A DNA stretch of 64,000 bases from contig NC_064039.1 in assembly GCF_932526225.1 (NCBI RefSeq), positions 6,257,459 through 6,321,458 on the forward strand, read 5' to 3'. A program made the translations under genes and the position numbers. Numbering within the stretch: position 1 is the stretch's first letter; the number at the start of each line of letters is the position of its first letter. This document shows, one piece after another, positions 1 through 64,000 of this stretch. The stretch comes from Nematostella vectensis. Taxonomy: Eukaryota. The notes under the pieces were generated by a model, which was not told the DNA's origin, searched no databases, and worked only from the letters and a program-made list of their open reading frames with translations.

Positions 1-257
1 AGACTTGAGAGCGAGCGATCAAGACGAAGCGCTCGGTTTGCGCCAGGCTGGTAGAGCGGGTATAATCAAAGATTAAGAGACTGCACTGAACAAAGGCACG
101 TCGACAACACAAACCAAGCCCTTATCTATACAATCACATTTCATAAATTCATTAGCTTGTAACCCTTTGCTCTCCAACCAACCATTTGAGACCAGCATTT
201 ACGGGCAACAATATCGAGCTCTAGTTCATTACCAGACAAGACCAAACATACACAATA

Positions 258-3200
258 ATGTGGTCATTACGGACACACGGCACGGCGTACATCTTACTTC
301 TTCTAACGAACCAAGGTAAGAGAATAAAGATTGCCGTACAAGAGATGGTATAGCCGTGCTGTATTTAACCTACAGATTGCATTTTTGCATGCGATGATCG
401 TAAAACCAACACTCGCTCAGTTAGCAATAAAAATCCAGGATAAGAGGATTTTATTGGTTATTCACACCGTTATTTTAGTGTGTGTTACAGCTGTCAATAA
501 TGGTTTGTGAGTTCTCACCGTGTGATCACAAAAACTCAGTTTTTCAGGGTCTAGGGAAGACGGACTTGGCCCTTGACTTAGATAACGGACGTGTTTATGG
601 AGGAAACCCTTACATAAAAATCCTCGATTCCCCCGGACCCTCTCATAAGCAAAGATGCTCTTCCCAGGCGCTTATCCGCTTGGACTTCAGCGGCCCTTAT
701 AAGAGAGTGAAGTTTGAATTATTCTATGGCGCGGAACCGAAACAATGGACGTTTTTGCTTTCCGATTCTCCGGCTGCGTACGGGTTTGGTGGTGACCACA
801 AGTACACCAGTAACTGTGCATCAATGCAGATCTTCAACAAACAGTTACGAATTTACAGCAACGTATTGCCGAATTACCGGAGACACAGCCTAAACGGCCA
901 ATCCCTCATGGATGTTATAGATGATGTGGTTAACAAAGGAACGAATATGACAGTCAACGCAAGCGATGAGATGCTTGCTTGGAAAACCAGAAGTGAGAAC
1001 TGGACTGAAGGTGACAGAATCCACAGCCCTTATTTGTTCACACTGGCTGGACAACAAACCGACTACGGGCCGAGAGAATATTTTCTTTACGTTGCGTTCA
1101 ACAGAGTTCCGTTAGGTGAATTTCATAATGGTTCCGGTCTCTGCCAAGTTCGTATTAACTTCAAAAGAAAACCAGGTTAGTAAAGGTGAAAGCTTTCAGC
1201 TTTAATTTTGTTTTCTTTTGCTAATTGTTGTTCTTTGTATTGAGCTTGCGCTTAACGCACTCGACTTGTGTTATTTCTATTGACTCAGTCACTGTGTCTG
1301 GAGGGGGGTTCTCAGCTTATTCACACTTAATCGGAAGTGAGACAAACAAACGCAGCATTAGCGTAGTTTAATTTAAACAAACAATAACATTATGGATTAT
1401 TGATGTTTATAAGCACTGTGTTTATCACGCGTCTAATAGAGATTCATGCCAACGTAGCGCGGAGAAGAGAGATATTAACGCTCGTTAGCACATCAGAACA
1501 GACAGACACATTATACGGGGAATAGATCAAAGAACAGCCCCATATATGATGATAGCTGTTAATACCATTAAGATTAGTGTAGGCACGAACTTCGTGCATT
1601 TATTAACAAGATATACGAGACCCCTTGGAGAAAATGCAGTTTATCTGTAAAAACTTGCGGGTCGAATTGCAAGGGAAAATCATTGAGGACATGAAGATAT
1701 TTTCTCGTTTATCTCTGATGATGTCGTCTGATACGGCGATAGGGAATGGCTATCTATGAGTGTGCTACTTCTACGTCAATTACACATATGGAAAATGTAA
1801 GACTAGAACTAACACCGAGCAAATTACAGACAGTCACTTAAATACGCATCTCCTTTACGTTGAACCATACGGAGCTAGTCTTGAGATAAGGGTTTATTTT
1901 TAGGCTCGAGTTGGATTAGCTTTCGTTGCGCTATGTTGGCGTTAGCCTTTAGTAGTTTATAGATTACAGCTCTATTAATTTGATGACCGGCGTAACGTGT
2001 CAAACTATGTTATTTAACTCTAATCATCCACTCCAGCAGAGGAATGCACAAGCAATTGCAACAATTTATCTCACGCATTTTTGTCGGGGAGCTTTTGTAA
2101 TCGCCACATGACAGTTTACGCCGCGTTGTCATGTTTCAGACTTCGAATGAACGCGCTAACAGGATCGATAATTCCGCCTGTGATTTTGTTACAAAAGCCT
2201 CCTGCCGAACAACAGTGTGCCGACAGAGACATGCAAACCAGATGAAAGAATGAATCGGGGACCAGGAGAGAAACTATGACAAAAAAGCGGCGGCAATTAC
2301 TGAACGCGTGCTCTCCCCCCAAATAACTAGAGCGTGGACATCCACAGATGGAAAAATAAACACCGCCATTATTAGACTGTGAACCAATTCTAGCTAAAAG
2401 CCGAGTGAATTTGGTGATGGCTATATAAAAGACGCTATTAGAAATACCGGTGTCGAAGCATTTTGTGTCTGAAATCGCTATTAAGTTTGGACGTTAGATC
2501 ATAATGAAAATTGAATCCATTTACTTGTACTTAGCGATGTGATACGAAACATGCGTTGTTCTTTTCGCGCGAGTATTTCGTCAACTATTTTCTATTGGCT
2601 TTGTGCGTAACTAAATCCATCTGGGTCTCTTTCAAGATCCGATGCTGGGGGGTCATGCCGTGCTTGCGACAGCGGGAGAGTCTGGAAATCTATGTTTCTC
2701 GTTTCACGACGAAATCAGGCCTTGGGACATGCGTCTCAAAACGACTTTTCTAGAAAATTACCTTCTCAAACTAGGGGATTTGCGCGCATTTAACAGATAA
2801 ACCACTTGAATTAACTAGAGAAGCTGATTTCCTAATGGAAAGGCTTTCTCTTTGAAGGAGCGATAAACCCTCCTTATAGACATCGGATTAATGCACTTAT
2901 TTAAAACACTGTTTTTCGAAAGCGTACTCATTACTGAATTCCGTCAACGCCAAAGACTTCGTTGTGAAGACTATAAATTAAAGCAAATTCATATTCTGAG
3001 TGTAGTTTTTTTGTTATTTGCTATATCAGGGATTGAAGAGTTCGTCACGAGGTGAAAATTGTCCTGTAGTTCACAAATTAGAAACTGCTTGACCTTTGAA
3101 AATGTGTACTCTACTAAAAGCTGAGAAAAACTCGAGGAATGAGGCGAGGAACTAAAAGAATGGAGATCAGGTCAACACACATAGGTTTTTTTGGGAGAAT

Positions 3201-6200
3201 ACGTTCGCCAAAATTAAACAATTGTTTAGTCAAAAAGAACACTTTAACTGACTGTGCCCATAATAATCGATCATATTTGGAAGATTAGAGCTCTATATTA
3301 TTTAACCTTTGAATAAGACTGCTACAATTACCTATTGTTGACAATATAAAACTTTATCTGATAAAAAAAGTATGGAAAATAGAATTTTACAAATCCATAA
3401 TACAGCTGTTACGCGCGTTTTTTCGCGCCAACTAAATTCCAATGCCCATATTTAGGATGAGTTGCTTCGTCTCGTTAAAAAAAGGATTAAAGTTAGTTTG
3501 TTTTTAAGAGGTCTGTCGAGGAGGTTTTGAAATACGCAGATTGAAGTTATTTTTCTCCAAAATGACAAAGCGTACTCCCTTTGCGATGCGAAAGCTAAAA
3601 TTTGCAACACAACGTTCCCATATCACTTGTCCCTCTGTCGTGAGAATTGCCCTTAAATGTCAAAGGGACGACTCGGGATTGATAAGAGGACTTTAGACGG
3701 TAAGCCTAGCGTTATAATTCCCCAAACCGGATCCATCGAGAAATCATCAAGTGAAAATCTTAAAATCAACTACCTTTTTTAGATCACTTGAGCTTCAGAA
3801 TGCTTTCGCGTTTGAGGTCAAGTAAGTTTTTACTTTATCCGTGTGAGTTTCTGCTATCTCTGCTTTGATAAAAGTGTCAATAGGAAATCGGGCTTAGCCG
3901 AGGATAACCTCTACGTTGTTACTTTTATAAGGATGGTGCAAATTAAAAATCACGGCATTTTTTTTTTACCGAACTCATTCATAATCCGCGCTTGTCGCTA
4001 AAAGTTGTCCCCAGAAGGAGGGGGTGGGGAGCTGGTGTAAGTTCAGGTTTTAAGCAACCAATCGTGAGCCGGAAAATACGTATTGGCATGACAGAAGGAT
4101 CACATTAACGGAGTCAATCTCCCTTGAACCAATAGAAAGTCTATTACCCAAACCATTTTTATCCCTCTTATATTTTATAGTTTTCTTTATAACAATGATT
4201 AATGAATTACATAAAAATGAGATAAAAGAAAGATAAAGAAAATCTAACCACACAGGAAGTCGTAATCTTTAGGTGGGTCAATGAATTGCACATTTGTTCA
4301 ACACTAAGGAGATGCCTCTGAACGCACTTCCGCTTCCGCTGTTTTCAAGTTATGTCCTTAGTGATTAACTGGCTGCTTTATTCATTGTTTTCTCGTATTA
4401 TTAGATAAAAACGTTTGCGCACAAAAATTCCATCTTTGCCCTAAGCACTAAAAAAAGTTCTTGTTGCAATGAACTGGCTGCTACTCGACTAATGATTTTC
4501 TCTTATTTTAGGTCCGATTCATACGTCGCGCTCCAGCCGTACTGAATCTAATTGTCTATTTGTATCCACACAAATACTTCGGGCTTAACGTTGATTCGGA
4601 CGTCGCACTCAATATGTCGCGAGTATTAAAAGTTGACTCGATACAGAGTTTCTTTTGCCAAAAGTAAAACAAACATGGTAATCGATTCATCACATTTAAA
4701 GCTCGACGTTTGAATCGGGGTCGTGCTTTTGCCGTGCAGCACAACTGGTGCAGCCGCGCTTAGTGCCGTGCCGAACTCAATTCTGCCGTTCCGAACTTAT
4801 GTGCGCAATTCAAACAAGTGGATTCGGCACAGTAGGAGCGCGACGTAGAAATCGGGCCTTAGATGCGACTGCACAAAGAATAACTACTAACCTTTGTCAT
4901 ATGAATGCAAAGTCCTACTAACTGGTTACGGTACGGTATTGGGTACTCTTATTCGCAGATAACAGCGTTTGCGCAAAGATTCGCCACCTTTGCCATAAGC
5001 ACGCGGATTGCAGAAATACAGATGCTGGCTACCGGTGCATGTGCAAACCAGGCTTTGTCGGCAATGGAGTCAGCTCGTGCAAAGGCAAGTCAATCAATGT
5101 CAGAGAATGAGGAAATCGCAGAAATTAGTAGTGGAAAGGGGCGGGAAAGAGGGGAGACGGGAAGGGAAAAAGCGATAATGAAAACTGTCACGGGGTATAC
5201 TATGCTGTCGCAGCACAGGCCCGGAGCCAGGATTTTAAGCGGGGGGTTTCGTTTAACCATAAAACGGACCATTTTCTCTAAGGTAGCTCATCCTAGCTCG
5301 CAGTTCAATTTTCCTTCATCAGAGCGGACCTTCCAGTCGTGTGGGACCCCCCTGGCTACGGGCCTGCAGCAGATCTAGTAGCATAGGTTAGGCATAGGTA
5401 CGTGGCGTGACGTGACAGGGTGGAGGTCGTGCGATGTTGAGTGGCGTGACTTTTTAGTGATGACACAATGAACATGTTTGATAGTTGACACTACGTGACA
5501 CTAAGTGACATGATATGACAGTATAAAATATAGAGAATAATTAATGTAAAACACCGATGTGCCAGGTGACTCACGTGACGCGAATAACATGATTGGGTAA
5601 CTTGAAAGTATTTCGTGACAACGGCGTGGTGAGTCTTTCGCGAAACAACAAGAGACGTGACATGGCAGTGTGACATGTGGCGCGGCAGTCGTGATGCTAG
5701 CAGGTCATTCATAAGTGCTATGGATGTCGTGACGAGTGTGACCGTCACGCGTAACGCGCGACACTGTTCTTTATAGATTTGGATGAGTGCGAGTTGAATA
5801 ATGGTGATTGCCAGCAATCCTGCCATAACTTGGAAGGAAGCTACATCTGCAGATGTAATAGAGGATACACACTGCTCCCTAACGGCCGAGACTGTACTGG
5901 TAAGTATCACTATCCAGACAGACGTAAAATGTTTAGTATTAATGTTTAGTTTGCAATATTTTTTTTTATCATGATTGTACAGAGAGGAGCCCTGGAAGCA
6001 ATTTGATCAGTCAGAGAATTCGCTTGAGATTCCATGTGGGACAGTGCGCAAAACGCAAATGGAGAAAGCTATTTCTGGACGAGCTGAAAAGTAAACTTCT
6101 CAGGTAAGGACTACACGAAAACCTTACATTTGAAAACCTTACATTTGAACACAACATTCAACAATAACGCCCTACAGAGGCGACTTTCATTATCTGATGA

Positions 6201-9200
6201 GACAGTTCAACGACCATGCGCGATACGTTACATTTCACACGAAAGCAAAGCTCCTTGAGCAGCAACGCATACTCTGTCTATACAGCGCTTTTGTAGTAGA
6301 TATACGCTATTTCTCATAGAGTTTCGAAAATCCTTTTGAGCCCCTCACTTTTAGGCCAGCTCTGCAGCCCTTGATAGCAACTACATGGTGGAAAAAAATC
6401 TTCAACGAATCAATTTCTATTTATTCTCTGAACTTGTGCGTGATACTATAGTAGCTGCTGATTAAACTCTGTTTTTTTTATCGTAAATAAACTTACTAAA
6501 TTCTTCGCATACCATGAACTTGAAAACACTTTTTTGTCTTGTTGCAGTCGGCAGGTGTGTAAGTTCCCCTGCGCCATCCACGGCTTGTCGCTCAAATGCC
6601 GATCAAGGAGAACTGAGATGGTGGCTAACTTCGAGTTCAGACTTGACGAGAGTGTTATCTTCACGTCTCGCTTGTGTAACAATAGCTGCCTGCGATGCGA
6701 GGTAGAGAAAGGACTGCAGAAGTTCATAGCGGACTTGAGGCAGCTTGCTTCCAGTGATAAGTTCAACGTGACCCTGTCGGGTCAGGTTTTTACGGTCAAC
6801 GGAAAACCCATAAAAGTACCACGACTGCGCAACGCCTGTCCTCAAGGAAGACGGCGCAAAAACAAAAGACTCGGTAAGCGAATGACTTCAATGATAGTAC
6901 TATACATTTCCATCGCCCATATGTGTGAGTAAAGCGAGCCCTATCCTCGGGGACCCAGGGCGTTTCGGAGATCGGGCACACAGGGAGCGCGCGAAAAGAA
7001 AGACCTGTGTGCCCGATCTCCGCGACGCCCTGGGTCCCCGAGGATGAGCGAGCCCCATGGCGGCTGTGTTGTAGGCGCCCCCATCGTCAAAGGGAGGGGA
7101 GACGAGGGAGGGACTTTTTAGCTCCCCGTGCAATCGAAAGGATGCAAAGCTAAAGACTCTCTATAGGCAGAGAGGTAGCAAAACTGCAAAGCATTGGTGC
7201 ACGCCGACATTGGGAGATAAACATCATTCCCCTTTCACGCTTGAGCTTGGCTATCCTTTATGTCTCATATTCAGGATACGATAGCCACACCCCTAGCCAA
7301 AATCACGGATAGCCACACCCCTAACCATACTCACGGAAAGCCACACCCCTAACAATACTCATGGAAAGCCACACCTCTAACCACACTCACGGATAGCCAC
7401 ACCCCTAACCATACACACGGATAGCCACACCATAATACTCACGGATAGCCACACCCCTAACCATACCTACGGATAGCCACACCCCTAACCAGGCTCACGG
7501 ATAGCCACACGCCTAACTATATTCACGGATGGCCACTTTCCTAACCATACTCACGGATGGCATGGATTGTCGTTGCAGCTGGATGCCATCCTGGTATGTA
7601 CTTTGACATCTTCCTGCGGAGATGTGTCAATTGCACACGAGGATCCTTCCAGCCTCAACGCTCGGAGACCTTCTGCTTTCGCTGTCCTGGCAACAAGACG
7701 ACGCTGTACTCTGGCGCACGTGACCTGTCTCAGTGTAGAGGTATATGCGAGCAATATATAAAGGGGAAAACGAAAATCGGAAAAGAAAACCATTTATGTT
7801 GCTAACAGCAAGTAGGACAATAGTTTCCTATGGTAGAAAACATCTCATATATTATTGTATGCCTGCCTCACTTATAAAGAGGCGTAGCCAAGGGGTGGCC
7901 TAGGGGGACCCCCCCCCCCCTCTAGCAGCCAAAAATACAGTAAATGTATGAAACATTATCTAAAATACAGGAGAAAATGCCTTGAAAGGGCCTTTTGGGC
8001 CCCCTCCTGTTTAAAATCCTGGCTACGCCGCTGCTTATATTATGTCCAAGCCAGATTAGCCTACGTGTAGCCGCTGACTCGCGAAACAGCGGCTACACGT
8101 AGGCTAAAGCCAGATAGGCCACATAAATAAATTGCACATCCAGACACTAGGCTTACGGGGGTACTGCACATCTTGTCACTTCTGTAATACTTGCATTGCC
8201 TGTCCAGGGATTATAGAGTGCCAACACAGGAATTACACAGTGCCTGAAATAATAAATGGTGGGATCAGAATTTTGCACTATATAAACACCAAGCTGCATG
8301 TCCTTTTTTGTCTTGTAGACAAAGATAATAATACTATTTCGGGCTGTATATTAGCCACGCATTATGTGTGTTGGGGGAGGGGGCAGAATTTGTAAACGAT
8401 TTGTTGAATGTAGCTCCTAACCTTATTAAAGTATCTGCCAAAATTGGCTTGCAAGTACTGATTGGCTCAGAATGGTTTTACTGACGACACAGAAAACCAA
8501 AACAAATCGTGTTTGAAAAAAGCGGGTCGCGATACAACGGATTCGACAGTAATGTATGCACTCTCTTTGTTTCCATAGAAACAAAATGCGGTGGAAACCT
8601 GACATCAATGTCAGGCGTCATAACATCCCCAAACTACCCCGACGCCTACCCTCGCTTCCTGGAATGTACCTGGACAATCCATCCGCGAAGAGGGCGCAAC
8701 ATCTTGCTTCTTATTCCAAGTATCTCGCTTCCGACCACGCCCGACTGCTCGGACTATCTGACGATGCGGGAGAGTTCGAGTCCTTACTCTGTGTTTACAT
8801 ATTACGCGTGTGAGTCCTTCGATCAGCCCGTGGCGTTAGTGTCACGCTCCAAGAACCTCCATATCAAGTTTAAGTCGAGCCAGAACAGCATGGCGGAGGG
8901 ATTCAAAATATTTTATGTCACATTTGAAGGTAGGTGTCCTTTCCTTAGCTACGCACGTTTGGGTTCTTTGATTAAAAACAACAGCATTTTTACCTGTGTT
9001 TTTTAGAGCGTTTCAGGAACATTGTGAAACACATCGTTGAAGACGGGGAGTTGTATGCAAATGAAACAAACAGACGACTGCTTCAGGTGGGAACAACAAT
9101 ATCAAATTGTTTGACTAGACAGGTCCCTGGACATTGAAAGTTTTCTTGTCGGCTGTAAAAGTCCAGCATTTCTCAATTCTTTTAAATTTTGTTATCTCAG

Positions 9201-9857
9201 GTACGGAGTGGAATCCCTCACTTTGTTCAAGCATTCACCATTTCTCAAGCCCTTATAATTTTGTCAATCTCAGGGACGGATCCAGGGTTGAACCCGTTTT
9301 ATATGAAAAATTTCAGGTTACACTTTATCCTCGACCTCCTTTAATCGTTCAATTGTTTGCAAGTCTTTGTTATAGTCACCTCCCCCTCAGGTTGTCAAGA
9401 TCAGCCTTACTATATAAAGGCCTCCCCATAAAACAATGCTGAGTGTTATGGGACTCCAGGCACGAGGCAAAGAGCGGGGCTCTGGGCCCGTATCCCCTCC
9501 CAATATTTTCAGAATTGTAAGGAATGGACCAGTAAGGGCGTGGCTGTGCCCTCCAATATTTTCTTAATGTTTTTGTATCGTGCCCCCAATATTTAGAGGC
9601 CTGCTACAGGTCTACACTGCCATGATGGTAACTCGATCAATTTTAATTCTCTTTGACAGGATGAGACTCTTGTGCGCCAAATTCTGGACGTGATAGTAGA
9701 CCCATCGAGCTTTGAATATTCAATCAGCTCCAATCGCTTACACAGCAAGATTCCAAGTGGATTGCTAAAGTTCATTGAAAATAAAGTGTACGACTTTTTC
9801 TCGAACGTCAGTCCTTACAGGAAAAAGCGAGCAACACAGAGATCAACTTTCGTCTGA
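258..9857 (+). CDS. SCUBE-like secreted protein gene, multi-exon (unknown N-terminal domain, EGF, cbEGF, spacer, GCC2/GCC3-type Cys-rich repeat, CUB, SCUBE-type C-terminal tail)
   Basis: Exons were read from ORF frames plus splice consensus; phases are consistent from exon 2 onward. Exons: 479/491..1175; 4959..5084 (EGF: CAKIRHLCHKHADCRNTDAGYRCMCKPGFVGNG; GC-AG donor AAG|GCAAGT); 5777..5899 (cbEGF: DLDECELNNGDCQQSCHNLEGSYICRCNRGY); 5983..6103; 6548..6873; 7579..7740 (GCHPGMYFD..CVNCTRGSFQ..FCFRCPGNKTT); 8579..8929 (CUB: CGGNLTSMSGVITSPNYPDAYPRFLECTWTI); 9007..9086; 9660..9857 (TGA). 258..315 (MWSLRTHGTAYILLLLTNQ, donor AAG|GTAAGA) looks like a signal-peptide exon. Its phase (1) does not fit the acceptors at 478 or 490, so the 5' end is unresolved. 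Confidence 0.7.
4511..4858. mobile_element. MITE with ~40-bp TIRs and TTA target duplication (PIF/Harbinger-like), in a SCUBE-like intron
   Basis: The left end GGTCCGATTCATACGTCGCGCTCCAGCCGTACTGAATC pairs with the reverse complement of the right end GGCCCGATTTCTACGTCGCGCTCCTACTGTGCCGAATCC. TTA flanks both sides (4508..4510 and 4859..4861). Confidence 0.65.
5218..5364. mobile_element. MITE-like element with GGCC(C/G)(G/T)AGCCAGG termini
   Basis: The left end is GGCCCGGAGCCAGGATTTTAAGCGGGGGG and the right end is CCCCCCTGGCTACGGGCC. It appears to be the same family as 7881..8029. Confidence 0.45.
7270..7556. repeat. 28-bp minisatellite (CACGGATAGCCACACCCCTAACCATACT), ~10 copies
   Basis: Direct tandem copies in the intron just before the GCC2/GCC3 exon. 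The left breakpoint of the segmental duplication falls in its last units. Confidence 0.9.
7881..8029. mobile_element. MITE-like element (GGCGTAGCCAAGG ... CCTGGCTACGCC); second copy at 12323..12465 within the duplication
   Basis: It has 12-13-bp terminal inverted repeats. Its internal CCAGGATTTTAAACAGGAGGGGG resembles the end of 5218..5364. Confidence 0.4.
8057..8106. repeat. Perfect 20-bp-stem hairpin (TAGCCTACGTGTAGCCGCTG / CAGCGGCTACACGTAGGCTA); duplicate at 12493..12542
   Basis: Exact inverted repeat with a 10-nt loop, flanked by GCCAGAT direct repeats. Confidence 0.85.
9475..9606 (+). repeat. Dispersed ~135-bp repeat family (SINE/MITE-like); other copies at 13901..14031 (+) and 26201..26338 (-)
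   Basis: The copies share the blocks CCAATATTTTCA(G/A)AATT(G/A)TAAGGAA, CCAA(A)TATTTTCTTAATGTT.TTGTAT.GTGCCCCC and GGCCTGCTA. Confidence 0.6.
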
Positions 9858-11950
9858 TTCGTTACCTGTTTGTAGTGTTCAATTACAAGTAGTTGGCTCT
9901 GTCCTCAGTTAGGAGCTTAATAGGACAAGTGATCATAGGAAACGATCAATAAACGACGGGCATTAAAAGGGTATTGGAAGCAGAAAGACAGATCTAGGAA
10001 CTGGAATGTGTTTCCAAATGACTTTAGTGGCCTTTAAGCCTTGGCACACTGTAAGCAGACAGATGGGTATTATGATACTTCCTAGAATAAGTTATAGGGG
10101 TCAGAGATGACAAGAGAATAATAAGAGTAGAGAAAATACAGAATGGAGCTCTTCCTACAGCTTATGAAAAGCCAATTTTGAAGTTGAGTATACTAGAATT
10201 ATGTGAATTTTACAAAGGGACTCAGTTTAGCTCGATAGTGCTAGACAGTGATTAGTTTGTATGGATTTTATTGTTTTAATACTGACAGATATAGAATGGA
10301 TTCAACTGAGATAAAGCCAGAAGTTGATACTAAATGAAAGACATTTCCCTAAGTAAAACCACACAAAGGACACATTTTCTTTTTTAAGAGTAGTAGACCT
10401 AGGCAAGACCCTCTGGGTCAACCAGTAATCATGGCTAAGATATCAGATACCATAAAGGCCTGTCATGTTAATTTTACTAAATTAAAATAAATAGATAAAT
10501 ACTGTTAAGGATTAAACTGCAAGTTTATCACCCCCCCTCCCCCCAAAAAAGCATTGTATTTTTGTAGAAACATTGGTTGATATACTTTATCTATGGGTCT
10601 GATTCTGAGAGGCTGGGTTGTGTTCTAATTAGGACACAAGCACAATGCAAACATTTGTTTCCATTTTGAAATGGGAATGTAAGTGAACACAATCTGGTTG
10701 ATGTCCTTGCATTTTGTGCTTAACTGTATCATTAAGTGAGACAAGATTTCTTTTACATTTATCTAGTACATATTAAGCATGTTTACAGTTCTTATGAGAC
10801 CATATAAGGTTTATTACAAAGTAGACCTTTTACAATTTATCAGACTTGAGCTTGTACATAAAATAAAGTTAAACAAATACAAGAAAAAGCTTGCAAAAAA
10901 AAAACAATGACTTCATTTATTGGGCACAACTTCTTAATGCACTTGTGTAATATTGCCAACAGCCACACCCGCCACAATTGTAAATAAATCTGCTTTGATA
11001 CCTAGTCCTTTATGGGAGATTGTGGCTCTGACTTAAAAGTCTATAAGCGGTTTCTCCTTTCTATAAGTGACTATAGGTTCATTAAAGATTCTAGCCGTAT
11101 GAGGCTGAGATCCGTGATAAGTTGCCAGTTTTTTATAAGAATCTTTAGAAGATTCTGCTTAGCCGGGTGGAACCTCATGACAAAATGTTTAGATTCGTTT
11201 ATTAGATGCCATGTTTGCCTCAAAACGCATTTTGCCTGTCCGTGAATTCAACACTCGCCGTTATGTATGTTGTGAAATCGCGTAACCGTATCTAGAATGA
11301 GTTGCGGATTTCGGCTTAGAAGGTGGCAAGTGAGGGATTTGTTCTCAAAGGAGGCCATCTCCCTAGACACAAACCCTTCTTATAACTAAGAGGGTGGCAA
11401 GAGGAGGGAATGCGTGTACTGAAAAGTTTCCTTAAGCTATGGACATCAAGGATATTTAAATCAATGAATCTTTCGCCCTTTTATAGACTTCTGATGAAGT
11501 AAATAAAGTGTGTAGTGTCTTTGAGATTACTCGAGATTACACTTTTGCTTGAGCGTTATATGCCGACGATATACGCTAGACGTGGTTTATGAGGTGACAA
11601 AAACTTTAGGTGACATATTATATGTCTTTGTAGTGGAATTTGTCGTTCTTTAATGTTTCACGTCTATAGGAGCGTTGCTCGACCTGACATAAGCGCTTTC
11701 TTTGTGCATGTTAAGTTTCTTAGAGTTATTTAGGACATATCTGCAGTACAGCTCACTCCTCAGTTTTAATAGATTTCTTAAAATCAAACAGGAAGATTTG
11801 AGGCTGCCGAGAATCGCCACTGTAACTCGTAGAATTCAAAGTGCACTTTGGCTAAATCTGGCTTTTTCTGAGAGAGGGCTCGCTCATCTCGTCTAAGGTG
11901 CCTTCCGATGTCATCGTTTGATGAAAAATCGGCGGGCGGTTATAGCGTTT

Positions 11951-14900
11951 ACACCCCTAACTATACTCACGGATGGCCACTTTCCTAACCATACTCACGG
12001 ATGGCATGGATTGTCGTTGCAGCTGGATGCCATCCTGGTATGTACTTTGACATCTTCCTGCGGAGATGTGTCAATTGCACACGAGGATCCTTCCAGTCTC
12101 AACGCTCGGAGACCTTCTGCTTTCGCTGTCCTGGCAACAAGACGACGCTGTACTCTGGCACACGTGACCTGTCTCAGTGTAGAGGTATATGCGAGCAATA
12201 TATAAAGGGGAAAACGAAAATCGGAAAAGAAAACTATTTATGTTGCTAACAGCAAGTAGGACAATAATTTCCTATGGTAGAAAACATCATATATTATTGT
12301 ATGCCTGCCTCACTTATAAAGAGGCGTAGCCAAGGGGTGGCCTAGGGGACCCCCCCTCTAGCAGCCAAAAATACAGTAAATGTATGAAACATTATCTAAA
12401 ATACAGGAGAAAATGTCTTGAAAGGGCCTTTTGGGCCCCCTCCTGTTTAAAATCCTGGCTACGCCGCTGCTTATATTATGTCCAAGCCAGATTAGCCTAC
12501 GTGTAGCCGCTGACTCGCGAAACAGCGGCTACACGTAGGCTAAAGCCAGATAGGCCACATAAATAAATTGCACATCCAGACACTAGGATTACGGGGGTAC
12601 TGCACATCTTGTCACTTCTGTAATACTTGCATTGCCTGTCCAGGGATTATAGAGTGCCAACACAGGAATTACACAGTGCCTGAAATAATAAATGGTGGGA
12701 TCAGAATTTTGCACTATATAAACACCAAGCTGCATGTCCTTTTTTGTCTTGTAGACAAAGATAATAATACTATTTCGGGCTGTATATTAGCCGCGCATTA
12801 TGTGTGTTGGGGGAGGGGGCAGAATTTGTAAACGATTTGTTGAATGTAGCTCCTAACCTTATTAAAGTATCTGCCAAAATTGGCTTGCAAGTACTGATTG
12901 GCTCAGAATGGTTTTACTGACGACACAGAAAACCAAAACAAATCGTGTTTGAAAAAAGCGGGTCGCGATACAACGGATTCGACAGTAATGTATGCACTCT
13001 CTTTGTTTCCATAGAAACAAAATGCGGTGGAAACCTGACATCAATGTCAGGCGTCATCACATCCCCAAACTACCCCGACGCCTACCCTCGCTTCCTGGAA
13101 TGTACCTGGACAATCCATCCGCGAAGAGGGCGCAACATCTTGCTTCTTATTCCAAGTATCTCGCTTCCGACCACGCCCGACTGCTCGGACTATCTGACGA
13201 TGCGGGAGAGTTCGAGTCCTTACTCTGTGTTTACATATTACGCGTGTGAGTCCTTCGATCAGCCCGTGGCGTTAGTGTCACGCTCCAAGAACCTCCATAT
13301 CAAGTTTAAGTCGAGCCAGAACAGCATGGCGGAGGGATTCAAAATATTTTATGTCACATTTGAAGGTAGGTGGGGTAGGCACGTTTGGGTTCTTTGATTA
13401 AAAACAACAGCATTTTTACCTGTGTTTTTTAGAGCGTTTCAGGAACATTGTGAAACACATCGTTGAAGACGGGGAGTTGTATGCAAATGAAACAAACAGA
13501 CGACTGCTTCAGGTGGGAACAACAATATCAAATTGTTTGACTAGACAGGTCCCTGGACATTGAAAGTTTCTTGTCGGCTGTAAAAGTCCAGCATTTCTCA
13601 AATCTTTTAAATTTTGTTATCTCAGGTACGGAGTGTAATCCCTCAATTTGTTCAAGCATTCACCATTTCTCAAGCCCTTATAATTTTGTCAATCTCAGGG
13701 ACGGATCCAGGGTTGAACCCGTTTTATATGAAAAATTTCAGGTTACACTTTATCCTCGACCTCCTTTAATCGTTCAATTGTTTGCAAGTCTTTGTTATAG
13801 TCACCTCCCCCTCAGGTTGTCAAGATCAGCCTTACTGTATAAAGGCCTCCCCATACAACAATGCTGAGTGTTATGGGACTCCAGGCACGAGGCAAAGAGC
13901 GGGGCTCTGGGCCCGTATCCCCTCCCAATATTTTCAGAATTGTAAGGAATGGACCAGTAAGGGCGTGGCTGTGCCCTCCAATATTTTCTTAATGTTTTTG
14001 TATCGTGCCCCCAATATTTAGAGGCCTGCTACAGGTCTACACTGCCATGATGGTAACTCGATCAATTTTAATTCTCTTTTGACAGGATGAGACTCTTGTG
14101 CGCCAAATTCTGGACGTGATAGTAGACCCATCGAGCTTTGAATATTCAGTCAGCTCCAATCGCTTACACAGCAAGATTCCAAGTGGATTGCTAAAGTTCA
14201 TTGAAAATAAAGTGTACGACTTTTTCTCGAACGTCAGTCCTTACAGGAAAAAGCGAGCAACACAGAGATCAACTTTCGTCTGATTCGTTACCTGTTTGTA
14301 GTGTTCAATTACAAGTAGTTGGCTCTGTCCTCAGTTAGGAGCTTAATAGGACAAGTGATCATAGGAAACGATCAATAACCGACGGGCATTATAAGGGTAT
14401 TGGAAGCAGAAAGACAGATCTAGGAACTGGAATGTGTTTCCAAATGACTTTAGTGGCCTTTAAGCCTTGGCACACTGTAAGCAGACAGATGGGTATTATG
14501 ATACTTCCTAGAATAAGTTATAGGGGTCAGAGATGACAAGAGAATAATAAGAGTAGAGAGAATACAGAATGGAGCTCTTCCTACAGCTTATGAAAAGCCA
14601 ATTTTGAAGTTGAGTATACTAGAATTATGTGAATTTTACAAAGGGACTCAGTTTAGCTCGATAGTGCTAGACAGTGATTAGTTTGTATGGATTTTATTGT
14701 TTTAATACTGACAGATATAGAATGGATTCAACTGAGATAAAGCCAGAAGTTGATACTAAATGAAAGACATTTCCCTAAGTAAAACCACACAAAGGACACA
14801 TTTTCTTTTTTAAGAGTAGTAGACCTAGGCAAGACCCTCTGGGTCAACCAGTAACCATGGCTAAGATATCAGATACCACAAAGGCCTGTCATGTTAATTT

Positions 14901-15367
14901 TACTAAATTAAAATAAATAGATAAATACTGTTAAGGATTAAACTGCAAGTTTATCACCCCCCTCCCCCCCAAAAAACATTGTATTTTTGTAGAAACATTG
15001 GTTGATATACTTTATCTATGGGTCTGATTCTGAGAGGCTGGGTTGGGTTCTAATTAGGACACAAGCACAATGCAAACATTTGTTTCCATTTTGAAATGGG
15101 AATGTAAGTGAACACAATCTGGTTGATGTCATTGCATTTTGTGCTTAACTGTATCATTAAGTGAGACAAGATTTCTTTTACATTTATCTAGTACATATTA
15201 AGCATTTTTACAGTTTTTATGAGACCATATAAGGTTTATTACAAAGTAGACCTTTTACAATTTATCAGACTTGAGCTTGTACATAAAATAAAGTTAAACA
15301 AATACAAGAAAAAGCTTGCAAAAAAAAAAACAATGACTTCATTTATTGGGCACAACTTCTTAATGTA
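11951..15367 (+). repeat. Segmental duplication, copy B (~3.4 kb)
   Basis: See copy A. The copies are separated by ~1 kb of unique sequence (10938..11950). Confidence 0.9.
12023..14283 (+). CDS. Duplicated 3' exon cassette of the SCUBE-like gene (GCC2/GCC3 exon, CUB exon, two tail exons). Either a partial gene copy or an alternative 3' cassette
   Basis: Exons 12023..12184, 13015..13365, 13433..13512 and 14086..14283 are near-identical to 7579..7740, 8579..8929, 9007..9086 and 9660..9857. Reading frames, AG/GT junctions and the stop codon are all intact. Only a few substitutions are seen (SFQPQ>SFQSQ, GARD>GTRD, EYSIS>EYSVS). No upstream EGF exons belong to this copy. Confidence 0.5.
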
Positions 15368-15904
15368 CTTCCCGATGTACAAACACTCAGGACATTCAAA
15401 CAATTAAATGTTTTTTTTATATGGTACATAACAGAAATGATATTTTTTCTTAAAGGAAAACAAGTAAAACATCTGCATATAATTCTAAGTAAAGTGTTTC
15501 AGAGAAGCATATAAATAATAAAACATGAGACTTGGTAAGAACAAATAATTACATATTTCACTTAAATCAAGAAATTTTTAAATTCCAAAACACACAACTT
15601 TCAAAATTCTCTAGGTAATTTCATTGCAAAAGTGATTTTATTTCTCAGCAAAGTGTGTCATCTGTGTACACCCTGTACCATGCAGACTAAAGCAAAGAAG
15701 GGTAGGATATACATACATGGAGGCCTTATGTATGATGTGAAATGAATAAAATTTAAGCTTTTTTTAGAGCTTTGAGATTTAGAATTTTATTTTGTTTGCT
15801 GTTTTGAAGCAATCACAGTGCTCTCTTACTGGTTAGCATTGGTTGAAATTGTGTAAAAAAAATAAGAATTTTGAGGTGAGAGCATATTGCACCATTGCAT
15901 CTTC

Positions 15905-17052
15905 TCACAATAGAGCATCTCTGCCTTCTCTTTGCTTAGACAGTTCCTTCTTCACAAGCTTTTCAAGTTCAAATAGATGATTGTCACACTGATGATCATG
16001 TTCTGTAATTTTTTCAATTACTGCAGCAAGGTTTAAGAGGTACTCAGAGTTTTTGCCACTTGTACCTTTAGAGTGAGCTATTTGATAAGCTATCTCAGGC
16101 AAGGGTGCTGGACCAAGATAAAACTCATTTTCTTGAGTAGCAACATAAAGCATCACCTGAAATTGCTCTTCTAAATTACCACTTGGATGGAACGTTGTAA
16201 AACCAGCAGTGTATCCATCCTTTTCTCTGATATCAAGGTACCTCAGAACACTTGGTACATCTTGAGCATCAACTTGATAGGAAATACCCCAAACTGTGCT
16301 CTAAATGTAAAACAGAGTTATGTTTCCTTTTCCATGGTGTGTCACTGGGGCATAATTTGAAAAAGTTGACAAACCACATCAGGTACCACATATCAGGTAC
16401 CACTCAACCAATGCCTTCCGTTCACTAAATGGCCCCCATCTCTCCCCTTTACTGATATCCATAGAATCATAGAGCATTGGCATCGATTCTGTCTGTCCCC
16501 TTCCTACCCTTTCAACAACGACAGATAAGCACCCCAACCTCGATGAGCCACTGGGCTTTTCAATGAACAAAAAGTACCCCAACCTCGATGAACCACGGGG
16601 CTTTTCAATCATTTTCAGTAGTGGATTTGTTGTTGAGCTGTTGTCATTGGGACTATTTGGTGGACTTGTAAGGTTTAGGGTGTAACCTAAACTTGAAGCC
16701 TAAGCAGTTTATATGTTATATTAACTTAAGTAACGTAATAAATTTGCTGTGTAACACTACCTTGGAATCTGGCAGTAGCGTTGCCACTCTCCCTGGCTGG
16801 AAAAAAATCACATTGGATATGAAATCTTCAAGTTATGGCAGTCGTTTAATAGAAAATCTGACGCTGAATACTTAGTACCTTTCCTGGAACTCCACGGTGG
16901 TCACAGCTGCCTTGATAAAATTTTCGCACATATCCCTTGATGTAGCCGGCGACTTTCTTCTTGTAAGGAAAATCGACCTTCCAAACCAGAGAACCATAGC
17001 CGAAGATCCAAAGATCTTGGCCTTCTTCAAGAACAAAATTGTCGCCAGTCAT
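15905..17052 (-). CDS. CHAC2: ChaC-family glutathione-specific gamma-glutamylcyclotransferase (CHAC2-like), 3 exons
   Basis: Exons 16879..17052, 16761..16796 and 15905..16300 (201 aa). Product: [41 protein letters not shown]|[12 protein letters not shown]|[45 protein letters not shown]. This matches ChaC hallmarks (YGSLxWK, HRG.PG.PGRV.TL). The ORF-track start at 17058 is a TTG; the first ATG is at 17052. Confidence 0.85.
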
Positions 17053-17230
17053 ATTCAATTAGTTGTTAATGGCTTGAAATAATGCGTATACTTATCCATA
17101 GGGCTAAGTACCTGTAATAAATCAAAACAACAATAAATAAAAAACGCCATAACCACCGTTTTGGACCGAGAAAGACTGGGTCTATTATAAGCCGCTGGCT
17201 TAGAATTCGTAGGCTCGCATTTCGTTCCAC
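17053..17230. promoter_or_regulatory. Putative bidirectional promoter between the divergent CHAC2-like and UMPS genes
   Basis: Only ~180 bp separates the two divergently oriented start codons. No transcript data are available. Confidence 0.35.
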
Positions 17231-18664
17231 ATGTTCAAAATGGCGGGAGAAAACGATGAAGCTCTGATCGCACAACTGTTCGAAATTAACGCCTTCAAGT
17301 TTGGCAAATTTACGCTTAAAAGCGGCATAGACTCCCCAGTGTATATCGACCTTCGTGTCATCGTCTCGTACCCTGATGTCCTTCAGAGCGTTAGTAAGCT
17401 GATGTGGAATGTTGTCTCGGATGCCGGTTTAAAGTTCGACGTGATTTGCGGTGTCCCTTACACCGCACTGCCTATCGCTTCATGCATGTCCGTCAATAAT
17501 AATGCGCCCATGGTGATGAGACGAAAGGAGGCCAAAAGCTATGGAACGAAGAAGCTCATCGAAGGGCATTTTGAAGAAGGGTCAACTTGTCTAGTGATTG
17601 AGGATATCGTTACTAGTGGGTCTAGCGTACTGGAGACTGTTGAGTCGCTGACTTCTGTAAAGTTACAAGTCACTGACACTGTGGTTTTACTTGATCGTTG
17701 CCAGGGAGGGAAGGATAAGCTGGATTGTGCAGGAATTAGGCTACACTCTTTGTTTACCTTGCCTAGAGTGTTAAAAGTCCTACATGCACAAGGCAAAGTC
17801 GATGATGCAGTTGTGGAGAGTGTTAGGGAATTTCTTGAGGCTAACCAGTTTAAAGCTACGTCAGATGTAACTCCAGTGCCACCGAAAGGGAGAGATCTTA
17901 GTTTTCTTAAGCGACTTGAGATGAGTAGCAATCCTGTAGCCAAGAAAGTGTTTAAGATAATGCATTCCAAGGAAACAAATCTGGCAGTGTCTGTTGATCT
18001 CACTAAAAGTGGCAACATTCTAAACCTTGTCAATCAAGTTGGCCCTCATGTTTGCATAGTCAAGACGCATGTAGACATCATTGAAGATTTCACTCCTGGT
18101 TTTGTGGCTTCATTGCAAAATCTAGCTACCAAGCACAACTTTTTGATATTTGAGGACAGAAAGTTTGCAGACATTGGTAACACAGTGAAACATCAGTACA
18201 GCAAAGGTATATACCACATTTCTGACTGGGCTCATATCACCAATGCCCACCCTGTTCCTGGAGAAGGAGTCATAACTGGACTTAAAGAAATAGGGGCACC
18301 CAAAGGGAACGGGTGTCTGATTATAGCAGAGATGAGTGCAAAGGGAAATTTTGCTAATGGCGAATACACAAAAGCAGCGATTGAGATGGCAAAAAATCAC
18401 CAAGATTTTGTATTTGGGTTCATCAGTATTGGAAGTATCGTAGATGACCCTGGCTTCGTCCACATGACACCTGGGGTCAAGCTTATCAAGGGGGGTGATG
18501 CTTTAGGTCAGCAGTACTTGACACCAGAGGAGGTTGTCGGCAAGAAGGGGAGTGATGTCATAATTGTGGGGCGTGGGATATATGAAGCTGAAAATCCTGC
18601 TTCTGCTGCCATTGAGTATAAAGAAGCTGCCTACAAGGCCTACCTACAGAGAATTACCAAGTAA
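17231..18664 (+). CDS. UMPS: UMP synthase (orotate phosphoribosyltransferase + OMP decarboxylase fusion), encoded in a single exon
   Basis: 477-aa uninterrupted ORF. OPRT half: FKFGKFTLKSGIDSPVYIDLR, CGVPYTALP, LVIEDIVTSGSSVLET. ODC half: ETNLAVSVDL, VKTHVDI, FEDRKFADIGNTV, QQY.TPEEV...GSDVIIVGRGI. The second ATG at 17240 (caaaATGG) may be the true start. Confidence 0.93.
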   Translation: MFKMAGENDEALIAQLFEINAFKFGKFTLKSGIDSPVYIDLRVIVSYPDVLQSVSKLMWNVVSDAGLKFDVICGVPYTALPIASCMSVNNNAPMVMRRKEAKSYGTKKLIEGHFEEGSTCLVIEDIVTSGSSVLETVESLTSVKLQVTDTVVLLDRCQGGKDKLDCAGIRLHSLFTLPRVLKVLHAQGKVDDAVVESVREFLEANQFKATSDVTPVPPKGRDLSFLKRLEMSSNPVAKKVFKIMHSKETNLAVSVDLTKSGNILNLVNQVGPHVCIVKTHVDIIEDFTPGFVASLQNLATKHNFLIFEDRKFADIGNTVKHQYSKGIYHISDWAHITNAHPVPGEGVITGLKEIGAPKGNGCLIIAEMSAKGNFANGEYTKAAIEMAKNHQDFVFGFISIGSIVDDPGFVHMTPGVKLIKGGDALGQQYLTPEEVVGKKGSDVIIVGRGIYEAENPASAAIEYKEAAYKAYLQRITK

Positions 18665-20818
18665 GGACCTGTGCCTACATAGAGTATAGAAAAAATAAAA
18701 ACTCTAGCATGATATGCTATTATATCCATCCATAAAAGAAATACATTTTTGCATTTTAGAATTGCAATGTGAGTAGCTAAGAACATACACTGCCAGGTGA
18801 CAGTTGATAACTTGAATTTTTTATTCCTGTGTCAGCACTGGCTTAGGGAACCATGTTTCCATGTGCTGTTCAAGATGCAAATGAACATGAAACAATCAAC
18901 TTGGCTTAATTGCCTGTATTTGCATTTGGAAAGGGAGATGAAGGAACAGGGCCTGCTGTAAACCTTAGTCAAGTTGTGTAGATACTTTCAGTAATGTGAA
19001 ACAAAAAACAAACAAAAATGGTACAAAATAGACGTTAAGAAATATAAGTATATTGTTTTGTTGCTTTCTTGCATTCTCGCCCATTTTTATTATTATTTAT
19101 TATTATTATTTGCTGGTCATAAAGTTTGTCATATTTTGTAAGCACATGCTTGGGAAGAGGTGTGATTTTTTGTCTCACAGCTCAAAGTAATGATTCACAT
19201 ACAGTATGAAGGAAAGCACTAAGCTGCAATGGAATGTAAAAGTTATTCTTGGTTTTCTATTGGTAAATAGCTTGAAATCCTAAAGAATACAGTAGCAATA
19301 GGCATTTAGTTTAGACATTTGATTTCAGTAAATATTTAGAATAAAATATATGTGAGGAATGTTTGTTCTCTCTTACCCCTATCAGCTGAAAAATACAGTA
19401 AATAATTGTTTAGATGTTTCCCAGTAAAATAAATTTGCTTTCATCTAAGTTTTTCCCTATGTTTGAATGTACTGTAAGCATTTCACAAATACTATAACAA
19501 AAATATAATTGAAATCATAGGGATATGTTTGTTGATAAAGTCCTATTGTTGTTGCTTTTATTTTTAAAAGTGATGCTACAAAGAAAAAACTTATTGGCAG
19601 TGCAATTGGCTTCCTAGAATATCTAAGGTAATAGTATATGTCTTTTTCTGGGAATATTATTCATCTACAAATGGATAAATTTTGTAGCTCCAGTGTCTTT
19701 TGAACTGCAAATGTTTGCATTTATTATGTCACTGGTTTGTGGCTTTTGTATAATATAGTCACTGTTGAGTGCTGAGAAGGTTTTAGATTAAAAACAAGAA
19801 GAGAAGAAGAACTAGATAAAAAATTGTGGCTGTACTTTATTCGACAACTGTAAAATGTGTTATTTTAGTCCATAATATGTTCATAAACATTTATATTTTT
19901 TACAGCCATATACAGCAATCAATAGATTCTAGGGATTAGAGCAGACTATATGAAGTTAAGGCTAGATGGCACTTTCCATAGCACTTTGTAATTTGTAATC
20001 TGTTTGAATGGGTCCACCATTCAATAATGATATTCTCATCATCATCTCCTCCTCATACAAGAATAATATTGTATATTGATAATATAGGAATTTTATTGTC
20101 TTTTTTTTCTTTTTCTAATGTCTAAATATTTCTTCATGTTGTCATATTGTCACTCTTCCATCCCTTTCTTATTCTTCTGCTGAGCTTTTTTGTCTGCTTC
20201 ATGTGATCTGATAAAAATGAACAAAAACAGCATTAAATGTATACACATTTACAAGCCATCTTGAACCAAAGTATCTACCTAGGAGGGGGGGGGGGTTAGA
20301 AAATAATAACCTTTGTACTGTACTGTGTGTATCAAGTAAAATATGTAGAGACAAACCCATTTTTAACTGTTTTGTGTTGGGGAGGATGGAGGGTTTTAGA
20401 TAAAAAAGTACAGTACAAAGCTTTTTTTTATTGAAGAACCACAAAAACATCAACTTGCATAATTTCTGAATCTGCCAGCACCTCCCCACAATAAGCTCCC
20501 AGCAATGGCACTGTTTCAGTATTGTTTTTGGAGGTACTGTACTGCGAATGAATGAATTTAGAAAACTGTCCTTCTAGCAGCTGAAATGTTGAATTACAAA
20601 GTGCAGGTACAATGTGGTCAAGTCAAAGGCACAGGAAGGCAACACATAGCTGATATACATGTTTGACTATACTTAGATTGAAATCGTTGTTTCTTGTTTG
20701 GAAGGAGAACCCAGAGAACAAGGAGAAAAGCTATTGAAGCAAAGGCCTGGGAGAACCAAAAAAACTCAACTTACAAAATTGGAACCCAAGCTATTACTGC
20801 TATTACTGCTTCCACTAC

Positions 20819-22346
20819 CTTAGCATGATCTCTGTGCAGTGTGCAATTTTGTCCCAGTCATAGTTAGTCACTTTGCTCAGCTCGTTTGTCCAAGATGGGA
20901 TCAAGTTGAGGCAGATGCGTGATGCTGCTATACAAGACGATGTTATCAAGGATGGGGAAAATGAAAGGAATGTATGATCTGTAAATAGAAAAAAAAACCT
21001 TTTAGAACAAAGCAAGTAATTTGGTATACATTAAAACTCAGTTGGCTAAGGAGAAACAATATTCAGTAGGAGTTAGTGTGGACTGCAAGAATTTTATAGG
21101 AGGGGTAATGCAAGCATTGAATCTCTTATTTTGAAGTGGAAGAGGGTGTTGTACCCTTGGCCCATCCTTGGTAGATCCACCTAAAACAATATCTAAGAAA
21201 TCATGTATTTCCAGCTTTTTAATGGATTTTAAAGAAATTTCCTGTATTCAATAAAAAAAATAAAATTTCTTTATAATAGATGTTAGAGGGTATAATAAGC
21301 CATTTTGAAGGTTGGTGTATTTTAAATAAAACCTCTCTAATAATAGTTGTAGAAAATTATTACAGTAAAGTTTGGAGTTTTGGCTGATGAAATGAACCCA
21401 CCTTGAAAGGATATTTCCAAAAAGTAGTAGACATATTTCCGTAGGTAGGTGCTTGTCTTTTTATAGTCTATTGTCATCTCAGACTCTTTGTAATCTATGG
21501 TTGCCTTAGCCAAGTAATATTCCAGAAATTGCACGGGGGTTGGTAGGTCTATATTCCAATTAAAGAATTCTAATAGGAGCAATTCCATTTGATGGTATTC
21601 AGCATGCTGGTAAGTGTTATTTACAAATTTGTTGAGAGTCGAGATGTCTGGTATCTGGTTCTCGTTTTCATCAAACTTTGCTGTGAAGAAAAGAAAATAT
21701 AAATTATATAGAATCGTCTTTTTTTTGTTAGTATTTGACGCAATAAAACCTTGACGTTATTGATGTATCCCTAAGCATTTGAGAGAATCGGATTCCATGG
21801 AAGTTTTTTTGTCTGCATCAGCAGCAAGATAACTTATTGAATAATTTTACATTGGTAACTTCTTGAATAATTTTACATTGGTTTGGTTCTGTTTGATCCT
21901 GCTCGCTAAGCTATTGAAGAATGCGCAAAAGTTCAATTCTACATAAATCTTTAATGATGTTTAAATAGTTAAAACAAAGAATTCATGTAGATGGATCTTT
22001 TTGTTATTCAATAAGTCAACAAATCTCTCGCGAGCGAAGTACTTTTTTAACTTATTTCACAACAAATCTCACCTGCAAGCAACAAGGCAGTCAACGCCAA
22101 GAGGTGAAGCTGCGACTCTTGAATTATGAACTTATCCATAAAGAAATCCATATAGTAAATAGCCAGGTGAACTACACCATGAGATGAACCAAGTTTTTCT
22201 CCTATCACAGCCAACCAATCAACCAAATAACGACGAATCTTAAGCTGAGGCGAAGCCGCCATAAAATTCGGAATGCGAGCTTCTTTCTCTCTCAAAACCT
22301 CGTGGATATCTGAAGCTAGTGAAGATGACGAACATTCTTCTACCAT
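20819..22346 (-). CDS. CCNJ: Cyclin J-like gene; first three coding exons, 3' end unresolved
   Basis: Exons 22073..22346, 21402..21680 and 20819..20978. Product: ..LASDIHEVLREKEARIPNFMAASPQLKIRRYLVDWLAVIGEKL..HLAIYYMDFFMDKF..QLHLLALTALLLA|AKFDENENQIP..MELLLLEFFNWNIDLPTPVQFLEYYL..YFLEISFQ|DHTFLSFSPSLITSSCIAASRI... This is colinear with the cyclin J cyclin box. At 20818 there is either a donor (AG|GTAGTG) or an in-frame TAG at 20815..20817. Confidence 0.7.
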
Positions 22347-22822
22347 TATAGACGCCTAGTATCATCCAAAGGGTAAGTTTAGCCGTATAGTATTCAAACC
22401 AATCCGGCAAACAAATCTAGAGAGACAGAAAACTAGCTCACCACGCGGGAGCCAAATATTCTGTTGCGTCTTCGCGTTGCCGACTTTTTTTTCATTTCGC
22501 ATTTCGCGGGAAATTTGTAGGCGTCCAAATAAGGGCTTTACTGCCTTATATGGTAAAGTTAGCTACTTAGCTTTCCTACCGAATTTGTATCAATTTTTTA
22601 TTTGAAAATAGCCATTCTAGGCATACTATTCCACAAAAAATAGGTAAGTTGGTAAGTATCACAAATACCTTTTCGTTTGAGAAATTGCGATTCTTATGTT
22701 TTTGCGACCCTGTGTTTTCCCATAACACCCCGCGGGCCTCAAGGCTTCTTGTTTTGCTTGGCTTGCAGGAAGTTTGGGAAGTTTTCAGTTCTTCGTCGTT
22801 CTTATTCGCCATTTTTACAAAC
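22347..22822. promoter_or_regulatory. Putative bidirectional promoter between the cyclin-J-like and MVP genes, containing an E2F-type site
   Basis: The start codons are divergent and ~480 bp apart. TTTCGCGGGAAA at 22502..22513 contains the classic E2F core GCGGGAAA. Confidence 0.35.
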
Positions 22823-25800
22823 ATGAGTAATGTTGTGCGAATACAGCCGTTGCAGTACGTCCACGTACAGGATCTGGTATGCAAACGGCCTCAACACCAA
22901 AAGATTCTTTCCTTCACTGTAGTTATTTTATCATAGTCCTTCAGCCGTATTAATTTTCCGGTTTGCTTTCGATAAAAAAAAGCTTCTTATTTCTTATACT
23001 TAATTATATTGTAAACAAAGTACACCACCCCCATTACAAAAGCGTTCTTTAGCGATAATTGCAAGTCATTTTGTATTTAAATTTAAAGCTGGTCTATCCA
23101 GAGACACACAAAACTGCATTTTTTTGTATTGCATTTAAGCTCATTTTCTTCTCTCATCAAATAAACGATAATATGTTCTTATTGCAAACAAATATTAACC
23201 ACTGCTTTGTATCTTGGTAGATTTTTAAGTGAGAAAATATTTAACTTAAAAAAAATAATTCTTGACACTTTTGTATTCTTAACTGTAGAATACCAACATC
23301 ACCGTGCTGGAGGTTGGCCCAAAATGCATGATACTACAGGATAATTATGTATTGGTGAAAGGTCCTTTGCCGTTCATCGTGGTACCCCCTGGGCATTACT
23401 GCGTTATTGAAAACCCTGCCACGTGAGTATCTGCATGCACTGTCCCCAAATCTGGACACTCCCCCACCCATAGGCCCAAGTTTATGGACCTAGAAATGGA
23501 CCACAGTCTATAAAACCAGACAAGGACTTCCCAGTCTGAGTGGGGATAAATACTAGATATAATAGTTTCACATTTTGGGAATGTATGGATACCACTTGAA
23601 TGTTGAGGTAATTTTGGTCACATATGGAGCCATAAAGATGTCCATGTTGTCCATTGGTTTAGGGAAATTTAATTAACCAAGATTTCATTTTGATAGTAAA
23701 AAAACTAAAAAAATATGCACCAGAGAATGCTGCTACATATAAGGCCCTTGCTCATTTTGGAAAAAAATATCCAAATTTGTTTCAAATGGTCAGAAATGTA
23801 CTAAAATAAACACATTATAAAAAAAATTGATTTATCTAAGAAAAGAAGACCTTATTGTGCATGCTTTTGATTTTAGTGATACCCATGAACCAGGCAAGCT
23901 GAGCAATCTACGCCATGGTTATAGAGAAATGAGGTTCCATAAGGTAAGATATTAAATTGTGTTGATTTTTGCTCAAAGAATTATTCATAAATTTTGAAAA
24001 TTGGGATTTTTCATTAAAGGAGCCCTTTCCACTTTATCCTGGAGAGATTCTTGTTGGAGTGACTGATGAAAAAGGTTAGTTGTTCTTCTGTCAGTTTTTG
24101 ACAAATATTGTGTAATGGAAATTGTCATGAAGTATAGGAAGGCAGCTAGGCAGAATTAGGTGAGGAAGGTGTACAGTCCTATGTACCATATGGAAAAAGG
24201 ATAGTATTTGTGGATCATTCAATAACAAATTACCCACTTTTTGTGGAAAACACACAAACTATAAGCACCCCCCCCCCCATGTACACACCTAATCAGGGAC
24301 TTGTATGGTACACAGCAGCAATGTTAGTGTGGACTATGCTTGTTTTTGTTTTGCAAATGTTAGAATATATCTTTGAATGTATGATAGCAATCATGGATAA
24401 AAAAGCATCAAAAATGAAAAAAAGTAAAACAGGTGTAGCAAGGATTGATCTTAACTGTTCTATTTCTGCAATTAAAACATCCCTGTTTTCTATTTCTCAA
24501 GACTATTATAAAGCCATCAAGAAAGTTCCTGTCATAGCACCAGACCAAGGACTAAGGCTATGTGCCACTGTGGATCACATAGATGGGGAGGTGCAGCGAG
24601 TAGCAGGAGAAATGTGGCAACTTGAAGGCCCACTCACCTACCATCCAACTCCATATGCAGTGAGTATCCCTTACCTACCATCAAACCTATATGATGCAGT
24701 GAGTATCCCTTACTTACCATCCAACTCCATGATGCAGTGAGTATCTCTTACCTATCAGCCAACTCCATGATGCAGTGAGTATCTCTTACCTATCATCCAA
24801 CTCCATATGCAGTGAGTATCCCTTACCTATCAGCCAACTCCATATGCAGTGAGTATCCCTTACCTACCATCCAACTCCATATGCAGTGAGTATCCCTTAC
24901 CTATCAGCCAACTCCATGATGCAGTGAATATCCCTTACCTATCAGCCAACTCCATATGCAGTGAGTATCCCTTACCTATCAGCCAACTTCATATACAGTG
25001 AGTATCCCTTACCTATCAGCCAACTCCATATGGAGTGAGTACCCCTTACCTACCATCCAACTCCATGATGCAGTGAGTATCCCTTACCTACCATCAAACC
25101 TATATGATGCAGTGAGTATCCCTTACCTATCAGCCAACTCCATATGGAGTGAGTATCCCTTACCTACCATCCAACTCTATATGCAGTGAGTATCCCTTAC
25201 CTACCATCAAACCTATATGATGCAGTGAGTATCCCTTACCTATCAGCCAACTCCATATGGAGTGAGTATCCCTTACCTATCAGCCAACTCCATATGCAGT
25301 GAGTATCCCTTACCTATCAGCCAACTCCATGATGCAGTGAGTATCCCTTACCTATCATCCAACTCCATATGCAGTGAGTATCCCTTACCTAACAGCCAAC
25401 TCCATATGGAGTGAGTATCCCTTACCTACCATCCAACTCCATGATGCAGTGAGTATCCCTTACCTATCAGCCAACTCCATGATGCAGTGAGTATCCCTTA
25501 CCTATCAGCCAACCTCATATGCAGTGAGTAGCCCTTACCTATCAGCCAACTCCATATGCAGTGAGTATCCCTCACTTACCACCCAATTCCATATGCACAA
25601 AAGGAAAAGGTTAGGCTGTTTAGGGGTTGTTTTGTATTTAAAAGGTATTCAGGTATTTTGTTTCTTCTACTTTGTTGACAGGAAGTGACATCAACCATCA
25701 AAGCCAGCATTATCCACCCTGGGGAGGCAATAAGGCTCAAAGCAAAGCAAGATCTAATAGACAAACATGGAAAGTAAGAAGTCTAAAATAAGATATAATT

Positions 25801-28800
25801 AATAATAGCAATGACCTATCACAAATAAGTCATATTCGACCTCACTGCTTGGCATACACTAGCAGGGGTGGGTCCGGGGATTTTTGAAGGGAAAGAGGGT
25901 GGATAGGTGTGAAGGCAACCTCCGCAGCACCCCCTTGATCCACTACTACCTAGCTACAAGCACACAATTCTTTATTCACAGATACTTAAAAATAATATTA
26001 TTTTAATTGGGGCATACTGTTTTCAGAGCCACACCTTTGCACATAACATGTTTATTAATCTGGTTATCAATCAGGTTATACACCTATAGCAATTAAGGTG
26101 ATCTATAAAAAATGGAAAATGATCAATGCCAAACACCACTGGTCAATGAAAACAAGTCTTGTATCTGTTTATAACATTTAGTGGGGCTAAATCATAGCAA
26201 TAGCAGGCCACATAAGATTGGGGGAGGGGGGCACAATACAACAACATTAAGAAAATATTTGGGGGGGGGACGCCCCTATTGGTAATTTCCTTATAATTTT
26301 TGAAAATATTGGTGGGGGTCACATGCCCCCAGTGCCCCACCCCCTGCTATGGCAATGTAATGAATGAATGAATTTTTAATACAAGAAAACATTATTATTT
26401 GCCAAACTTTGTTCCATCCATTCTCTTATAGTCAAACTTTATTGAAATAGGGGAATATGATGTTGGGGAAATAAAACTTGTTACCACCTCGCCTTTAAAA
26501 TGAACTCTGCTTCTGGGTGTTGTCTTAGGAAACGAGTTACTGGTGAGGAGTGGCTGGTGCGGGAGCCAGGTGCTTATTTGCCAGGAATCTTTGAACAGGT
26601 GTGAATCAGTGGAAAAAAAACTAGTGTGTTCATAGTAAAGTTGATTTCTCTTCGTGCAACTATGTAGTGAAAGGACCACTGGGCCCCAATTGGTCTTTTG
26701 TGAGCTCTTGTGAGCATTTGCTGTAAAAGCACCCTAAAATATTGTGAACAATTGGACATTGCTGGAAATTAAAATATTTGCTTTGGAATCGTAAACAATC
26801 TGTAGTAAAAAAGTCAAGCATGTGGACATTGGAAAAGAAATGCATACAAGCATCCAAACTTTTAAAATTTATGGGACCATTAAGGCCCTTTTGGATAAGA
26901 AACTTACTTCTTGCCTTCCGCTGACCATATATTTGCAGGTCAAAGGTGTCCAGGGAGCCTACACACTTACTCTCGAAAATGCCTTGCATATGATGGCCAA
27001 GGAAACATGTACTGATGGCCTCGGGAAGAAAAGGTGATTGCATATTATTACTCAACTTTTGCTTAAGAGTCGCATGTACTTATCTAGGAAAGTGTTCTCA
27101 AATTGCGATAAAAAGAGGCATTGATTGTAAAAGCGATGCCTGATTTAGAGGGTCATGGAACAATAGCAGATGTTCATAGGCCTTTAGTATGAGTTAGATC
27201 CACGACACCGGAAAGAGGATGATGGTTTGTGCATGTCTGATTGCACACACATCCATTTCTTGCAGATATCACATTGTTTTTAGGACAGCATTTCATGCTT
27301 TCCCTTGCCCCAACAGGATCTGGCACTGGCAAAAATAAGTTTGGATACAGAATGAAGCATACAGAAGCCAGTGCTACCGGAATCGTAGACCTAAATCACC
27401 CTTTTGTTTCTATGGAAGGGGGATCTTTCTCTCATTACTGTACAACTGCAGCAAACCTTTAATTGTATACCCTTGAATACCATGTATCTTAGATATCAAT
27501 TATAGAAACTATTAACTTTCTAGTTTTGTTCAGCATTTGGCCTATTCAATGAAGATAGTTTTGTTCAGCATTTGACCTATTCAATGAAGACTAGTGATGA
27601 AAAACACTTGGTCAAAGCCATCTCTTTGGTTTTGCTTTTAATGTACAAGCTGATGTAACATCTCCTCTGGTCTTGCCCTCTAGAAATGCTGGTGATGAGT
27701 GGCTTGTCACCATAGATGATACTGAATCTTATATCCCAGAGGTTTCCGAGGTGAGATCATGGCCCCAATGTTTTAGATTTCCACTTTTCTCATGCTATGA
27801 TAAGGTTCTTCTAATCACACTGACTGAGAAATAAGCGCAAAAAACTTTCCCGTCAAGAATATACATTTAAGTAGCTTGTGATTGGAAATAATTGATGAGA
27901 TTCTGTAGGCTGCTTACATTTGAGTTGCCAATTAAACAAAATTCAGCCTATATACATAGAGCTTGTGTTCTTGTGGGCTAGTTTTGGGGTCCAAAAATAT
28001 GGGGCTGTGTGAAAATGTGCTTTTTGATGGTAGTAGTGATCTTAATCACATTCTTTCTTTGTAGCACTTAGTTAAGCAAGTCAGCAAGACAATCCTGAAG
28101 AAAAGCCAGTTTTGTGTGGTCTTAGATCCAGTCAACAGCAAAGGGAAAAATCAGCTGGGCAAAAAAGAGCTGCGTAAGGGGGTCATTTCCTTCTTCTTGC
28201 ATCCAGGTAAACACCGGTGTATAGATTACATATCTTTGCTCAAAAGTGTGATAGATGATTTTGTTTCTTAAGGATAATTGCATGCTCATAGACTACACGC
28301 CATGCCTCACCTCAAACGTCCAGTTCAACTTTGCAATATAAAATTATGTGATTTTTTGGGTGGCAAACACGCCGAAACAGAAATGGCCGTGTCCCTCGCA
28401 CCAGAGAGCGACGAAAAGATAAAATCTGTCAATGAAAATGATTTTTTAGGGATGAGTACGTCGTTTTTTATTGTAATTATATGTCACCAAAAGACGGAGC
28501 ATGCGCGAGTCCAAAAAGTCACTTGATCTTCTAGTGCATGTCGCCCTCTCTACCTTGACAAGGCTTTTCATTTTAATTTGTCTTTTGTGTTTTACACAGT
28601 AAGGTTTAGATTTCAAAGGGAATGGATTATTACTCAATACAAAGGCAGTAGGCAATTACTTGGACATTGGCTTGGCTTAGGGCTCGTCTCACTATATCTG
28701 ATACATGATTTTCTATATTACATCAGGCGAGTCTCTCGAAGCGGGGGTACAGACCGCCCACATCCTTGAAGCCGATGAGTCGCTTGTCCTGTCAGCTGTC

Positions 28801-31800
28801 AACAAGTTTAAGGACAATTCTTATCCTAAAGGTAAAAGCATGTTTTTTTTTTTTGTCGTCAATCATAATTCCAACTGATATAAACATATGCGTGCATTGC
28901 TCATGGATTCCAATTATTATTCCTGCCCATTCCCATTTGCTTTCTCAAAATTCCAATTGACAACGTGTGTCTTCAAGCATTTGCGCGTCTTTACCAGGAG
29001 ATTTCTCTTAATTTCCTCATGATTTCTAATGACGCGTGCTTGCTTATCATCACGGTGCATCGCTTATTGTTTTCTTTTTCTTTGATGGTTTCCTATTGAT
29101 GACATGCGTTCGTTGATAATCAGCGTGTACTTAACCATCGTTGCTTATTCTTTTCTTATAATTTCAATTGATGACGCACGTTCCTTTATCATTAGCGCAT
29201 ATTGCTCATTGTTTTCTCATAATTCCAATTCGTGATTTGCGTTCTTTTTAGCATTAGCGCGTATTGCTCGTTGGTTTCTCATAATTCCAATTGATAAAGC
29301 GCGTTCTTTTATCATCAGCGCGTATTGCTTATTGTTTTCTCATAATTCCTATTGCTAACGCGCGTTCTTTAAGCATTTTCGCGTATTACTCATTGTTTTC
29401 TTAAAATTCCTATTCATGACGCGCGTTCTTTTAGCATCAGCGCGTATTGCTCATTGTTTTCTCATAATTCCAATTCGTGATGTACGTTCTTCTAAGCATT
29501 AGCGCGTATTGCTCAATGTTTTCTCATAATTTCAATTGCTAACGCGCGTTCTTTTATCATCAGCGCGTATTGCTTATTGTTTTCTCATAATTCTTATTGA
29601 TAAAGCGCGTTCTTTTATCATTAGCGCGTATTGCTCATTGTTTTCTCATAATTCCTATTGATGAGGAGGTTATCATATAAAAGAAATAAATGAATGCTAT
29701 GCTATGCTCTGGCTTACGGATAACACGGAATAGTTAAACCTCATCAATAAAGCGAATACAGTAGATGCCTTCTCTTGTATCGTGCGAGTATTAGTGACCA
29801 CAATAATGAGCATATAATCAAATGAAATGGGTATTTGAGATCCAAGGTGCCTCTTGACGGTGATAAACCCATCTCGAGCATATTTTATTTGATCCCTCAG
29901 AACCGGTTACCCGTCTTCCTGGTGATCGATGGATGATTCTCGGCCCCATGGATTACGTACCTCCAATCGAGGTCAAGATTATCGCCAGGAGGTATCGTAT
30001 AATATTCTATTTATACAGGTGAATGTATTGCTGGCTTGTGTACAGTGTATTCTAGGCTAAAGGCTTACGTATCATTGTAAAACCGACGTCGCGAGCGACG
30101 CCTGTCACTTTTATAGGCATACTATATCGTCAGACTAACTAAAACAAGTGCTGACAATTTTGACTTTCAGGAAAAACAATTTTGCTTAAAGCCGCATTGT
30201 CACCAGTTTACTTCCGGTCGATTATGTAACAATCTCCGATGATTTTTAACGGAAAACGCGAACAATATTTCAAAATATTTAAGGCAGTGTGTCTATTGGA
30301 AGTTTCTTCGAGGATGTGATCGATAATTTAGAGCAGATGGCCTGTTGAATATCTCGGATTTTAATAGATCCTTTTGTCTTTTAACGGTTAAGGTTTCCGT
30401 CGGACCTCCGGAAGTAAACTGGTGACAATGCGGCTTTAACTAGAATGTTTCTACCTATACTTAACATAGCATTATTGTTGTATTTTAGGAAAGCGATTCC
30501 CTTGAATGAAAATGAAGGCGTATATGTGCGAGATACACAAAGTGGAGCTGTAAGTCATGGTCATACCAAAGCCATGCGCGAGTTTCCTGCGATTAATATT
30601 ACAATAGGGGACTTGCGCTAAGAGATCACGTGACTGTTTGGGTGGCAAACGCTCAGGCTTTAAGCGGCAAAATAACAGCAACAAAAAGCAACTTATCAGC
30701 GCTCACGTGAAAAGCCAGAATTCTTTTCTGTCAGAAAGTTTCATTTAAAGATTTTATTTTTTCGTCGTTCTCTTGTGTGACGGGCGCAGTCATTTCTGGT
30801 TTTGTTTGTTTTATTATTTTGTTTTGAATCTGCCAACCAGAAAGGTCACGTGATCTCTTAGCGGCTATTTATTGTATTTGTAGGTACGCGCCGTTATGGG
30901 TCCTCAGTCATATCTCCTCAACACATTTGAGGAGCTCTGGGAGAAGGAACTCCCCGATGACATGGAAAAAATTCTCAGGTGGGATCATCTGTCACCGCTA
31001 ATCTGAGTTGTGCATATTTTAAATTGTTTGGTTTTCCTTTAAGCACACAGTCCATTCTATTCTTGAGTGAGAGTACTTTCTTGAGTGAGAGTACTTTCAA
31101 ATCAGACAACAGTTCCCGGTATAGACGTCCATATTGTCTACAATACTCAACCAAACATTGTGATGTTAAAATCCGTACATGTTATTGGTTCTTTTGTTGG
31201 TCGTTATAGTTAATGGCATGGCATTACTGTCGAATCCGTTGTATCGCGACACTGCTCTTCAAAACATCGATTTGTTGTTGTCTTTTGGGGTTTTCTGTTC
31301 CGCCTGTCAAATTATTCTAAGCCAATCAGATTCATGCCATCTCTCGCCTAGTGGAGTAAGTACGCAGCTGCTTTGTCTCCTATTATCTTTGTTTTACAAA
31401 GGAGTTCTTTTGTCTCTATTCTTCTCGTTCTTTGTGTCGAGGTGCGAATATTGTTCATTTGCCCAATCAAATTGCAGCTTGTAAGAGCTGCGTACTGACC
31501 CGCCTAGTGCAGTTGCCTGGCTTTCTGTTGCAAAACTGTCTTGTTTTTGTCCAGAGGATAGCCAGGGAAGTGCACAAAGCAAGACTCTGATTGGCTCAGA
31601 ATGGTTTTACTGACGAAACAGAAAACCAAAACAAATCGTGTTTTGAAAAAGTGGGTCTCGATACAACGGATTCGACAGTAATCCATTTACATGCCCTTTA
31701 GCAAATATAATAAATACTTTTTAGAATTTTCTATTTTCATGGTTTAGAGATTTGTACCCCTATTTTGTTTGCAGACAAGGTGGGGGCTTTGGCTCTGAGG

Positions 31801-34800
31801 ATATCCGCAAGTTGGCTTACTTTGAGTCATCAATCGATCCTGCCCTCGCCAAACATGGTGTAAGCTTGACATACCACACCCATGTCCGCTACATGTGGCT
31901 AAACACCACGCCCATCCAATCTCATGCCAATCCTACCACACCCATGTCTGCTACCTCTGGCTAAACACCACGCCCATCCAATATCATGCCAATCCTACCA
32001 CACCCATGTCTGCTACCTATGGCTAAACACCACGCCCATCCAATCTGATGCCAACCCTACCACACCCATGTCCGCTACCTCTGGCTAAACACCACGCCCA
32101 TCCAATCTCATGCCAATCCTACCACACCCATGTCTGCTACCTCTGGCTAAAGACCACGCCCATCCAATCTGATGCCAATCCTACCACACCCATGTCCGCT
32201 ACATGTGGCTAAACACCACGCCCATCCAATCTGATGCCAACCCTACCACACCCATGTCCGCTACATGTGGCTAGACACCACGCCCATCCAATCTGATGCC
32301 AACCCTACCACACCCATGTCTGCTACCTATGGCTAAACACCACGCCCATCCAATCTCATGCCAACCCTACCACACCATTGTCCGCTACCTCTGGCTAAAC
32401 ACCACGCCCATCCAATCTCATGCCAACCCTACCACACCCATGCTCGTCCCCTTTGATTAAACACCAGGGACCAGTTCCTGAAAGGCCGATTAACTTAGCC
32501 CTAGATCAGCTGTAGATTAGCCTAATCCCGGGTTAAAATACGCTGATCGTGGGTTAGCTAACCTACGGATAACTCACACAAAGTTTGGGAGGCCTGTGTT
32601 ACGCCAACTAAACCGTAGGTTAGTGAGTTAACCCACCTCGCGAGTAGGGTTAGATTTTACCTTCAAACTAACCCAGAGTTAGCGTCAATGCGGGGGTGAA
32701 CATTTAATCGGGGTTAGGGCAAATTTATCCCTGGGTTAGCGCTAATCGGCTTTTCAGGAACCGGCCCCAGGAATACTAGAGCATTCCATCCAGGATTGTA
32801 ATAAAACTTGTGTTTTATATCCATCGTGTCTGACAACCCATCACGCCTCTCTCATAATCCCGGATACAACAGGACCCATTCTTCAAGGTTATTTCATGCA
32901 TTTTTCTCCCTTCCAGGGTCGTGATAAGACTCGTGTCGTAGTCTATAGGTGTCCTGGAAACACAGCTGTTCAGGTTAGCAAATTATTCATAGTTGTTTTG
33001 TTGTTGGCCTTAAGCCTCACTTAGCTCTTCTATTACAGGTATACGACTATCGCAGGAAATCAGCTCGATTCATATTTGGACCAGATTTGGTGAGTGACTT
33101 TACTCAAGTTATCTTCAAATACCCCCCCCCCCCCGCCCCTCCCCTCCCCCCCCCAATACAAGGATCACACCGCCTATTTCTTGTTGTTTTAGATGCGATT
33201 TATAAAAAAAAAAATATTCCTTCACGACTGAAGCCAAAACGTGTCTTCTGTTGATTACAGTATACGTTTTGACGATTAAAGCGACTCGATTCGTCCTGAT
33301 GAGCTCCATATTCCTCCATATGTCCGTCTCGTAGTGTTTTTAAGAACGACTGTTACGACTGGTATGACTATATGTCGCATGACTTCACTTACATAAAGTG
33401 TGTCTTGCAGGCGGTGCTTGGACCCCACGAGAGTTTTAATGTGCTGAGCCTTAGCGGTTAGTGTTCAACCCATGTTGTCATGCTAAAGGGGTGCTTAAAG
33501 GTGGTCTATAAAAAGGTGGTCGTTTCATACTATCGCATTGACTGAATTTAATGTAAAGCTGCATCGTCGACAGTTTACCTCAGGTCGAGTACGTAACAAT
33601 GTTAATGTCAAATAGCGCGGATTCTAATAGGTTCTATTGTCTTTTAACGCTTGAGCTTTCCGTCGGACCTTCAGAAGTAAACTGGTGACAATGCGTCTTT
33701 ATAAAGCATCTGTTGTTGTTTTAGATAGCCGTCATGAGTTTGATGTCATTATATTATTTAGCCGCTATTTTATTATATTTCTTCGATCAATAATCCCCTG
33801 CCTAGGAAATTAAATAGAGGTCGAACATGGGCAACCACATGTGGCCCACAGTATTGAAAGAGGCGCGAGGCGCACAATGGATTATATAGATCACTTTTTC
33901 TTTCCCAGTAACCATTGCACACCACGAAAAAAAGCTCGTCCTCCCGAGAACACCTTGCGTTCCTCTTATCCTGCTCTTCCTCACAGTTTTAGCTACTAAG
34001 TATAAGTCTGATCAAATATACTAAGTATAAGTCTGATCAAATATACTAAGTATAAGCCTGATCAAATATACTAAGTATAAGTCTGATCAAATATACTAAG
34101 TACAAGTCTGATCAAATATACTAAGTACAAGTCTGATCAAATGTACTAAGTACAAGTTTGATCAAATGTACTAAGTACAAGTCTGATCAAATGTACTAAG
34201 TATTAGTCTGATCGAATGTACTAAGTAAAAGTCTGATCAAATGTCTTTTGGCAGCCGGTAAGCCTAAACGTCCAAACGCCCTAAAGACAATCTGCCTGAT
34301 GCTAGGACCTGATTACATCACAGACTTGTTGGAGGTGAGCCCCCAGAAATTGTATCAGGAAAAAAATAAGCCCTTTTATAACAGTTAGGAGTATTTCACA
34401 CCTCAGTAACTCACAGACACCAAAAGCAAGAAAGTGTTTGACTTCTATTATTTTACAGCGCGAAAACCAGAGGCATTCTAATGTGTTGACGGTCTCGCGA
34501 AATACGTTTTGTCTAAAGATGTTAATGCTATTTTATCATAACTATTAGAACGTTGTGGTTGGAAATAGGGGCCTCGGGGGTCTATTGACACTCGCATAGG
34601 GCCTTGATTCGGGATTTCTGAATACCTACACTCGTGTTGCACATTTTAGGTGGAGACCACGGACCATGCAAGACTTCTGATCAAGATAGCCATGAACAAT
34701 TATTTCGACGTGAGTATCATAATGGTGTTCGTAAACTGCATGATATATATCCTGTATCTTTACTGATAAGGATTCGGTCGCATGTTAAAACGCGCTATGT

Positions 34801-37800
34801 ATTGACATATAAACGGAGTAAGGGCCATTTTTTAAGAAGTACTGTAGTACGATAACTCAGGAAATTAATGAGAACATAGCTTCTATAATCTATGGATTTT
34901 CCTCCTTCACATAGGTATGTCTTTATTGCAGGTTGATCCGTCTGATCCAGAAGCAGTGAAGGACATGTTTTCAGTACCAGACTTTATTGGATTCGTCTGC
35001 AAGAATATTGGTAAGTGTTTAAAGTTTATGATTCCTTTCCTCCCATCAACATTAGCGTTGTAAAAAGAGAGAAGATAAGATAGGAAAGAAAGTGAAGCTG
35101 TTGGAAATAACTTAAATTCTAGCTCTTAGGTTTGGTTTCAAGGTTAGGTGAAAAGTTCGAAAATGCTTGTCAGTACTGTATCTTTACGTGGCGTGGTTTT
35201 TCAGCGAGTCGCATCCGCGCTAATGTCGCGCAGGTGACGTTTGACGAGTTCCATCGCTACTCAGCCAAGATCATCAGGAAGGCGGTGTTTGGAGTGGATG
35301 AGAAAGGAAATGTCAGGAACAGACTGCGATTTGACGATAATCGATTGGTGAGTACTCATGATTTGGGTGTTTCAGCCACAAAGACTGCAAATAGAACATC
35401 CCAATTGACATATTGATATCGACAGAAGCAACAGAAAGTTAAACGTTTTTTATTATTATAAAGTTTTGCTCCACCCTAATGTAAGTTGGGTAGTATATGC
35501 TCAATTACGAGGGCTTAAATGAAAAGCCGTCTACATTACGGTAACGTTGGAAATAATCTCCCTCTACTCCCGGCTGCCCTTCGTTCTCCATACGTTTCTC
35601 TTGTGGGTCTGAATAGGGATGGTGATTGCATTCTCTTAGTGCAGCTTAATGTTTGCAACGGCTTTCACAAGTGACCATCCGCACGTCAATAGCCCTCGGC
35701 AGCATTCCCGTTTTGACGCACGTCTGTGGCTGTTTTCTATGCAGGTGGTGACTAACATAGATATCCAGAGCATCGAGCCTGTTGACCTGAATATGCGCGA
35801 CAGCCTCAGCAAGTCTGTGCAGATGGCCATTGAGATCTCCACAAAGTACGTCCATTACGTATAGACACCATACCACATTGAGATCTCCACAAGGTGCCTC
35901 CATTACCTATAAATTGCATACCACATCGTGATCTCAAAATAAATAGCATACTATCCATTACACTTCCATTTTTTTACCTCGTTCTCTAAAACGCTCCAGT
36001 GGTTTCGATTGTTTCAGGCAATGCCATGTATCAGTGTATTAGACAACCCCCCAGTAGTTCAACTCTCTTGTTTCGTCTAGATCTATTGAGATGGCTGCTG
36101 CACAGGAAGCCAAAAGAACGGAACAAGCTGCCCGAGGACAATTAGAACGACAAAAACTCACCAACGAAAAGGTAACTAAACTTATGAAACAAAAATACCA
36201 CCAGGAGGGTTCTGCCCATCTATTAGAACCATTTTGTGTCGTTGACATAGATTTTTGCATACAATGAATGGACTATAATTGTTTGCAGGATGCTGAGGCT
36301 GCCCGTAAGAACCTTTATGAGCTCCAGGCAATAACAGCAGCTGTAGAGTCGTCAGGGCAGACGAAAGCTGAGTCCAAGGTAAGGTGTCCATCTTACTCAT
36401 ATTTCTTTACCCCTTTTCTGTGGTCCTTCTACTTACTTTTTCCCTCCCCCTTCTTCCTCATTCACATCCCCCTTATTTACATCTTCTTTCCCTCACCCAA
36501 GCTTCATCCTCTGGATCCCTCATCCTCTTTCCCTCCTTCCTCCTCCACATCTCCCATACTCTTCTCCCCCTCCTTCTTCTTACACGTCTCCCATACTTTT
36601 TTCCCTCCCCCCTTCTTCCTCCTCCACGTCTCCCATACTTTCCCTCCCCCTTCTTCCTCCTTCACGTCTCCCATAATTTTTCCCTACCCCTTCTTCCTCC
36701 TTCACGTCTCTCATAATCTTTCCCTCCCCCTTCTTCCTCCTCCACGTCTCCCATACTCTTTCCCTCCCCCTTCTTCCTCCTTCACGTCTCCCATAATCTT
36801 TCCCTCCCCCTTCTTCCTCCTTCACGTCTCCCATACTCTTTCCCTCCCCCCTTCTTCCTCCTCCACGTCTCCCATACTCTTTCCCTCCCCTTCTTCCTCC
36901 TTCACGTCTCCCATACTCTTTTCCTCCCCCTTCTTCCTCCTCCATGTCTCCCATACTCTTTCCCTCCCCCTTCTTCTTCCTTCACATCTCCCATAATCTT
37001 TCCCTCCCCCTTCTTCCCCCTCCACGTCTCCCATACTCTTTCCCTCCCCCTTCTTCCTCCTTCACGTCTCCCATACTCTTTCCCTCCCCCTTCTTCCTCC
37101 TCCACGTCTCCCATACTCTTTCCCTCCCCCCTTCTTCCTCCTCCATGTCTCCCATAATCTTTCCCTCCCCCTTCTTCCTCCTTCACGTCTCCCATACTCT
37201 TTCCCTCCCCCTTCTTCCTCCTTCACGTCTCCCATACTCTTTCCCTCCCCCTTCTTCCTCCTTCACGTCTCCCATACTCTTTCCCTCCCCCTTCTTCCCC
37301 CTCCACGTCTCCCATACTCTTTCCCTCCCCCTTCTTCCTCCTCCATGTCTCCCATAATCTTTCCCTCCCCATTCTTCCTCCTCCACGTCTCCCATACTCT
37401 TTCCCTCCCCATTCTTCCTCCTCCACGTCTCCCATCTTCTTTTCCTTTCTTCTTCCTTTCTCCTTCACGTCTTCCATACTCTTTTATTTATCTCCATCTC
37501 CATTATCATCTTAATTCTTTATGTATTTTTCTAGGCAAAGGCGGAAAAACTCTTGATCGAAGGTCAAAGTGCGATAGAATGTAAGTTTAATTCAGGCGCA
37601 CCATCCGTTCACGGAGGATATGTTACTTGTTCGCGAATGAATGATCACAAATACGATATGTGGCCTAACTCAGTCAACGTTTCGATAACGAAAACCACAC
37701 CTAAAAACACACTTGCAACCTTATTATTAATCTATTTCTCAGCAACACCTTCATTTAGAGTTGTTAAAGTACCTGCGTAATTAATGCGTCCTTGACTTTA

Positions 37801-39269
37801 TCAGTGGCCAGGCTGAAGGCAGAAGCGGCGCAGATAGAACTACAAGCGGAGTTGGAATCAAGAAAGATAGTAAGTTTGGAGGGTAATCGTGCGAGAATCT
37901 TTTTCGCCAGGTGTTTTTTTCTCTTGTTATGAATGTAAACTTAACGGGATTTGATAAATGAAATGGTGCTAGCATTCCATTACATATCTTTTTCAATAAC
38001 TAGACAAAGAGCTTTGTAATATGATATAAATGATAATGCTGTATATGCATTGAAAAAAGTAAAAGCATCACACAACAGGGCGTCGGATGTTTGTCGTTCT
38101 ACAGAAACGCGAAGGGGAGCTCGACTTCCTTAAGAAGAAAAACGAACAGGAAATACAGCGTGCCAAAGAACTGGCGGCCGTGGAGGTGAGAGGTGTTTTG
38201 AGATGGTTGCTCTGTGTTGGTGTTGTGTGTTGTTGTAGGTGAGGTGTTGTGTGTCGTTTTAGGTAAGGTGTTGTGTGTTGTTGTAGGTGAGGTGTTGTGT
38301 TTTATTGTAGGTGAGGTGTTGTGTTTTGTTGTAGTTTAATTGTTGTGAGATGGTTGCTTTAGGGTTAGGTGTTGTGTGTTACTGTAGGTGAGGTGTTGTG
38401 TGTTGTTGTAGGTGAGGTGTTGTGTTGTGTTTTGTTGTAGGTGAGGTATTGTGAGATGGTTGCTGTAGGGTTAGGTGTTGCGTGTTGTTGTAGATGAGGT
38501 GTTGTGTTATGGATGATGTGGGTTTGTTGTTGTGAGTGATTGGTACTGTCTGTTGGAGTGTTGTCGGTTGAATGGTTGACGAAAAGCATTTTCCATCCCC
38601 AATTCAAGGTCGCCAAGTTCTCAGCCAAGGTGAAATCAATCAAGCCAAAAACAATCAGCAACATCGCTAAGTCAGGACCGCGCTCGAAGGTAAACAGCGA
38701 TAAGCGTTAATCTTTTTCTTTGTCGTGTTTTTCCAATAAAACGAACCCAACCTCAAATAGATACAGCGCTGGCAATTTTCAACGCAATGGGAAGTAGTCT
38801 TGCGCCACTACCAAACAGCTCCAGCATTTTTGGCAAACACCAAGGGCCCTTGCAAGAACCTTTTTTGGCGTGAGGGAGGGGGACGGGGGCATGGACAGTC
38901 CTTGTTTTCATATGTGGGGGGCCAGTAGGGCTGCGATTGGGGTGAAATCCATGGATACTAAGCATTGTCGCCAAGGACTCCTTTGTCTAGGATTAACCGA
39001 GAAGGGCCGTGCTAGCAGTGTAAAATTGTGCTGGCAGTTAAATGTATAGTGACGCAACAGTGAAGACAAAGCCATAGCTACCAATACTACAACTACTATT
39101 GCATGAAGTTTTATTCGGCTTACTCTCAACTCTCTCTCTTTCCTTTCAGGCGGAGTTGCTCCAGTCACTTGGAATAGAACAAGCTCTCATTACGGATGGC
39201 AAGACACCACTGAACTTGTTCCAATCAGGTGGACAGATAAGTACAACAGTGTTACGCGGTGCGCCTTAA
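22823..39269 (+). CDS. MVP: Major vault protein, complete 30-exon gene (853 aa)
   Basis: Exons: 22823..22876, 23289..23422, 23877..23943, 24020..24074, 24502..24659, 25682..25773, 26529..26598, 26939..27033, 27684..27750, 28065..28206, 28727..28831, 29901..29991, 30489..30549, 30884..30978, 31775..31859, 32917..32973, 33039..33089, 33411..33456, 34255..34334, 34650..34709, 34932..35010, 35205..35347, 35745..35845, 36081..36171, 36289..36378, 37535..37580, 37805..37869, 38105..38185, 38609..38689, 39150..39269. All junctions are GT-AG and the summed length of 2562 nt stays in frame. The product is colinear with MVP: [18 protein letters not shown].., repeated ..GEEWLV.. vault repeats, [91 protein letters not shown]. 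Confidence 0.93.
24640..25606 (+). repeat. 37/38-bp minisatellite that reiterates the MVP exon-5 3' end plus its splice donor (~25 copies)
   Basis: The unit is CCAACTCCATATGCA|GTGAGTATCCCTTACCTATCAG. The first copy is the real exon 5/intron 5 junction at 24659/24660. Confidence 0.9.
28975..29665 (+). repeat. 61-bp minisatellite in MVP intron 11 (~11 copies)
   Basis: The unit is GCGCGTATTGCTCATTGTTTTCTCATAATTCCAATTGATAAAGCGCGTTCTTTTATCATCA. Confidence 0.9.
30189..30436. mobile_element. Stowaway-like MITE with TA target duplication, in MVP intron 12
   Basis: The TIRs are AAGCCGCATTGTCACCAGTTTACTTCCGG ... CCGGAAGTAAACTGGTGACAATGCGGCTT, flanked by TA on both sides. Confidence 0.75.
31860..32445 (+). 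repeat. 62-bp minisatellite in MVP intron 15 (~9.5 copies)
   Basis: The unit is ACCACACCCATGTCCGCTACATGTGGCTAAACACCACGCCCATCCAATCTCATGCCAATCCT. Confidence 0.9.
33556..33699. mobile_element. Internally deleted copy of the same Stowaway-like MITE family, in MVP intron 18
   Basis: The TIRs are AAGCTGCATCGTCGACAGTTTACCTCAGG ... CTTCAGAAGTAAACTGGTGACAATGCGTCTT, flanked by TA. It shares the internal block TTGTCTTTTAACG.TT.AG.TTTCCGTCGGACC with 30189..30436. Confidence 0.7.
33994..34243 (+). repeat. 25-bp minisatellite in MVP intron 18 (~10 copies)
   Basis: The unit is TACTAAGTATAAGTCTGATCAAATA. Confidence 0.9.
36440..37480 (+). repeat. 40-bp almost pure-pyrimidine minisatellite in MVP intron 25 (~23 copies)
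   Basis: The unit is TTCACGTCTCCCATAATCTTTCCCTCCCCCTTCTTCCTCC. It generates long spurious ORFs on both strands. Confidence 0.9.
38190..38560 (+). repeat. Irregular GT-rich ~22-24-bp minisatellite in MVP intron 28
   Basis: Variants of GTTGTAGGTGAGGTGTTGTGTGTT. Confidence 0.8.
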
Positions 39270-39439
39270 GAACAAAGTATACGGACGCTAAACAAACCCT
39301 AGAATAGCAAGCACATTATCAGTTAACGAAATCGCGAATGCCAAACAATCGAAAGACATTTAGCAGTTGTACATTATTTACTTCGATGACGTATGGAGAG
39401 GCCAAATCTCTCGAAATCAGAATTCAATTTTGCGCATGT

Positions 39440-40905
39440 GAACCTCCGTGCAAACGCTAAATTAGCCAGTGCTGCTGGCACAGCAATGTTAAATTAGCCA
39501 GTACTGCTGGCCTAGCAATGTTAAACTAGCCAGTACTGATGGCCTAGCAATGTTAAACTAGCCAGTACTGATGGCCTAGCAATGTTAAACTAGCCAGTAC
39601 TGATGGCCTAGCAATGTTAAACTAGCCAGTACTGATGGCCAAGCAATGTAAGATTAGCCAGTACTGCTGGCCTAGCAATGTTAGATTTGCCAGTACTGCT
39701 GGCCTAGCAATGTTAAATTAGCCAGTACTGCTGGCCTAGCAATGTTAAATTAGCCAGTACTGCTGGCCCAGCAATGTTAAATTAGCCAGTACTGCTGGCC
39801 CAGCAATGTTAAATTAGCCAGTACTGCTGGCCTAGCAATGTTAGATTAGCCAGTACTGCTGGCCTAGCAATGTTAAATTAGCCAGTACTGCTGGTCCAGC
39901 AATGTTAGATTAGCCAGTACTGCTGGCCAAGCAATGTTAAATAAGCCAGTACTGCTGGCCTAGCAATGTTAAATTAGCCAGTACTGCTGGCCCAGCAATG
40001 TTAAATTAGCCAGAACTGCTGGCCCAGCAATGTTAGATTAGCCAGTACTGCTGGCCCAGCAATGTTAAACTATCCAGTACTGCTGGCCTAGCAATGTTAG
40101 ATTAGCCAGTACTGCTGGCCCAGCAATGTTAGATTAGCCAGAACTGCTGGCCCAGCAATGTTAGATTAGCCAGTACTGCTGGCCTAGCAATGTTAAATTA
40201 GCCAGTACTGCTGGCCTAGCAATGTTAGATTAGCCAGTACTGCTGGCCTAGCAATGTTAAACTATCCAGTACTGCTGGTCCAGCAATGTTAGATTAGCCA
40301 GAACTGCTGGCACAGCAATGTTAAATTAGCCAGTACTGCTGGCCTAGCAATGTTAAATTAGCCAGTACTGCTGGCCTAGCAATGTTAAATTAGCCAGTAC
40401 TGCTGGCCTAGCAATGTTAAATTTGCCAGTACTGATGGCCCAGCAATGTTAAACTAGCCAGTAATGCTGGCCTAGCAATGTTAAATTTGCCAGTACTGCT
40501 GGCCTAGCAATGTTAAATTAGCCAGAACTGCTGGCACAGCAATGTTAAATTAGCCAGTACTGCTGGCCTAGCAATGTTAAATTAGCCAGTACTGCTGGCC
40601 TAGCAATGTTAAATTAGCCAGTACTGCTGGCCCAGCAATGTTAGATTAGCCAGTACTGCTGGCCCAGCAATGTTAAATTTGCCAGTACTGCTGGCCTAGC
40701 AATGTTAAATTAGCCAGTACTGCTGGCCTAGCAATGTTAAATTAGCCAGTACTGTTGGCCTAGCAATGTTAAATTAGCCATTACTGCTGGCCTAGCAATG
40801 TTAAACTAGCCAGTACTGCTGGCCCAGCAATGTTAGATTAGCCAGTACTGCTGGCCTAGCAATGTTAGATTAGCCAGTACCGCTGGCACAGCAATGCTGG
40901 CCCTG
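39440..40905 (+). repeat. 32-bp satellite (~45 copies) immediately downstream of the MVP stop codon
   Basis: The unit is GCCAGTACTGCTGGCCTAGCAATGTTAAATTA, with point variants (A/G at TTAAAT/TTAGAT, CC(T/C)AGC). Confidence 0.92.
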
Positions 40906-41340
40906 TTTCTACGCCATTTTGAAAGGCAGCTGTGGAAAGGCAGCTGTGGAGTTATTGGTCTACATGCCTTGTATCTTGTGGACCGAGCGTAGCTAATTAA
41001 GCGAAACTGGTCGACGTTGACGCTGTTTGCACGAGTTTGAGCATATCGTATAGATGCACTTCAACAAGAAATTCATAGAAAGGTAGCTTCTAATCACCTC
41101 TACAAATCTGAATGAATTAGATAAATTAAGAAATTTTCTCTTCTGAGGCATGGTCCCCAAGAGGTGTATAAAATAATATCTGTCAATAAGCATTCAATGC
41201 TGTTATCATGCATTATCATCATTTTTCTAATAAGAAAAAGTAATAAAACCCGATAACTCAGGTAAAGATCTATATGGCGTTTTTTTATAAATACAAAAAG
41301 CCCAAATATTAGTCGTATTCGTGAACCAGAAAAACGCAAT

Positions 41341-41441
41341 ACACCAAAAACTGGTGTTCGACTCTGCCAAATTTTCTTCTTTAATAAGACTTCCTCAGCG
41401 CTGACGAAAATTTGGCAGAGTCGAATACCAGTTTTTGGTGT
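41341..41441. repeat. 101-bp foldback (35-bp arms)
   Basis: ACACCAAAAACTGGTGTTCGACTCTGCCAAATTTT ... AAAATTTGGCAGAGTCGAATACCAGTTTTTGGTGT. Confidence 0.85.
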
Positions 41442-41559
41442 ATTTCCGTTTTATATAGAATCACTTAATATCTTTAGATAATTTACCTGTGTCCCTCGTA
41501 TAAGGACTCTCCACTATTTACATTATTAAAAAATTTCTTAACGAATTTTAATGCGCTAA

Positions 41560-42800
41560 AAAAGATGTCAGGAATTTTGTTTAACTTCTACAGGAAGAGC
41601 CGTTTCCGTTTGTTTTTCTGGATTCGCAGCATTAGAATGTTGCTTCGATGCGTCTCCCCAGACTGAAGCTCCATGGTCCATGAGTGGCTTTGTTAATGTG
41701 TTAGAAAATGTTTTCCGCACCATCGGTGACAGATATTTTTTTTACAGCGCTTTAGCAGTCCTAGCCGCTGTTGGCCTAGCAATCATTGATAAATGAAATA
41801 TAATTAGGATTGATAAAATAACAATGGGTCGAGAATTTATCCGGGTTGCGCCTCTTGTAGTTGAAAGTGACAAAGAAAGACTCCTTCCTATGAATACCAA
41901 CTGCTGTGGTCCTATCAGGGGTGTGCATCCGGTTTCAAAATTCTTATGGTTCACCAAATATATAAGCGCGAGTCCCGATATTAAGTCATGTTGTTACCCC
42001 GGGGTAAATTTCTGCCGTCAACGCAGGCTATCTCACCTAGGCTTAGCAATGGCAGGCGCAGCGGTTTTTAAAATCTTGCGCTTATGTTGTCCAATCCAGT
42101 TGCCTTGGATATACGGGAAGACCCTTCCGGTATTTCAGCACAAACTCCAGTGATATTTTTGCAATTTTGCATGTCTTATCCGTCGTTCTCAGATATTCTA
42201 AGCTCGATTTGGGGTCGCCATTTGAGGTGCTAGATCTTTGGGTAGATGCCATTGCACAAAGAATTGGTTAAAGCATCTGCAACGATAAGTGTGATCTTTT
42301 TTAAAGTCATTTCCAATTCTGATTTTAGTAGTCACTGCAGCTTTTCTTGAAGCACGGCCATAGTGTTCTTTAAATGTTTTAAATATTCTTTCGGACTTTT
42401 GCTGTTTTCCAGAGCATCCACGGGATATCCACAATTGGAGCCGTTCCTGATTTGCGGGTCTTTTGCAATAGGATATAAGGGTAACTTATCGATCCATATA
42501 TATCTGGTGTCATGCTTGGAGGTTGGGTCTGTCTTTTCACTCTTTTTTATCCAATGAGGCATGGAAATCCGCGACACCAATAAAAGTTCGATTGACAAGG
42601 TCTACAGCATCGTTAGGCTCATCAAACATGTACATGCCAGGGCGCTTGTTCCAGGTCAGATTGGAACGTGTCTTCGAAATTCTCAATGTGTCGCAGAGCG
42701 ATTTGTGATATAACCATGACCGTTTATCTGGCGATTTCTTTTTCGTACAACCCCCACTGGAAGGTGGTCTGAAATGGCGATATTGAATACTTCGTCTTTT
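41560..42800 (-). pseudogene. Degenerate, internally deleted non-LTR retrotransposon remnant
   Basis: Minus-strand frames give ..CFNQFFVQWHLPKDLAPQ.. (pre-RT region), ..NSRPIVILSILIIFHLSMIA.. (RT motif 1-like, compare NYRPISLLS..K..E) and ..LTKPLMDHGASVWG.. (post-RT, compare RP.LEY.S.VW). Stops and frameshifts interrupt these segments. Confidence 0.45.
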
Positions 42801-43168
42801 ATCATACTTTAGCGGTGACTAGTGTACACGTGGTCAAGACATGATTTCGGCATGATGACGGCGTGAAACTGGTCAAGAGTGGGTATTCGAGCCCAGACTC
42901 CAGGGTGAAAGGGGGCGGAAATTGAATGAGCAGTGGGCTTCATTATATTTCCTCGTTTCGTGGACACTTCGAAACCATGTTATGAAAGTAGGTGTTTTCT
43001 GGATTAAGCCACAACTGCACTAGAAAGTATTTCTCAGGTCATAACAAATACAACAAGTTGAGAGAGTATCATGCATTTATCAGCGTCGTTTATTCAAAGG
43101 CTATTTAATACCTTAAGTACATTTTACAATTTGTTAACAAAATTTGCTAAAAAATGAACTAACATTTA

Positions 43169-43309
43169 GGCTTAGTTCAAACGTCGTATCATCCATGAGC
43201 CGTATTCAATGCAAATGCATGCAAATGAAGATGAAACAATCAACTCGATTCATTTGCATGCATTTGCGTTGAATACGGCTCATGGATAATACGACGTTTG
43301 AGCTTAGCC
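43169..43309. mobile_element. Foldback MITE with TTA target duplication; same terminal family as 4511..4858
   Basis: GGCTTAGTTCAAACGTCGTATCATCCATGAGCCGTATTCAATGCAAATGCATGCAAATGAA and its near-perfect reverse complement. TTA flanks both sides. Confidence 0.7.
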
Positions 43310-43999
43310 TTAACGAGATCTGAAAAATTGGCCCGACTGAAAACTGACTATTGCGCGATCTCAAGTGAATTTCAATTGAAGTGAAACGGTATAGGCTGCT
43401 TTCAAATACATGCCAACGGGATTACATGACCAAGAGTTAAACAAACAAAATTATATTTTAGCCTCAAGTATCTAGCCTCCCCAATTCCGCTGATATCCAA
43501 TGTCCTCCACCTCGCCTCATCCCTTTCCTTCTCCACCTTCCTCGGTCTTCTTCGTCTTTACGGTCGTCGATGCCTCTATCTTTCTGGAAATTTCTATCGG
43601 TCCGGCGGGCATTGCCACTTTTCTGGGAATTTTTATCGGTCCGGCTACCATTTCATCATCGGGCCTGCTGAAATATCAACTACTTTAGTCTGCGGTAAAG
43701 CTGGCAAACTAAGCACCAGTCATGTATGTAGAATGTACCCGGTGGCGTTTTTGTTTATTTCTGGGCAGTTTTGTTTGGTTGTACCGGGTACTCGTAGTTG
43801 TTCAGTAATGCGCTACGCAGGTTATATAGACTATTTCCGTGAAATCATCAAAGGGGGAGGGGGGAGGGGGGGAGACAAATTGAATGGGCGCATGCATTTC
43901 CCACAGCGAACTCAAGCTAAATGTAGAGCTTTGAAATTTAGACAAAAATAAACTTTCCAATGTAGCGTCGCGCGACACGTTAGGATGTGAAAAGAAAGA

Positions 44000-44700
44000 A
44001 TTATGGACAAACAAAATTAAACATATTTTAAATCACGCCGGCCTAGGAGAAATATGGTCAACCCCACCAGACACAGAAATATCAATAAATCTCATAAGAC
44101 AGAGACTGACAGATGTAGAACAATAAATTTGGCTAAATGAAATTTATAACGATGAAAGGAAGGACCCTCGACATAAAAACAAATTAAGAACATTTAGGAA
44201 ATTTAAGAGCGTTCACAATTACGAAGATTATCTCCCAAGTTAAAAATGTTAATCACACAATTGCACTAACAAAGCTTAGACTAAAGCAACCACAAATTAG
44301 CTATCGAAACAGGACGTCACACAAAACCGTACACTCCCCCTCAACAAAGAATGTGCCCAATATGCTTGGTCGAAGTCGAGGACGAGGAACACTTTATGAT
44401 AAAATGCCCGGCATATAGTGAATTGAGGAAACAAATGTATAGGGTTTTTCAATCCGCAACAAAACAGAATCTAAAAGCAATGCCTCCTGACATTTTTGAA
44501 GGTGATTAGTTTGAAACAGGAGAGTGCAACCAAATAAGAAATAGCTCAATTTGTTTGGGAAGCAACAAAAATAAGGGAAAGTGCTTTGTAATGAGAATTA
44601 TATAATCACATCGCTACAAAGTACGATGATAGAGAATTTATTGTAAATAGGAATATAATTAAATGCATTTAGAGCAACGCCCGTGAATCAAAGATGAAAA
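44000..44700 (+). pseudogene. 3' remnant of a non-LTR retrotransposon (ORF2 C-terminal tail)
   Basis: 44288..44509 reads NHKLAIETGRHTKPYTPPQQRMCPICLVEVEDEEHFMIKCPAYSELRKQM, the typical H.L.IE.GR...R.C..C...EDE.HF...C..Y tail. Upstream parts (KLRTFRKFK, LTKLRL) are in other frames and contain stops. Confidence 0.65.
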
Positions 44701-44759
44701 GCTGCCAAATAAAATCATTGAATGAATTGAATTGCATACCATTTTAAGAATAGTGTTTT

Positions 44760-45748
44760 TGAGACAGAAAATCGCCCCTGCTCATGGTTGCTCACTTCCG
44801 GTTTGCCAAGGAAACCCAGATGAACAGGGAACAAATTGAATGGGCGCATGCATTTTTTTTACGCTCGATATATTTATTTTTCAAGAATAGTGTTTCGTTT
44901 TAGTTTTTTTTACTGGATTCGTTAAGAGATTTCTTTATCCCAATCCAAGTCTTAATGGTATACATACCACCAGTACTCTTCCTGTTTGCTCGCCGATACA
45001 ACGTAACCATCTTCGCTTCTTGACTTGGCCTCGCTCCACCTTTGAAGATTGGGCTTGACATCGTTTGCGTCCTCTTTGCTCATGTTGCTGCTGAATTTAA
45101 AAATCATGAAAACACGAACTTTTACAACTAACTATTGGGGAATCTGGAGCGAGTTTAAAAGGTCGACTTTGCCTGATGTGAAAAACAAAACCTACAAGAC
45201 AGAGAAAAATGTGGGTGTTCGAGTGTACTGTAGCCTACCCCGTAGGCATCTCAAAGAGCATTCAACTGTTCAAAGAGCAATAGAGAAAAATTGCCCAACA
45301 CCGCCTGGTTGAACTCCCTGTGGAGTGCTCATGATTTCTCACTTCCGGTTTGCCAAGGAAACCCAAATCAAAGGGGAATAAATTGAATGGACGCATGCAT
45401 GGTTTTACGCTCGATATATTCATTTTTCAAGAATAGTGTTTCGTTCTAGATTTTTCTTACTGGATTCTTTTAGAGATTTCTTTATCCGTATCCAAGTTTA
45501 CACTGAAGAGTAGTGTGTTACCTTTCGGCCTTAGTCGGCTGAACATCGCTCAACTTTTCCAGATCAGGCTTGACATCCTTTGTGTCTTCTTTGCTCATGT
45601 TCCTGCTGACTCTAAAAATTATGAAAGCGTGAACTTTCACAATAAGCGGTATGGGGTAATCTGGAGAAGGTTGGAAGGTCGAATTTGTTTGATGTGAAAA
45701 AAAAAACCCTTCAAGACTGAGGAAAATGTGGGCTAAAGCCTTTCCCTC
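44760..45748 (+). repeat. Host 547-bp tandem repeat (unit 1 complete; unit 2 interrupted by the Maverick/Polinton element and continuing at 62383)
   Basis: The marker CTCACTTCCGGTTTGCCAAGGAAACCC occurs at 44791 and 45338. The units share AATTGAATGG.CGCATGCAT, TTTTCAAGAATAGTGTTTCGTT and a minus-strand MSKED..DVKP.L mini-ORF. Confidence 0.75.
45743..45748. repeat. Target-site duplication, left copy (TCCCTC)
   Basis: Identical hexamer directly abutting both element ends. A 6-bp TSD is the Maverick/Polinton hallmark. Confidence 0.75.
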
Positions 45749-46255
45749 AGTAGTAGGGTTTTGGCGCAGCTGGCGCAACTTTTTGATCTCCCCAAATTTC
45801 ATTCCAAAAGTGGCGCAAAAGTCTCCGCACACCTCCGCCAAGCCTCGCGACCTGCGCATGCGCGAGTTTGCCAGAGATCTCTCGCACGACCAAGCCCACC
45901 TGTCAATCACTTTGTCACGTGACGGCCACGCCCACCTGTCAATCACTTTGTCACGTGACGGCCACGCCCACCTGTCAATCACTTTGTCACGTGATAGCCA
46001 CGCCCACCTGTCAATCATTTTGTAAAAAACCTGTCAATCACTTTGTCACGTGATGACCACGCCCACCTGTCAATCATTTTGTCAAAAACCTGTCAATCAC
46101 TTTGTCAAAAACCTGTCAATCACTTTGTCAAGAACCTGTCAATCACTTTGTCAAAAACCTGTCAATCACTTTGTCAAGAGCCTGTCAATCATTTTGTCAC
46201 GTGATAGCCAAGCCCACCTGTCAATCACTTTGTCACGTGCTGCACCTAGGGGGAG
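45749..46255 (+). repeat. Left terminal inverted repeat of the Maverick/Polinton element
   Basis: The outer ~150 bp are identical to the reverse complement of 62233..62382. They are followed by 12 copies of a subrepeat with core CCTGTCAATCA(C/T)TTTGTCA, in 36-bp (..GTCACGTGACGGCCACGCCCA..) and 23-bp (..GTCAAAAA..) variants. GCGCATGCGC lies at 45854..45863. Confidence 0.9.
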
Positions 46256-46270
46256 CCTGGGGGCTATTCT

Positions 46271-46281
46271 GGTCTAAAGAC
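46271..46281 (+). promoter_or_regulatory. Degenerate early-type box GGTCTAAAGAC upstream of ORF 46301
   Basis: It lies 20 nt before the ATG and carries one mismatch to GGTTTAAAGAC. Confidence 0.3.
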
Positions 46282-46300
46282 GTATGAGACCCTAGATAAA

Positions 46301-46561
46301 ATGACATTAAAGACGGAGGTGAAGATTAAAAACGGTGCGGCTACCGCCGGCGGTTGTTCGGTGCCGGAGGTGAACGTGAGTAACACTGCGGATGCGGGGC
46401 CTGAACACTGCTGTTGTAACGCTGATTACTATGAAGACTCAGAATACGGAAGCTTCGACCCCGTTGGGTTTGTGGCCGGAGCGGCGACAATTGTCCTTGG
46501 TGTTCTAGCAATGTTAGTCTCCATGCCACGGTATGGCGAAAAAAGATGGGTGAGATACTAG
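46301..46561 (+). CDS. Element ORF: small tail-anchored membrane protein (86 aa), function unknown
   Basis: ATG-initiated ORF just inside the left TIR. It is preceded by the degenerate box GGTCTAAAGAC (46271..46281). It has a C-terminal hydrophobic helix, VGFVAGAATIVLGVLAMLV. Confidence 0.35.
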   Translation: MTLKTEVKIKNGAATAGGCSVPEVNVSNTADAGPEHCCCNADYYEDSEYGSFDPVGFVAGAATIVLGVLAMLVSMPRYGEKRWVRY

Positions 46562-46652
46562 TCCACGGATGTGGTGCGGAGGCTTTAGACCGCACCGCCC
46601 CCACGCGGACCCCTTCGGAAGTCTTAGCAACCACACACATCACACCCAGAGG

Positions 46653-46674
46653 GAGCTCGAGGGGCTAGCCTCTC
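46653..46674 (+). other. Palindromic motif copy GAGCTCGAGGGGCTAGCCTCTC (upstream of the TFIIB-like gene)
   Basis: Non-coding copy, ~30 nt upstream of the early box. Confidence 0.6.
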
Positions 46675-46701
46675 AGCTTCACATCTAAAAAAGCTTTTGA
46701 A

Positions 46702-46716
46702 AAGTGGTTTAAAGAC
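46702..46716 (+). promoter_or_regulatory. Early-type TATA-like box AAGTGGTTTAAAGAC (TFIIB-like gene)
   Basis: TTTAAAG starts 26 nt before the ATG at 46734. It is part of a 46-nt block identical to the PolB upstream region. Confidence 0.6.
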
Positions 46717-46733
46717 ATGAACAGTTTAATAAA

Positions 46734-47660
46734 ATGGAGGAACGAACAGTTGAACGTACGGCTGAAGATCGGTCACCACCACCATATAATATCCTCGGCG
46801 GACCGGTGCCTGAGATTAACGCCCCCACCCTCATGCCGGAATTTGCACTGTTTGACCGAGCCCTCACCGAATACGAGACTAGTAGAGCCTCCTTGGGAGA
46901 CGAGGATAGTAGTAACACCCTTTGCAATCATGGCGACCTAGTCACAGAGGACGGGGTCACTAGTTGCTTAGAGTGCGGGGAACAGATGCAGCGCGTGATC
47001 GCGCACGAAAGGGAATGGGGTTTTTACGGACATTCCGACGGCGAACGGTCTTCGGATCCAAGTCGGGTCCAGGTACGTAGGTCTGAGGATAGAAATATTG
47101 ACAAGGATGTGGAGAACATGGGTTTTAGCGGGGTAATTGTATCCAAAGCTAACGAGATATACACTCAGGTGACGAAAGGCCAGATTTTTCGCGGCGACCC
47201 ACGGAAGGCGGTCGTCTTTGCGTGTATCTACTACGCCTACAAGATGTCCGGTAAGTGTCAGACACCGAAAACCTTGATGGAAACTTTTGGATTGAGCAGG
47301 AAGAGTTGCCTTAAGGGTCTAAAAATCTTTAGTATTAACGTGCCTAAAGATTACTTACTACACGGAACGTCTCCCACCGTCGTGGACCACATTCACGATG
47401 TGATGGATAGATTCTCGGCGTCCCCCGCACAGAAGGGAGAGGTGGTCCAGCTCTACTACAGATCTAAGAACCGCTCGTCTGAGTTGAATCGCGCTCGCCC
47501 ACAATCCTTTGCGGTCGCTTTAACCTATTACTGGGTACGGCTAAAGGGGGTCGATATTACACTTAAAAAATTCTCCGAAAGAACGGGCGTCTCCGAGTTA
47601 ACCATCAGTAGGAAAGCGAGAGAAGTGGCCACAGTCCTGGGTACGCCTGGTGTGGTATGA
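46734..47660 (+). CDS. Element-encoded TFIIB-like transcription initiation factor (zinc ribbon + B-reader-like segment + two cyclin folds)
   Basis: 308 aa. CNHGDLVTEDGVTSCLECG..REWGFY..SDPSRVQ parallels TFIIB CPNHPDAILVED..ICPECG..SEWRTF..KDPSRVG. RGDPRKAVVFACIYYAYKMSG..TLMETFGLSRKSCLKGLKIF parallels the first cyclin repeat ([42 protein letters not shown]). RARPQSFAVALTYYWVRLKGVDITLKKFSERTGVSELTISRKAREV parallels the second ([38 protein letters not shown]). The comparison is from memory of the TFIIB sequence, not a computed alignment. Confidence 0.8.
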   Translation: MEERTVERTAEDRSPPPYNILGGPVPEINAPTLMPEFALFDRALTEYETSRASLGDEDSSNTLCNHGDLVTEDGVTSCLECGEQMQRVIAHEREWGFYGHSDGERSSDPSRVQVRRSEDRNIDKDVENMGFSGVIVSKANEIYTQVTKGQIFRGDPRKAVVFACIYYAYKMSGKCQTPKTLMETFGLSRKSCLKGLKIFSINVPKDYLLHGTSPTVVDHIHDVMDRFSASPAQKGEVVQLYYRSKNRSSELNRARPQSFAVALTYYWVRLKGVDITLKKFSERTGVSELTISRKAREVATVLGTPGVV

Positions 47661-47749
47661 TGTTTCCTGATTTCCAGAGAAATCAGGATTTCCAGAAAAC
47701 TGTCAGTTCGGAGTAGATGTGAATTAACACGTCTAAAGAAATTCGAAAA

Positions 47750-47764
47750 AAGTGGTTTAAAGAC
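47750..47764 (+). promoter_or_regulatory. Early-type TATA-like box AAGTGGTTTAAAGAC (ankyrin gene)
   Basis: TTTAAAG starts 26 nt before the ATG at 47782. Confidence 0.6.
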
Positions 47765-47781
47765 GTGGATGTAATAACAAA

Positions 47782-48606
47782 ATGGATATGCAAAGTGCTG
47801 GAAGTCTTACAAATCTCACCGTGGAGGATCAAGCCGCCACCTTAGCGAGGTGGGGAGCCGCAGACTTTGACGCCGTTATGGAGCGCGCGGCGTGGGAGGG
47901 GTGCGTCGAGACCGTGAGGTTGTGTAAGAGTTGGGGTGCGACGGATTTCGAAAAGCCGATGGTCAGGGCCGCAATGAACGGCCACACCGAGATCGTTAAG
48001 ATGTGTTGTGAGTCGGGCGCCTGTGACTTCGTGTATCCAGCGTCCATGGCCGCGAAAGGCGGGCACGTAGAGGTTTTGAAGGTGATGGGCGAGTATTGTG
48101 CCGACGGAGGAGAGGCCATGACCGAGGCCATGGGTGCTGCGGCGGCGGAAGGTCAGGTGGGGGTTGTTGAGTTGTTGATAGATCTAGGTGTCGATGTCGA
48201 TGTCGGTTGGGCCACCGCTGAGGCGGCGTACAATGGGCACGTTGAGGTTCTGAAGCTGCTGAGAGAAAACTTCTGGGAGTTTGACCCGGACTATGCTATA
48301 ACACCAGCCATCGAATCTCGCAACCTCGAGATTGTGAGGTTGTGCTTGGAGTGGGGCGCGACCGATCTCATTGTACATATGAACTACGCACGGTTTTGGC
48401 ATCTGCATAAGATTTTCGCGGTGCTACGTGCGGCGTGGGGGTGGAGTCTTGTGCATGAGGAGCTCCCGGAGAAGCTACACAAGGTGAGATTCCGTAGAAA
48501 GCTGGAGGACGAACTAATGCCAGTAGCTTGGCATCCGGACAGGTTTTGGGATTGGTGCATGGATGAGCAAGAGAAGGAAATGTTGGGAGAATGCTTCGCC
48601 AGGTAG
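47782..48606 (+). CDS. Element ORF: ankyrin-repeat protein with a Trp/Cys-rich C-terminal tail
   Basis: 274 aa with about 6 repeats bearing the ankyrin signature: AAWEGCVETVRLC, AAMNGHTEIVKMC, AAKGGHVEVLKVM, AAAEGQVGVVELL, AAYNGHVEVLKLL, ESRNLEIVRLCLEWGA. The tail is VAWHPDRFWDWCMDEQEKE. The early-type box lies at 47750..47764. Confidence 0.75.
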   Translation: MDMQSAGSLTNLTVEDQAATLARWGAADFDAVMERAAWEGCVETVRLCKSWGATDFEKPMVRAAMNGHTEIVKMCCESGACDFVYPASMAAKGGHVEVLKVMGEYCADGGEAMTEAMGAAAAEGQVGVVELLIDLGVDVDVGWATAEAAYNGHVEVLKLLRENFWEFDPDYAITPAIESRNLEIVRLCLEWGATDLIVHMNYARFWHLHKIFAVLRAAWGWSLVHEELPEKLHKVRFRRKLEDELMPVAWHPDRFWDWCMDEQEKEMLGECFAR

Positions 48607-48647
48607 ACGCCGACCGGCTAGAAGGCGGGTATCGCGTGTTGGATTGA

Positions 48648-48663
48648 AAAGTGATTTAAGGAC
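48648..48663 (+). promoter_or_regulatory. Early-type box AAAGTGATTTAAGGAC (zinc-ribbon gene)
   Basis: It directly abuts the ATG at 48664 and lies 27 nt before the second ATG at 48682. Confidence 0.55.
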
Positions 48664-49011
48664 ATGACCGGTTTGATAGAAATGGAGAACCAAACGGTGA
48701 AAGACTCGAAAGTATCCCCCGTAAAGCGAACAACGGATTATAAGTGTCTTCATGGCAGAGTGAAATATTATTGCAAAGATTGTCACGGATCGCAAATCTG
48801 CCCTCACAACCGGAGAAAAACGCGGTGCAGAGAATGTAACGGCGGTAGCATTTGTGAGCACAGACGAGCAAGATATGTCTGTAAAGACTGCAAGGGGAAA
48901 GGGATGTGTGAACACAGCAAACAGAGACCCTTTTGTAAGTTATGCGGAGGGTCTCAAATATGCGAACACGATAGACAAAAGCACCATTGCAGAACGTGTA
49001 ACGGAAATTAA
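48664..49011 (+). CDS. Element ORF: tandem Cys/His zinc-ribbon repeat protein (putative nucleic-acid binding)
   Basis: 115 aa with four tandem units of C-x-H-x(4-6)-C-x2-C-x-G-x3: CLHGRVKYYCKDCHGSQI / CPHNRRKTRCRECNGGSI / CEHRRARYVCKDCKGKGM / CEHSKQRPFCKLCGGSQI / CEHDRQKHHCRTCNG. It shares the N-terminal MTGLIEMEN and the promoter with the PolB gene. The functional start may be the second ATG at 48682. Confidence 0.6.
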   Translation: MTGLIEMENQTVKDSKVSPVKRTTDYKCLHGRVKYYCKDCHGSQICPHNRRKTRCRECNGGSICEHRRARYVCKDCKGKGMCEHSKQRPFCKLCGGSQICEHDRQKHHCRTCNGN

Positions 49012-49026
49012 CATTGACCCACTCAG

Positions 49027-49053
49027 TTTTGTAACGCGTCTCACGTTACAAAA
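49027..49053. terminator. Perfect 10-bp stem hairpin at the convergence point of the plus and minus gene blocks
   Basis: TTTTGTAACG-cgtctca-CGTTACAAAA, 16 nt after the stop codon of the zinc-ribbon gene. A role in 3' end formation is speculative. Confidence 0.3.
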
Positions 49054-49208
49054 CACATACATTCCTAATCACCCTAACAACTAGCGATTCTGAAAATAGG
49101 TTTTGTATTTACATTGAGAGTTCGCGGTCGCCAGGGTGGTCTGGTATGCACGTGAACAGGTATTGTCTTCTTGCGGTACGTCACATCCGTCCACATGCAC
49201 CCCGCATG

Positions 49209-50735
49209 TTACCGGAATAGATACCAAGCTAAACCAGCCGTAAAGGCTGTGATCGTGACAAGGTTATTTTCGTGCTGCGTGTTCGTGGGTTTAATCACGT
49301 CCGGCTTTGGGTTAGTTTTCGCCTCCGGTTCCGGTTTGTGAGCCGTGACTGACTCGGTATGAGGTAACACAATCTTTGAATGACCCATATTATGTTTAGG
49401 GATCGTTTTTATCTCGTTATTTATCGGATTCAGCCCCAGTTTCATATCAGTGGTGGCTTTTTGTAACTTGTTATTATAGCCAGCGATCGAAGTGTTGTTA
49501 TTTATCACAAGATACGATGGACTTAACCAACAGCCGAGGGCGAAAGCTAGGTCTAGTTTTTGTCTCGCCTGTTGTAAAGCAAACTGATACCGTTGTATAC
49601 TTTTCGATATACTGTTTTCCACCACCGCGCTTTCGAAGAGTTTCGTGAAGACCTGTTTCGTTTCCTGAGCTGAACCGCTATCGCCGACGATTGACGACCG
49701 GGTCTGAACTTGCGCGCCTAGAATACAGTAGACAAAGGCTTCGATGCTCTGGTTTATCCTAGACAACCCAGCTTTGGTTAACCCCATTGATTTTTCCGGA
49801 AAGAACCACTCATACTGAAACCCAGTTCTAAGGTCTTTCAGGTACTCGATCTCAAAGTGATTCATGTGTTCGTGGTCGCTTTTGGCAGCGTCCCATTCGT
49901 CGTGTAATTGATCAATGGTGCCATAAGGCTTATACTTGTCGTTAGAAGATGACAAGCCGTGATAATCATAATTATAAACGTTCCCTAACCCGTGATTTAT
50001 CGGTCTGAGGAACCGGAAATCGTCACCAGTTCGGAATTCTGTTCTTAGTTTTTGGTAAGCCGCTTCGCTGTAAAAGTTTTTATTCCAACTAAAGAGCCTA
50101 TCTTTTGGAAGAGGGCATTGTAGCTCGTTTAATATTCGTCTGATAGTGAAAATGATGTGAAATCTGTAGAATGACCCCACTTGAGAGTCGTCAATCATGT
50201 CACGCGTCACACCACATCCAGCAGTCGCGCAAAACATAGCAAAATTTAAGGCTTGACTCCAATAACTGAGGTTTGGGGCGTCGAGCCACCTACTAGCCTC
50301 CTTTGCTGTTCTGAATACTAGCAAGCTGTCGGTGAATATGTCCCTAAAAACAAAGTGTGTCTTCACCTTTGGTGTTATAAAAACATTAAAAGAGACGTAA
50401 TTATTTCTCGTAGGGTTTTCGTCCCACGGCAATATCTTGTACTCTGCACGCGCGTCTAGTCTGTATTGTTTTGGGAACCCAAACAGTTGCTGGATCGTTT
50501 CCTTGTATGCTTGTGTGTCGTCGGCGACTAGAAAATCCTGGATATTCTCGGGTTTCCAGCTATTACCAGGGAAGTGATATAACGTTTTGACTAGATTCCC
50601 ATTCTTGTCGAATGGATCGTATTCGTCCCCATTGAAAACGAATTGCACATTGCCGTGCCCGTCGGCAGAGAACCTGAAGCGTGAGTAGTAGGGGTACCTT
50701 TTCACAAATTCTGTAAACTTCATCTTATATGACAT
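49209..50735 (-). CDS. Element ORF: 508-aa protein of unknown function with a C-terminal transmembrane anchor
   Basis: Long uninterrupted ATG ORF in the minus-strand gene block. The box GATTTAAAAAC lies upstream at 50743..50755. The C-terminus NLVTITAFTAGLAWYLFR is hydrophobic. I recognise no family motif. Confidence 0.6.
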   Translation of the reverse strand: MSYKMKFTEFVKRYPYYSRFRFSADGHGNVQFVFNGDEYDPFDKNGNLVKTLYHFPGNSWKPENIQDFLVADDTQAYKETIQQLFGFPKQYRLDARAEYKILPWDENPTRNNYVSFNVFITPKVKTHFVFRDIFTDSLLVFRTAKEASRWLDAPNLSYWSQALNFAMFCATAGCGVTRDMIDDSQVGSFYRFHIIFTIRRILNELQCPLPKDRLFSWNKNFYSEAAYQKLRTEFRTGDDFRFLRPINHGLGNVYNYDYHGLSSSNDKYKPYGTIDQLHDEWDAAKSDHEHMNHFEIEYLKDLRTGFQYEWFFPEKSMGLTKAGLSRINQSIEAFVYCILGAQVQTRSSIVGDSGSAQETKQVFTKLFESAVVENSISKSIQRYQFALQQARQKLDLAFALGCWLSPSYLVINNNTSIAGYNNKLQKATTDMKLGLNPINNEIKTIPKHNMGHSKIVLPHTESVTAHKPEPEAKTNPKPDVIKPTNTQHENNLVTITAFTAGLAWYLFR

Positions 50736-50742
50736 ATAAGAT

Positions 50743-50755
50743 GTTTTTAAATCAG
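50743..50755 (-). promoter_or_regulatory. Variant box CTGATTTAAAAAC (ORF 49209..50735)
   Basis: It lies 9 nt before the first ATG at 50735 and ~21 nt before the second ATG (MSYKM). Confidence 0.4.
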
Positions 50756-50813
50756 TCCTTTACGCATCTCAATTCATAGATCCATCCGACGGGAGTTCTC
50801 TCGTACAGAAATT

Positions 50814-51419
50814 TCACCGAGCGGGTCGACTCGCCAGGTCTTTCAAAATCTCTTCTCTTACTGTTTCCCTCAGCTTGGTAATGTTTACGTTTTTTTCGTC
50901 CTCTCTTACCGACTTTTGACGGATCTGGAGCTTTAGAGCCTCAAACTTGTCCACCTCGTTCAAGATTAAAGAGAACTCTTCGTCTGATATTTTGTTGTCT
51001 TTTAAAGCTTTAGAGACCAGGTCGCGTATGCTATTTACTTTTGCCTTTGCCATCGCCGCTGTTTGGTCGTGCTTGGAGACTTTTTGCGACAGCCGTTTAG
51101 AAACCGCCGCACAGCCTACAGACGTAAGACCGAAAACACCGGCCAAAGCACCCAACGGAACTCCGACGACGATACCAAAACCTGACAGAGAAGTCCCCAA
51201 ACCACTAGACCCAAGAATGACGGATAAGAGTCCTAAGACCACACTTAACTTTGAAAACACGCTCTGCCCTCGTTTATACTTTTTCCTCACGTTCTCGTAA
51301 TGTTTAACTTCTTGCTCCAAACTTCCCAAAACATCGTGGGTCTTTTGGAGTCTGAAGTTATCACCCGAGGGGCTGACCCCTCGGGGTACGTTCGGGTAGA
51401 TTGAGTTGTACTCTTCCAT
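50814..51419 (-). CDS. Element ORF: two-pass glycine-zipper membrane protein with a C-terminal coiled coil (201 aa)
   Basis: Central segment LSVVLGLLSVILGSSGLGTSLSGFGIVVGVPLGALAGVFGLTSVGCAAV, followed by a charged helical tail. The box CACTTAAAGAA lies upstream at 51442..51455. Confidence 0.6.
   Translation of the reverse strand: MEEYNSIYPNVPRGVSPSGDNFRLQKTHDVLGSLEQEVKHYENVRKKYKRGQSVFSKLSVVLGLLSVILGSSGLGTSLSGFGIVVGVPLGALAGVFGLTSVGCAAVSKRLSQKVSKHDQTAAMAKAKVNSIRDLVSKALKDNKISDEEFSLILNEVDKFEALKLQIRQKSVREDEKNVNITKLRETVREEILKDLASRPAR
51366..51384 (-). other. Related palindrome CCGAGGGGTCAGCCCCTCG inside ORF 50814..51419
   Basis: It shares the GAGGGG-N-CCCCTC arms with the other copies and encodes PRGVSPS. 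Confidence 0.4.
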
Positions 51420-51441
51420 AGCTTTATTATGGGGAGAATTT

Positions 51442-51455
51442 ATTCTTTAAGTGAT
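51442..51455 (-). promoter_or_regulatory. Variant box ATCACTTAAAGAAT (ORF 50814..51419)
   Basis: It lies ~25 nt before the ATG at 51419 and overlaps the stop codon of the penton candidate. Confidence 0.45.
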
Positions 51456-52070
51456 TTCTAAAATTAGACGTATCGGGTAGAGACCGCGCTCTATTGTGTT
51501 TCCGTCACCACCCTTTATACTAAGACGGAGACTACTCACGTAACCGACTGATGTGGTGCTAACCCGTACCGGATCGCTTGGATTGAGGTATATCTTTCCT
51601 TCATCAAGCTCTACACTTGCTAGGATTTGTGAGGGCGCCCCTTGTTGGAGGGAGTCAGACGCGTTCACAAGATCGCAGTGGATAAAAATAGCCTCGTGAC
51701 CTATCATCTTTATCTCGTGGCGAGTGTTTGCTTCCAGCTCCCTGGTCTTGAGTCCTAACAGGCAGGCGAGCGGCTCATTCAACGCGACGTTCCGGTGAAC
51801 TTCGAGTGACGAGTCTCTAATAGAGACTGACTTTTCACCAAGACGCATACCCCCATCTATTTGACGTTTTAGCGTCTCGATCGTATACTGCCCCGCGGGG
51901 ATCCTAAGGATAATGTTCTCACCGTCGGAGACCGTTCCCTCGCTTGAGAGACTGTTACAACGATTATGAAACGCACATCCTCGCAGCGCGATAAACCGCG
52001 GCTTTTCAATAGGTTGTTCTAAATAGACAGTAAAGTCACCAACGTTTCCTTCAATGTAGAGTAATACCAT
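51447..52070 (-). CDS. Element ORF: candidate minor capsid (penton, single jelly-roll) protein, 207 aa
   Basis: The size, beta-rich composition and position within the morphogenesis block fit a Polinton minor capsid protein. The motif AIFIHCDLV..S resembles penton-like proteins I recall from invertebrate Polintons. No structure prediction was possible here. Confidence 0.45.
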   Translation of the reverse strand: MVLLYIEGNVGDFTVYLEQPIEKPRFIALRGCAFHNRCNSLSSEGTVSDGENIILRIPAGQYTIETLKRQIDGGMRLGEKSVSIRDSSLEVHRNVALNEPLACLLGLKTRELEANTRHEIKMIGHEAIFIHCDLVNASDSLQQGAPSQILASVELDEGKIYLNPSDPVRVSTTSVGYVSSLRLSIKGGDGNTIERGLYPIRLILEIT

Positions 52071-52073
52071 TTG

Positions 52074-53096
52074 TTATGATTTCCGTCTCCTTTTAAATCG
52101 TTCTACGGAATACAGGACGACAGCGACGATGAGAAGCCATGCGTTTTTAGCTAAAAAGCCAACAACTTCACCTGCCGTTCTAAATATGAAACTAGCTATA
52201 GCACCAACCATTCCTGGGAGTATTTCTCCTAATTTTTTGCCTATTGTTTTCAGACCATTTCCAACACCTTTTGCAACACTAGTCAGCCCAGCTTTCAGAT
52301 TAGAGACAATAACACCGATAACAACGCCCACAGCGGTAACGACAGCAGCGACTGTAAATCCGTATTTCTTAAAAATCGCTTTGACACGATCTTTCAACGA
52401 CATTCTCTCTTCAAGATTTTCTCTCTCCAATTGATTCTCTTCCAAAGTCTCATCTATGACAGAATTTCTTTCGCTGAGCTCTTCATTTTTACGATCTATA
52501 GCTCTTAGTCTTTCTTGGTTAGTTGTTTCACTTCGTTCCTCATTATTTTTTCTCATTTGCTCGGTGTTTCTCTCTTCTTCTTCTCTGAGTGTATTACCTG
52601 TAGCGTCTAGTTCATCGAGTTGAATCTGAATTTGCTTGTACTTTCCGGATCTGATTTTGTCGTCAACACTCTTCCGCACCGTTCTATCCTCATTATACAA
52701 CCTTTCTGGTCTAGTCCAACCACCTTTTCTCGCAGAATAGAAGGAAATGAATTGTTTTCCTCTCTCATCCGTTGAAATCTGAACTAGATTTTCATCAAGA
52801 TCTGGATATTTCGATAACAAAAGGTCTACCCTAAGTGTGTCCGTTGAAGGAGAACCTCCCATATTCTGTAACTCCATGTACTCGGGGACAGCCCTCCCGG
52901 GGTTTCGTGTTTTCCATAAGTCAGTCAACCTCCTACTCACATAGCTTGCACCTCTACCAAATCTGTTTGAAATCCTTTCATTCCATGATTCTCTTCCCTC
53001 ACCATCGTTTGGAATAAGAGAGTCATAATCTTCGTCTACAGTAGTATTCAAATCTTCTCTACCTTCTTCTGTTGTGGGATCAAAATCTATATCCAT
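52074..53096 (-). CDS. Element ORF: coiled-coil protein with C-terminal multi-helix glycine-rich membrane domain (340 aa)
   Basis: A central E/R/N-rich heptad-like region (LREEEERNTEQMRKNNEERSETTNQERLRAIDRKNEELSERN) is followed by FTVAAVVTAVGVVIGVIV, ILPGMVGAIASFIF and AWLLIVAVVLY. The box GACTTAAAGATT lies upstream at 53121..53133. Confidence 0.6.
   Translation of the reverse strand: MDIDFDPTTEEGREDLNTTVDEDYDSLIPNDGEGRESWNERISNRFGRGASYVSRRLTDLWKTRNPGRAVPEYMELQNMGGSPSTDTLRVDLLLSKYPDLDENLVQISTDERGKQFISFYSARKGGWTRPERLYNEDRTVRKSVDDKIRSGKYKQIQIQLDELDATGNTLREEEERNTEQMRKNNEERSETTNQERLRAIDRKNEELSERNSVIDETLEENQLERENLEERMSLKDRVKAIFKKYGFTVAAVVTAVGVVIGVIVSNLKAGLTSVAKGVGNGLKTIGKKLGEILPGMVGAIASFIFRTAGEVVGFLAKNAWLLIVAVVLYSVERFKRRRKS
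52089..52100 (-). promoter_or_regulatory. Variant box CGATTTAAAAGG (penton candidate), inside the 3' coding end of the upstream gene
   Basis: It lies ~20-25 nt before the ATG at 52070 and is encoded within ..ERFKRRRKS* of ORF 52074..53096. Confidence 0.4.
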
Positions 53097-53120
53097 TTCT
53101 TATTTTGTTTGAAAATAAGA

Positions 53121-53133
53121 AATCTTTAAGTCG
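53121..53133 (-). promoter_or_regulatory. Late-type box CGACTTAAAGATT (ORF 52074..53096)
   Basis: It lies 34 nt before the ATG at 53096. Confidence 0.5.
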
Positions 53134-53140
53134 TGCCAGC

Positions 53141-53557
53141 TCATATCCACCTACTCGCTACATAGCCAAGGGCTAACATTCCACCTCCAACGTACGCCAT
53201 CTCTCCCATCTTTTGGTTGCTACTTGGTCTGTAGTAATCTGAGAGCTCAGGCTCTTTCAAATCAAAATCTGGATGTGTTTGAGCGTATAGTTTGAAAGCC
53301 TCATCCGTCTCTTTATCGTTCTCATCCGCACGAACTTTATCGTTGTATTGTTCAGTCAACCAATCCTGGTATTCCTGTCTTTTTTTCTGCCAATCACCCA
53401 TTGCTTGTTGATACTTTTCAAGCGCTTTATCGTGTCTTATTTTTTCTTTATCAACATGAGTAGCGTCAGAAGACAAGTATCTCGCTAGGTAACTCCCTCC
53501 GACAAACGCCGTCGCATTAATAAAAGCCCCACCAATCATAAATGCTATACTCGCCAT
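53141..53557 (-). CDS. Element ORF: small membrane protein (138 aa; N- and C-terminal hydrophobic helices)
   Basis: MASIAFMIGGAFINATAFVGGSYLA at the N-terminus and MAYVGGGMLALGYVASRWI at the C-terminus. The box GACTTAAAGATC lies upstream at 53575..53588. Confidence 0.55.
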   Translation of the reverse strand: MASIAFMIGGAFINATAFVGGSYLARYLSSDATHVDKEKIRHDKALEKYQQAMGDWQKKRQEYQDWLTEQYNDKVRADENDKETDEAFKLYAQTHPDFDLKEPELSDYYRPSSNQKMGEMAYVGGGMLALGYVASRWI

Positions 53558-53574
53558 TTATTAATCAATCTATA

Positions 53575-53588
53575 AGATCTTTAAGTCG
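53575..53588 (-). promoter_or_regulatory. Late-type box CGACTTAAAGATCT (ORF 53141..53557)
   Basis: It lies 28 nt before the ATG at 53557. Confidence 0.5.
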
Positions 53589-53589
53589 C

Positions 53590-53814
53590 CTACAGCGGTT
53601 TTGGCAAAATCTTTTGTGTTTCCAGATAATCTTTCAGATACATACTACCGGACAGGACAGCAACCCATTTAGCGTAGTTTGTAACACTTGACGAAGGGTC
53701 GCTGATGAATGACTCTTTCATAGCCTTTTTAGCAACATAACCCACGCCGGCGGCTAATCCGATGATGACTGCTGAGTCGGTGATCGTTTTCACAAGTTTG
53801 TTTTCAGTTGACAT
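53590..53814 (-). CDS. Element ORF: small membrane protein (74 aa)
   Basis: Hydrophobic segments AVIIGLAAGVGYVA and WVAVLSGSMYL. The perfect late-type box GTGATTTAAAGATT lies upstream at 53840..53853. Confidence 0.5.
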   Translation of the reverse strand: MSTENKLVKTITDSAVIIGLAAGVGYVAKKAMKESFISDPSSSVTNYAKWVAVLSGSMYLKDYLETQKILPKPL

Positions 53815-53839
53815 GATTTTATTTATTACAGATTCAGAT

Positions 53840-53853
53840 AATCTTTAAATCAC
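53840..53853 (-). promoter_or_regulatory. Late-type box GTGATTTAAAGATT (ORF 53590..53814)
   Basis: It lies 35 nt before the ATG at 53814. The 14-mer is identical to the one at 54335..54348. Confidence 0.55.
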
Positions 53854-54311
53854 AACATTCCTATTTTTGGCGTCGCGTTCGGGAGGCTAGCCCCTCGAGC
53901 TCCCCCTAGGTGGGAGGTGGGTCTCCCAAGAGTTTCGGCCTCGTTGACGTTAATCTTAGACGGCTCGCCCTCTTTCTTTTTGTAAAAACGCATATACATA
54001 TCCAATGCGGTGAGCCCTATTCCAACTAGAGCCAGTACAGTTGTAAACGATAGCTCTGGAATCCAAGCGTCCGAGAGGCTATCCCCTCGAGCTCCCTCTT
54101 GGTGGGGTGTCTCTGCTCGTGCAGCGTCTTCTGAACTCGCCTCCGCCTCGCGTTTCATCTCCCTAGCAAGTGCTTCTCTACACCTCCTATTATATTCGGC
54201 AACTCTCTTACCAGAAGCGACTTTTATAGGATCTTTCTCCTTAGCGGCACTCTTCTTCCTGGGGGGAGGGTCCTTTGTGATTTGCTCAACCTCTTGATTT
54301 TCGTCAGACAT
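53850..54311 (-). CDS. Element ORF: basic N-terminus plus single-TM protein (153 aa)
   Basis: K/R-rich N-terminus (PPRKKSAAKEKDPIKVASGKRVAEYNRRCREALAREMKRE), then a TM helix LSFTTVLALVGIGLTALDMYM. It contains two in-frame copies of the palindromic motif. The box GTGATTTAAAGATT lies upstream at 54335..54348. Confidence 0.55.
   Translation of the reverse strand: MSDENQEVEQITKDPPPRKKSAAKEKDPIKVASGKRVAEYNRRCREALAREMKREAEASSEDAARAETPHQEGARGDSLSDAWIPELSFTTVLALVGIGLTALDMYMRFYKKKEGEPSKINVNEAETLGRPTSHLGGARGASLPNATPKIGML
53883..53902 (-). other. Palindromic motif copy inside ORF 53850..54311
   Basis: The reverse complement reads GAGCTCGAGGGGCTAGCCTC, encoding GARGASL. It lies ~35 nt upstream of the late box for ORF 53590..53814. 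Confidence 0.6.
54075..54094 (-). other. Palindromic motif copy inside ORF 53850..54311
   Basis: The reverse complement reads GAGCTCGAGGGGATAGCCTC, encoding GARGDSL in the same codon phase as the copy at 53883. Confidence 0.55.
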
Positions 54312-54334
54312 GATTCTTTACTCACTGAATAAAG

Positions 54335-54348
54335 AATCTTTAAATCAC
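54335..54348 (-). promoter_or_regulatory. Late-type box GTGATTTAAAGATT (ORF 53850..54311)
   Basis: It lies 33 nt before the ATG at 54311. Confidence 0.55.
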
Positions 54349-54352
54349 ATCA

Positions 54353-54488
54353 TGCTCAAGAGCTTGCTCAGTTGTGCTCAAGAGCTTGCTCAGGTGTGCT
54401 CAAGAGCTTGCTTAGGTGTGCTCAGGTGTGCTCAAGAGTTTGCTTAGGTGTGCTCAGGTGTGCTCAAGAGTTTGCTCAGTTGTGCTTG
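54353..54488. repeat. Intra-element 22-bp minisatellite (GTGCTCAAGAGCTTGCTCAGGT, with 10-bp short variants), ~6 copies
   Basis: It lies in the spacer between ORF 53850..54311 and ORF 54454..54981 and extends into the last ~10 codons of the latter. Confidence 0.8.
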
Positions 54489-54981
54489 AAACTTCTTGAA
54501 GTTTGTTGGAAGTCTCCTGTGAAGGTGTTAGTTTAACATGCTTAGCGACCCGAAAGATGGCACTAGCAAGTGCTACCATCCTTCCTCCCTTCAATACCAA
54601 GAGACCTGCAAAGTTTGACAATTCGCGTTTAACCAACTCGTCGTTCTGTAAGTCTTTGCTAAGCGCTTCGGTGTCATCTACAGGAACCACGTAGGAAATG
54701 ACTTGAGACACCACTTGAAGTGCTGATTCTACTAATCCATCAGTAACTTGTTTGCCTAAGACAGTCTGGTAGCGAACAAAGTACTTTTCGACGTCTTTCG
54801 CCGGGAGCTTCTTGATGTCCCCTAAACTCATGTCCACACCAAGAAATTCCTTCGTAGTCCCAAGAGATGCGAGAATAGCCAGCGATTCTCGTTTGACTTC
54901 AACATCGTCTTCGAGAGGCTCACCCTTCGAGCTCCCCTTAGACTTAGGCTCCTCTTCCATATAATCCTCAATGCTTGCCAT
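54454..54981 (-). CDS. Element ORF: 175-aa acidic/helical protein, function unknown
   Basis: The ORF track starts at 55047. However, the early-type box AAGTGGTTTAAAAAC (55006..55020) lies inside that extension, 33 nt before the ATG at 54981 (MASIEDYMEEE..). I therefore take 54981 as the start. The protein contains no Cys, so it is not a cysteine protease. Confidence 0.55.
   Translation of the reverse strand: MASIEDYMEEEPKSKGSSKGEPLEDDVEVKRESLAILASLGTTKEFLGVDMSLGDIKKLPAKDVEKYFVRYQTVLGKQVTDGLVESALQVVSQVISYVVPVDDTEALSKDLQNDELVKRELSNFAGLLVLKGGRMVALASAIFRVAKHVKLTPSQETSNKLQEVSSTTEQTLEHT
54915..54934 (-). other. Palindromic motif copy inside ORF 54454..54981
   Basis: The reverse complement reads GAGCTCGAAGGGTGAGCCTC, encoding SSKGEPL in the same codon phase. 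Confidence 0.5.
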
Positions 54982-55005
54982 CTTATTTTGTAAGTAGACC
55001 AAGAT

Positions 55006-55020
55006 GTTTTTAAACCACTT
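55006..55020 (-). promoter_or_regulatory. Early-type box AAGTGGTTTAAAAAC (ORF 54454..54981)
   Basis: It lies 33 nt before the ATG at 54981 and directly follows a palindromic-motif copy. Confidence 0.5.
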
Positions 55021-55021
55021 C

Positions 55022-55043
55022 GAGGGGTCAGCCCCTCGAGCTC
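55022..55043 (-). other. Palindromic motif copy abutting the early box of ORF 54454..54981
   Basis: The reverse complement reads GAGCTCGAGGGGCTGACCCCTC, immediately followed by GAAGTGGTTTAAAAAC. Confidence 0.55.
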
Positions 55044-55670
55044 TCACCGCGTGGCAGGAATCTCCAAATAACGTTGGAATGGATGTCGTAGGCAGAAACA
55101 GAGTCTGGAATACTTTTCAGTTTTCAGCAGTTCTACAAACTTTTTACGAGTCTCAACGTCTAAGTCACCCCCATAATCTTCAAACAGTGTTTTGGTACCG
55201 ATTTGAGATGGATTATGGAATGTAACCACACAGGCGACGTTATCACGGAAGGGCTTTGCTATGGATGTTAATTGTTGCGTCAATACCCACACTGATAATC
55301 CTTCGTGTCTCCCTGAGAACGCTAAATTGATAAACTTGTTCGAGCGTTGCTTTAGATCTTTCGATACAGCACAGTCATCCAAAACGAGTAACGTATTTGT
55401 ACCAGAAAATAGCACCGCACAATCTGTTAGTAACTCGTTAATCTCATCGGTGTTACTAGCATCCGGCGATAATACCAAGAAACGTTTATCTCCGTGAGCA
55501 AATCTACGATAGGACTTGTTTTTCGCATAAGTCGGACAAATCAACACAATGTATTCAAACACATGCCGGAACGGCCCTCGGAGCTGTTCCGTGAGGTACT
55601 TTGTCTTCCCACAATTAGTAGGTCCTGTGATAATACAATGAAAAGGAACTTTTTCCCGTAATTCTTCCAT
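55044..55670 (-). CDS. FtsK/HerA-type DNA-packaging ATPase
   Basis: Walker A is IITGPTNCGKT and Walker B is LLVLDDCA. The size (~208 aa) and position next to the capsid gene are typical of Polinton and PRD1-adenovirus-lineage packaging ATPases. The ORF-track start at 55691 is a TTG; the first ATG is at 55670 (MEELREK), ~25 nt downstream of the box TATTAAAAAGGAC. Confidence 0.85.
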   Translation of the reverse strand: MEELREKVPFHCIITGPTNCGKTKYLTEQLRGPFRHVFEYIVLICPTYAKNKSYRRFAHGDKRFLVLSPDASNTDEINELLTDCAVLFSGTNTLLVLDDCAVSKDLKQRSNKFINLAFSGRHEGLSVWVLTQQLTSIAKPFRDNVACVVTFHNPSQIGTKTLFEDYGGDLDVETRKKFVELLKTEKYSRLCFCLRHPFQRYLEIPATR

Positions 55671-55691
55671 TCTTTTTGTATTATCACACAA

Positions 55692-55705
55692 GTCCTTTTT
55701 AATAC
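55692..55705 (-). promoter_or_regulatory. Variant box GTATTAAAAAGGAC (ATPase gene), overlapping the MCP stop codon
   Basis: It lies ~25 nt before the ATG at 55670. The MCP TAA stop codon is embedded in the box. Confidence 0.45.
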
Positions 55706-56937
55706 ATGATTGCTCTCAAATTCGAGTTCATAACCTCCATCAACGCGTCGGCTACTACAAACATGTAGCAGGTGATGTTTCCCGTTCCTCCAACTTTTCG
55801 TTTCATCTCGAGTTTTACTCCGTCTCGCGTGTTGTTCAAGACCAGACCTCCTCCGTGAATGCTGTTATCTGGGTGTGCCCTCAAGTCGACCCACAGAGCA
55901 AACTTGTTATTAGCGTAAAAATCCTTTTGCTTGACACCCTCTCTACCGAAACGTTTCTTTACCGACTCCCAGAGGTCCGGCGGTGTCATCCCCTTGGAGT
56001 AGAGACGGTTTGGCATGCCATCCACATTAATGTTGATCGATGTGATGCTTGGATTGACAAACTTTTCGGAATCCCTTGCTCCTCCGGTGTAGCTCTCTGT
56101 GAACAGGCACAATATCCCTGTCATTGACCTCCTCGGCAGATTAATGTGCTCGTTTATGACACCATCATTAGGTTTGGAGATGGTGAACGTTTTGTGGAGA
56201 ATGACGTTCTCGTAAAAGAATCCTCTACCAACCTGATAAGCCGACAACGCCTCACGAGCTAAGTATTCACTTGAGATGCAAGCATATTCCAACTCGAGGT
56301 TTGTGATTGTGTACGTTGGAGTCTTGACCGTGTCAGCATAAACAACGACGTCGGAAACTGGGGCTAGAGTAATTTCAAAGATTAGCGGATGAGGTAACGC
56401 CTTTGGATAAAAGACCCCATGCTCGCCGAGAATAGGATGGTCGAGTGGAATGCAGTACTTGGTGTTGTGAACTGCTGCAAGAGCTACTTCCTTAGCATCT
56501 GATGTCGCTTTGTCACCTGCATTTGTCCTGAGCTTCCTCATGTTCTCAGAGGAGATACCTTGTTTTATTCTATCCTCACGATCTTCAGCTTGTAAGTATA
56601 AGTCGTGATAGGTTTGGAAGAGATCGTATCTTTGAGTATCCTGTAGTGTTTCTCCACCGAAAAGAATCTTGAGCCTTGACACTAGGTTCCGGCCAACGTT
56701 GTTGACGAGAGTATTATTCGCGTGTCCTGTGACGTTTAAGTCAAATAGTAAGGATACACTACCTGGAACAATCACTACATTTTCAGCAAGTTTTGGAATA
56801 TTTATATAGAGGGTTTCTCCAGGACTTGCCGATGAGGGATTGAATGTAATCCGATTCAGCGACGATTCCGCTTTCAGGCCGAAGGGTTCCCGTGGGATCC
56901 TGTTTGGGTTAATTTTTTCTGATATCGCTTGTGCCAT
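55699..56937 (-). CDS. Candidate major capsid protein (double jelly-roll expected), 412 aa
   Basis: Its position is immediately upstream of the packaging ATPase. It carries a late-type box, and its size and beta-rich composition fit. No other ORF in the element is a better MCP candidate. The fold was not verified. Confidence 0.55.
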   Translation of the reverse strand: MAQAISEKINPNRIPREPFGLKAESSLNRITFNPSSASPGETLYINIPKLAENVVIVPGSVSLLFDLNVTGHANNTLVNNVGRNLVSRLKILFGGETLQDTQRYDLFQTYHDLYLQAEDREDRIKQGISSENMRKLRTNAGDKATSDAKEVALAAVHNTKYCIPLDHPILGEHGVFYPKALPHPLIFEITLAPVSDVVVYADTVKTPTYTITNLELEYACISSEYLAREALSAYQVGRGFFYENVILHKTFTISKPNDGVINEHINLPRRSMTGILCLFTESYTGGARDSEKFVNPSITSININVDGMPNRLYSKGMTPPDLWESVKKRFGREGVKQKDFYANNKFALWVDLRAHPDNSIHGGGLVLNNTRDGVKLEMKRKVGGTGNITCYMFVVADALMEVMNSNLRAIMY

Positions 56938-56961
56938 CTTTTATTTTAAGAAAAGAGAGAT

Positions 56962-56975
56962 AATCTTTAAATGAG
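56962..56975 (-). promoter_or_regulatory. Late-type box CTCATTTAAAGATT (MCP gene), overlapping the integrase start codon
   Basis: It lies 34 nt before the MCP ATG at 56937. The palindromic TTTAAA core sits in the 33-bp divergent MCP/integrase spacer. Confidence 0.55.
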
Positions 56976-57963
56976 TAACGAAAGCAGGTTATCAAAAATA
57001 TACTATTCCACCGATGGATACTGGAAAGGGTATTCAGCTATTTATAAGTTAGCTAGTGTCGCTAAAGTCAGTGAAGCCGAGGCTAAGAGGTGGCTTGAAA
57101 AACAGGCGTTGTGGCAGATCTATCTCCCAGCTCCAAAGTATGTCCCCAGACCGCATTGGACTGTGAATAAACCTAATCAGATTCACCAAGCCGATCTGTT
57201 GTTTATGCCCCACGATAACGTAGGCAGAAAAACCTACCGTTACGCGTTGGTCGTGATTGATATTGCCTCGAGATATAAAGATGCAGAAGCACTGACTACC
57301 AAGGATTCGAGTGGAATTGCTAAAGGGTTTGAAAAGATATACTCCAGAAAACTTAAATGGCCTCATACGGTGATTGTCGATCCGGGGACAGAATTTAGGG
57401 GAGAGGTAACGAAGATTATGAAAAAGAAGGGGGTTACCATCCAGCGAAGCGAAGCTGGGAACCATCGCGCACAGGCTTTTGTCGAACGCGCCAATAGAAC
57501 ACTGGCGGAGAGGTTGTTTTCTTATCAGTATGCTCAAGAAATGATTAGCGATGATCGGTCCAGAGTTTGGGTGAAACGATTGCCAGATGTTTTGAAGACT
57601 CTGAATAGTCAACCCATAAGAATTACTGGCAAAGAGCCTGTAAAATCTATTGGTTTGAAAGAGGTTGATATTGACCCTCCAACGTATAAGCGGCCTGTTG
57701 GACTTGACGAAGTTAGACTACCACCAGGGGTTAGAGTTAGATATCTATTAGCTCCTGGAGAAGAGGAAGGAGGTGAACGCAGACGAGCCACAGACCCCAT
57801 TTGGAGTTTGAAAGTGTTTGATCTATCACGCAGTGTTGTTTCGGTTGGGCAGCCTGTGTTGTACTACCTCTCCGAAGGCGCTCCAAGGAGGTCGTTCGTT
57901 AGGGAAGAACTTCAAGTCGTCCCTGAAGATACTGAGCCACCACCTAATAGCGTTCTGAAATGA
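56971..57963 (+). CDS. Retroviral-type (rve) DDE integrase
   Basis: The catalytic-core pattern is HQADLLFMP..(D), VIVDPGTEFRG (D), AQAFVERANRTLAERL (E), with typical spacing. The C-terminal beta-rich tail (VLYYLSEGAPRRSFVREELQVV) looks chromo/SH3-like. Confidence 0.9.
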   Translation: MSNESRLSKIYYSTDGYWKGYSAIYKLASVAKVSEAEAKRWLEKQALWQIYLPAPKYVPRPHWTVNKPNQIHQADLLFMPHDNVGRKTYRYALVVIDIASRYKDAEALTTKDSSGIAKGFEKIYSRKLKWPHTVIVDPGTEFRGEVTKIMKKKGVTIQRSEAGNHRAQAFVERANRTLAERLFSYQYAQEMISDDRSRVWVKRLPDVLKTLNSQPIRITGKEPVKSIGLKEVDIDPPTYKRPVGLDEVRLPPGVRVRYLLAPGEEEGGERRRATDPIWSLKVFDLSRSVVSVGQPVLYYLSEGAPRRSFVREELQVVPEDTEPPPNSVLK

Positions 57964-60900
57964 CCGTGAGCGAAGGTGTGAATACCATCATCACAGATGA
58001 CCCGTTTATCATCCTCATGAGATAGAGCGACCTTGTTCACCGTTTCAGTGTAAACATCATGCTTATGACTTCTGATGACATTCATAAGTCTCATCTGAGG
58101 TTTCTTACCAAATAAGCAATCCTTGTAGTCATCGAAACCGATGCTCTTCTTGACGACTGCTCTCTTGACGCCCTTGCATTTCTTTTCTTCTTTACCTTCA
58201 TCCATCTTGTACGAGTAAAGTTTGGCCCTCAGTCCTACAAATTCTGTGATTTGCTGGCCCCCAGCCTCATCTTTAAACATTCCGATGACTTTCTTGTTCA
58301 CACCCACCTCAATACCAGATGGGTGACCCTTCGGAAAGTTGCTGGTGTCGAACATGGACCTCACATCCCCGCTGATGTCCTCGTAAAAGTCTTTCGTCTC
58401 GATCTCATACATCAGGCTGTCAGTATCAGTGAATAAGAGCTTTGCATCCTCACCGTACTTAGGCTTGACGAAGTTGTAGTGGAAATCGTACATGAGCGTC
58501 TTACTCAGGTCCAGAATGGACATACCCAAGTAGACAGGCTTGTTGAAGATCAGCTTTGTCTTCTTCATGTGGATGGCGGCTAGATTCTCGCAAAAGATGG
58601 TGCGATGTTGATAGTTCGGCTTTGATATGAGCTTCTTGGCCTGCTTCTCGTCCGTCACCAACCGAATGTCCACCCTGTTCCTAATGTTCTCCATAGTCTT
58701 ACCAAAGACGGAGTTGTTCATTAACTTGAAAAAATCTTTCTCAAAATCGTTTGTCGCCTTGGCTCTCAGATCGGTGTTCAAGTCAATGTAGGGCTCCAGC
58801 CAAGCAGACTCCTCAAAAGTGACACCCCTGTGAATCTTGGTGACTTTTAGCCCAAAACTCACATAAAGTCTCAGAGTCTCATGGTGGATAACGTACTTTG
58901 TCTTGTCGTTAAGGTTGGGGACCAACTTGTCCACATTGCCTAGCCCGATAGATTCCGGGGCTAGTGGGTAATCGTTGTGTAAGTCATGTAGGTGGTGAGG
59001 GTACTCCAAGTCAACCTCCAGAATGCATGGGCGGTCTCTCCAACCTGACAGCTCTTGGTCACCCATCCACCTGAAACCGTGAGTCGGTAAAGGGTTGCTC
59101 ATCGCCCAGCCATACAAATTGTTAGCATCAAGGTAGGTGATATATTTTGTGGGTAGGTCAGGGTCATACTCCTTCATGTAAGGGTTATTTGCCTCCCCAT
59201 GTCTGTTGCTTATCATGGAGACACCCCCACGGATGCCCTTCTCAATCATGAGCAACATGTCATAGTCCGTTAGAAGCTCTAGCCTCACCTTGGTGGTCTT
59301 CAACGCTGCATCCCAAGCCAACCCTGGCGCTGTGTAGTACCAAGCGGGGTCCAGACCGTAATTCTTGAGACAAACGTCCCTAAAGTTCTCGAAAACGTCA
59401 GCTAAAAGCAACACATCCGACTCTAGGTACAGATTGTGGTAATCCCTCATGGTCCCCATCCCAAAGGCCTCCCACACTCTCCGCGCGTGCAGGTGATCCT
59501 CCTCCGATATGTCGGTGTCGTTGAGTTTGGAGTGGAACGCCTCTCTCTGTGGGAGCTGTGTTGCGTCGAGCTTGCTAAAGCCGTCGAACCAGTCGTAAGG
59601 GAAAACACCCTTCCTCAACAACAGCTGAAGCTCCTCCCCCTCATAGTACTCCGCCAGGTTTTTGAAGCACTCCCTTGACATATTACCCACTAGACTGTCG
59701 AGACTGGCCGACATAAACCTGAAACTGTCGATAAATCTGATATCACGTTTAACATCAATCTTGTTGCCCTCCTTGTTCGTGAAACTGTCGACTACAATCT
59801 GTTTTGTGAAAGAAATATACTTTTCCTCGTTATTAGGTATACAGTTTATTTTACCTTCCGATGTACCAAGGTTCTTGATAAATAGATGGCTGTCGTACCC
59901 AGACAGATTGTGAAAGATAACAGGAAAGAACTTTGGAATTTTGTGATCTAAGTTGCATGCGTTGTGAGCAGCACCTCTGTACTTCCCTGTAAGGTGGCAA
60001 TGGTCCAAAACCTTGTCTTCCCCTAATTCACCCTCACAGATGTGGCAGTGAGTGGCGTCGTTATAGGCGATTTTGTCCTTCGGAGTCATTTTCACCTTCT
60101 TAGGGAACCTGAACTTATCATAAATTTTCTTAATGTCTGACTCCAAAGACTCTACGAAAAGCTGTGGGATATCTTCGTCTGGAGATTCAGCTGTGTATCG
60201 TACAAGCTCGGATGGGGATATATCTCCGTCGAAACACTTGATGAGATAGCAGAAACCAGACGGTTTGTGTTTCTGGTATTGCTTAGTGAAGCTTTTACTC
60301 TCATCTGGGGAGCATGTGTCTATATTCTCTGTGAAGCTCTCAAAGTCGGCGTAGACAACAAAGGGGACACGCATTTTTCTGTTGTAGTTTTTGAATTTAA
60401 TGTGGGGTAGATTTCCATCCTTATCTATCTTAGGCATCTCTATTCCAACCGCTTCATGATTGCCGCAGCATTCAGAATGTTTTTCTAATGATTGTTTGCA
60501 CCGAAACGAGTTCAGACATCTACAGCATAAAAAACGAGTATGATGAAACTCATCAATTTGAGTAGATACTAATCTCATCATATTCTTTATCCAGCAGTAA
60601 TGATTCGTCTCATCATCCGAGATGAGAAGTAAGTTGATTGCATTATCTGGATCCTTCTCACTGATTCTCAATGGATATATTTTGGTTTCGTATCCAAACA
60701 CATTAACCGTATACTGGTTCTGTTTCTCGAACTTGTCAATCTGTTTTAGTGAGACGGGGAACTCTATCCCTGACCAGTCGAATTTCTCAGAGCTCTCTAT
60801 CATTTGTTTACTGAACCTTTGAGGATCTTTCTCCCTAGGATACACAGCAGAGGTTACTGCCCACTTGAAACATTCGTGATCATTCTCGTTCTTAACATTG

Positions 60901-61838
60901 ATGATCGCCTTCTTAGACGCTAGTTTCAGCGGCAGCGGAATATAGGAAGACCCAGAAAGCGGTTCAAAGGGATCTATGTTGATGTCAAAGTATTCCACTT
61001 GGTCAAACTGCCATCCGGAGCCTTGCTTCTGGAACAGCTCAACTAATCCGAGTAAATAATTTGTCATCGTATCGAACAAATCAGAGAGATCAGTCGACTC
61101 TGTCACAATCTCGGGCTTCTCTGTATGAAAATATCCCAGTTCTTCTTCGATCTGAGCTGTAGCCGGATCCTCTTTTATAAACCCGCAAGTAAAGATAAAC
61201 TTCACTTTGATAGGCTTTTTTTGTCGACTGATGAGCTCTAAGACTTTCGGTTTGATTCTGGCGATGAATGTCTTGGGGTCGTAACCTCTCTGCCCGGCTA
61301 TTCCGTGGGTTTTAAGATACCCCTTCAACGCCGTCTGTTGTTCCTTGGGTGTGAAGCGATCTTCCACCTCCTCGTGTAGACGCTTAATCCTCTCCTTCAG
61401 ACGTTCGACCCGTTTATCTGCAGCCTCTTTGACGGTCTTTTTGACGGGCTCGGGGACATAAGATAGTATCCAATCCGCAAACTTGTCTAACTCGCTCTTG
61501 ATCAAGTTGGCCGCCCTGTTTGCAAAATGCTTGAGTGATTGGACGCGGGAACTCCGTGGGGGTTGGGAGGGTTTTAGAATAGGGACATTAATCTCAGGTA
61601 TCGGGCCGTCGAGAATACTCTCCGACGTGTTGGACGGGGTAATGCGGGGTGGTCGTGGCAGCCCTTTGACAAGTTTGGGTAAAGGAACCCGTCGGGGTGG
61701 TGGTGGTGGTGACGTGCTGGTCAGCGCCCCGACGAGCTCGTCTCTCCGCATCCAGTAATATCTTGGGATACCCCGCTCCTTGGCGAGGGCTTTCAGATCT
61801 TTCACCTTCAGGTTCTCCATTTCTATCAAACCAGTCAT
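57912..61838 (-). CDS. Protein-primed family B DNA polymerase with a long N-terminal (terminal-protein-like) region and a SAP-like motif
   Basis: 1308 aa. Pol motifs: YLDANNLYGWAM (A), KLMNNSVFGKTME (B), LLFTDTDSLMY (C). Exonuclease region: VVYADFESF. N-terminus: LKVKDLKALAKERGIPRYYWMRRDELVGAL (SAP-like). The early-type box lies at 61839..61853. The functional start may be the second ATG at 61820. Confidence 0.95.
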   Translation of the reverse strand: MTGLIEMENLKVKDLKALAKERGIPRYYWMRRDELVGALTSTSPPPPPRRVPLPKLVKGLPRPPRITPSNTSESILDGPIPEINVPILKPSQPPRSSRVQSLKHFANRAANLIKSELDKFADWILSYVPEPVKKTVKEAADKRVERLKERIKRLHEEVEDRFTPKEQQTALKGYLKTHGIAGQRGYDPKTFIARIKPKVLELISRQKKPIKVKFIFTCGFIKEDPATAQIEEELGYFHTEKPEIVTESTDLSDLFDTMTNYLLGLVELFQKQGSGWQFDQVEYFDINIDPFEPLSGSSYIPLPLKLASKKAIINVKNENDHECFKWAVTSAVYPREKDPQRFSKQMIESSEKFDWSGIEFPVSLKQIDKFEKQNQYTVNVFGYETKIYPLRISEKDPDNAINLLLISDDETNHYCWIKNMMRLVSTQIDEFHHTRFLCCRCLNSFRCKQSLEKHSECCGNHEAVGIEMPKIDKDGNLPHIKFKNYNRKMRVPFVVYADFESFTENIDTCSPDESKSFTKQYQKHKPSGFCYLIKCFDGDISPSELVRYTAESPDEDIPQLFVESLESDIKKIYDKFRFPKKVKMTPKDKIAYNDATHCHICEGELGEDKVLDHCHLTGKYRGAAHNACNLDHKIPKFFPVIFHNLSGYDSHLFIKNLGTSEGKINCIPNNEEKYISFTKQIVVDSFTNKEGNKIDVKRDIRFIDSFRFMSASLDSLVGNMSRECFKNLAEYYEGEELQLLLRKGVFPYDWFDGFSKLDATQLPQREAFHSKLNDTDISEEDHLHARRVWEAFGMGTMRDYHNLYLESDVLLLADVFENFRDVCLKNYGLDPAWYYTAPGLAWDAALKTTKVRLELLTDYDMLLMIEKGIRGGVSMISNRHGEANNPYMKEYDPDLPTKYITYLDANNLYGWAMSNPLPTHGFRWMGDQELSGWRDRPCILEVDLEYPHHLHDLHNDYPLAPESIGLGNVDKLVPNLNDKTKYVIHHETLRLYVSFGLKVTKIHRGVTFEESAWLEPYIDLNTDLRAKATNDFEKDFFKLMNNSVFGKTMENIRNRVDIRLVTDEKQAKKLISKPNYQHRTIFCENLAAIHMKKTKLIFNKPVYLGMSILDLSKTLMYDFHYNFVKPKYGEDAKLLFTDTDSLMYEIETKDFYEDISGDVRSMFDTSNFPKGHPSGIEVGVNKKVIGMFKDEAGGQQITEFVGLRAKLYSYKMDEGKEEKKCKGVKRAVVKKSIGFDDYKDCLFGKKPQMRLMNVIRSHKHDVYTETVNKVALSHEDDKRVICDDGIHTFAHGHFRTLLGGGSVSSGTT

Positions 61839-61853
61839 GTCTTTAAACCACTT
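61839..61853 (-). promoter_or_regulatory. Early-type TATA-like box AAGTGGTTTAAAGAC (PolB gene)
   Basis: It abuts the ATG at 61838 and lies 27 nt before the second ATG at 61820. Confidence 0.6.
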
Positions 61854-61881
61854 TTCAAAAGCTTTTTTAGATGTGAAGCTT

Positions 61882-61902
61882 AGAGGCTAGCCTCCCGAGC
61901 TC
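61882..61902 (-). other. Palindromic motif copy (upstream of PolB, at the inner TIR edge)
   Basis: The reverse complement reads GAGCTCGGGAGGCTAGCCTCT and contains the perfect 12-bp palindrome GAGGCTAGCCTC. Confidence 0.6.
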
Positions 61903-62382
61903 CCCCTAGGTGCGACACGTGACAAAGTGATTGACAGGTGGGCTTGACTATCACGTGACAAAGTGATTGACAGGTTCTTGACAAAATGATTGACAGGTTC
62001 TTGACAAAATGATTGACAGGTTTTTTACAAAGTGATTGACAGGTGGGCGTGGCTATCACATGACAAAGTGATTGACAGGTTTTTGACAAAGTGATTGACA
62101 GGTGGGCTTGGCCGTCACGTGACAAAGTGATTGACAGGTTTTTTACAAAGTGATTGACAGGTGGGCTTGGCTATCACGTGACAAAGTGATTGACAGGTGG
62201 GCTTGGCTATCACGTGACAAAATGATTGACAGGTGGGCTTGGTCGTGCGAGAGATCTCTGGCAAACTCGCGCATGCGCAGGTCGCGAGGCTTGGCGGAGG
62301 TGTGCGGAGACTTTTGCGCCACTTTTGGAATGAAATTTGGGGAGATCAAAAAGTTGCGCCAGCTGCGCCAAAACCCTACTAC
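61899..62382 (-). repeat. Right terminal inverted repeat of the Maverick/Polinton element
   Basis: Reverse complement of the left TIR, with 11 subrepeat copies in a slightly different order. GCGCATGCGC lies at 62269..62278. The base at 62383 is ambiguous between TIR and TSD. Confidence 0.9.
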
Positions 62383-62388
62383 TCCCTC
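62383..62388. repeat. Target-site duplication, right copy (TCCCTC)
   Basis: See the left copy. If 62383 is counted as TIR instead, the TSD is the 5-bp CCCTC. Confidence 0.75.
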
Positions 62389-62498
62389 AAGCATCTTAGA
62401 GAGCCCTCAAAAGAGAGACAAAAAAATAACACTTTGCAAATAAAAACAAATTCTAGGGTTGTTTAGAATAAGATTGATTTGGAATTTTATTAATAAAT

Positions 62499-62980
62499 CC
62501 ATTAACATTTCCACTTTGCAAATATAAATAGAATAAAGTAGAGGAAAGAATGCGGACCTATTTATGGTAAGTAGTAGACACCGGATATCATTAATATACT
62601 CCGCATTCCTGAGTACCGAAGTGTAGTACTGTAGTACTGTACCCTGAGCACCAGAACCTCCATTAACATTTCCACTTTGCAAATATATATAGAATAGAGT
62701 AGAGGAAAGAATGCGGACCTATTTATGGTAAGTAGTAGACACCGGATATCATTAATATACTCCGCATTCCTGAGTACCGAAGTGTAGTACTGTAGTACTG
62801 TACCCTGGGCACCAGAACCTCCATTAACATTTCCACTTTGCAAATATATAGAATAGAGTAGAGGAAAGAATGCGGACCTATTAATGGTAAGTAGTAGACA
62901 CCGGATATCATTAATATACTCCGCTTTCCTGAGTACCGAAGGGTAATACTGTTCCCCTGGTACCAGACCCTCCACACTTC
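62499..62980 (+). repeat. 161-bp tandem repeat, 3 copies, on the right flank of the element
   Basis: CCATTAACATTTCCACTTTGCAAATAT recurs at 62499, 62660 and 62821. Confidence 0.9.
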
Positions 62981-64000
62981 TCTCGTCCAGTCACGGGCTG
63001 TAGGATAATTTGACTCCGAAATAAAGTCTAATGTCTTGTTAGTGTTGAATAAGCACGTATTCCTACTTTGATGCTACCTGGTAATAAATGAGTAAATCGA
63101 CCACCTCGACCCCCAGCGGCGCGTTTTTTCTCTTCCCCGCCGCTGGGGGTGGAGGTGGTACGAATGCGGAACTGTTTAAAACATAAATTAGACACACCAG
63201 CAAACATCATCAATAAGCTCCGCATTCTAAGGGGTATTGTTTTAAAATAATTTTTCTCGTATAGAGTGTATTTGCAAAAATCTAAAACACATAGTCCATT
63301 GTTTCGTCGCACAGCTCACATATTTTCCATAAATTCAATCCTTATTAGATAAAATTCCAAGCTTTGCGCAAACGGTAGCTATAACCCACGGTAAGCTGCT
63401 AGAAAACTCCAGGAAAGAACATTTTCTGCCTTATTATGCTCCAAAAAAAAGAACAGCCAAGCCTCAACTGAAAATAAGAAGTTCTTATAAAGTTGTCATT
63501 GATTGTACGCAAGCAGATAATATATATATTTTTTTAATTAAATGATATGTTATAGGAAAAGTAATTTTCCTCGTAAGTAATTAGTACATTTAGTTAGCAC
63601 TAATACACTATAATCTCTTATTTTTTATGCTTGCTTGAACACGACATTTGGAATATTACATTTTGTGTTCCACACCGGGTAATGAAAACGACCCTTCAAT
63701 AGAAACGATGGTGTAAAAATGTGCGCTTTTAATGATATCCTAAATTCGACCAAATTAACCTAGAGGAGGTGGGATTCATATAACAAGAAATATGTGCACG
63801 CTCAGAAGTTATTAGACTACCCTGTTTCCAGAGCCTCGAACGTCTCTTAGTGGGCAGCGCGGCAATAGGGGGGATGGGACCGCCTTTTATCTTCTCAGTA
63901 CATTATAAAACGCTCGCATTTGACCATAAAATAAAACTCAAAAAGCATGCGAGTAGATCGATGCTTTTTAGAATATTTTTCTAATAAAATGGCTCCAAGC

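Follow-up and report, generated by a model that had tools for sequence, protein, structure and literature searches.

Background

How does a gene choose its 5' splice site when the junction that carries the site has itself become the unit of a tandem repeat? This question is raised by the major vault protein (MVP) gene of the cnidarian Nematostella vectensis, in which the donor of intron 5 is followed by two dozen look-alikes. Natural arrays of identical 5' splice sites are rare, and they test how the spliceosome decides between equivalent candidates; the MVP array is an independent example from an early-branching, laboratory-tractable animal. The sequence analysed is a 64-kb stretch of the N. 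vectensis genome ("the window": GCF_932526225.1, contig NC_064039.1, 6,257,459-6,321,458 of the forward strand). All positions below are those of the window, all features lie on its + strand, and a slash marks an exon-intron boundary.

The host gene and its exon map

The identification of the gene as MVP, made in a first-pass annotation of this DNA, is borne out by a 100% match to XP_032222601.2 of N. vectensis, by the Pfam Vault repeat (PF01505, 1e-17) and by MVP chains in the PDB (1e-20), whose alignment is ungapped over the exon 5/6 junction. Hits to a 617-aa query in a large protein collection carry PF17794/5/6, PF01505 and PF11978. The 30 exons of RefSeq MVP isoform X1 were mapped at 100% identity across the window, and our conclusions rest on this exact spliced mapping; a human MVP sequence served as a tblastn probe only.

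Coding exon 5 (24502-24659, 158 nt) ends in phase 0 with the residues TYHPTPYA, as shown by the X1 mapping, Pfam and the PDB alignment, and coding exon 6 extends over 25682-25773. The X1 mapping confirms both boundaries as first annotated, with exon 5 ending at 24659 and exon 6 starting at 25682. Between array and acceptor, intron 5 has a unique 3' end (25598-25681, acceptor ...ttgttgacag/), and the intron minus the array would comprise about 97 nt. Tandem arrays make up 22% of the MVP gene, and many unrelated minisatellites are present at the locus.

A minisatellite built from the exon 5/intron 5 junction

The array is a 37-bp minisatellite at 24636-25597 (TRF: 25.6 copies, 90% matches, score 1457), with higher-order periods of 112 and 413. 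Unit-by-unit dissection resolves each unit into the last 24 nt of exon 5 and the first 13 nt of intron 5. The boundary between exon and intron falls within the first monomer, whose start at 24636 lies 24 nt inside the exon, at the TYHPTPYA codons. TRF and the donor count agree with the first-pass annotation that the real exon 5 donor is iterated head to tail; its exonic share had been put at 15 nt, but the homology extends over 24 nt of exon. Units of 37 and 38 nt, as described there, both occur, and units of 39 nt occur too. The array closes with a degenerate terminal partial unit without donor (ACTTACCACCCAATTCCATATGCA, 25574-25597), recognized by sequence reading and TRF.

A 32-nt unit core has 15 matches at <=3 mismatches, where shuffled sequence predicts 0, and no copy of it was found within the 64-kb window outside 24636-25597; inside the window, membership of the array in a dispersed repeat family is therefore rejected. 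No unusual RNA structure was found for the array (fold z = -0.12), and its sole inverted-repeat signal comes from a 14-nt palindrome at the core of the junction, common to all units. With no unusual structure and no such signal beyond this palindromic core, masking of the downstream donors by RNA structure is rejected as well. The same applies to a coding role, as ORFs inside the array do not exceed 63 aa in either direction. The one exception, the 176-aa read-through of exon 5, stops about 100 nt into the array, at 24740 as previously noted; the responsible in-frame TGA (24738-24740) would end any read-through and is located inside the GTGAGT of the second pseudo-donor.

Origin of the array

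Comparison with other cnidarians indicates the direction of this change. The position and phase of the intron are kept in Actinostola (donor gcc/GTGAGTAT) and Porites (gct/GTATGT), whose homologous introns of about 590 nt are without the array; the exon end is therefore ancestral and the array derived. The array thus appears to have expanded from the ancestral junction in the Nematostella lineage. The reverse order, in which insertion of a dispersed satellite with GTGAGT supplied the present exon 5 end, is a formal possibility only, at a locus that holds many unrelated minisatellites. We consider it scarcely credible, because Porites and Actinostola have TYKPTPYA as the conserved counterpart of the unit's exon-derived TYHPTPYA, with the intron at the same phase-0 position, and because no copy of the unit lies outside the array within the window.

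It is probable that a 37-nt segment over the junction, with its 24 exonic and 13 intronic nt, was duplicated in tandem, and that slippage or unequal exchange then expanded the array, multi-unit steps included. The ancestral donor would have been kept as the first copy, with 24 look-alikes after it. A random 37-bp duplication has a roughly 5% chance of spanning a donor, and about 27% over six arrays. Rather than an adaptation, the array is most likely a side product, neutral or slightly deleterious, of very active local minisatellite formation.

Copy number in two assemblies

For comparison we used the 2007 Sanger assembly of N. vectensis (GCA_000209225.1, v1). The first-pass annotation had named the absence of the array from another assembly as grounds against its reading; in GCA_000209225.1 the array is present, with 10 donors and 10.6 copies as opposed to 25 donors and 25.6 copies in GCF_932526225.1. 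Global alignment of the window with the 2007 allele gives one gap, a 562-nt block of 15 units (24831-25392) that the 2007 allele lacks, and 12 mismatches over 833 flanking positions (1.4%). The unit maps read ABCDEFGHIJKAJLAJEGMNOGPQ in the window and ARCDSOGEE in v1; the two share terminal units and have private unit variants. These observations suggest that the array is a VNTR, with collapse in the 2007 assembly as an alternative source of the difference in copy number, and they fit the length polymorphism predicted at first reading to the same extent.

The disagreement between the assemblies could also be taken to mean that the array, or its length, stems from mis-assembled repetitive reads. 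This is very improbable: both assemblies, which are independent, carry the array at the same junction with terminal units in common, private variants and no N gaps nearby, and the map of internal unit variants is ordered and non-degenerate. Differences between the assemblies are also seen in other arrays at the locus, and in both directions (e.g., a 25-bp array with 10 versus 18-19 copies). Given its presence in a second independent assembly with a clean 15-unit difference, we count an artefact out.

Donor copies and their coding consequences

Counting the authentic site at 24660, the array holds 25 donors (24 GTGAGT and one GTGAAT) at spacings of 37, 38 or 39 nt. The earlier figure of about 25 thus holds for the total, whereas 24 copies follow the authentic donor. 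The authentic and most upstream 5' splice site (gca/GTGAGTAT, 24660-24667) is the one used by RefSeq X1 (24659/24660 to 25682), and 17 of the 24 downstream copies are identical to it over positions -3 to +8. Only one copy, the GTGAAT at 24924-24929, has a weakened core. As core donor strength is equal in almost all copies, donor choice must depend on position or context.

The first pass had concluded that any downstream copy would shift the reading frame. This is incorrect for the first pseudo-donor (24699-24706), which lies 39 nt downstream of the authentic donor; splicing at 24698/24699 would remain in frame without a stop, add 13 residues through the junction ...CTATATGATGCA/GAAGTGAC into exon 6, and yield a predicted product of 866 aa. 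The second (24737-24744; +77 nt) causes a frameshift, with a stop 4 nt past the junction and a predicted product of 183 aa, and donors 3 to 24 each predict the same truncated product of 182 aa. Premature stops are accordingly predicted from 23 of the 24 pseudo-donors. The last of them (25561-25568) lies 121 nt 5' of the acceptor, and an intron of that size is feasible because introns of 65 and 76 nt are functional elsewhere in the N. vectensis MVP gene.

The sequence context of the donors is not uniform. Purines account for 61% of the 80 nt before the array versus about 41% within it, where no purine run of >=6 and 24 pyrimidine runs are found. A purine-rich tract of exon 5 (GGGGAGG ... AGGAGAAA, 24585-24612), located upstream of the authentic donor only, may be enhancer-like. 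Within the array, an acceptor-like motif, CCCTTACCTA(T/A)CAG, occurs in 14 of the 24 spacers, 15-16 nt 5' of the next donor. These motifs do not abut the donor, and a recursive splice site or RS-exon (YAG/GTRAGT) is rejected.

Which donor is used

We consider it probable that the array is an intronic minisatellite, and probably a VNTR, that arose by duplication of the junction, and that the most upstream donor makes the productive mRNA while the later ones are outcompeted. Three lines of comparison point to this donor: the RefSeq X1 isoform, which is a computed model, and the ungapped alignments with homologues and with MVP structures. The product of the first donor is ungapped at the junction against nine MVPs from cnidarians, a brachiopod, an echinoderm and a mollusc, so that the most upstream copy keeps the protein co-linear with its homologues, in line with its initial annotation as the authentic donor. 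Two scans of metagenomes and metatranscriptomes contained no spliced junction of donor 0 or donor 1 with exon 6, and a 270-aa MVP N-terminal query of a large protein collection retrieved only distant MVPs (<=64% identity) and no Nematostella transcript-derived fragments.

By analogy with intron 7 (IVS7) of human F7, the first donor would most likely win by position: no other 5' splice site is encountered earlier after the exon 5 acceptor, and no other adjoins purine-rich exon sequence. The pseudo-donors, set in a pyrimidine-rich repeat, are probably competent yet outcompeted. Leaky use of the first pseudo-donor would produce an in-frame protein with 13 additional residues, and use of any later one an NMD substrate. 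In the classical duplicated-site experiments of Reed and Maniatis (1986) and Eperon et al. (1993), it is reportedly the site nearest the 3' splice site that tends to win where equally strong 5' sites are fully occupied. Under such a proximity preference the last copy would be used, contrary to what is seen in F7.

It is also conceivable, though in our view unlikely, that the first pseudo-donor is used appreciably beside the authentic one, in a constitutive or regulated manner, and that a 13-residue insertion is placed where two vault repeat domains meet. In the v1 allele as well as in the window the first spacing measures 39 nt, in frame and stop-free, and the 11-mer of the first pseudo-donor is that of the authentic site. 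The 2007 gene model (EDO49176 / XP_001641239, A7RH80) splices from this pseudo-donor. An AlphaFold model (local pLDDT about 85) places the junction at the end of a loop (150-155) before a strand (156-163), and the additional residues would be expected to extend the loop and retain the Y-x-A/E context. In human IFI6 and CBS, as far as their published summaries go, the first two pseudo-sites are used, and exclusive use of the first donor is therefore not to be assumed. However, the 13 extra residues of XP_001641239 constitute an insertion unique among the aligned MVPs and missing in every homologue, and no such isoform is among the RefSeq proteins retrieved. The donor choice of XP_001641239 is weak evidence because that model has other obvious errors, namely a retained-intron insertion and a wrong C-terminus. 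Moreover, units of 39 nt occur at two further places in the array, so that an in-frame first unit would arise by accident in roughly 1 of 8 cases. The array explains the spurious-looking insertion in the widely used 2007 model A7RH80 / XP_001641239.

A different possibility, and an improbable one, is that the array dampens expression. Splicing of a substantial share of transcripts from downstream pseudo-donors, under the proximity rule, or alternatively retention of the array, would lead to NMD, MVP output would fall as copies rise, and the VNTR would be a cis-acting modifier. The premature stops predicted from nearly all pseudo-donors, the distance of the last one from the acceptor, within the working intron sizes of the gene, and the apparent existence of 10- and 25-donor alleles are in agreement with this, and the 31-bp VNTR of CBS is associated with reduced enzyme activity according to a title cited in PMC1557585. 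However, downstream pseudo-sites gave no competition in F7 minigenes as long as the upstream site was intact (PMC1557585), and MVP is intact and conserved across all 30 exons, so that selection would act against any severe reduction in output.

Because the acceptor-like CCCTTACCTAYCAG precedes the next GTGAGT by 15-16 nt in 14 of the 24 spacers, the units could also splice to one another or act as micro-exons. We regard it as quite improbable that the units splice to one another or provide 15-nt in-frame "PTPYA" micro-exons, or that 24 strong U1-binding sites make MVP output dependent on copy number via NMD or U1 loading. If true, a cnidarian VNTR would tune the level of a vault protein or insert variable loop repeats, and the array could be used to ask, in a non-mammalian animal, whether "most upstream donor wins" is ancestral to the metazoan spliceosome.

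The array offers 24 strong pseudo-donors, apparent 10- and 25-copy alleles and a single in-frame pseudo-site. It would show whether the most-upstream-wins rule holds across animals and whether copy number affects expression. Short-read junctions will need >25 nt of upstream context for donor assignment, because most copies yield the same junction sequence.

Comparison with known junction-iterating repeats

Minisatellites that iterate an exon-intron junction have already been described in human F7, IFI6, CBS, LMNB2 and PDGFA; in these genes the most upstream donor or donors win, and the MVP array is a new cnidarian example of modest interest. Nothing relevant was found in the Nematostella-specific literature on minisatellites or splicing. 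F7, IFI6 and CBS support a most-upstream-wins rule, in conflict with the classical acceptor-proximal results.

The closest parallel is the 37-bp VNTR in intron 7 of F7 (Borensztajn et al. 2006, PLoS Genet 2:e138, PMC1557585). Only the most upstream of its identical donors is used, and when the upstream sites are inactivated the next donor is used and exon skipping rises (PMC1557585). The idea of such an array as a natural experiment, raised in the first-pass annotation, was already put into practice with F7 IVS7 in 2006 (PMC1557585). In both genes the first monomer straddles the boundary of exon and intron, so that identical pseudo-donors follow the authentic donor, the annotated mRNA is formed from the most upstream site, and use of most pseudo-sites would truncate the protein. 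The F7 array is length-polymorphic, as the MVP array may be, judged from two assemblies of which that of 2007 may be collapsed, and the shared unit size of 37 bp is a coincidence. They differ in copy number (5-9 in F7 versus 25 in MVP, or 10 in the other assembly), in the exon share of the monomer (4 nt versus 24 nt), in donor strength (the weaker UGG/gugggu versus gca/GUGAGUAU) and in their mammalian and cnidarian hosts. Splicing of F7 was assayed with 50 minigenes, whereas that of the MVP array is predicted from sequence.

The remaining human cases are taken from the outline of them in PMC1557585. The intron 2 minisatellite of IFI6 (6-16; Turri et al. 1995, NAR 23:1854) has an authentic donor followed by about 25 pseudo-sites, nearly the number in MVP, and its nearest pseudo-sites likewise give usable in-frame products. 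According to that outline its first two pseudo-sites are used constitutively, whereas in MVP the first alone keeps the frame, and it would be used only by prediction. The 31-bp VNTR at exon/intron 13 of CBS is reported to have 15-20 copies and two pseudo-sites in use, while only the authentic site is reported to be used with the 100-bp repeat of LMNB2 and the 81-bp repeat of PDGFA (PMC1557585 refs 10-13). These three repeats, as outlined there, iterate an exon/intron junction as in MVP but differ in unit size, gene and phylum; they are unrelated in sequence to the MVP array, which implies independent origins. Short-distance tandem sites (NAGNAG acceptors, GYNGYN / GYNNGY donors) resemble the MVP array in that near-identical sites formed by local duplication compete. 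In contrast, they consist of two sites 3-12 nt apart, and the MVP array, with 25 sites spaced 37-39 nt, falls outside that class and stands with the junction-iterating minisatellites.

MVP gene model and repeat structure

As the first-pass annotation had proposed, the gene that carries the array is MVP and the affected exon is its fifth; the exon coordinates given there are likewise correct. RefSeq isoform X1 (XP_032222601.2, 853 aa) maps through the window at 100% identity, with 30 coding exons and GT-AG introns, and places exon 5 at 24502-24659, intron 5 (1022 nt, phase 0) at 24660-25681 and exon 6 at 25682-25773. The peptide obtained by joining 24659 to 25682 matches the Pfam Vault repeat (PF01505, 1e-17) and solved MVP chains (~1e-20), ungapped at the junction, and a longer query returned Nematostella vectensis as the source.

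The array itself is likewise real and correctly placed. Tandem Repeats Finder reports a single array at 24636-25597 (period 37, 25.6 copies, 90% matches, score 1457) with higher-order periods of 112 and 413 nt, and without it intron 5 would amount to only ~97 nt. Its abundance is far above chance expectation: the 32-nt unit core has 15 matches at up to three mismatches, compared to 0 in 100 shuffles, and no match at this threshold elsewhere in the 64-kb window. Repeat homology begins at 24636, therefore each unit joins 24 nt from the exon end (codons TYHPTPYA) to 13 nt from the intron start, and its exonic part is longer than the 15 nt initially assumed. Indexing of every AGTGA[GA]TA and reading of the sequence yield 25 donor-like sites spaced by 37, 38 or 39 nt, i.e., the authentic donor at 24660, 23 more GTGAGT and one GTGAAT at 24924.

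RNA structure is unremarkable (z = -0.12), and the sole inverted-repeat signal is the junction core ACTCCATATG[C/G]AGT, a 14-nt palindrome that overlaps the donor GT at 24648-24661 and in every unit. The ancestral form matches at 13/14 positions, and four units have a perfect version (25023-25036, 25137-25150, 25250-25263, 25399-25412). The palindrome could form a small DNA or RNA hairpin and may have favoured slippage.

Origin and length variation

The orthologous exon ends in ...ccttatgcc followed by GTGAGTATtg in Actinostola sp. and in ...ccttatgct followed by GTATGT in Porites lutea. Both introns are in phase 0 immediately after PTPYA, have a length of ~590 nt and contain no tandem array. 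The shared, array-free exon end and intron phase imply that the exon end and the GTGAGTAT donor are ancestral; the array is derived and expanded in the Nematostella lineage. Capture of the exon end from a satellite is rejected, as the orthologous end exists without an array in both taxa. The Actinostola MVP locus (7348-7606, 13729-13956, 16531-16764) carries two 2-copy tandem duplications including exon sequence, with periods of 125 and 112, and its gene model translates an 84-bp intronic minisatellite as a VVLMTMVV...GDGDHDDEYVN repeat in the cap-helix region. They could stem from errors of assembly or annotation, or be genuine duplications of a junction or exon, similar in general type to the array in the window.

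An invention of the array by the assembly, a concern raised at the outset, is likewise rejected: the 2007 assembly (GCA_000209225.1, scaffold DS469510.1) has it at the same junction, with 10.6 copies. The predicted length variation provisionally holds, with 25 donors in the window versus 10 in 2007. The alignment shows one 562-nt gap of 15 units (24831-25392) and 12 mismatches in 833 flanking positions; the unit map of the window reads ABCDEFGHIJKAJLAJEGMNOGPQ, that of the 2007 allele ARCDSOGEE. Variants R and S are private to the 2007 allele, no N gaps occur near the array there, and further MVP arrays vary in copy number between the assemblies in both directions. We consider a true VNTR likely; collapse of the array in the 2007 Sanger assembly may still account for the count of 10.

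The whole MVP locus is a minisatellite hotspot. Copy numbers in the window and the 2007 assembly are 23.9 vs 8.2 for a 40-bp array (adjoined by an N gap in the latter), 45 vs 36 for a 32-bp array and 10 vs 18-19 for a 25-bp array; assembly-variable arrays lie at 36531-37484 and 39458-40896 of the window and at 26386-26717 and 28600-29749 of the 2007 locus. Arrays of at least 130 bp make up ~10% of the window, a share that rises to 22% across the MVP gene, and four of the six intronic arrays lie no more than 12 nt from a splice site. By a crude estimate, a random 37-bp duplication in MVP spans a donor core with ~5% chance, and at least one of six arrays does so with ~27%; a single junction-spanning array requires no special explanation here.

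Three other intronic minisatellites adjoin splice sites (31872-32442, 33994-34242, 38190-38542): a 62-bp array begins 12 nt past the exon 15 donor, a 24-bp array ~4 nt past the exon 28 donor, and the 25-bp array (TACTAAGTATAAGTCTGATCAAATA), which contains branch-point-like TACTAAG / CTGAT, stops 12 nt short of the exon 19 acceptor, so that it may reiterate the branch site ~10 times (18-19 in the 2007 assembly).

The window also holds a Polinton/Maverick-like element of ~16.6 kb (45749-62383), whose TIRs (45749-46261 and 61894-62383, 97% over 239 nt) are made of 23/36/59-bp tandem sub-repeats. It contains an rve integrase (56971-57963, + strand), a Pox_A32-type packaging ATPase (55044-55691, - strand), a 1308-aa ORF with a polymerase-B-like FTDTDS motif (57912-61838, - strand), a 412-aa capsid-sized ORF with no Pfam match (55699-56937, - strand) and several further intact ORFs, and appears to be a complete copy.

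Coding consequences

The authentic donor (24659/24660) adds 0 nt and yields the 853-aa MVP. Contrary to the first-pass annotation, not every downstream donor shifts the frame: the nearest (24698/24699) adds 39 nt in frame and without a stop, giving 866 aa with 13 residues inserted. The second pseudo-donor (+77 nt) causes a frameshift with a stop 4 nt beyond the junction, while pseudo-donors 3-24 (+115-901 nt) all take in the in-frame TGA at 24738-24740 and give a 182-aa product.

The 2007 JGI gene model (EDO49176, XP_001641239, UniProt A7RH80; 979 aa) uses the first pseudo-donor and carries the 13 repeat-derived residues (24660-24698). It further departs from the RefSeq model by a ~59-aa insertion after ...ALAKHG, which looks like a retained intron, and by a wrong C-terminal extension, which makes its choice of donor a weak argument for a genuine isoform. 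Multiple alignment of MVPs shows the 13 residues as an insertion unique to this model, and the product of the authentic donor aligns co-linearly with homologues from corals, an octocoral, a jellyfish, a hydroid, a brachiopod, a sea star and an oyster. The AlphaFold model (mean pLDDT 69, ~85 locally) has the junction at a loop end (residues 150-155), directly before the strand 156-163. The insertion would extend this inter-repeat loop and leave the strand unbroken, which makes the longer isoform not structurally absurd. The array accounts for the mis-modelled insertion in a widely propagated MVP record.

Donor choice

Core strength cannot separate the donors, because 17 pseudo-sites are identical to the authentic donor over -3..+8 and 23 keep GTGAGT. 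Authentic and pseudo-sites differ in context and position. Purines make up 61% of the 80 nt of exon before the authentic site, which include the runs GGGGAGG and AGGAGAAA, compared with 41% of the array, which has one pyrimidine run per unit and no purine runs of 6 or more.

In 14 of 24 spacers (e.g., 24825-24833), the change from TACCAT to TATCAG in a derived form of the unit gives rise to an acceptor-like CCCTTACCTATCAG, which precedes the next donor by 15-16 nt. Acceptor-like motif and donor outline potential 15-nt in-frame micro-exons (CCAACTCCATATGCA = PTPYA). This motif is the ground for a reading with internal splicing, PTPYA micro-exons or copy-number-dependent expression tuning, which we regard as very improbable.

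Donor choice in Nematostella MVP probably operates, by analogy, as in human F7 and related human genes, with the most upstream donor favoured. Classical duplicated-site experiments reportedly point the other way, towards the donor closest to the acceptor. The direct precedent, human F7 intron 7, has a 37-bp VNTR of 5-9 copies, its first monomer spanning the exon 7 boundary (PMC1557585). The most upstream donor alone is used there; the pseudo-sites are competent, and inactivation of upstream sites leads to use of the next site and more exon skipping (PMC1557585; restated in PMC6627357); its authors invoke 5'-to-3' oriented scanning and exon-definition effects (PMC1557585). The same paper names as other members of this class IFI6 / 6-16 with an authentic site and 25 pseudo-sites, the first two of which are also used, CBS with 15-20 repeats and two used pseudo-sites, and LMNB2 and PDGFA, in which the authentic site is the only one used (PMC1557585). 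The Nematostella array adds a new cnidarian case to a kind that has been described before and does not represent a new phenomenon; for the study of 5' splice-site choice in non-mammals it offers a test case that is independent and far larger.

What the first reader, a model, noticed from the sequence alone, without database searches (positions are those of the whole stretch)
45743..62388. Apparently intact 16.6-kb Maverick/Polinton-type virus-like element with perfect outer TIRs, 6-bp TSD and an in-window empty-site proxy
Seen in sequence:
- The element starts AGTAGTAGGGTTTTGGCGCAGCTGGCGCAAC at 45749 and ends with the exact reverse complement at 62382.
- The outer ~150 bp of both ends are identical. 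They then run into 12 versus 11 copies of a 23/36-bp subrepeat, giving TIRs of ~0.5 kb.
- TCCCTC abuts both ends.
- The upstream paralogous unit of the host 547-bp repeat (45232..45259, AGCCTACCCCGTAGGCATCTCAAAGAGC) aligns colinearly at 20/28 with left flank + one TSD copy + right flank (AGCCTTTCCCTC|AAGCATCTTAGAGAGC).
- All 16 ORFs are open.

Established knowledge: pPolB + rve integrase + FtsK/HerA ATPase + capsid genes, long TIRs and a 6-bp TSD define Mavericks/Polintons.

Inference: this is a young insertion that may still be replication- or virion-competent. Its gene set departs from the canonical one (see the other findings).
Basis: partly seen in the sequence, partly recalled or inferred. 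Interest (0 to 1): 0.85.

Follow-up and report, generated by a model that had tools for sequence, protein, structure and literature searches.

The report
Full-length Polinton-3_NV copy in Nematostella
This is a complete, recently inserted copy of Polinton-3_NV, a virus-like giant transposon of the sea anemone Nematostella vectensis that is already catalogued, so the element is ordinary, although its giant-virus-type TFIIB gene, per-gene promoter motif and host-factor site arrays in the terminal repeats appear undescribed.

Summary
A 16,635-bp element (45749-62383) has terminal inverted repeats that are identical for 161 bp, followed by 12 versus 11 subrepeats. It is flanked by a 5-7-bp direct repeat ((T)CCCTC(A)). 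It interrupts a host repeat whose upstream paralog runs uninterrupted through the homologous point.

The interpretation (Maverick/Polinton) is supported:
- protein-primed PolB, shown by motifs and by Pfam hits in relatives;
- a D,D35E rve integrase;
- an A32 packaging ATPase;
- a double jelly-roll major capsid protein (AlphaFold model matching PBCV-1 Vp54, E 5e-16);
- a PX-type penton (hhalign probability 98%).

No adenain protease is present.

It is not new. The capsid protein is 412/412 identical to the published Polinton-3_NV MCP (Krupovic et al. 2014; 16,575 bp, protease-negative). ORF2 is exactly a RefSeq N. vectensis protein that has at least 26 near-identical paralogs.

Details that appear undescribed:
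- The penton scored absent in 2014 is present.
- 15 of 16 genes carry a TTTAAAGA-like motif 9-35 nt upstream of the ATG, mostly 26-35.
- The terminal repeats hold 23 perfect TGATTGACAG (Pbx-Meis/Prep) sites.
- The TFIIB-like gene is 56-68% identical to a syntenic gene of giant-virus MAGs.
- Rfam mir-9460 lies inside the integrase gene.

Whether this copy is competent is untested.

The parts
45743..45748 (.). Left copy of the target-site duplication (TCCCTC; the unambiguous core is CCCTC at 45744-45748)
   Evidence: Flanks read directly
45749..46261 (+). Left terminal inverted repeat. It starts AGTAGTAGGG, has 161 bp identical to the right end, then 12 subrepeats.
45900..46227 (-). Array of 12 perfect TGATTGACAG sites (the TALE Pbx-Meis/Prep 'DECA' motif) with 6 interspersed CACGTG E-boxes
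   Evidence: All 23 window matches lie in the two TIRs against 0.22 expected. The motif identity comes from PMC6023610.
46301..46561 (+). ORF1, 86 aa, one predicted membrane helix, no known family
46643..46743 (+). Copy of the ~100-nt promoter/leader module that also precedes ORF16 and, in part, ORF4
   Evidence: 89% identical to 61812-61912
46734..47660 (+). ORF2, TFIIB-like protein (Zn-ribbon Cys/His plus two cyclin repeats). Identical to RefSeq XP_048581547.1.
   Evidence: Pfam TFIIB 1.5e-8. Human TFIIB core E 1.8e-5. Exact RefSeq match and 33-member cluster. 56-68% identity to giant-virus MAG genes.
47782..48606 (+). ORF3, ankyrin-repeat protein
   Evidence: Pfam Ank_2 7.9e-12
48664..49011 (+). 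ORF4, 115-aa Cys-rich protein with 4 CxxCxGxxxCxH repeats. Its first 9 residues match those of ORF16.
   Evidence: Relatives at 34-53% identity in IMG/VR contigs, including giant-virus MAGs.
49209..50735 (-). ORF5, 508 aa, a conserved lineage-specific protein of unmatched fold with a C-terminal hydrophobic helix
   Evidence: 316 homologs and no Pfam domain. Model pLDDT 75.5. No significant PDB or BFVD match.
50814..51419 (-). ORF6, 201 aa, Gly-rich membrane segments
   Evidence: 64% identity in L005.
51447..52070 (-). ORF7, PX-type minor capsid (penton) protein
   Evidence: BLASTP E 1e-26 against the Polinton-N1B_NV PX protein. hhalign against 11 published PX proteins: probability 98.2%, E 5e-14.
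52074..53096 (-). ORF8, 340 aa, coiled coil plus two C-terminal membrane helices
   Evidence: Weak PHROG tape-measure hit at 1.4e-4.
53141..53557 (-). ORF9, 138 aa, small membrane protein
53590..53814 (-). ORF10, 74 aa, the most conserved small protein (86-99% identity in relatives, dN/dS 0.01-0.08)
53850..54311 (-). ORF11, 153 aa, one membrane helix
54454..54981 (-). ORF12, 175 aa counted from its ATG, conserved, function unknown
55044..55670 (-). ORF13, A32/FtsK-HerA-type genome-packaging ATPase, 208 aa counted from its ATG. Walker A is GPTNCGKT and Walker B is LLVLDD.
   Evidence: Pfam Pox_A32 3.7e-11. Motifs. ATG start.
55699..56937 (-). ORF14, double jelly-roll major capsid protein, identical to the published Polinton-3_NV MCP
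   Evidence: 412/412 identity. AF2 model pLDDT 82.6, pTM 0.83. Foldseek matches PBCV-1 Vp54, SGIV MCP, mavirus MCP and vaccinia D13, E 5e-16 to 1e-10.
56971..57963 (+). ORF15, rve-family integrase with D75, D137, E172 (D,D35E)
   Evidence: Pfam rve 9.9e-8, scoring exactly at the cut-off. Motifs. dN/dS about 0.10.
57195..57262 (+). Hairpin matching Rfam mir-9460 68/68, inside the integrase coding sequence on the sense strand
   Evidence: 102.9 bits against a gathering score of 85. MFE -17.6 kcal/mol.
57912..61838 (-). ORF16, 1308 aa. [quoted passage not shown]
   Evidence: Motifs at residues 496, 643, 804, 904, 1038, 1137 and 1204. Endonuclease VII and Rho_N hits. 46,960 representative homologs, of which 5 of 8 sampled hit PF03175.
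61894..62383 (-). Right terminal inverted repeat with 11 subrepeats (TGATTGACAG at 61928-62232)
62383..62388 (.). Right copy of the target-site duplication (TCCCTC). Its first T is also the last base of the full TIR.
45232..45259 (+). Uninterrupted paralogous host-repeat site that serves as the empty-site proxy

Best explanation
The element is a full-length, recently integrated genomic copy of Polinton-3_NV, a known Maverick/Polinton (polintovirus) family of the sea anemone Nematostella vectensis.

Shown here:
- The bounds, TIRs and flanking duplication.
- The gene identities.
- Identity to the published family.
- Purifying selection across the lineage.

Inferred mechanism:
1. Each gene is transcribed from its own short TTTAAAGA-type (TATA-like) promoter, usually 26-35 nt upstream of the ATG. 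The element's own TFIIB-like protein possibly assists.
2. The PolB, whose N-terminal ~475 aa would act as terminal protein, starts protein-primed replication at the TIR ends. The reiterated AGT-AGT-AG terminus fits a slide-back or jump-back start, as in adenovirus CATCATCAAT.
3. The D,D35E integrase joins the linear genome into host DNA with a 5-6-bp staggered cut, which makes the (T)CCCTC duplication.
4. The DJR capsid protein, the PX penton, the A32 ATPase and a block of small membrane proteins would build and fill a membrane-containing icosahedral particle. There is no adenain-type maturation protease.
5. The 23 Pbx-Meis/Prep sites and the E-boxes in the TIRs would recruit host factors as enhancers or as auxiliary origin elements. 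This would be analogous to the NFI/Oct-1 sites of adenovirus ITRs.
For: - MCP 412/412 identical to the 'Polinton-3_NV' sequence in Krupovic et al. 2014, Additional file 5. Their Table S1 lists 16,575 bp, MCP+, ATPase+, protease-. The element here is 16,635 bp.
- The host is identified. ORF2 equals XP_048581547.1/XP_048584879.1 of N. vectensis. Its 90% cluster has 33 members, with at least 26 XP accessions, on several chromosome-size records. ORF5 and ORF7 have 95-98% identical N. vectensis RefSeq relatives.
- TIRs, TSD and empty-site proxy.
- DJR fold.
- Penton.
- ATPase and integrase.
- PolB.
- dN/dS against three relatives: MCP 0.05-0.14, ATPase 0.06-0.12, integrase about 0.10, PolB 0.08.
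- Promoter motif upstream of 15 of 16 ORFs, against 3.9% expected at random positions.
- Shared leader module.
- DECA motif: 23 matches against 0.22 expected.
Against: - ORF16 itself does not reach any Pfam PolB model or any PDB sequence. Its assignment rests on motifs and on relatives.
- The integrase hit sits exactly at Pfam's cut-off.
- No protease was found. That matches the family description, but it leaves capsid maturation unexplained.
- The penton gene has only 9 detectable homologs and is missing from the close relative L005, so it may not be universally required.
- The TSD length is ambiguous (5-7 bp).
- The promoter motif was defined post hoc from these same 16 upstream regions.
- Nothing here shows transcription, replication or particles.
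Confidence: 0.9

Rival explanations
1. The copy is structurally intact but functionally dead or host-silenced. On this view it is a recent insertion that no longer replicates or forms particles, and the apparent integrity only reflects its youth.
For: - No adenain protease.
- An Rfam miRNA hairpin lies inside the integrase gene, which suggests that host small-RNA machinery processes its transcripts.
- No related capsid gene was found in IMG/VR viral contigs, so there is no sign of free virus genomes.
Against: - All 16 ORFs have the lengths seen in relatives.
- The termini are perfect.
- The promoter motif is retained at 15 of 16 genes.
- The lineage evolves under strong purifying selection.
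- Near-identical copies exist in other datasets.
Confidence: 0.35
2. The element is virophage-like. It would depend on, or defend against, a giant virus that infects the same cells, using promoters and a TFIIB of giant-virus type, as mavirus does with CroV.
For: - ORF2 is 56-68% identical over its full length to a syntenic TFIIB gene in 15 giant-virus MAG contigs. These have GC of about 28-44% (mostly about 30%), an NCLDV P9-type minor capsid gene nearby, and contig lengths up to 356 kb.
- ORF4 relatives also occur in such contigs.
- In those contigs TTTAAA is the commonest A3T3 hexamer upstream of ORFs and peaks at -35 to -26. That is the same core and position as the element's motif.
Against: - No giant virus of Nematostella is known to me.
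- TTTAAA is also a generic TATA-like sequence in AT-rich DNA.
- In a midpoint-rooted tree ORF2 is sister to the giant-virus genes, not nested among them, so the direction of transfer is unresolved.
- The element carries a full replication and integration module and has dozens of germline copies, so it does not need a helper to explain its spread.
Confidence: 0.1
3. The junctions are assembly artefacts, or the TSD and empty-site match are coincidence.
For: - The direct repeat is short, with a chance of about 1e-3 for 5 bp.
- BLAST does not carry the paralog alignment across the junction.
Against: - Perfect 161-bp inverted termini abut the duplication exactly.
- The length agrees with the published 16,575 bp.
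- A permissive alignment crosses the junction, and its score exceeds all 500 shuffles.
Confidence: 0.02

Closest known systems
Polinton-3_NV (Repbase family of Nematostella vectensis; analysed in Krupovic, Bamford & Koonin 2014, PMC4028283)
   Same: - MCP identical, 412/412.
- Same host.
- Length within 60 bp.
- ATPase present and protease absent, as published.
   Different: The 2014 table scores the penton as absent. This copy encodes a clear PX-type penton.
Canonical Polintons/Mavericks (for example Polinton-1_NV, Polinton-1_DR, Polinton-1_SP)
   Same: - pPolB plus rve integrase.
- A32 ATPase.
- DJR MCP and PX penton.
- 15-20 kb in length, long TIRs, and about 6-bp TSD (PMC4028283; PMC3014272).
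   Different: - No adenain-like cysteine protease.
- The MCP is of the type the 2014 paper linked to the PgVV Polinton-like virus rather than to the main PY group.
- Extra TFIIB-like, ankyrin and Cys-rich genes.
Polinton-N1_NV / N1A / N1B (Nematostella)
   Same: The penton is homologous: 29% identity over the full length, E 1e-26. These families are also protease-negative.
   Different: They are separate families with other lengths (14.4-15.0 kb). Their other genes were not compared.
Mavirus and other integrating virophages
   Same: - rve integrase plus pPolB.
- DJR MCP; the mavirus MCP matches the model at E 2e-12.
- TIRs and host-genome integration.
- Gene-by-gene short promoters.
   Different: Mavirus has a protease and a demonstrated giant-virus helper. 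No helper is known here, and the hosts are animals.
Adenovirus replication origin
   Same: - Protein-primed PolB.
- Inverted terminal repeats with a reiterated 3-nt terminus (CATCATCAAT versus AGTAGTAGGG).
- Host transcription-factor sites next to the core origin. This point is my own knowledge and was not tested.
   Different: The capsid and genome size differ. Adenovirus has no integrase. The sites here are for TALE homeodomain factors and E-box factors.
Stony-coral polintoviruses (PMC11131425)
   Same: This is an anthozoan-wide family of integrated elements. MCP relatives at 62-95% identity occur on Mb-size contigs, and a 93%-identical MCP occurs in Oculina patagonica.
   Different: That study does not mention Nematostella, TFIIB or Oculina. 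Which of its clades corresponds to this lineage was not determined.

Membership tests
Polinton/Maverick (polintovirus) | [quoted passage not shown] | tested here: met
   ORF16 has Exo I (YADFES), Exo II (HNLSGYD), Exo III (YLESD), motif A (DANNLY), motif B (KLMNNSVFGK), motif C (TDTDS) and KxY. Of 8 relatives that are 40-54% identical, 5 hit PF03175 at E 1e-8 to 2e-31. ORF16 itself gives no Pfam or PDB polymerase hit.
Polinton/Maverick (polintovirus) | Retrovirus-like (rve) DDE integrase | tested here: met
   Pfam rve E 9.9e-8, 32.6 bits, which equals the cut-off. D75, D137 and E172 have the D,D35E spacing. Homologs are annotated rve in L004 and L005.
Polinton/Maverick (polintovirus) | Long terminal inverted repeats (about 100-1000 bp) | tested here: met
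   TIRs of about 510 bp, the outer 161 bp identical.
Polinton/Maverick (polintovirus) | 6-bp target-site duplication | tested here: met
   TCCCTC or CCCTCA is present at both ends. The exact length is ambiguous between 5 and 7 bp, because the repeat overlaps the terminal TIR base.
Polinton/Maverick (polintovirus) | Double jelly-roll major capsid protein | tested here: met
   AF2 model pLDDT 82.6. Top Foldseek matches are PBCV-1 Vp54, SGIV MCP and mavirus MCP.
Polinton/Maverick (polintovirus) | Single jelly-roll penton (PX) | tested here: met
   Sequence and profile homology to published PX proteins.
Polinton/Maverick (polintovirus) | FtsK/HerA (A32-like) packaging ATPase | tested here: met
   Pfam Pox_A32 3.7e-11, plus Walker A and B motifs.
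Polinton/Maverick (polintovirus) | Adenain-like cysteine protease (present in about 74% of Polintons, so frequent rather than strictly defining) | tested here: not met
   None of the 16 ORFs gives a peptidase hit at E <= 0.1. The only large unassigned ORF (ORF5) has no adenain-like fold. 93% of the interior is already coding. The published table also scores it absent.
Polinton-3_NV (Repbase family) | Same proteins, host and length as the family reference | tested here: met
   MCP 412/412. The host is N. vectensis. Length is 16,635 versus 16,575 bp.
Polinton-3_NV (Repbase family) | At least 80% nucleotide identity to the consensus over its length | not testable with these tools
   The Repbase consensus DNA is not in any accessible collection.
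Virophage (giant-virus-dependent) | Replication requires a co-infecting giant virus | not testable with these tools
   Only indirect links exist: a giant-virus-type TFIIB and similar upstream motifs.
Polinton-like viruses (PLV) | DJR MCP, penton and ATPase, without both pPolB and rve integrase in most members | tested here: not met
   This element has both pPolB and rve. It shares only the protease-less morphogenetic module.

The most novel reading that the evidence does not exclude
The left arm of Polinton-3_NV is a transcription module shared with giant viruses. It consists of a full-length TFIIB that is 56-68% identical to a syntenic core gene of a clade of giant-virus MAGs, a Cys-rich protein family also found in such MAGs, and a TTTAAAGA-type promoter at every gene that resembles the commonest upstream motif in those MAGs.

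If this module is functional, an animal Polinton would bring its own initiation factor to redirect transcription. It would also share, or have shared, host cells with a giant virus, possibly in a mavirus-like virophage or defence relationship in a cnidarian.
Probability: 0.25. Interest if true: 0.7.

Novelty: already known. Interest (0 to 1): 0.35.

Why it matters
As an element it adds little. Polinton-3_NV has been in Repbase and in the capsid literature since at least 2014, and intact Polinton copies in cnidarians are expected.

It is useful in three ways:
1. It is a clean reference copy with exact ends, a flanking duplication and an empty-site proxy.
2. It corrects the published 'no penton' call for this family.
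3. It is a warning about annotation. At least 26 RefSeq 'transcription initiation factor IIB-like' genes of Nematostella, and the miRNA family mir-9460, are parts of this element.

The side observations could make this lineage a tractable animal model, because Nematostella is a laboratory organism. Those observations are the giant-virus-type TFIIB, a promoter motif at every gene, and the arrays of TALE-factor sites in the terminal repeats. The model could address how polintoviruses are transcribed and whether they interact with giant viruses.

Tried and rejected
- Other Nematostella copies. I tried to fetch them by exact protein look-up of ORF2 and of a paralog. They are not on record, so termini and TSDs of other genomic copies could not be compared.
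- Terminal sequence searches. The terminal 24-mer has no match in JGI metagenomes or in IMG/VR. The 19-nt subrepeat gave 7 single, unrelated matches, which are chance.
- MCP profile in IMG/VR: no relatives.
- ORF16 polymerase. Pfam on ORF16, whole and in three pieces, found no polymerase model. PDB phmmer and profile searches gave nothing.
- Integrase against PDB: nothing.
- PHROGs gave only endonuclease VII and weak tape-measure and spanin hits, which I do not use.
- The bacterial promoter and terminator scan is at chance level and irrelevant for a eukaryotic element.
- Recent cross-order horizontal transfer. I considered it because of the 93% MCP identity with Oculina. I do not claim it, because relatives with 83-94% MCP identity already show dS of 0.6-1.0. 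The similarity therefore reflects constraint, and no Oculina DNA was available.
- Direction of TFIIB transfer. It is not resolved by a midpoint-rooted NJ tree.

Full report
**1. Observation**

Ends and repeats.
- The left end (45749 onward) and the reverse complement of the right end (up to 62383) are identical for 161 bp.
- They then run into 12 versus 11 copies of CCTGTCAATCAYTTTGT at 23/36-bp spacing.
- Similarity continues to about 510 bp, so the TIRs are 45749-46261 and 61894-62383.

Flanking duplication.
- The flanks read ...TTTCCCTC|AGTAGTAG... and ...CTACTACT|CCCTCAAG....
- With the full inverted repeat the duplication is CCCTC (5 bp).
- Because the base outside it on each side also matches, TCCCTC or CCCTCA (6 bp) and TCCCTCA (7 bp) are equally valid readings.

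Empty-site proxy.
- The element sits in one unit of a diverged host repeat.
- A permissive alignment of the upstream unit runs straight across the reconstructed junction.
- The right-flank part scores 31 against 16.8 +/- 2.9 in 500 shuffles, none of which reached 31.
- A standard BLAST alignment stops 16 bp before the junction.
- The proxy is therefore supportive, not strong.

Coding content.
- Sixteen ORFs occupy 93% of the interior.
- ORF12 and ORF13 have in-frame ATG starts at 54981 and 55670.

**2. What the genes are**

- **ORF13** is an A32-type packaging ATPase (Pfam 3.7e-11, with Walker A and B motifs).
- **ORF15** is an rve integrase. Pfam gives 9.9e-8, exactly at the cut-off. It has a D75, D137, E172 triad with D,D35E spacing.
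- **ORF16** (1308 aa) gives no Pfam or PDB polymerase hit of its own.
  - It carries every exonuclease and polymerase motif of protein-primed PolBs.
  - Its polymerase part has 46,960 representative homologs.
  - Of 8 sampled relatives at 40-54% identity, 5 hit PF03175 DNA_pol_B_2, and they carry the same endonuclease-VII-like zinc insert.
- **ORF14**, modelled with 45 homologs (pLDDT 82.6, pTM 0.83), matches double jelly-roll capsid proteins. These are PBCV-1 Vp54 (E 5e-16), SGIV MCP, mavirus MCP and vaccinia D13.
- **ORF7** is a PX-type penton. BLASTP gives E 1e-26 against the published Polinton-N1B_NV PX protein. A profile-profile comparison with 11 published PX proteins gives probability 98.2% and E 5e-14 over 181 columns.
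- **No ORF resembles an adenain protease**.
- **ORF5**, the one large unassigned ORF, has 316 homologs but no structural match in PDB or BFVD.
- **ORF6, 8, 9 and 11** have predicted membrane helices.

**3. Identity**

- ORF14 is 412/412 identical to the 'Polinton-3_NV' MCP printed in Additional file 5 of Krupovic, Bamford & Koonin 2014 (PMC4028283).
- Their Table S1 lists Polinton-3_NV of Nematostella vectensis as 16,575 bp, MCP+, penton-, ATPase+, protease-. The element here is 16,635 bp.
- ORF2 is exactly RefSeq XP_048581547.1/XP_048584879.1, 'transcription initiation factor IIB-like [Nematostella vectensis]'. Its 90%-identity cluster has 33 members. The 15 listed members alone carry at least 26 XP accessions, on several chromosome-size records.
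- ORF5 and ORF7 have 95-98% identical N. vectensis RefSeq relatives.
- Fragments 98.4% and 99.6% identical occur in a JGI metagenome and in a Logan assembly.

The window is therefore N. vectensis, and the element is one copy of a multi-copy, catalogued family. The only disagreement with the literature is that a penton gene is present.

**4. Lineage context**

- The MCP has 755 homologs. Many lie on Mb-size ENA contigs, and one cluster holds 4,980 sequences.
- One homolog, 93% identical, is annotated in the coral Oculina patagonica.
- Against three relatives (L003-L005), dN/dS is 0.05-0.14 for the MCP, 0.06-0.12 for the ATPase, about 0.10 for the integrase and 0.08 for PolB. dS is 0.5-1.7.
- The lineage therefore evolves as a functional entity, and high capsid identity is not evidence of recent transfer.
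- Modules are exchanged. L004 keeps an 83%-identical MCP, but its polymerase is only 27% identical. L005 (94% MCP) lacks ORF7 altogether. ORF7 has only 9 detectable homologs.
- Integrated polintoviruses of stony corals have been described (PMC11131425).

**5. Regulation and ends (new details, partly inference)**

Promoter motif.
- A YTWAARRR motif, typically G[GA]TTTAAAGA, lies on the sense strand 9-35 nt upstream of the ATG of 15 of 16 ORFs. In most it lies 26-35 nt upstream.
- ORF1 has the variant TCTAAAGAC.
- A random position has such a motif 3.9% of the time (binomial about 1e-20). The motif was defined from these same sequences, so that figure is inflated.

Shared leader module.
- A module of about 100 nt that contains the motif precedes ORF16 and ORF2, and in part ORF4.
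- ORF4 and ORF16 even share their first nine codons.

TIR sites.
- The TIR subrepeats hold 23 perfect TGATTGACAG decamers against 0.22 expected. All of them lie in the TIRs.
- This decamer is the 'DECA' site of Pbx-Prep/Meis TALE dimers (PMC6023610).
- Eleven CACGTG E-boxes accompany them.

Terminus.
- The terminus AGT-AGT-AG-GG is a reiterated triplet.
- From established knowledge of protein-primed replication (phi29, adenovirus), this fits a slide-back or jump-back initiation. This is inference.

**6. Cargo and giant viruses (noticed while checking 'non-canonical gene set')**

- ORF2 matches the two cyclin repeats of human TFIIB only weakly (E 1.8e-5).
- It is colinear over its full length, at 56-68% identity, with a gene in 15 IMG/VR contigs. 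Most of these are named giant-virus MAGs.
- Those contigs reach 356 kb. GC is about 28-44%, mostly about 30%. ORFs are dense and intronless.
- Synteny around the gene is conserved. A PBCV-1 P9-type minor capsid gene lies upstream. A NIF/CTD-phosphatase gene lies next to it in L014. A WW-UCH gene lies downstream.
- No other element gene matches them except ORF4, whose Cys-rich repeat family also occurs in such contigs.
- In a midpoint-rooted tree ORF2 is sister to the giant-virus genes, so the direction of transfer is unresolved.
- In the giant-virus loci TTTAAA is the commonest A3T3 hexamer upstream of ORFs (64 of 163, against 19-42 for the other permutations). It peaks at -35 to -26. This resembles the element's motif, but it could be a generic TATA-like signal.
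- The full-text search returned no paper that links TFIIB to a Polinton.

**7. Verdict**

- The element is an already known family, so interest in the finding as stated is low to moderate.
- Competence of this copy is plausible but untested.
- The side observations on TFIIB, promoters, TALE sites and mir-9460 are the parts worth following up.

Noticed in passing
window 57195-57262 (+), inside ORF15: Rfam mir-9460 matches 68/68 bases (102.9 bits) within the integrase coding sequence, on the sense strand, and folds as a hairpin (-17.6 kcal/mol). The curated miRNA family therefore appears to be a piece of Polinton-3_NV. From memory, the miR-94xx series are Nematostella miRNAs. No paper in the library mentions miR-9460.
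   Followed up: partly
window 46734-47660 (+); loci L013-L029: The TFIIB-like ORF2 is 56-68% identical over its full length to a syntenic gene in 15 giant-virus MAG contigs of IMG/VR. RefSeq annotates at least 26 near-identical copies as host 'TFIIB-like' genes. The Polinton version has an extra 33-aa N-terminal extension.
   Followed up: yes
window 48664-49011 (+); loci L030-L041: ORF4 (4 x CxxCxGxxxCxH) has 34-53% identical relatives in 12 IMG/VR contigs, including giant-virus MAGs. Because the protein is repetitive, the matches may partly reflect the repeat.
   Followed up: partly
window 45900-46227 and 61928-62232: There are 23 perfect TGATTGACAG (Pbx-Meis/Prep DECA) sites, all in the two TIRs and all pointing outward, with 11 CACGTG E-boxes between them. 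The motif is absent from relatives L003-L005, but their TIRs may not be covered.
   Followed up: partly
window, 9-35 nt upstream of each ORF start (for example 56963-56970, 61847-61870, 46708-46715): A G[GA]TTTAAAGA-like motif precedes 15 of 16 ORFs, mostly 26-35 nt before the ATG. The 33-bp gap between the divergent MCP and integrase genes holds one palindromic copy that serves both.
   Followed up: yes
window ORF2 residues 22-35 and ORF16 residues 77-90: A short shared peptide motif, GPxPEINxPxLxP, occurs in the N-terminal extension of the TFIIB-like protein and in the N-terminal (putative terminal-protein) region of PolB. Its function is unknown.
   Followed up: no
loci L004, L005 compared with window 51447-52070 and 57912-61838: Module shuffling in the lineage. 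L005 (MCP 94% identical) has no ORF7 penton homolog. L004 (MCP 83%) has a polymerase only 27% identical. L003 has about 3.3-kb inverted repeats and polymerase fragments on both strands.
   Followed up: partly
protein P0122 (KAL9963735.1, Oculina patagonica): A stony-coral genome encodes an MCP that is 93% identical (319/343) to this sea-anemone element's MCP, fused in the gene model to ATPase-like sequence. dS could not be computed, so conservation cannot be separated from transfer.
   Followed up: partly
window 54353-54486: A tandem repeat with 22/32/54-bp units (TGCTCAAGAGCT-like) lies in the spacer between ORF11 and ORF12, the only sizeable non-coding gap inside the morphogenetic block.
   Followed up: no
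window 8509-9006 and 12945-13397: Two ORFs with identical first ~143 residues encode a CUB-like domain (CGGNL...SPNYPDAYP), which indicates a recent host segmental duplication about 4.4 kb apart.
   Followed up: no
window 17231-18664 (+): An uninterrupted 477-aa ORF looks like a bifunctional UMP synthase (OPRT plus OMP decarboxylase) by eye. An intronless host gene of this size is unusual for an animal.
   Followed up: no
window 40000-40896, 62498-62952, 36000-38000: Host repeats: a 32-bp tandem array (28 copies), a 161-bp tandem array (2.8 copies) just right of the element, and a strongly C-skewed low-complexity stretch (GC skew -0.5) that encodes a Pro/Ser/Phe-rich repetitive ORF.
   Followed up: no

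What the first reader, a model, noticed from the sequence alone, without database searches (positions are those of the whole stretch)
45850..46255. TIRs are built like host-type enhancer/promoter arrays: NRF1 palindrome plus 11-12 copies of TGATTGACAG and CACGTG
Seen in sequence:
- Each TIR carries GCGCATGCGC once (45854..45863 and 62269..62278).
- Each then carries 12 (left) or 11 (right) copies of the core TGACAAAGTGATTGACAGG (written on the minus strand for the left TIR). About half of these are fused to GTCACGTGA(C/T).
- Copy order differs between the two TIRs although the outer 150 bp are identical.

Established knowledge: TGATTGACAG is the PBX-MEIS heterodimer consensus. (T/G)TCACGTGA(C) is the USF / MiT-TFE E-box (CLEAR-type). 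GCGCATGCGC is the NRF1 consensus.

Inference: the termini may recruit host TALE-homeodomain, bHLH-Zip and NRF1 factors to drive the inward-facing PolB and TFIIB-like genes. Alternatively, the subrepeats may be iterated binding sites for the integrase or terminal protein (a replication origin). Either role would be of interest for how the element is activated.
Basis: partly seen in the sequence, partly recalled or inferred. Interest (0 to 1): 0.6.

Follow-up and report, generated by a model that had tools for sequence, protein, structure and literature searches.

The report
Repeat-built enhancer-like ends of a Polinton
The two ends of a virus-like Polinton/Maverick transposon in a sea-anemone (Nematostella) genome each carry 11-12 tandem repeats containing perfect matches to animal transcription-factor sites, placed just upstream of the element's outermost genes; they look like a lineage-specific viral enhancer rather than the sites used for integration or replication, but this has not been tested experimentally.

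Summary
A 16.6-kb Polinton/Maverick (window 45749-62383) has terminal inverted repeats. Each has an identical 150-bp outer segment containing GCGCATGCGC, followed by 12 (left) or 11 (right) tandem units. All 23 units contain TGATTGACAG. Units are 36 bp (with CACGTG) or 23 bp, and their order differs between the arms.

- TGATTGACAG is the TALE 'DECA' Pbx:Prep/Meis site, and Nematostella has Pbx and Meis.
- The arrays lie 35-110 bp upstream of a proximal promoter module (TGGTYTAAAGAC) shared by the inward-facing PolB, TFIIB-like and orf86 genes.
- Four related elements (PolB 68-75% identical) have none of these motifs. They share only the terminal ~30 bp (AGTAGTAGG..GGCGG..GCGCA) and the TTTAAAGA promoter. 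One has just ~65 bp from terminus to ATG.

The arrays are therefore a lineage-specific accessory. This argues against an integrase or terminal-protein site and fits an enhancer-like add-on or a neutral minisatellite. The 23 copies are not independent events, and variation within the array has no power to show constraint. DNA of closer copies could not be retrieved.

Seen in passing: a TTTAAAGA promoter motif throughout the family, and a TFIIB gene 66% identical to giant-virus TFIIB.

The parts
45743..45749 (.). Left target-site duplication, TCCCTCA. This is 6 bp with a one-base ambiguity against the terminal A of the TIR.
   Evidence: The same heptamer directly flanks the right end at 62383-62389.
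45749..45898 (+). Left TIR, outer non-repetitive 150 bp (GC 56%, CpG o/e 1.05). The first ~30 bp, AGTAGTAGGGTTTTGGCGCAGCTGGCGCAA, is the family-conserved terminal motif.
   Evidence: It is identical to 62234-62383 in reverse complement. The terminal motif aligns with the termini of L001, L002, L148 and L149.
45854..45863 (.). GCGCATGCGC, a 10-bp palindrome matching the NRF1 consensus.
   Evidence: There are only two copies in the window, one per TIR. A second 10-bp palindrome, AGAGATCTCT, lies at 45873-45882. Two or more such palindromes occur in 0.9% of shuffles.
45899..46239 (-). Left array of 12 units, order LLLSLSSSSSLL. Each has TGACAAAGTGATTGACAGG on the minus strand. Long units add GGGCKTGGCYRTCACG, which contributes CACGTG, CAGGTG and CCACGCCC/CCAAGCCC.
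46240..46300 (+). Leader/promoter copy 1: CACCTAGGGGGAGC...TGGTCTAAAGAC, 21 nt before the orf86 ATG.
   Evidence: It aligns with the leaders of PolB and the TFIIB-like gene.
46301..46561 (+). orf86, a small lineage-specific ORF next to the left array. No Pfam match.
46640..46733 (+). Leader/promoter copy 2 (CACCCAGAGGGAGC...TCTAAAAAAGC...GTGGTTTAAAGACAT), upstream of the TFIIB-like gene.
   Evidence: Inverted repeat I5, 46640-46754 versus 61801-61915, is 83% complementary. See also the alignment.
46734..47660 (+). TFIIB-like gene (308 aa). Both cyclin repeats align to human TFIIB.
   Evidence: Pfam TFIIB repeat, E=1.5e-8. PDB TFIIB, E=1.8e-5. 96% identical to N. vectensis 'TFIIB-like'. 66% identical to a giant-virus MAG protein.
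47782..48606 (+). Ankyrin-repeat accessory gene.
   Evidence: Pfam Ank_2, E=7.9e-12.
55044..55691 (-). A32/FtsK-type packaging ATPase.
   Evidence: Pfam Pox_A32, E=3.7e-11.
55699..56937 (-). Putative major capsid protein (412 aa).
   Evidence: Weak Pfam Capsid_N match, E=0.0036, below the cutoff. Its position is syntenic in L001, L002 and L148. An identical protein occurs in two other datasets.
56971..57963 (+). rve-family integrase.
   Evidence: Pfam rve, E=9.9e-8, exactly at the gathering score.
57912..61808 (-). Protein-primed-type family B DNA polymerase. The likely start is ATGGAG at 61808; the ORF's first ATG is at 61838. It has an N-terminal SAP/Rho_N-like domain and an Endonuclease VII insert.
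   Evidence: Motifs read from the translation: ExoI DFE, ExoII NLSGYD, ExoIII YLESD, A DANNLYG, B KLMNNSVFGKT, C FTDTDS. Pfam results are and homologues.
61809..61915 (-). Right leader/promoter (CACCTAGGGGGAGC...TCTAAAAAAGC...GTGGTTTAAAGACAT), upstream of PolB.
   Evidence: Nucleotide homology to the relatives resumes here, at about window 61855.
61916..62233 (+). Right array of 11 units, order LLSLSLSSSLL read from the terminus inwards.
62234..62383 (-). Right TIR, outer non-repetitive 150 bp, with GCGCATGCGC at 62269-62278 and AGAGATCTCT at 62250-62259.
62383..62389 (.). Right target-site duplication, TCCCTCA.

Best explanation
The arrays are most likely a lineage-specific, tandemly amplified upstream activating (enhancer-like) region built into both TIRs of a Nematostella Polinton/Maverick.

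Each end has four parts, read from the terminus inwards:
1. A ~30-bp terminal motif conserved across the family. By inference, this is the real recognition site for the integrase and for protein-primed initiation.
2. A GC-rich 120-bp segment with two 10-bp palindromes, including GCGCATGCGC.
3. 11-12 units, each with a perfect Pbx:Prep/Meis 'DECA' site (TGATTGACAG). About half also carry a USF/TFE-type E-box (GTCACGTGAY), a CAGGTG box and a CCACGCCC box.
4. A proximal promoter/leader module (TGGTYTAAAGAC, 20-38 nt before the ATG) shared by the outermost inward-facing genes: PolB on the right, orf86 and the TFIIB-like gene on the left.

The inferred mechanism is that host TALE homeodomain dimers, bHLH-Zip factors and possibly NRF1 bind the arrays and raise or time transcription from the adjacent TIR-embedded promoters. 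They may secondarily open the nearby origin. Repeat number drifts by slippage, as it does in viral enhancers.

What is shown: the anatomy, the motif identity, the position relative to the promoters, and the absence from relatives. What is inferred: factor binding and enhancer activity.
For: - Each unit has an exact 10/10 match to the DECA motif. There is also a 10-bp CLEAR/USF-type E-box and a 10-bp NRF1 palindrome.
- The DECA motif is bound by Pbx:Prep/Meis dimers. In zebrafish blastulae it is co-enriched with CC(C/A)C(G/A)CCC, the box adjacent to it in the long units here (PMC6023610).
- NvPbx and NvMeis exist, interact and bind bilaterian consensus sites (PMC3957477).
- The arrays end 35-110 bp upstream of a promoter/leader module present in three copies, before PolB, the TFIIB-like gene and orf86.
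- The TTTAAAGA element is a family-wide gene-proximal motif. Eight of the 12 strict copies in the element lie 25-38 nt upstream of an ORF start, where about 0.08 would be expected by my own estimate (not a tool result). It is conserved in L001, L002 and L149.
- In relative L001 the TIR also embeds the promoter and the 5' coding end of the terminal genes.
- Four relatives with 68-75% identical PolB lack every one of these motifs and keep only the terminal ~30 bp and the proximal promoter. One has only ~65 bp between terminus and ATG. Another has its own unrelated AT-rich subrepeats in the same place.
- Together these show that the interval is a variable, regulatory-type slot and is not needed for integration or replication.
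Against: - There are no expression, accessibility or binding data.
- The 23 copies come from tandem duplication, so motif 'enrichment' amounts to about one event per motif. The motifs were also recognised after the fact, from a large repertoire of known sites.
- Variation within the array cannot demonstrate constraint. Only 2 of the 19 shared positions vary, and the chance that both miss the 10-mer is about 0.2 (derived).
- The CCACGCCC box is replaced by CCAAGCCC in most right-arm units, so that reading is weak.
- The host region is rich in minisatellites, two of which also carry CCACRCCC cores. Neutral expansion is therefore plausible.
- The motifs are absent from all relatives examined, so there is no evidence of conservation. 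Closer copies could not be retrieved.
Confidence: 0.45

Rival explanations
1. The array is a neutral minisatellite. A single ancestral segment between terminus and promoter, possibly carrying one functional site, was amplified by replication slippage or unequal exchange. The copy number and the array as such have no function.
For: - The window holds about 15 independent minisatellite arrays with 22-62-bp units, including one inside the element at 54353-54486.
- Array order and unit variants differ between the arms even though the flanking 150 bp are identical, which indicates very fast turnover.
- Arrays are absent from the relatives.
- There is no detectable constraint within the array.
Against: - The unit packs two or three exact high-information consensus sites (10/10 DECA, 10-bp E-box), which is unlikely for a random unit.
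- The array lies in the one interval where an upstream regulatory element would act.
- A different relative (L148) independently evolved subrepeats in the same slot.
- Both arms keep similar numbers and a similar L/S composition (12 versus 11 units).
Confidence: 0.25
2. The units are iterated binding sites for an element-encoded protein. Candidates are the integrase (transpososome assembly, as at Mu, Tn7 or Ac ends), the PolB N-terminal or terminal-protein domain, the packaging machinery (as with the adenovirus A-repeats), or an episome-tethering factor (as with EBV FR).
For: - The repeats are present in both ends in inverted orientation, close to the termini.
- PolB carries an N-terminal SAP/Rho_N-like DNA-binding domain.
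- Some long units fit the adenovirus packaging consensus TTTG-N8-CG. This comes from reading the sequence and from my own memory of that consensus.
Against: - Relatives with 68-75% identical PolB and a syntenic integrase and ATPase have no arrays. One has only ~65 bp from terminus to ATG.
- The terminal ~30 bp is conserved in the family and is the natural recognition site.
- The arrays start 150 bp from the terminus.
- The 23- and 36-bp spacings are not helically phased.
- No element protein with a recognisable sequence-specific DNA-binding domain was found among the lineage-specific genes.
Confidence: 0.15
3. The arrays form an auxiliary replication-origin region. Host factors bound to them stimulate protein-primed initiation at the terminus, as NFI and Oct-1 do in adenovirus ITRs. 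Transcription is not the main target, or not the only one.
For: - The element has a protein-primed-type PolB and a conserved terminal core.
- Polintons are related to adenoviruses (PMC10328495, abstract listed). Adenovirus ITRs combine a terminal core with host-factor sites (my own knowledge).
Against: - In adenovirus the host sites abut the core, within about 50 bp. Here the first candidate site is 105 bp from the terminus and the array 150-490 bp.
- Relatives replicate without any such region.
- This explanation does not exclude the enhancer reading.
Confidence: 0.1

Closest known systems
Adenovirus ITR plus adjacent E1A enhancer/packaging repeats
   Same: It is a linear, protein-primed genome related to Polintons. 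It has a conserved terminal core, followed by host transcription-factor sites and reiterated elements that lie upstream of the outermost early genes. The ITR-proximal sequence doubles as regulatory DNA.
   Different: Adenovirus host sites (NFI, Oct-1) abut the core within about 50 bp, and the ITRs are 100-200 bp without long tandem arrays. Here the array is 320-340 bp long, starts 150 bp from the terminus and uses different motifs (DECA, E-box). No functional data exist. The adenovirus details are from my own knowledge, not tested here.
Tandem-repeat viral enhancers (SV40 72-bp and 21-bp repeats, HCMV major immediate-early enhancer repeats, MLV LTR direct repeats)
   Same: Short units are each packed with host TF sites, amplified in tandem, variable in copy number between close relatives, and placed directly upstream of a core promoter.
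   Different: Those viruses are unrelated, with circular or LTR contexts. Here the array is duplicated in inverted orientation at both genome ends and drives inward-facing genes. Activity has not been demonstrated.
Polinton/Maverick TIRs in general
   Same: The element has TIRs, a TSD of about 6 bp and conserved short end motifs. Vertebrate Maverick TIRs range from 46 to 1,447 bp (PMC8097293). Polintons of Nematostella vectensis are catalogued (P-3_NV in PMC4028283).
   Different: I found no published description of TIR-internal arrays of host TF consensus sites, nor of a TIR-embedded shared promoter/leader. Searches found none.
Subterminal transposase-binding repeats of DNA transposons and phage Mu/Tn7 ends; 19-mer tandem repeats in the long inverted repeats of Tetrahymena Tlr1 (own knowledge)
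   Same: Reiterated short motifs lie inside both inverted ends of a mobile element that uses a DDE/rve-type enzyme.
   Different: Those repeats are conserved with their transposase and lie at or next to the cleavage site. Here the repeats are absent from relatives with similar integrases, and the conserved part is the terminal 30 bp.
Genomic TALE 'DECA' sites (TGATTGACAG) bound by maternal Pbx:Prep in early vertebrate embryos
   Same: The 10-mer is identical, and in the long units it is directly adjacent to a CC(C/A)C(G/A)CCC-type box (PMC6023610).
   Different: Host DECA sites are single. Here there are 23 copies in a mobile element of a cnidarian. Occupancy in Nematostella is unknown.

Membership tests
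Polinton/Maverick (polintovirus) element | Protein-primed-type family B DNA polymerase | tested here: met
   The Exo I-III and Pol A, B, C motifs are readable in the 1308-aa ORF. Pfam and PDB sequence searches did not detect it. Homologues in sea-anemone genomes are syntenic with the integrase, capsid protein and ATPase.
Polinton/Maverick (polintovirus) element | Retrovirus-like rve integrase | tested here: met
   Pfam rve, E=9.9e-8, 32.6 bits, equal to the gathering score.
Polinton/Maverick (polintovirus) element | Terminal inverted repeats and a target-site duplication of about 6 bp | tested here: met
   TIR arms 45749-45987 and 62145-62383 are 97% complementary, with further array and leader homology. 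TCCCTCA flanks both ends, with a one-base ambiguity.
Polinton/Maverick (polintovirus) element | Virion module: double jelly-roll capsid protein, A32-type ATPase, adenain-like protease | tested here: inconclusive
   The ATPase is clear (Pox_A32, E=3.7e-11). The capsid protein has only a sub-threshold Capsid_N match (E=0.0036). No protease or penton protein was detected by Pfam. No structure prediction was run.
Host transcription-factor enhancer (TALE DECA / bHLH-Zip E-box / NRF1 sites) | Sequence matches the factors' consensus sites | tested here: met
   TGATTGACAG is exact in 23 of 23 units. GTCACGTGA(C/T) is present in 9 units. GCGCATGCGC occurs once per TIR. The DECA consensus is confirmed in PMC6023610. 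The E-box and NRF1 consensus sequences are from my own knowledge. No PWM library was available.
Host transcription-factor enhancer (TALE DECA / bHLH-Zip E-box / NRF1 sites) | The host encodes the cognate factors with conserved specificity | tested here: met
   For NvPbx and NvMeis this rests on the literature only (PMC3957477). USF/TFE and NRF1 orthologues were not checked.
Host transcription-factor enhancer (TALE DECA / bHLH-Zip E-box / NRF1 sites) | The sites are conserved in related elements or copies | tested here: not met
   There are no DECA, TGACAG, CACGTG, NRF1 or CCACRCCC motifs in the PolB-side termini of L001, L002, L148 and L149. Copies at 80-96% identity could not be retrieved.
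Host transcription-factor enhancer (TALE DECA / bHLH-Zip E-box / NRF1 sites) | Factor occupancy, open chromatin, and enhancer activity in reporter assays | not testable with these tools
   This needs ChIP, ATAC, CAGE and reporter experiments in Nematostella.
Transposase/integrase multi-site subterminal repeats | Reiterated motif in both ends that co-varies with, and is conserved alongside, the recombinase | tested here: not met
   The motif is present in both ends. It is absent from relatives with syntenic integrases, whereas the terminal ~30 bp is conserved.
Adenovirus-type origin with auxiliary host-factor sites | Conserved terminal core with host-factor sites immediately adjacent (within about 50 bp) | tested here: not met
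   The conserved core is present. The first candidate host site (GCGCATGCGC) is 105 bp from the terminus and the array 150 bp.

The most novel reading that the evidence does not exclude
This cnidarian Polinton lineage may run a two-tier, virus-like transcription programme.

- Host developmental factors (Pbx:Meis/Prep, a USF/TFE-type bHLH-Zip, NRF1) would bind the TIR arrays and switch on the terminal 'early' genes: PolB on one side, and a TFIIB captured from a giant virus on the other.
- That viral TFIIB would then help drive the compact TTTAAAGA promoters found in front of nearly every structural gene.

The TIR arrays would then be the activation switch of an endogenous virus. The giant-virus TFIIB would also point to past co-infection of cnidarian cells by a Polinton and a Nucleocytoviricota virus.
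Probability: 0.1. Interest if true: 0.8.

Novelty: new variant of a known kind. Interest (0 to 1): 0.45.

Why it matters
How endogenous Polintons/Mavericks are switched on in animals is unknown. No regulatory DNA has been defined for them.

If the TIR arrays are real TALE/bHLH-responsive enhancers, they would identify the host factors that decide when an integrated virus-like element wakes, and hence the tissue or stage. They would also give a small, directly testable cis-element in Nematostella, which is an injectable model.

The comparison with relatives separates the ends into three parts, which is useful for annotating and engineering these elements:
- a conserved terminal core;
- a variable regulatory slot;
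- a conserved TTTAAAGA promoter.

If the arrays are merely a minisatellite, the finding is ordinary.

Tried and rejected
- **Contig look-ups for the closest proteins.** I looked up the N. vectensis PolB (P0001, P0002, P0123, P0128), the TFIIB-like protein (P0129), and the window's own TFIIB-like and orf86 proteins. None is on record. TIRs of close copies therefore could not be compared.
- **The window's capsid protein.** It is on record only on two short internal contigs. These are 98.4% and 99.6% identical in DNA to the window and contain no TIR.
- **Exact scans with a 17-mer from the unit.** Scans of viral and metagenome contigs gave only single, chance matches.
- **A two-core pattern in viral contigs.** TGATTGACAGG-N12-25-TGATTGACAGG gave 3 hits. 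The two I read (L150, L151) were unrelated: a coding repeat in a giant-virus gene and a simple duplication.
- **A protein search with the open reading frame that runs through the TIR.** The aim was to catch mis-called 'proteins' from other TIR copies. It gave 0 hits.
- **PolB and capsid protein against viral contigs.** No hits.
- **blastn of the element against the rest of the window.** No other copy or fragment was found.
- **A constraint test from unit-to-unit variation.** It has no power.
- **Idea rejected: the TTTAAAGA motif is the promoter of the giant viruses that carry the closest TFIIB.** Only 2 of 34 upstream regions in L146/L147 have it.
- **Idea set aside as unsupported: CCACGCC in the long units is a BRE for the element's TFIIB.** No TATA-like box follows it, and most right-arm units have CCAAGCC.
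- **Rfam scan and bacterial promoter/terminator scan of the TIR.** Neither gave anything relevant to the arrays.
- **Literature searches.** I found no description of TIR-internal TF-site arrays or of TFIIB genes in animal Polintons.
Full report
**What is there**

Window 45749-62383 is a 16.6-kb Polinton/Maverick-type element.

- It is flanked by TCCCTCA on both sides, a 6-bp target-site duplication with a one-base ambiguity.
- It encodes a 1308-aa protein whose translation shows the Exo I-III and Pol A, B and C motifs of protein-primed family B polymerases. This protein also has an N-terminal SAP/Rho_N-like domain and an Endonuclease VII insert.
- It also encodes an rve integrase, an A32-type ATPase and a probable capsid protein.
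- At the left end it carries an accessory block: orf86, a TFIIB-like gene, an ankyrin gene and orf115.
- The host is Nematostella vectensis or a very close relative. The best PolB hit is 89% identical and the best TFIIB-like hit 96% identical, both N. vectensis proteins.
- Internal DNA is 98.4-99.6% identical to contigs from two other datasets.

**Checking the observation**

- GCGCATGCGC occurs twice in the window, once per TIR.
- TGATTGACAG occurs 12 times in the left TIR, 11 times in the right and nowhere else. The expectation from shuffles is 0.22.
- The 19-mer core has the same 23 sites, 15 of them exact.
- The arrays are tiled without gaps by two unit types:
  - a 36-bp long unit, CCTGTCAATCAYTTTGTCA-CGTGAYRRYCAMGCCCA;
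  - a 23-bp short unit, CCTGTCAATCAYTTTGTMA-ARAR.
- Unit order is LLLSLSSSSSLL on the left and LLSLSLSSSLL on the right.
- The outer 150 bp are identical between the arms.
- CACGTG is present in 6 left and 5 right units.

The statistical excess is real but largely trivial. The units are tandem duplicates, so each motif represents roughly one independent occurrence.

**Anatomy around the arrays**

The homology between the arms continues inward past the arrays. Positions 46640-46754 and 61801-61915 are 83% complementary.

This segment is a leader/promoter module: CACCYAGRGGGAGC...TCTAAAAAAGC...GTGGTTTAAAGACAT...ATGGAG. It precedes both PolB and the TFIIB-like gene. A third, shortened copy precedes orf86, which sits in a ~380-bp insertion in the left arm.

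The TTTAAAGA core of this module is not special to the ends.

- Eight of the 12 strict TTAAAGA copies in the element lie 25-38 nt upstream of an ORF start on the same strand. I estimate that about 0.08 would be expected by chance. Degenerate versions precede four more genes.
- The same motif precedes most genes of relatives L001, L002 and L149.

The family therefore has its own compact promoter (TATA- or initiator-like) in front of nearly every gene. The arrays sit 35-110 bp upstream of the outermost copies of that promoter.

**Related elements**

DNA could be retrieved for four relatives from other anthozoan or metagenome assemblies, with PolB 75%, 74%, 72% and 68% identical.

- Their PolB-side termini share only two things with the window. 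The first is the terminal ~30 bp, AGTAGTAGG-N4-GGCGG-N5-GCGCA. The second is everything from the proximal promoter inward; nucleotide homology resumes at about window 61855.
- Between the two, the relatives have 0-130 bp of AT-rich DNA.
- They contain no DECA, TGACAG, CACGTG, NRF1 or CCACRCCC motif.
- L149 has only ~65 bp from terminus to ATG.
- L148 has three copies of its own unrelated AT-rich subrepeat in the same slot.
- In L001 the TIR is at least 291 nt and includes the promoter and 190 nt of PolB coding sequence. Embedding terminal-gene promoters in the TIR is therefore a family trait.

It follows that about 495 bp of each end in the window is a lineage-specific insertion into a variable regulatory slot. 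This covers the GC-rich segment with two 10-bp palindromes (P about 0.009), the array and the leader.

**What this says about function**

The arrays are dispensable for relatives with similar polymerase, integrase and ATPase, and the terminal 30 bp is what is conserved. The same argument applies to a packaging signal.

The enhancer reading fits several facts.

- It fits the position and the modular, fast-changing repeat structure.
- It fits the motif content. TGATTGACAG is the 'DECA' motif bound by Pbx:Prep/Meis dimers. In zebrafish blastulae it is occupied by maternal TALE factors and co-enriched with CC(C/A)C(G/A)CCC, the box next to it in the long units here (PMC6023610).
- Nematostella Pbx and Meis interact and bind bilaterian consensus sites (PMC3957477).

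The enhancer reading remains an inference, for these reasons.

- There is no evidence of conservation.
- Only 2 of the 19 shared unit positions vary, so constraint cannot be shown.
- The Sp/Klf-like box is CCAAGCCC in most right-arm units.
- The surrounding genome is unusually rich in minisatellites, two of them with CCACRCCC cores.

I put the enhancer/UAS model at about 0.45, a neutral minisatellite at 0.25, element-protein binding sites at 0.15, and a purely replicative auxiliary role at 0.10.

**Comparison with known systems**

- The element is an ordinary member of the Polintons. Nematostella Polintons are catalogued (PMC4028283). TIR length is known to vary widely, from 46 to 1,447 bp in vertebrate Mavericks (PMC8097293).
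- In architecture the ends most resemble adenovirus ends and tandem-repeat viral enhancers such as SV40, HCMV MIE and MLV LTRs. Adenovirus ends have a conserved terminal core, then host-factor sites and reiterated elements upstream of the outermost genes.
- They fail the tests for transposase-type subterminal repeats, because the repeats are not conserved alongside the recombinase.
- They also fail the test for an adenovirus-type auxiliary origin, because the sites do not adjoin the core.
- I found no published description of host-TF-site arrays or a shared embedded promoter in Polinton TIRs. I therefore rate this a new variant of a known kind.

**Side observations**

- **Giant-virus-like TFIIB.**
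  - The TFIIB-like protein aligns to both cyclin repeats of human TFIIB.
  - It is 66% identical and 83% similar over its whole length to a protein on giant-virus contigs.
  - On one of these contigs (L147) the neighbouring genes encode a kinase, a patatin, a glycosyltransferase and an NIF phosphatase, consistent with Nucleocytoviricota.
  - Dozens of further metagenomic proteins are 50-70% identical.
  - TFIIB is treated as a core gene of these viruses.
  - No TFIIB gene was seen in the parts of the relatives that were retrieved, and I found no report of one in an animal Polinton.
  - The gene carries a 33-aa N-terminal extension running back to the ATG that follows the TIR-associated leader. 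This suggests capture just inside the TIR.
- **An Rfam miRNA family inside the integrase gene.** A full-length match to mir-9460 lies inside the integrase ORF. The hairpin is no more stable than shuffled sequence.

**Limits**

All look-ups for the close N. vectensis copies failed because those records are not indexed. The key test, conservation of motif cores across the many genomic copies of this family, therefore remains to be done.

Noticed in passing
window 46734-47660 (+); loci L146 10001-10825 and L147 10001-10825: The element's TFIIB-like protein is 66% identical and 83% similar over 275 aa to a protein on giant-virus (Nucleocytoviricota) contigs. It is also 50-70% identical to many ~275-aa metagenomic proteins. 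No TFIIB gene was seen in the retrieved parts of the related Polintons. This looks like a fairly recent capture of a giant-virus core gene by an animal Polinton. RefSeq annotates the N. vectensis copies (a cluster of 33 proteins) as host 'TFIIB-like' genes.
   Followed up: partly
window 46273-61847, upstream of most element ORFs; L001, L002 and L149 likewise: A conserved motif, (R)TTTAAAGA(Y), lies 9-38 nt upstream of the ATG of 12-13 of the 15 ORFs. Eight of the 12 strict TTAAAGA copies lie at -25 to -38. It is conserved in relatives with 68-75% identical PolB. This is a family-wide compact promoter or initiator element that I did not find described for Polintons.
   Followed up: partly
window 57195-57262 (+), inside the integrase ORF 56971-57963: A full-length Rfam match to the mir-9460 precursor (RF03254, 102.9 bits, gathering score 85) lies within the Polinton integrase coding sequence. 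The hairpin is no more stable than shuffles (z = -0.76). This annotated miRNA family is probably derived from small RNAs of the transposon.
   Followed up: partly
window 7280-7558 and 31872-32442: Two host minisatellites (28 bp x 10 and 62 bp x 9) carry a CCACRCCC (Sp/Klf-type) core in every unit, similar to the GATAGCCACGCCCAC part of the long TIR units. Either this core is prone to minisatellite expansion in this genome, or it marks a common host binding site.
   Followed up: no
window 54353-54486: A second tandem array inside the element (22/32/54-bp units, TGCTCAAGAGCTTGCTCAGGTG, containing CACCTG on the coding strand) lies directly upstream of the TTTAAAGA promoter of orf153. L001 has two TGAGCA copies at the homologous place.
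   Followed up: no
window 57912-61838 (-), residues 587-630 and 7-38: The polymerase carries an Endonuclease VII/HNH-like insert between Exo I and Exo II, and an N-terminal SAP/Rho_N-like domain. Pfam and PDB sequence searches do not recognise the polymerase domain itself. In relative L001 the N-terminal domain is duplicated as a separate 165-aa gene by the other TIR.
   Followed up: partly
L148 6460-6640: A related element (PolB 74% identical) has three copies of an unrelated AT-rich subrepeat (CTCTAGGACAAAATCAAAAATTAAAAAAA) in the same slot between the terminal motif and the PolB promoter. Subrepeats therefore arose independently in this slot.
   Followed up: partly
window 45873-45882 and 62250-62259: A second perfect 10-bp palindrome, AGAGATCTCT, lies 9 bp from the GCGCATGCGC palindrome in each TIR, with TCGCGA 3 bp upstream. 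This is a cluster of dyad-symmetric candidate sites in the non-repetitive part of the TIR.
   Followed up: no
window 24636-25597, 36531-37484, 39458-40896, 62498-62952: The host DNA around the element is unusually dense in long minisatellite arrays (37 bp x 26, 40 bp x 24, 32 bp x 45, 161 bp x 2.8). This matters as background for judging any tandem array here.
   Followed up: no

Follow-up and report, generated by a model that had tools for sequence, protein, structure and literature searches.

Virophages adopt the promoter motifs of their giant virus (PMC11998528; bioRxiv 10.1101/2022.07.28.501842). Zamilon, a virophage without a transcription factor of its own, up-regulates TFIIB more strongly than any other megavirus gene (PMC11464507). 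In virophages, expression of replication genes precedes that of morphogenesis genes, with a single motif (PMC11464507). A giant-virus factor, VLTF3, is carried by coral polintoviruses (PMC11131425).

We analysed a window of 64,000 nucleotides from Nematostella vectensis (NC_064039.1), which contains a Polinton-like integrated virus with 16 genes and only 7% intergenic sequence (Table 1). The flanks of the element are animal chromosome, and it is bounded by a TCCCTCA target-site duplication (45743-45749 and 62383-62389), with termini that read GTAGTAGGG.../...CCCTACTAC. The related family is found at very high copy number in animal-size (Mb-size) contigs. This abundance, with 4980 members in one MCP cluster, looks like autonomous germline spread.

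Each gene of this element has its own TATA-like box, with the consensus (G/C)(T/G)(G/A)(T/C/A)-TTTAAAG-A(T/C), located 26-35 nt before the ATG when counted from the first base of the 7-nt core. The initial annotation had described such boxes for 15 of the 16 ORFs, with the integrase as the exception. All the boxes that it listed are present, and the count is 16/16, as the integrase has one too. Exact GTGGTTTAAAGAC sites are found at 46704, 47752 and 61839(-), with variants at 46269, 48651 and 55006(-), and TTWAAGATY sites, all on the minus strand, at 53121, 53576, 53840, 54335 and 56962. A separate group of looser variants at about 20-25 nt does not exist: GAC-type boxes lie at 26-28 nt, and the rest at 27-35 nt.

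Table 1. Positions of the element, its terminal repeats, gene-start boxes and hairpins in the window.
Feature	Position	Strand	Sequence	Distance to ATG (ATG position)	Remarks
Polinton-like integrated virus, whole	45750..62382				16,633 bp; read from inverted repeats and termini
Left terminal inverted repeat	45750..46261				23/36/59-nt tandem units (CCTGTCAATCACTTTGTCA, CGTG after some)
Right terminal inverted repeat	61894..62382				tandem units as in left repeat
Giant-virus-type TFIIB gene	46734..47660	+			308 aa; Pfam TFIIB E = 1.5e-8
orf86 box	46273..46279	+	TCTAAAG(AC)	28 nt (46301)
TFIIB-like gene box	46708..46714	+	GTGG-TTTAAAG-AC	26 nt (46734)
Ankyrin (Ank) gene box	47756..47762	+	GTGG-TTTAAAG-AC	26 nt (47782)
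Zinc-ribbon (ZnR) gene box	48655..48661	+	GTGA-TTTAAGG-AC	27 nt (48682)
508-aa ORF (orf508) box	50745..50751	-	CTGA-TTTAAAA-AC	28 nt (second ATG, 50723)
orf201 box	51445..51451	-	CTTAAAG(AAT)	32 nt (51419)	overlaps orf207 stop
orf207 box	52091..52097	-	TTTAAAA(GG)	27 nt (52070)	within last orf340 codons
orf340 box	53124..53130	-	CTTAAAG(ATT)	34 nt (53096)	followed by 12-bp hairpin, 53095-53123
orf138 box	53579..53585	-	CTTAAAG(ATC)	28 nt (53557)
orf74 box	53843..53849	-	TTTAAAG(ATT)	35 nt (53814)	abuts orf153 TGA stop
orf153 box	54338..54344	-	TTTAAAG(ATT)	33 nt (54311)	followed by 9-bp hairpin, 54312-54338
orf175 box	55008..55014	-	GTGG-TTTAAAA-AC	33 nt (54981)
A32-type ATPase box	55697..55703	-	ATTAAAA(AGG)	33 nt (55670)	overlaps MCP stop
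MCP box	56965..56971	-	TTTAAAG(ATT)	34 nt (56937)
Integrase (INT) box	56945..56951	+	TTTTAAGAA, core TTTAAGA(A)	26 nt (56971)
PolB box	61841..61847	-	GTGG-TTTAAAG-AC	27 nt (61820)
10-bp perfect hairpin	47665..47688	+			5 nt past TFIIB stop; candidate 3'-end signal
11-bp perfect hairpin	49026..49054				between convergent ZnR and orf508 ends; candidate 3'-end signal
8-bp GC-rich hairpin	55020..55039	-			between ATPase stop and orf175 box

Enrichment was measured with a pattern, [CT]T[TA]AA[AG] at 24-36 nt before the ATG, that was derived from giant-virus loci and not from the element. All 16 genes are positive, with 0.46 expected from the element's own background (binomial P = 1.9e-25). Background positives amount to 5.7% of all element ATGs and 3.6% of host-flank ATGs. 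De novo, every top enriched k-mer of the 60-nt upstream regions is a sub-word of TTTAAAGA, AATAA ranks after these, and TTAAAGA is found upstream of 9 genes, against 0.33 expected. In each direction of transcription, the leading gene (orf86, PolB, MCP and INT) has a box upstream, while a search of the convergent 3' region at 49012-49208, which follows the last genes of both arrays, returned none. The box thus marks 5' ends, not 3' ends.

Conservation extends to dozens of related elements, which have the box at orthologous positions. It precedes 10/10 genes in relative L003, 9/14 in L004, 7/13 in L007 and 5/10 in L008. In 65 further metagenome loci, it is present before MCP (29/42), ATPase (28/40), orf153 (14/16) and orf74 (11/14), down to about 40-60% MCP identity and with different spacers. 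Across the family, box-ATG distances are between 24 and 38 nt, with a mode of 30. Integrase orthologues have canonical boxes, for example TTTTAAAGAT in L003, and relatives have TTTAAAGA(A/T) before PolB and accessory genes. The persistence of the box while the spacers diverge points to a functional gene-start signal. The box is therefore a real element-wide signal, one per gene, as had been proposed from its recurrence, and is probably a core promoter. Given the fixed distance of 26-35 nt, it is reasonable to expect putative leaders of only a few nt.

As for giant viruses, we sampled 726 ORFs from 43 loci, all within 10 kb of a TFIIB gene, using a simple ORF picker. There, [CT]T[TA]AA[AG] peaks sharply at 25-32 nt before the ATG, with 87 sites at the 26-nt position, compared with about 13 at each position from 40 to 60 nt. 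Out of 4096 hexamers, the most position-enriched at 24-33 nt is TTAAAG (11.7x), followed by ATTTAA, TTTAAA, CTTAAA, TTAAAA, GTTTAA and TAAAGA, variants that the element itself uses in its boxes. AATAA(A/G) is present just before the ATG in both. The two sets of distances overlap without coinciding: the mode is 26 nt in giant viruses and 30 nt in the element family, and many morphogenesis genes of the element are at 33-35 nt. On the 3' side of the core, giant viruses are merely A-rich, whereas the family prefers GATT(T)CTTA. Giant viruses also have a distinct early class, AAAATTGA at -40 to -55, from which this RNA-polymerase-encoding group appears to be Imitervirales-like. Before the genes of the element, we found no AAAATTGA motif, except for one that overlaps the start codon of orf86.

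The TFIIB-like protein has a zinc ribbon and two cyclin folds, with a 33-aa N-terminal extension that is exclusive to the element. It has 264 homologues, of which the five most similar (83-96%) are genes annotated in Nematostella. Every other homologue examined is on a giant-virus contig, with Rpb2, RNA_pol_N, P9 minor capsid protein or NIF phosphatase as neighbours, or on a contig named GVMAG. Identity to these is 45-71%, and the match to human TFIIB is marginal (27.5 bits, E = 1.8e-5). The Nematostella clade is nested within the giant-virus clade in the tree and retains every family-invariant residue in the alignment. Sequence relationships thus show a gene captured from the giant-virus group by the Nematostella lineage of the element. 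About 70 related loci have the box but none of them encodes TFIIB, so the box is older than TFIIB. This speaks against the earlier suggestion that the element's own TFIIB is the reader of the box.

Perfect hairpins are concentrated between genes, with 6 of the 8 having stems of at least 8 bp in the intergenic part of the element. The giant-virus loci share this concentration (3.17 intergenic hairpins per kb with stems of 9 bp or more, compared with 0.25/kb in shuffled sequence). Canonical poly(A) signals are few in both. In the element, AATAAA or ATTAAA is near the stop of 4/16 genes, and of none at an array end.

Taken together, the box, the AATAA-rich patch at the start codon, the hairpins between genes and the near lack of AAUAAA match the architecture of a large group of RNA-polymerase-encoding giant viruses. 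The shared box and distance, and a TFIIB from that same group, suggest that the element may be wired to giant-virus transcription. Our preferred reading, to which we give an even chance, is a virophage-like promoter architecture of giant-virus type, read by giant-virus-type transcription. Each gene would be transcribed separately, with a leader of a few nt, and the reader of the box would be a giant-virus-type pre-initiation complex with TBP/TFIIB-type factors. Integrated in the anemone genome, the element would remain mostly silent until the cell is co-infected by such a virus, as in mavirus-type endogenous virophages, and its own TFIIB copy might then raise or redirect transcription. If true, a Polinton in an anemone genome would be tied to giant-virus transcription, as virophages are. 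To our knowledge, no giant virus of sea anemones has been described, and none was found in this analysis.

A serious rival, possible though we would not call it probable, is that host Pol II transcribes the element in the nucleus from a TATA-like box bound by Nematostella TBP, with very short leaders. TFIIB would then be a captured accessory factor that takes the place of host TFIIB at the boxes or competes with it, and the likeness to giant viruses would reflect only the common TBP/TFIIB basis of both systems. The core is short, AT-rich and TATA-like, and could converge in any TBP-dependent system. Insertion into an animal chromosome, marked by a target-site duplication, the high copy number in Mb-size contigs and the box in relatives without TFIIB all agree with this. 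The family mode of 30 nt fits the classical TATA-start spacing of about 30 nt, if leaders are a few nt long, and the 9/16 starts that are ATGG, often AAGATGGC, resemble TISU, a short-leader translation context. TTTAAAG-like TATA variants are functional with TBP, such as the Entamoeba GTATTTAAA(G/C) box, and chloroviruses, which encode TFIIB homologues but not an RNA polymerase, rely on host Pol II; both precedents favour a host reading. Against it, boxes at 26-27 nt would place a start 30 nt downstream on or after the ATG, and canonical poly(A) signals are almost absent. Per-gene promoters in spacers of 30-80 nt are typical of large DNA viruses of the cytoplasm rather than of viruses that use Pol II in the nucleus, and the most position-enriched giant-virus hexamers match the element's variants in detail. 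Compatibility of this TFIIB with host Pol II is doubtful, given its marginal cellular likeness and its source in viruses with their own polymerase. The metazoan TATA analogy drawn in the initial annotation is less apt than a giant-virus or virophage gene-start motif, as the TFIIB is of giant-virus type and the giant viruses of that group have the box at a near-equal distance from the ATG.

That annotation also divided the boxes into two temporal or functional classes, GTGG..GAC and ..GAT(T/C), read by the element's TFIIB. GAC/AAC-type boxes do precede orf86, TFIIB, Ank, ZnR and PolB (plus orf175 and orf508), at 26-28 nt for GAC, and GAT-type boxes precede MCP and membrane-protein genes, mostly at 32-35 nt. 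The order of virophage expression is also in line with it, even if a single motif is used there. Nevertheless, we find this division unlikely. The first class is largely one duplicated segment of about 90 nt, promoter and leader included, before TFIIB, PolB and ZnR, with similarity over about 70-115 nt that extends into the first codons (MTGLIEMEN in ZnR and PolB), which argues for recent duplication rather than an independently maintained motif. Its flavour is absent from relatives, whose PolB boxes are of the TTTAAAGA(A/T) form and none of which encodes TFIIB, and orf175 and orf508 have the AAC flavour inside the morphogenesis array. The truly distinct early class of giant viruses is AAAATTGA, and by giant-virus standards all 16 genes fall into one class. 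Much less probable still is a termination or polyadenylation signal of the preceding gene, or a slippery recoding site. Several boxes overlap or abut the upstream stop, some with a hairpin after them; however, orf86, PolB, MCP and INT have a box without a same-strand gene upstream, none follows the last genes of the arrays, and the distance is fixed to the downstream ATG, not to the upstream stop. Frameshifting would lack a substrate, as the upstream ORF has mostly ended before the box. Finally, the core is a low-complexity A/T hexamer, and loose TTWAARR is equally frequent in host flank and element, as expected of a compositional artefact of AT-rich intergenic DNA. The chance of this is negligible: it is refuted by the enrichment (P about 2e-25), by the sharply confined distances and by retention of the box at orthologous sites across dozens of diverged elements.

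Genes and boxes are closely packed. The stops of orf153, orf207 and MCP fall within or abut the box of the next gene, an overlap that had been noted before. For the 508-aa ORF, the second ATG is the likely start. Strong hairpins in the box-to-ATG spacer are limited to a few genes. The complement of the MCP box includes the first base of the integrase ATG, and this region is a putative bidirectional promoter.

Repeat analysis delimits a Polinton-like integrated virus with TIRs of ~510 and ~490 bp and a 7-bp target-site duplication, TCCCTCA, directly abutting both termini. ORF translation reveals 16 tightly packed genes, named here by product or, as in orf86, by length in aa. The integrase (INT) matches Pfam rve with E = 9.9e-8 and 32.6 bits, a score right at the gathering threshold, and its orthologues in related elements carry the rve annotation too. 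TIRs, target-site duplication and rve integrase are those of a Polinton/Maverick-type integrating virus (Polintoviricetes, or a PLV with integrase). The ATPase matches Pox_A32 (E = 3.7e-11). The capsid gene MCP has a weak Capsid_N match (E = 0.0036, below threshold), and several of its 755 homologues have a precomputed match to PF16903. From these matches, the element would also have the double-jelly-roll MCP and the A32/FtsK-type packaging ATPase of such viruses. The ankyrin gene has Pfam support. No adenain-type or cysteine maturation protease domain was found by Pfam in any element ORF, which is typical for PLVs, less so for classical Polintons.

The 1302-aa polymerase gave no polymerase match in Pfam, PHROG or PDB sequences, only Endonuclease_7 and Rho_N domains. 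Inspecting the translation by eye, we recognise Exo I-III motifs (YADFES, NLSGYDSHLF, YLESD) and motifs A, B and C (DANNLYGWAM, KLMNNSVFGK, FTDTDS). In our reading of these motifs it would be a protein-primed PolB.

Features of the element and its host flank, with positions in the window
Feature	Position	Strand	Remark
Element	45750-62382		16,633 bp
orf86, TFIIB-like, ankyrin and Cys-rich zinc-ribbon (ZnR) genes		+	
Ten genes, MCP through the 508-aa ORF		-	
rve integrase			divergent from MCP
Polymerase (putative PolB), 1302 aa			adjoins right TIR
TIR arrays	45886-46199; 61956-62242		tandem units of 23/36/59 nt
GAGCTCGAGGGGCTRRCC copies	46653; 61885(-); 55026(-); 53885(-); 54077(-); 54917(-)		always on the local gene's sense strand
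TFIIB N-terminal extension	46734-46832		aa 1-33
Promoter and first codons, ZnR	48664-48700		MTGLIEMEN
Promoter and first codons, PolB	61820-61838	-	MTGLIEMEN
Convergent 3' region	49012-49208		
Hairpin CATCTTATATGACATATAAGATG	50721-50743		10-bp perfect stem
Second candidate ATG, 508-aa ORF	50723		
Tandem repeat TGCTCAAGAGCTTGCTCAGGTG	54353-54486		6 copies, ~22-nt unit
Rfam mir-9460 match	57195-57262	+	inside integrase ORF
Peptide ILDGPIPEINVPIL	~61560-61620		PolB N-terminal region
Duplicated host-flank ORF	8509-9006; 12945-13397		
Intronless ORF	17231-18664		477 aa
Low-complexity repeat	36268-37357		proline/serine-rich

All 16 genes carry a [CT]T[TA]AA[AG] box 26-35 nt before the ATG, against 0.46 box-positive genes expected (P = 1.9e-25). 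Both this pattern and the interval tested, 24-36 nt before the ATG, were taken from giant-virus data, independent of the element. The background share of box-positive ATGs is 5.7% in the element and 3.6% in the host flank. K-mer enrichment in the 60-nt upstream regions places only sub-words of TTTAAAGA on top, with AATAA next. The boxes listed in the initial annotation were all found where it had placed them, and the enrichment over background that it called for is borne out. Its claim that the integrase lacks a box does not hold, as TTTTAAGAA sits 26 nt before the integrase ATG and orthologues have canonical boxes.

The spacer between MCP and integrase would be a bidirectional promoter, with two opposed boxes that each overlap the start region of the other gene. 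A box is also present ahead of the first gene of every array (orf86, PolB, MCP, INT), where no upstream gene exists, and none occurs in the convergent 3' region; the box therefore marks gene starts. These same two observations speak against a poly(A) or termination signal, which we rejected. A frameshift signal was rejected too, as the upstream ORF has mostly ended ahead of the box. For the 508-aa ORF, the box spacing favours the second of two candidate ATGs. Both ATGs lie within the perfect hairpin CATCTTATATGACATATAAGATG.

In terms of known motifs, the element consensus TTTAAAG, fixed in position relative to the ATG, does not conform to the metazoan Pol II TATA box, which has the consensus TATAWAAR and lies ~28-33 nt ahead of the transcription start. 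The mimivirid early promoter, AAAATTGA or AAAWTGA 40-60 nt before the ATG, is found at none of the element genes; its matches in the element are limited to the TIR units (pointing outward), ORF interiors and an overlap with the orf86 start codon. The Megamimivirinae late promoter, searched within 100 nt of the ATG as [AT]8 T[AC]T N4 [AT]5 [AG]TA[TG]A (pattern from PMC11464507), gave 0 matches in the element with up to one mismatch allowed.

The initial annotation had split the boxes into two promoter classes, of a GTGG..GAC and a ..GAT(T/C) flavour. This division was not sustained. The GTGG..GAC flavour is largely one ~90-nt segment, made of a GC-rich motif, CACATCTAAAAAAGCTTTTGAAAAGTGGTTTAAAGACATGA and a leader, that is duplicated before the genes for the TFIIB-like protein (TFIIB) and PolB; a shorter copy, first codons included, precedes the zinc-ribbon gene ZnR. 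Related elements carry TTTAAAGA(A/T) before PolB and accessory genes. Because of the duplicated segment and this form in relatives, we recognise one promoter type with lineage-specific flavours, rather than two conserved classes. AAAAGTG(R), found upstream of the GTGG-type boxes, was tried as a variant early motif and rejected, with 11 scattered sites and no positional peak in giant viruses.

ZnR and PolB have the duplicated promoter and their first codons in common. ZnR homologues elsewhere are longer (150-190 aa), and some start with a Rho_N (SAP-like) domain, also present at the head of PolB; the ZnR of this element looks like a truncated Rho_N-plus-zinc-repeat protein. It is the sole family-wide candidate for a DNA-binding protein. 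An origin of ZnR as a giant-virus gene was discarded, none of its 249 homologues having a giant-virus context. The 18-nt GC-rich, partly palindromic motif GAGCTCGAGGGGCTRRCC occurs in 6 copies against 0.04 expected, of which three closely precede GTGG-type boxes, two are within orf153 and one is within orf175.

Next, the 755 MCP homologues come mostly from ENA assemblies with Mb-size contigs. An MCP identical to that of the element is present in the metagenomic data sets JGI 3300021297 and SRR25950197. Two scans of IMG/VR, with the single protein and with an alignment, returned no MCP relatives, so this collection of viral sequences appears to lack the family. Comparison of copies within the Nematostella genome covered L001, L002 and L052. 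Syntenic relatives have diverged spacers but retain the box at orthologous genes (10/10 in L003, 9/14 in L004, 7/13 in L007 and 5/10 in L008). Across 65 further metagenome loci it precedes MCP in 29/42, the ATPase in 28/40, orf153 in 14/16 and orf74 in 11/14, and is retained down to ~40-60% MCP identity. The conservation at orthologous positions that the initial annotation had predicted is thus confirmed. Box positions across 168 distinct upstream sequences from relatives are restricted to 24-38 nt, 30 nt being the mode.

The lineage of L005 has the box at 24-36 nt in just 2 of 12 genes; several genes have the motifs AAGATTCTT and GAATCGAAGATTCTTAAG instead. L005 is a very high-copy sister lineage, from an ENA contig of 1.2 Mb, and its MCP cluster P0066 has 4980 member sequences. 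The MCP-integrase spacers of one subfamily (L056, L057, L059, L064, L068 and L092) show TTTAAAGC followed by ACTCTAAA ~10 nt before the MCP ATG. ACTCTAAA is the integrase box on the opposite strand (TTTAGAG), so the bidirectional two-box arrangement is conserved.

The giant-virus sample comprises 43 loci, whose ORFs of at least 90 aa amount to 726, with 667 distinct upstream regions. Both TTTAAA and [CT]T[TA]AA[AG] peak sharply 25-32 nt before the ATG, with a mode at 26, where 87 sites are found compared with ~13 per position at 40-60 nt. Approximately half of the genes sampled carry the box. When all 4096 hexamers were compared between 24-33 nt and 45-100 nt before the ATG, the top ones were TTAAAG (11.7x), ATTTAA, TTTAAA, CTTAAA, TTAAAA, GTTTAA and TAAAGA, with TCTAAA listed too; these exactly match the box variants of the element. 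TATAAA and other A/T hexamers reach ~1.5-2x only. The box distance modes of the giant-virus loci and the element family differ by ~4 nt. Giant viruses and element alike show a concentration of AATAA(A/G) within the 10 nt that immediately precede the ATG.

The giant viruses have a second motif, AAAATTGA or AAAWTGA, with its peak at -40 to -55. It is found at the genes for TFIIB, thymidine kinase, primase and RNA polymerase, and 17 giant-virus TFIIB genes are in this early (AAAWTGA) set. The TTTAAA class contains P9 minor capsid, VLTF3, NIF, kinases and glycosyltransferases. No positional peak was seen in these loci for TCTA, the late motif of CroV and mavirus. AAAATTGA is known as the early motif of mimivirids and mesomimivirids (bioRxiv 10.1101/2022.07.28.501842), and from it, as sole marker, we infer that the viruses sampled are Imitervirales-like and that TTTAAAG is a non-early promoter class in them.

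The TFIIB gene (Pfam TFIIB, E = 1.5e-8) has 264 homologues. The closest, at 83-96%, are NCBI entries named [quoted passage not shown] on contigs of 18-22 Mb. Those outside Nematostella are ~275 aa long and lie on contigs with Rpb2, RNA_pol_N, minor capsid P9, NIF phosphatase, WW-UCH, SOD and HMG-box genes. Furthermore, 40 IMG/VR loci match, most of them named GVMAG (giant-virus metagenome-assembled genomes). Identity to giant-virus proteins is 45-71%, and human TFIIB matches with 27.5 bits. The Nematostella proteins keep the CxH...CxxC and all invariant columns of the alignment, and an NJ tree with midpoint rooting places them within the giant-virus clade. With a zinc ribbon, two cyclin-like repeats and a sequence nearer to NCLDV than to cellular proteins, the element TFIIB belongs to the NCLDV family.

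By tblastn, no TFIIB was found in any of the related elements searched, and no other element protein matched the giant-virus loci. Given its giant-virus affinity and its absence from related elements, TFIIB was therefore captured from a giant virus by the Nematostella lineage, which implies co-infection of one cell at some time. The N-terminal extension of the element TFIIB, absent from giant-virus homologues, contains PPPY and ILGGPVPEINAPTL, and the N-terminal region of PolB holds the very similar ILDGPIPEINVPIL; the two peptides may be a common docking or targeting motif. In two giant-virus loci (L009, L010), TFIIB has a gene for a WW-domain ubiquitin hydrolase at less than 10 kb distance, and WW domains occur in 4 proteins of the giant-virus box set. 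These are of interest because of the PPPY motif in the extension.

As for 3' ends, 6 of the 8 perfect hairpins of the element with a stem of at least 8 bp fall in the intergenic 7% of its sequence, each downstream of a stop codon. Hairpins at 47665-47688, 49026-49054 and 53095-53123 are candidate sites of transcript 3' ends. In the giant-virus loci, intergenic perfect hairpins with a stem of at least 9 bp reach 3.17/kb compared with 0.25/kb in shuffles (12.7-fold). Mimivirus mRNA 3' ends reportedly follow a "hairpin rule", attributed to Byrne et al. 2009. The perfect intergenic hairpins past stop codons, in both element and giant-virus loci, resemble it; however, the element has a downstream hairpin at only ~6/16 genes, and relatives have few. 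AATAAA or ATTAAA is near the stop codon in 4/16 genes, none of them at an array end. A hairpin in the spacer between box and ATG was considered and rejected as a general feature: it holds for orf508, orf340 (where it recurs in L003 and L004) and orf153, and is weaker for orf175, ATPase and INT, with a mean z of -0.59 (P = 0.058) across 41 promoters.

Virophages and PLVs are known to copy the promoters of their giant virus: Sputnik and zamilon have the mimivirus/megavirus late motif, mavirus the CroV late motif, and PgVV/Gezel-14T the PgV early motif AAAATTGA (PMC11998528, PMC11464507, bioRxiv 10.1101/2022.07.28.501842). The element, like these 15-20-kb elements, has one short motif at a fixed short distance before its genes, in its case 16/16, and the motif also stands before giant-virus genes. 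The 43 metagenomic loci in question bear the closest TFIIB homologues and stand in here for a hypothetical partner virus, with a distance mode displaced as noted. Unlike in virophages, the motif is TTTAAAG and not AAAATTGA, TCTA or the Megamimivirinae late motif, the host genome is that of an animal, and the partner giant virus is hypothetical. A giant-virus TFIIB of its own sets the element further apart, since according to PMC11464507 virophages have no genes for transcription factors.

The mavirus-type endogenous virophages of Cafeteria (EMALEs) are likewise integrated, with TIRs, rve integrase, protein-primed PolB (putative in the element), double-jelly-roll MCP, A32 ATPase and one promoter motif ahead of every gene, and a mavirus-type element is silent until its giant virus arrives (bioRxiv 10.1101/068312; PMC10945749). 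The element differs in that no cysteine protease was detected, its MCP family is confined to cnidarian-type assemblies, with no IMG/VR relatives, and its giant-virus dependence is hypothetical. A PLV-like MCP was described in Polinton-3 of N. vectensis (Krupovic et al. 2014, PMC4028283); the comparison with this element, from the same host species, is by published description. Exchange of transcription genes has a precedent in coral polintoviruses, which have VLTF3, a transcription factor of giant viruses (PMC11131425). Neither PMC4028283 nor PMC11131425 mentions a promoter motif or TFIIB, and a full-text literature search for TFIIB and polinton returned no report of a Polinton TFIIB.

We consider the architecture of the box to be of the giant-virus and virophage type. 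As a core promoter element, it would drive transcripts that are monocistronic and have very short leaders. The identity of the polymerase reading it is a separate matter. The chances seem evenly balanced that this is a polymerase of giant-virus (virophage-like) type, a reading based on the origin of TFIIB, the detailed match of the motif, the missing poly(A) signals and a virophage precedent, namely that the strongest effect of a virophage on the gene expression of its host virus is TFIIB up-regulation (PMC11464507). That host Pol II reads the box as a TATA-like element is less likely but a serious alternative, with several points in its favour: the box is older than TFIIB, animal genomes contain the family at high copy number, element family and giant viruses are ~4 nt apart in their distance modes, and convergence can produce a short A/T box. 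There is also a resemblance to the eukaryotic TATA box with TBP and TFIIB, as the element has a TFIIB homologue and its A/T-rich box precedes the start. In Entamoeba, variants of the TTTAAAG type act as TATA boxes. On the other hand, TTTAAAG is not TATAWAAR and is fixed to the ATG, the TFIIB is viral, and canonical poly(A) signals are mostly missing.

Building on the giant-virus-type reading, we tentatively propose, with more doubt than confidence, that the element is an endogenous virophage of an undiscovered Imitervirales-like giant virus, current or recent, of sea anemones. In the animal its TTTAAAG promoters would stay off, to be activated only by the polymerase of the giant virus; the captured TFIIB would divert this polymerase to the element. 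If true, animal Polintons of this family would be an inducible anti-giant-virus system, like mavirus in Cafeteria.

To our knowledge, gene-start motifs common to virophages/PLVs and giant viruses are known from protist systems only. Essentially nothing is known of transcription in animal Polintons/Mavericks, for which this family offers a uniform box per gene. The box and the Nematostella TFIIB are concrete sequence evidence suggesting that members of this family shared cells with giant viruses, and probably a transcription system. An old proposal holds that Polintons and virophages are one continuum and may defend against giant viruses; these findings make it directly testable in Nematostella, a laboratory model. 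Also defined by the results, for a large set of uncultured giant viruses, is a promoter class with TTTAAAG 25-32 nt ahead of the ATG; no description of this class was found in the searchable literature. Promoter sharing between virophages/PLVs and giant viruses was known already, as was VLTF3 exchange between giant virus and polintovirus (PMC11131425). As far as the searchable literature shows, the uniform promoter box in an animal Polinton family, the Polinton-encoded giant-virus TFIIB and the TTTAAAG class ~26 nt before the ATG in related giant viruses are new.

Some further features of the window were observed. The TIR arrays consist of units TGACAAA(A/G)TGATTGACAGG, with or without CACGTG, to which a replication or terminal protein may bind. 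They contain AAAATGA and ATTGA, resembling the giant-virus early motif, oriented outwards from the element. The 3'-terminal part of orf175 is covered by the TGCTCAAGAGCTTGCTCAGGTG repeat, as is the spacer that leads up to the orf153 box. The Rfam mir-9460 match (102.9 bits, above the gathering score) was dismissed as a conserved RNA: it recurs only in the near-identical copies L001 and L002, not in relatives, and its region folds no better than shuffles (z = -0.76). The annotated mir-9460 probably corresponds to a piece of the integrase gene, within a repeated element, that gives rise to small RNAs.

Lastly, the host flank contains a duplicated ORF, CUB-like in our reading, whose two copies are identical over ~140 aa, as well as a low-complexity repeat and an intronless ORF that reads like a UMP synthase.
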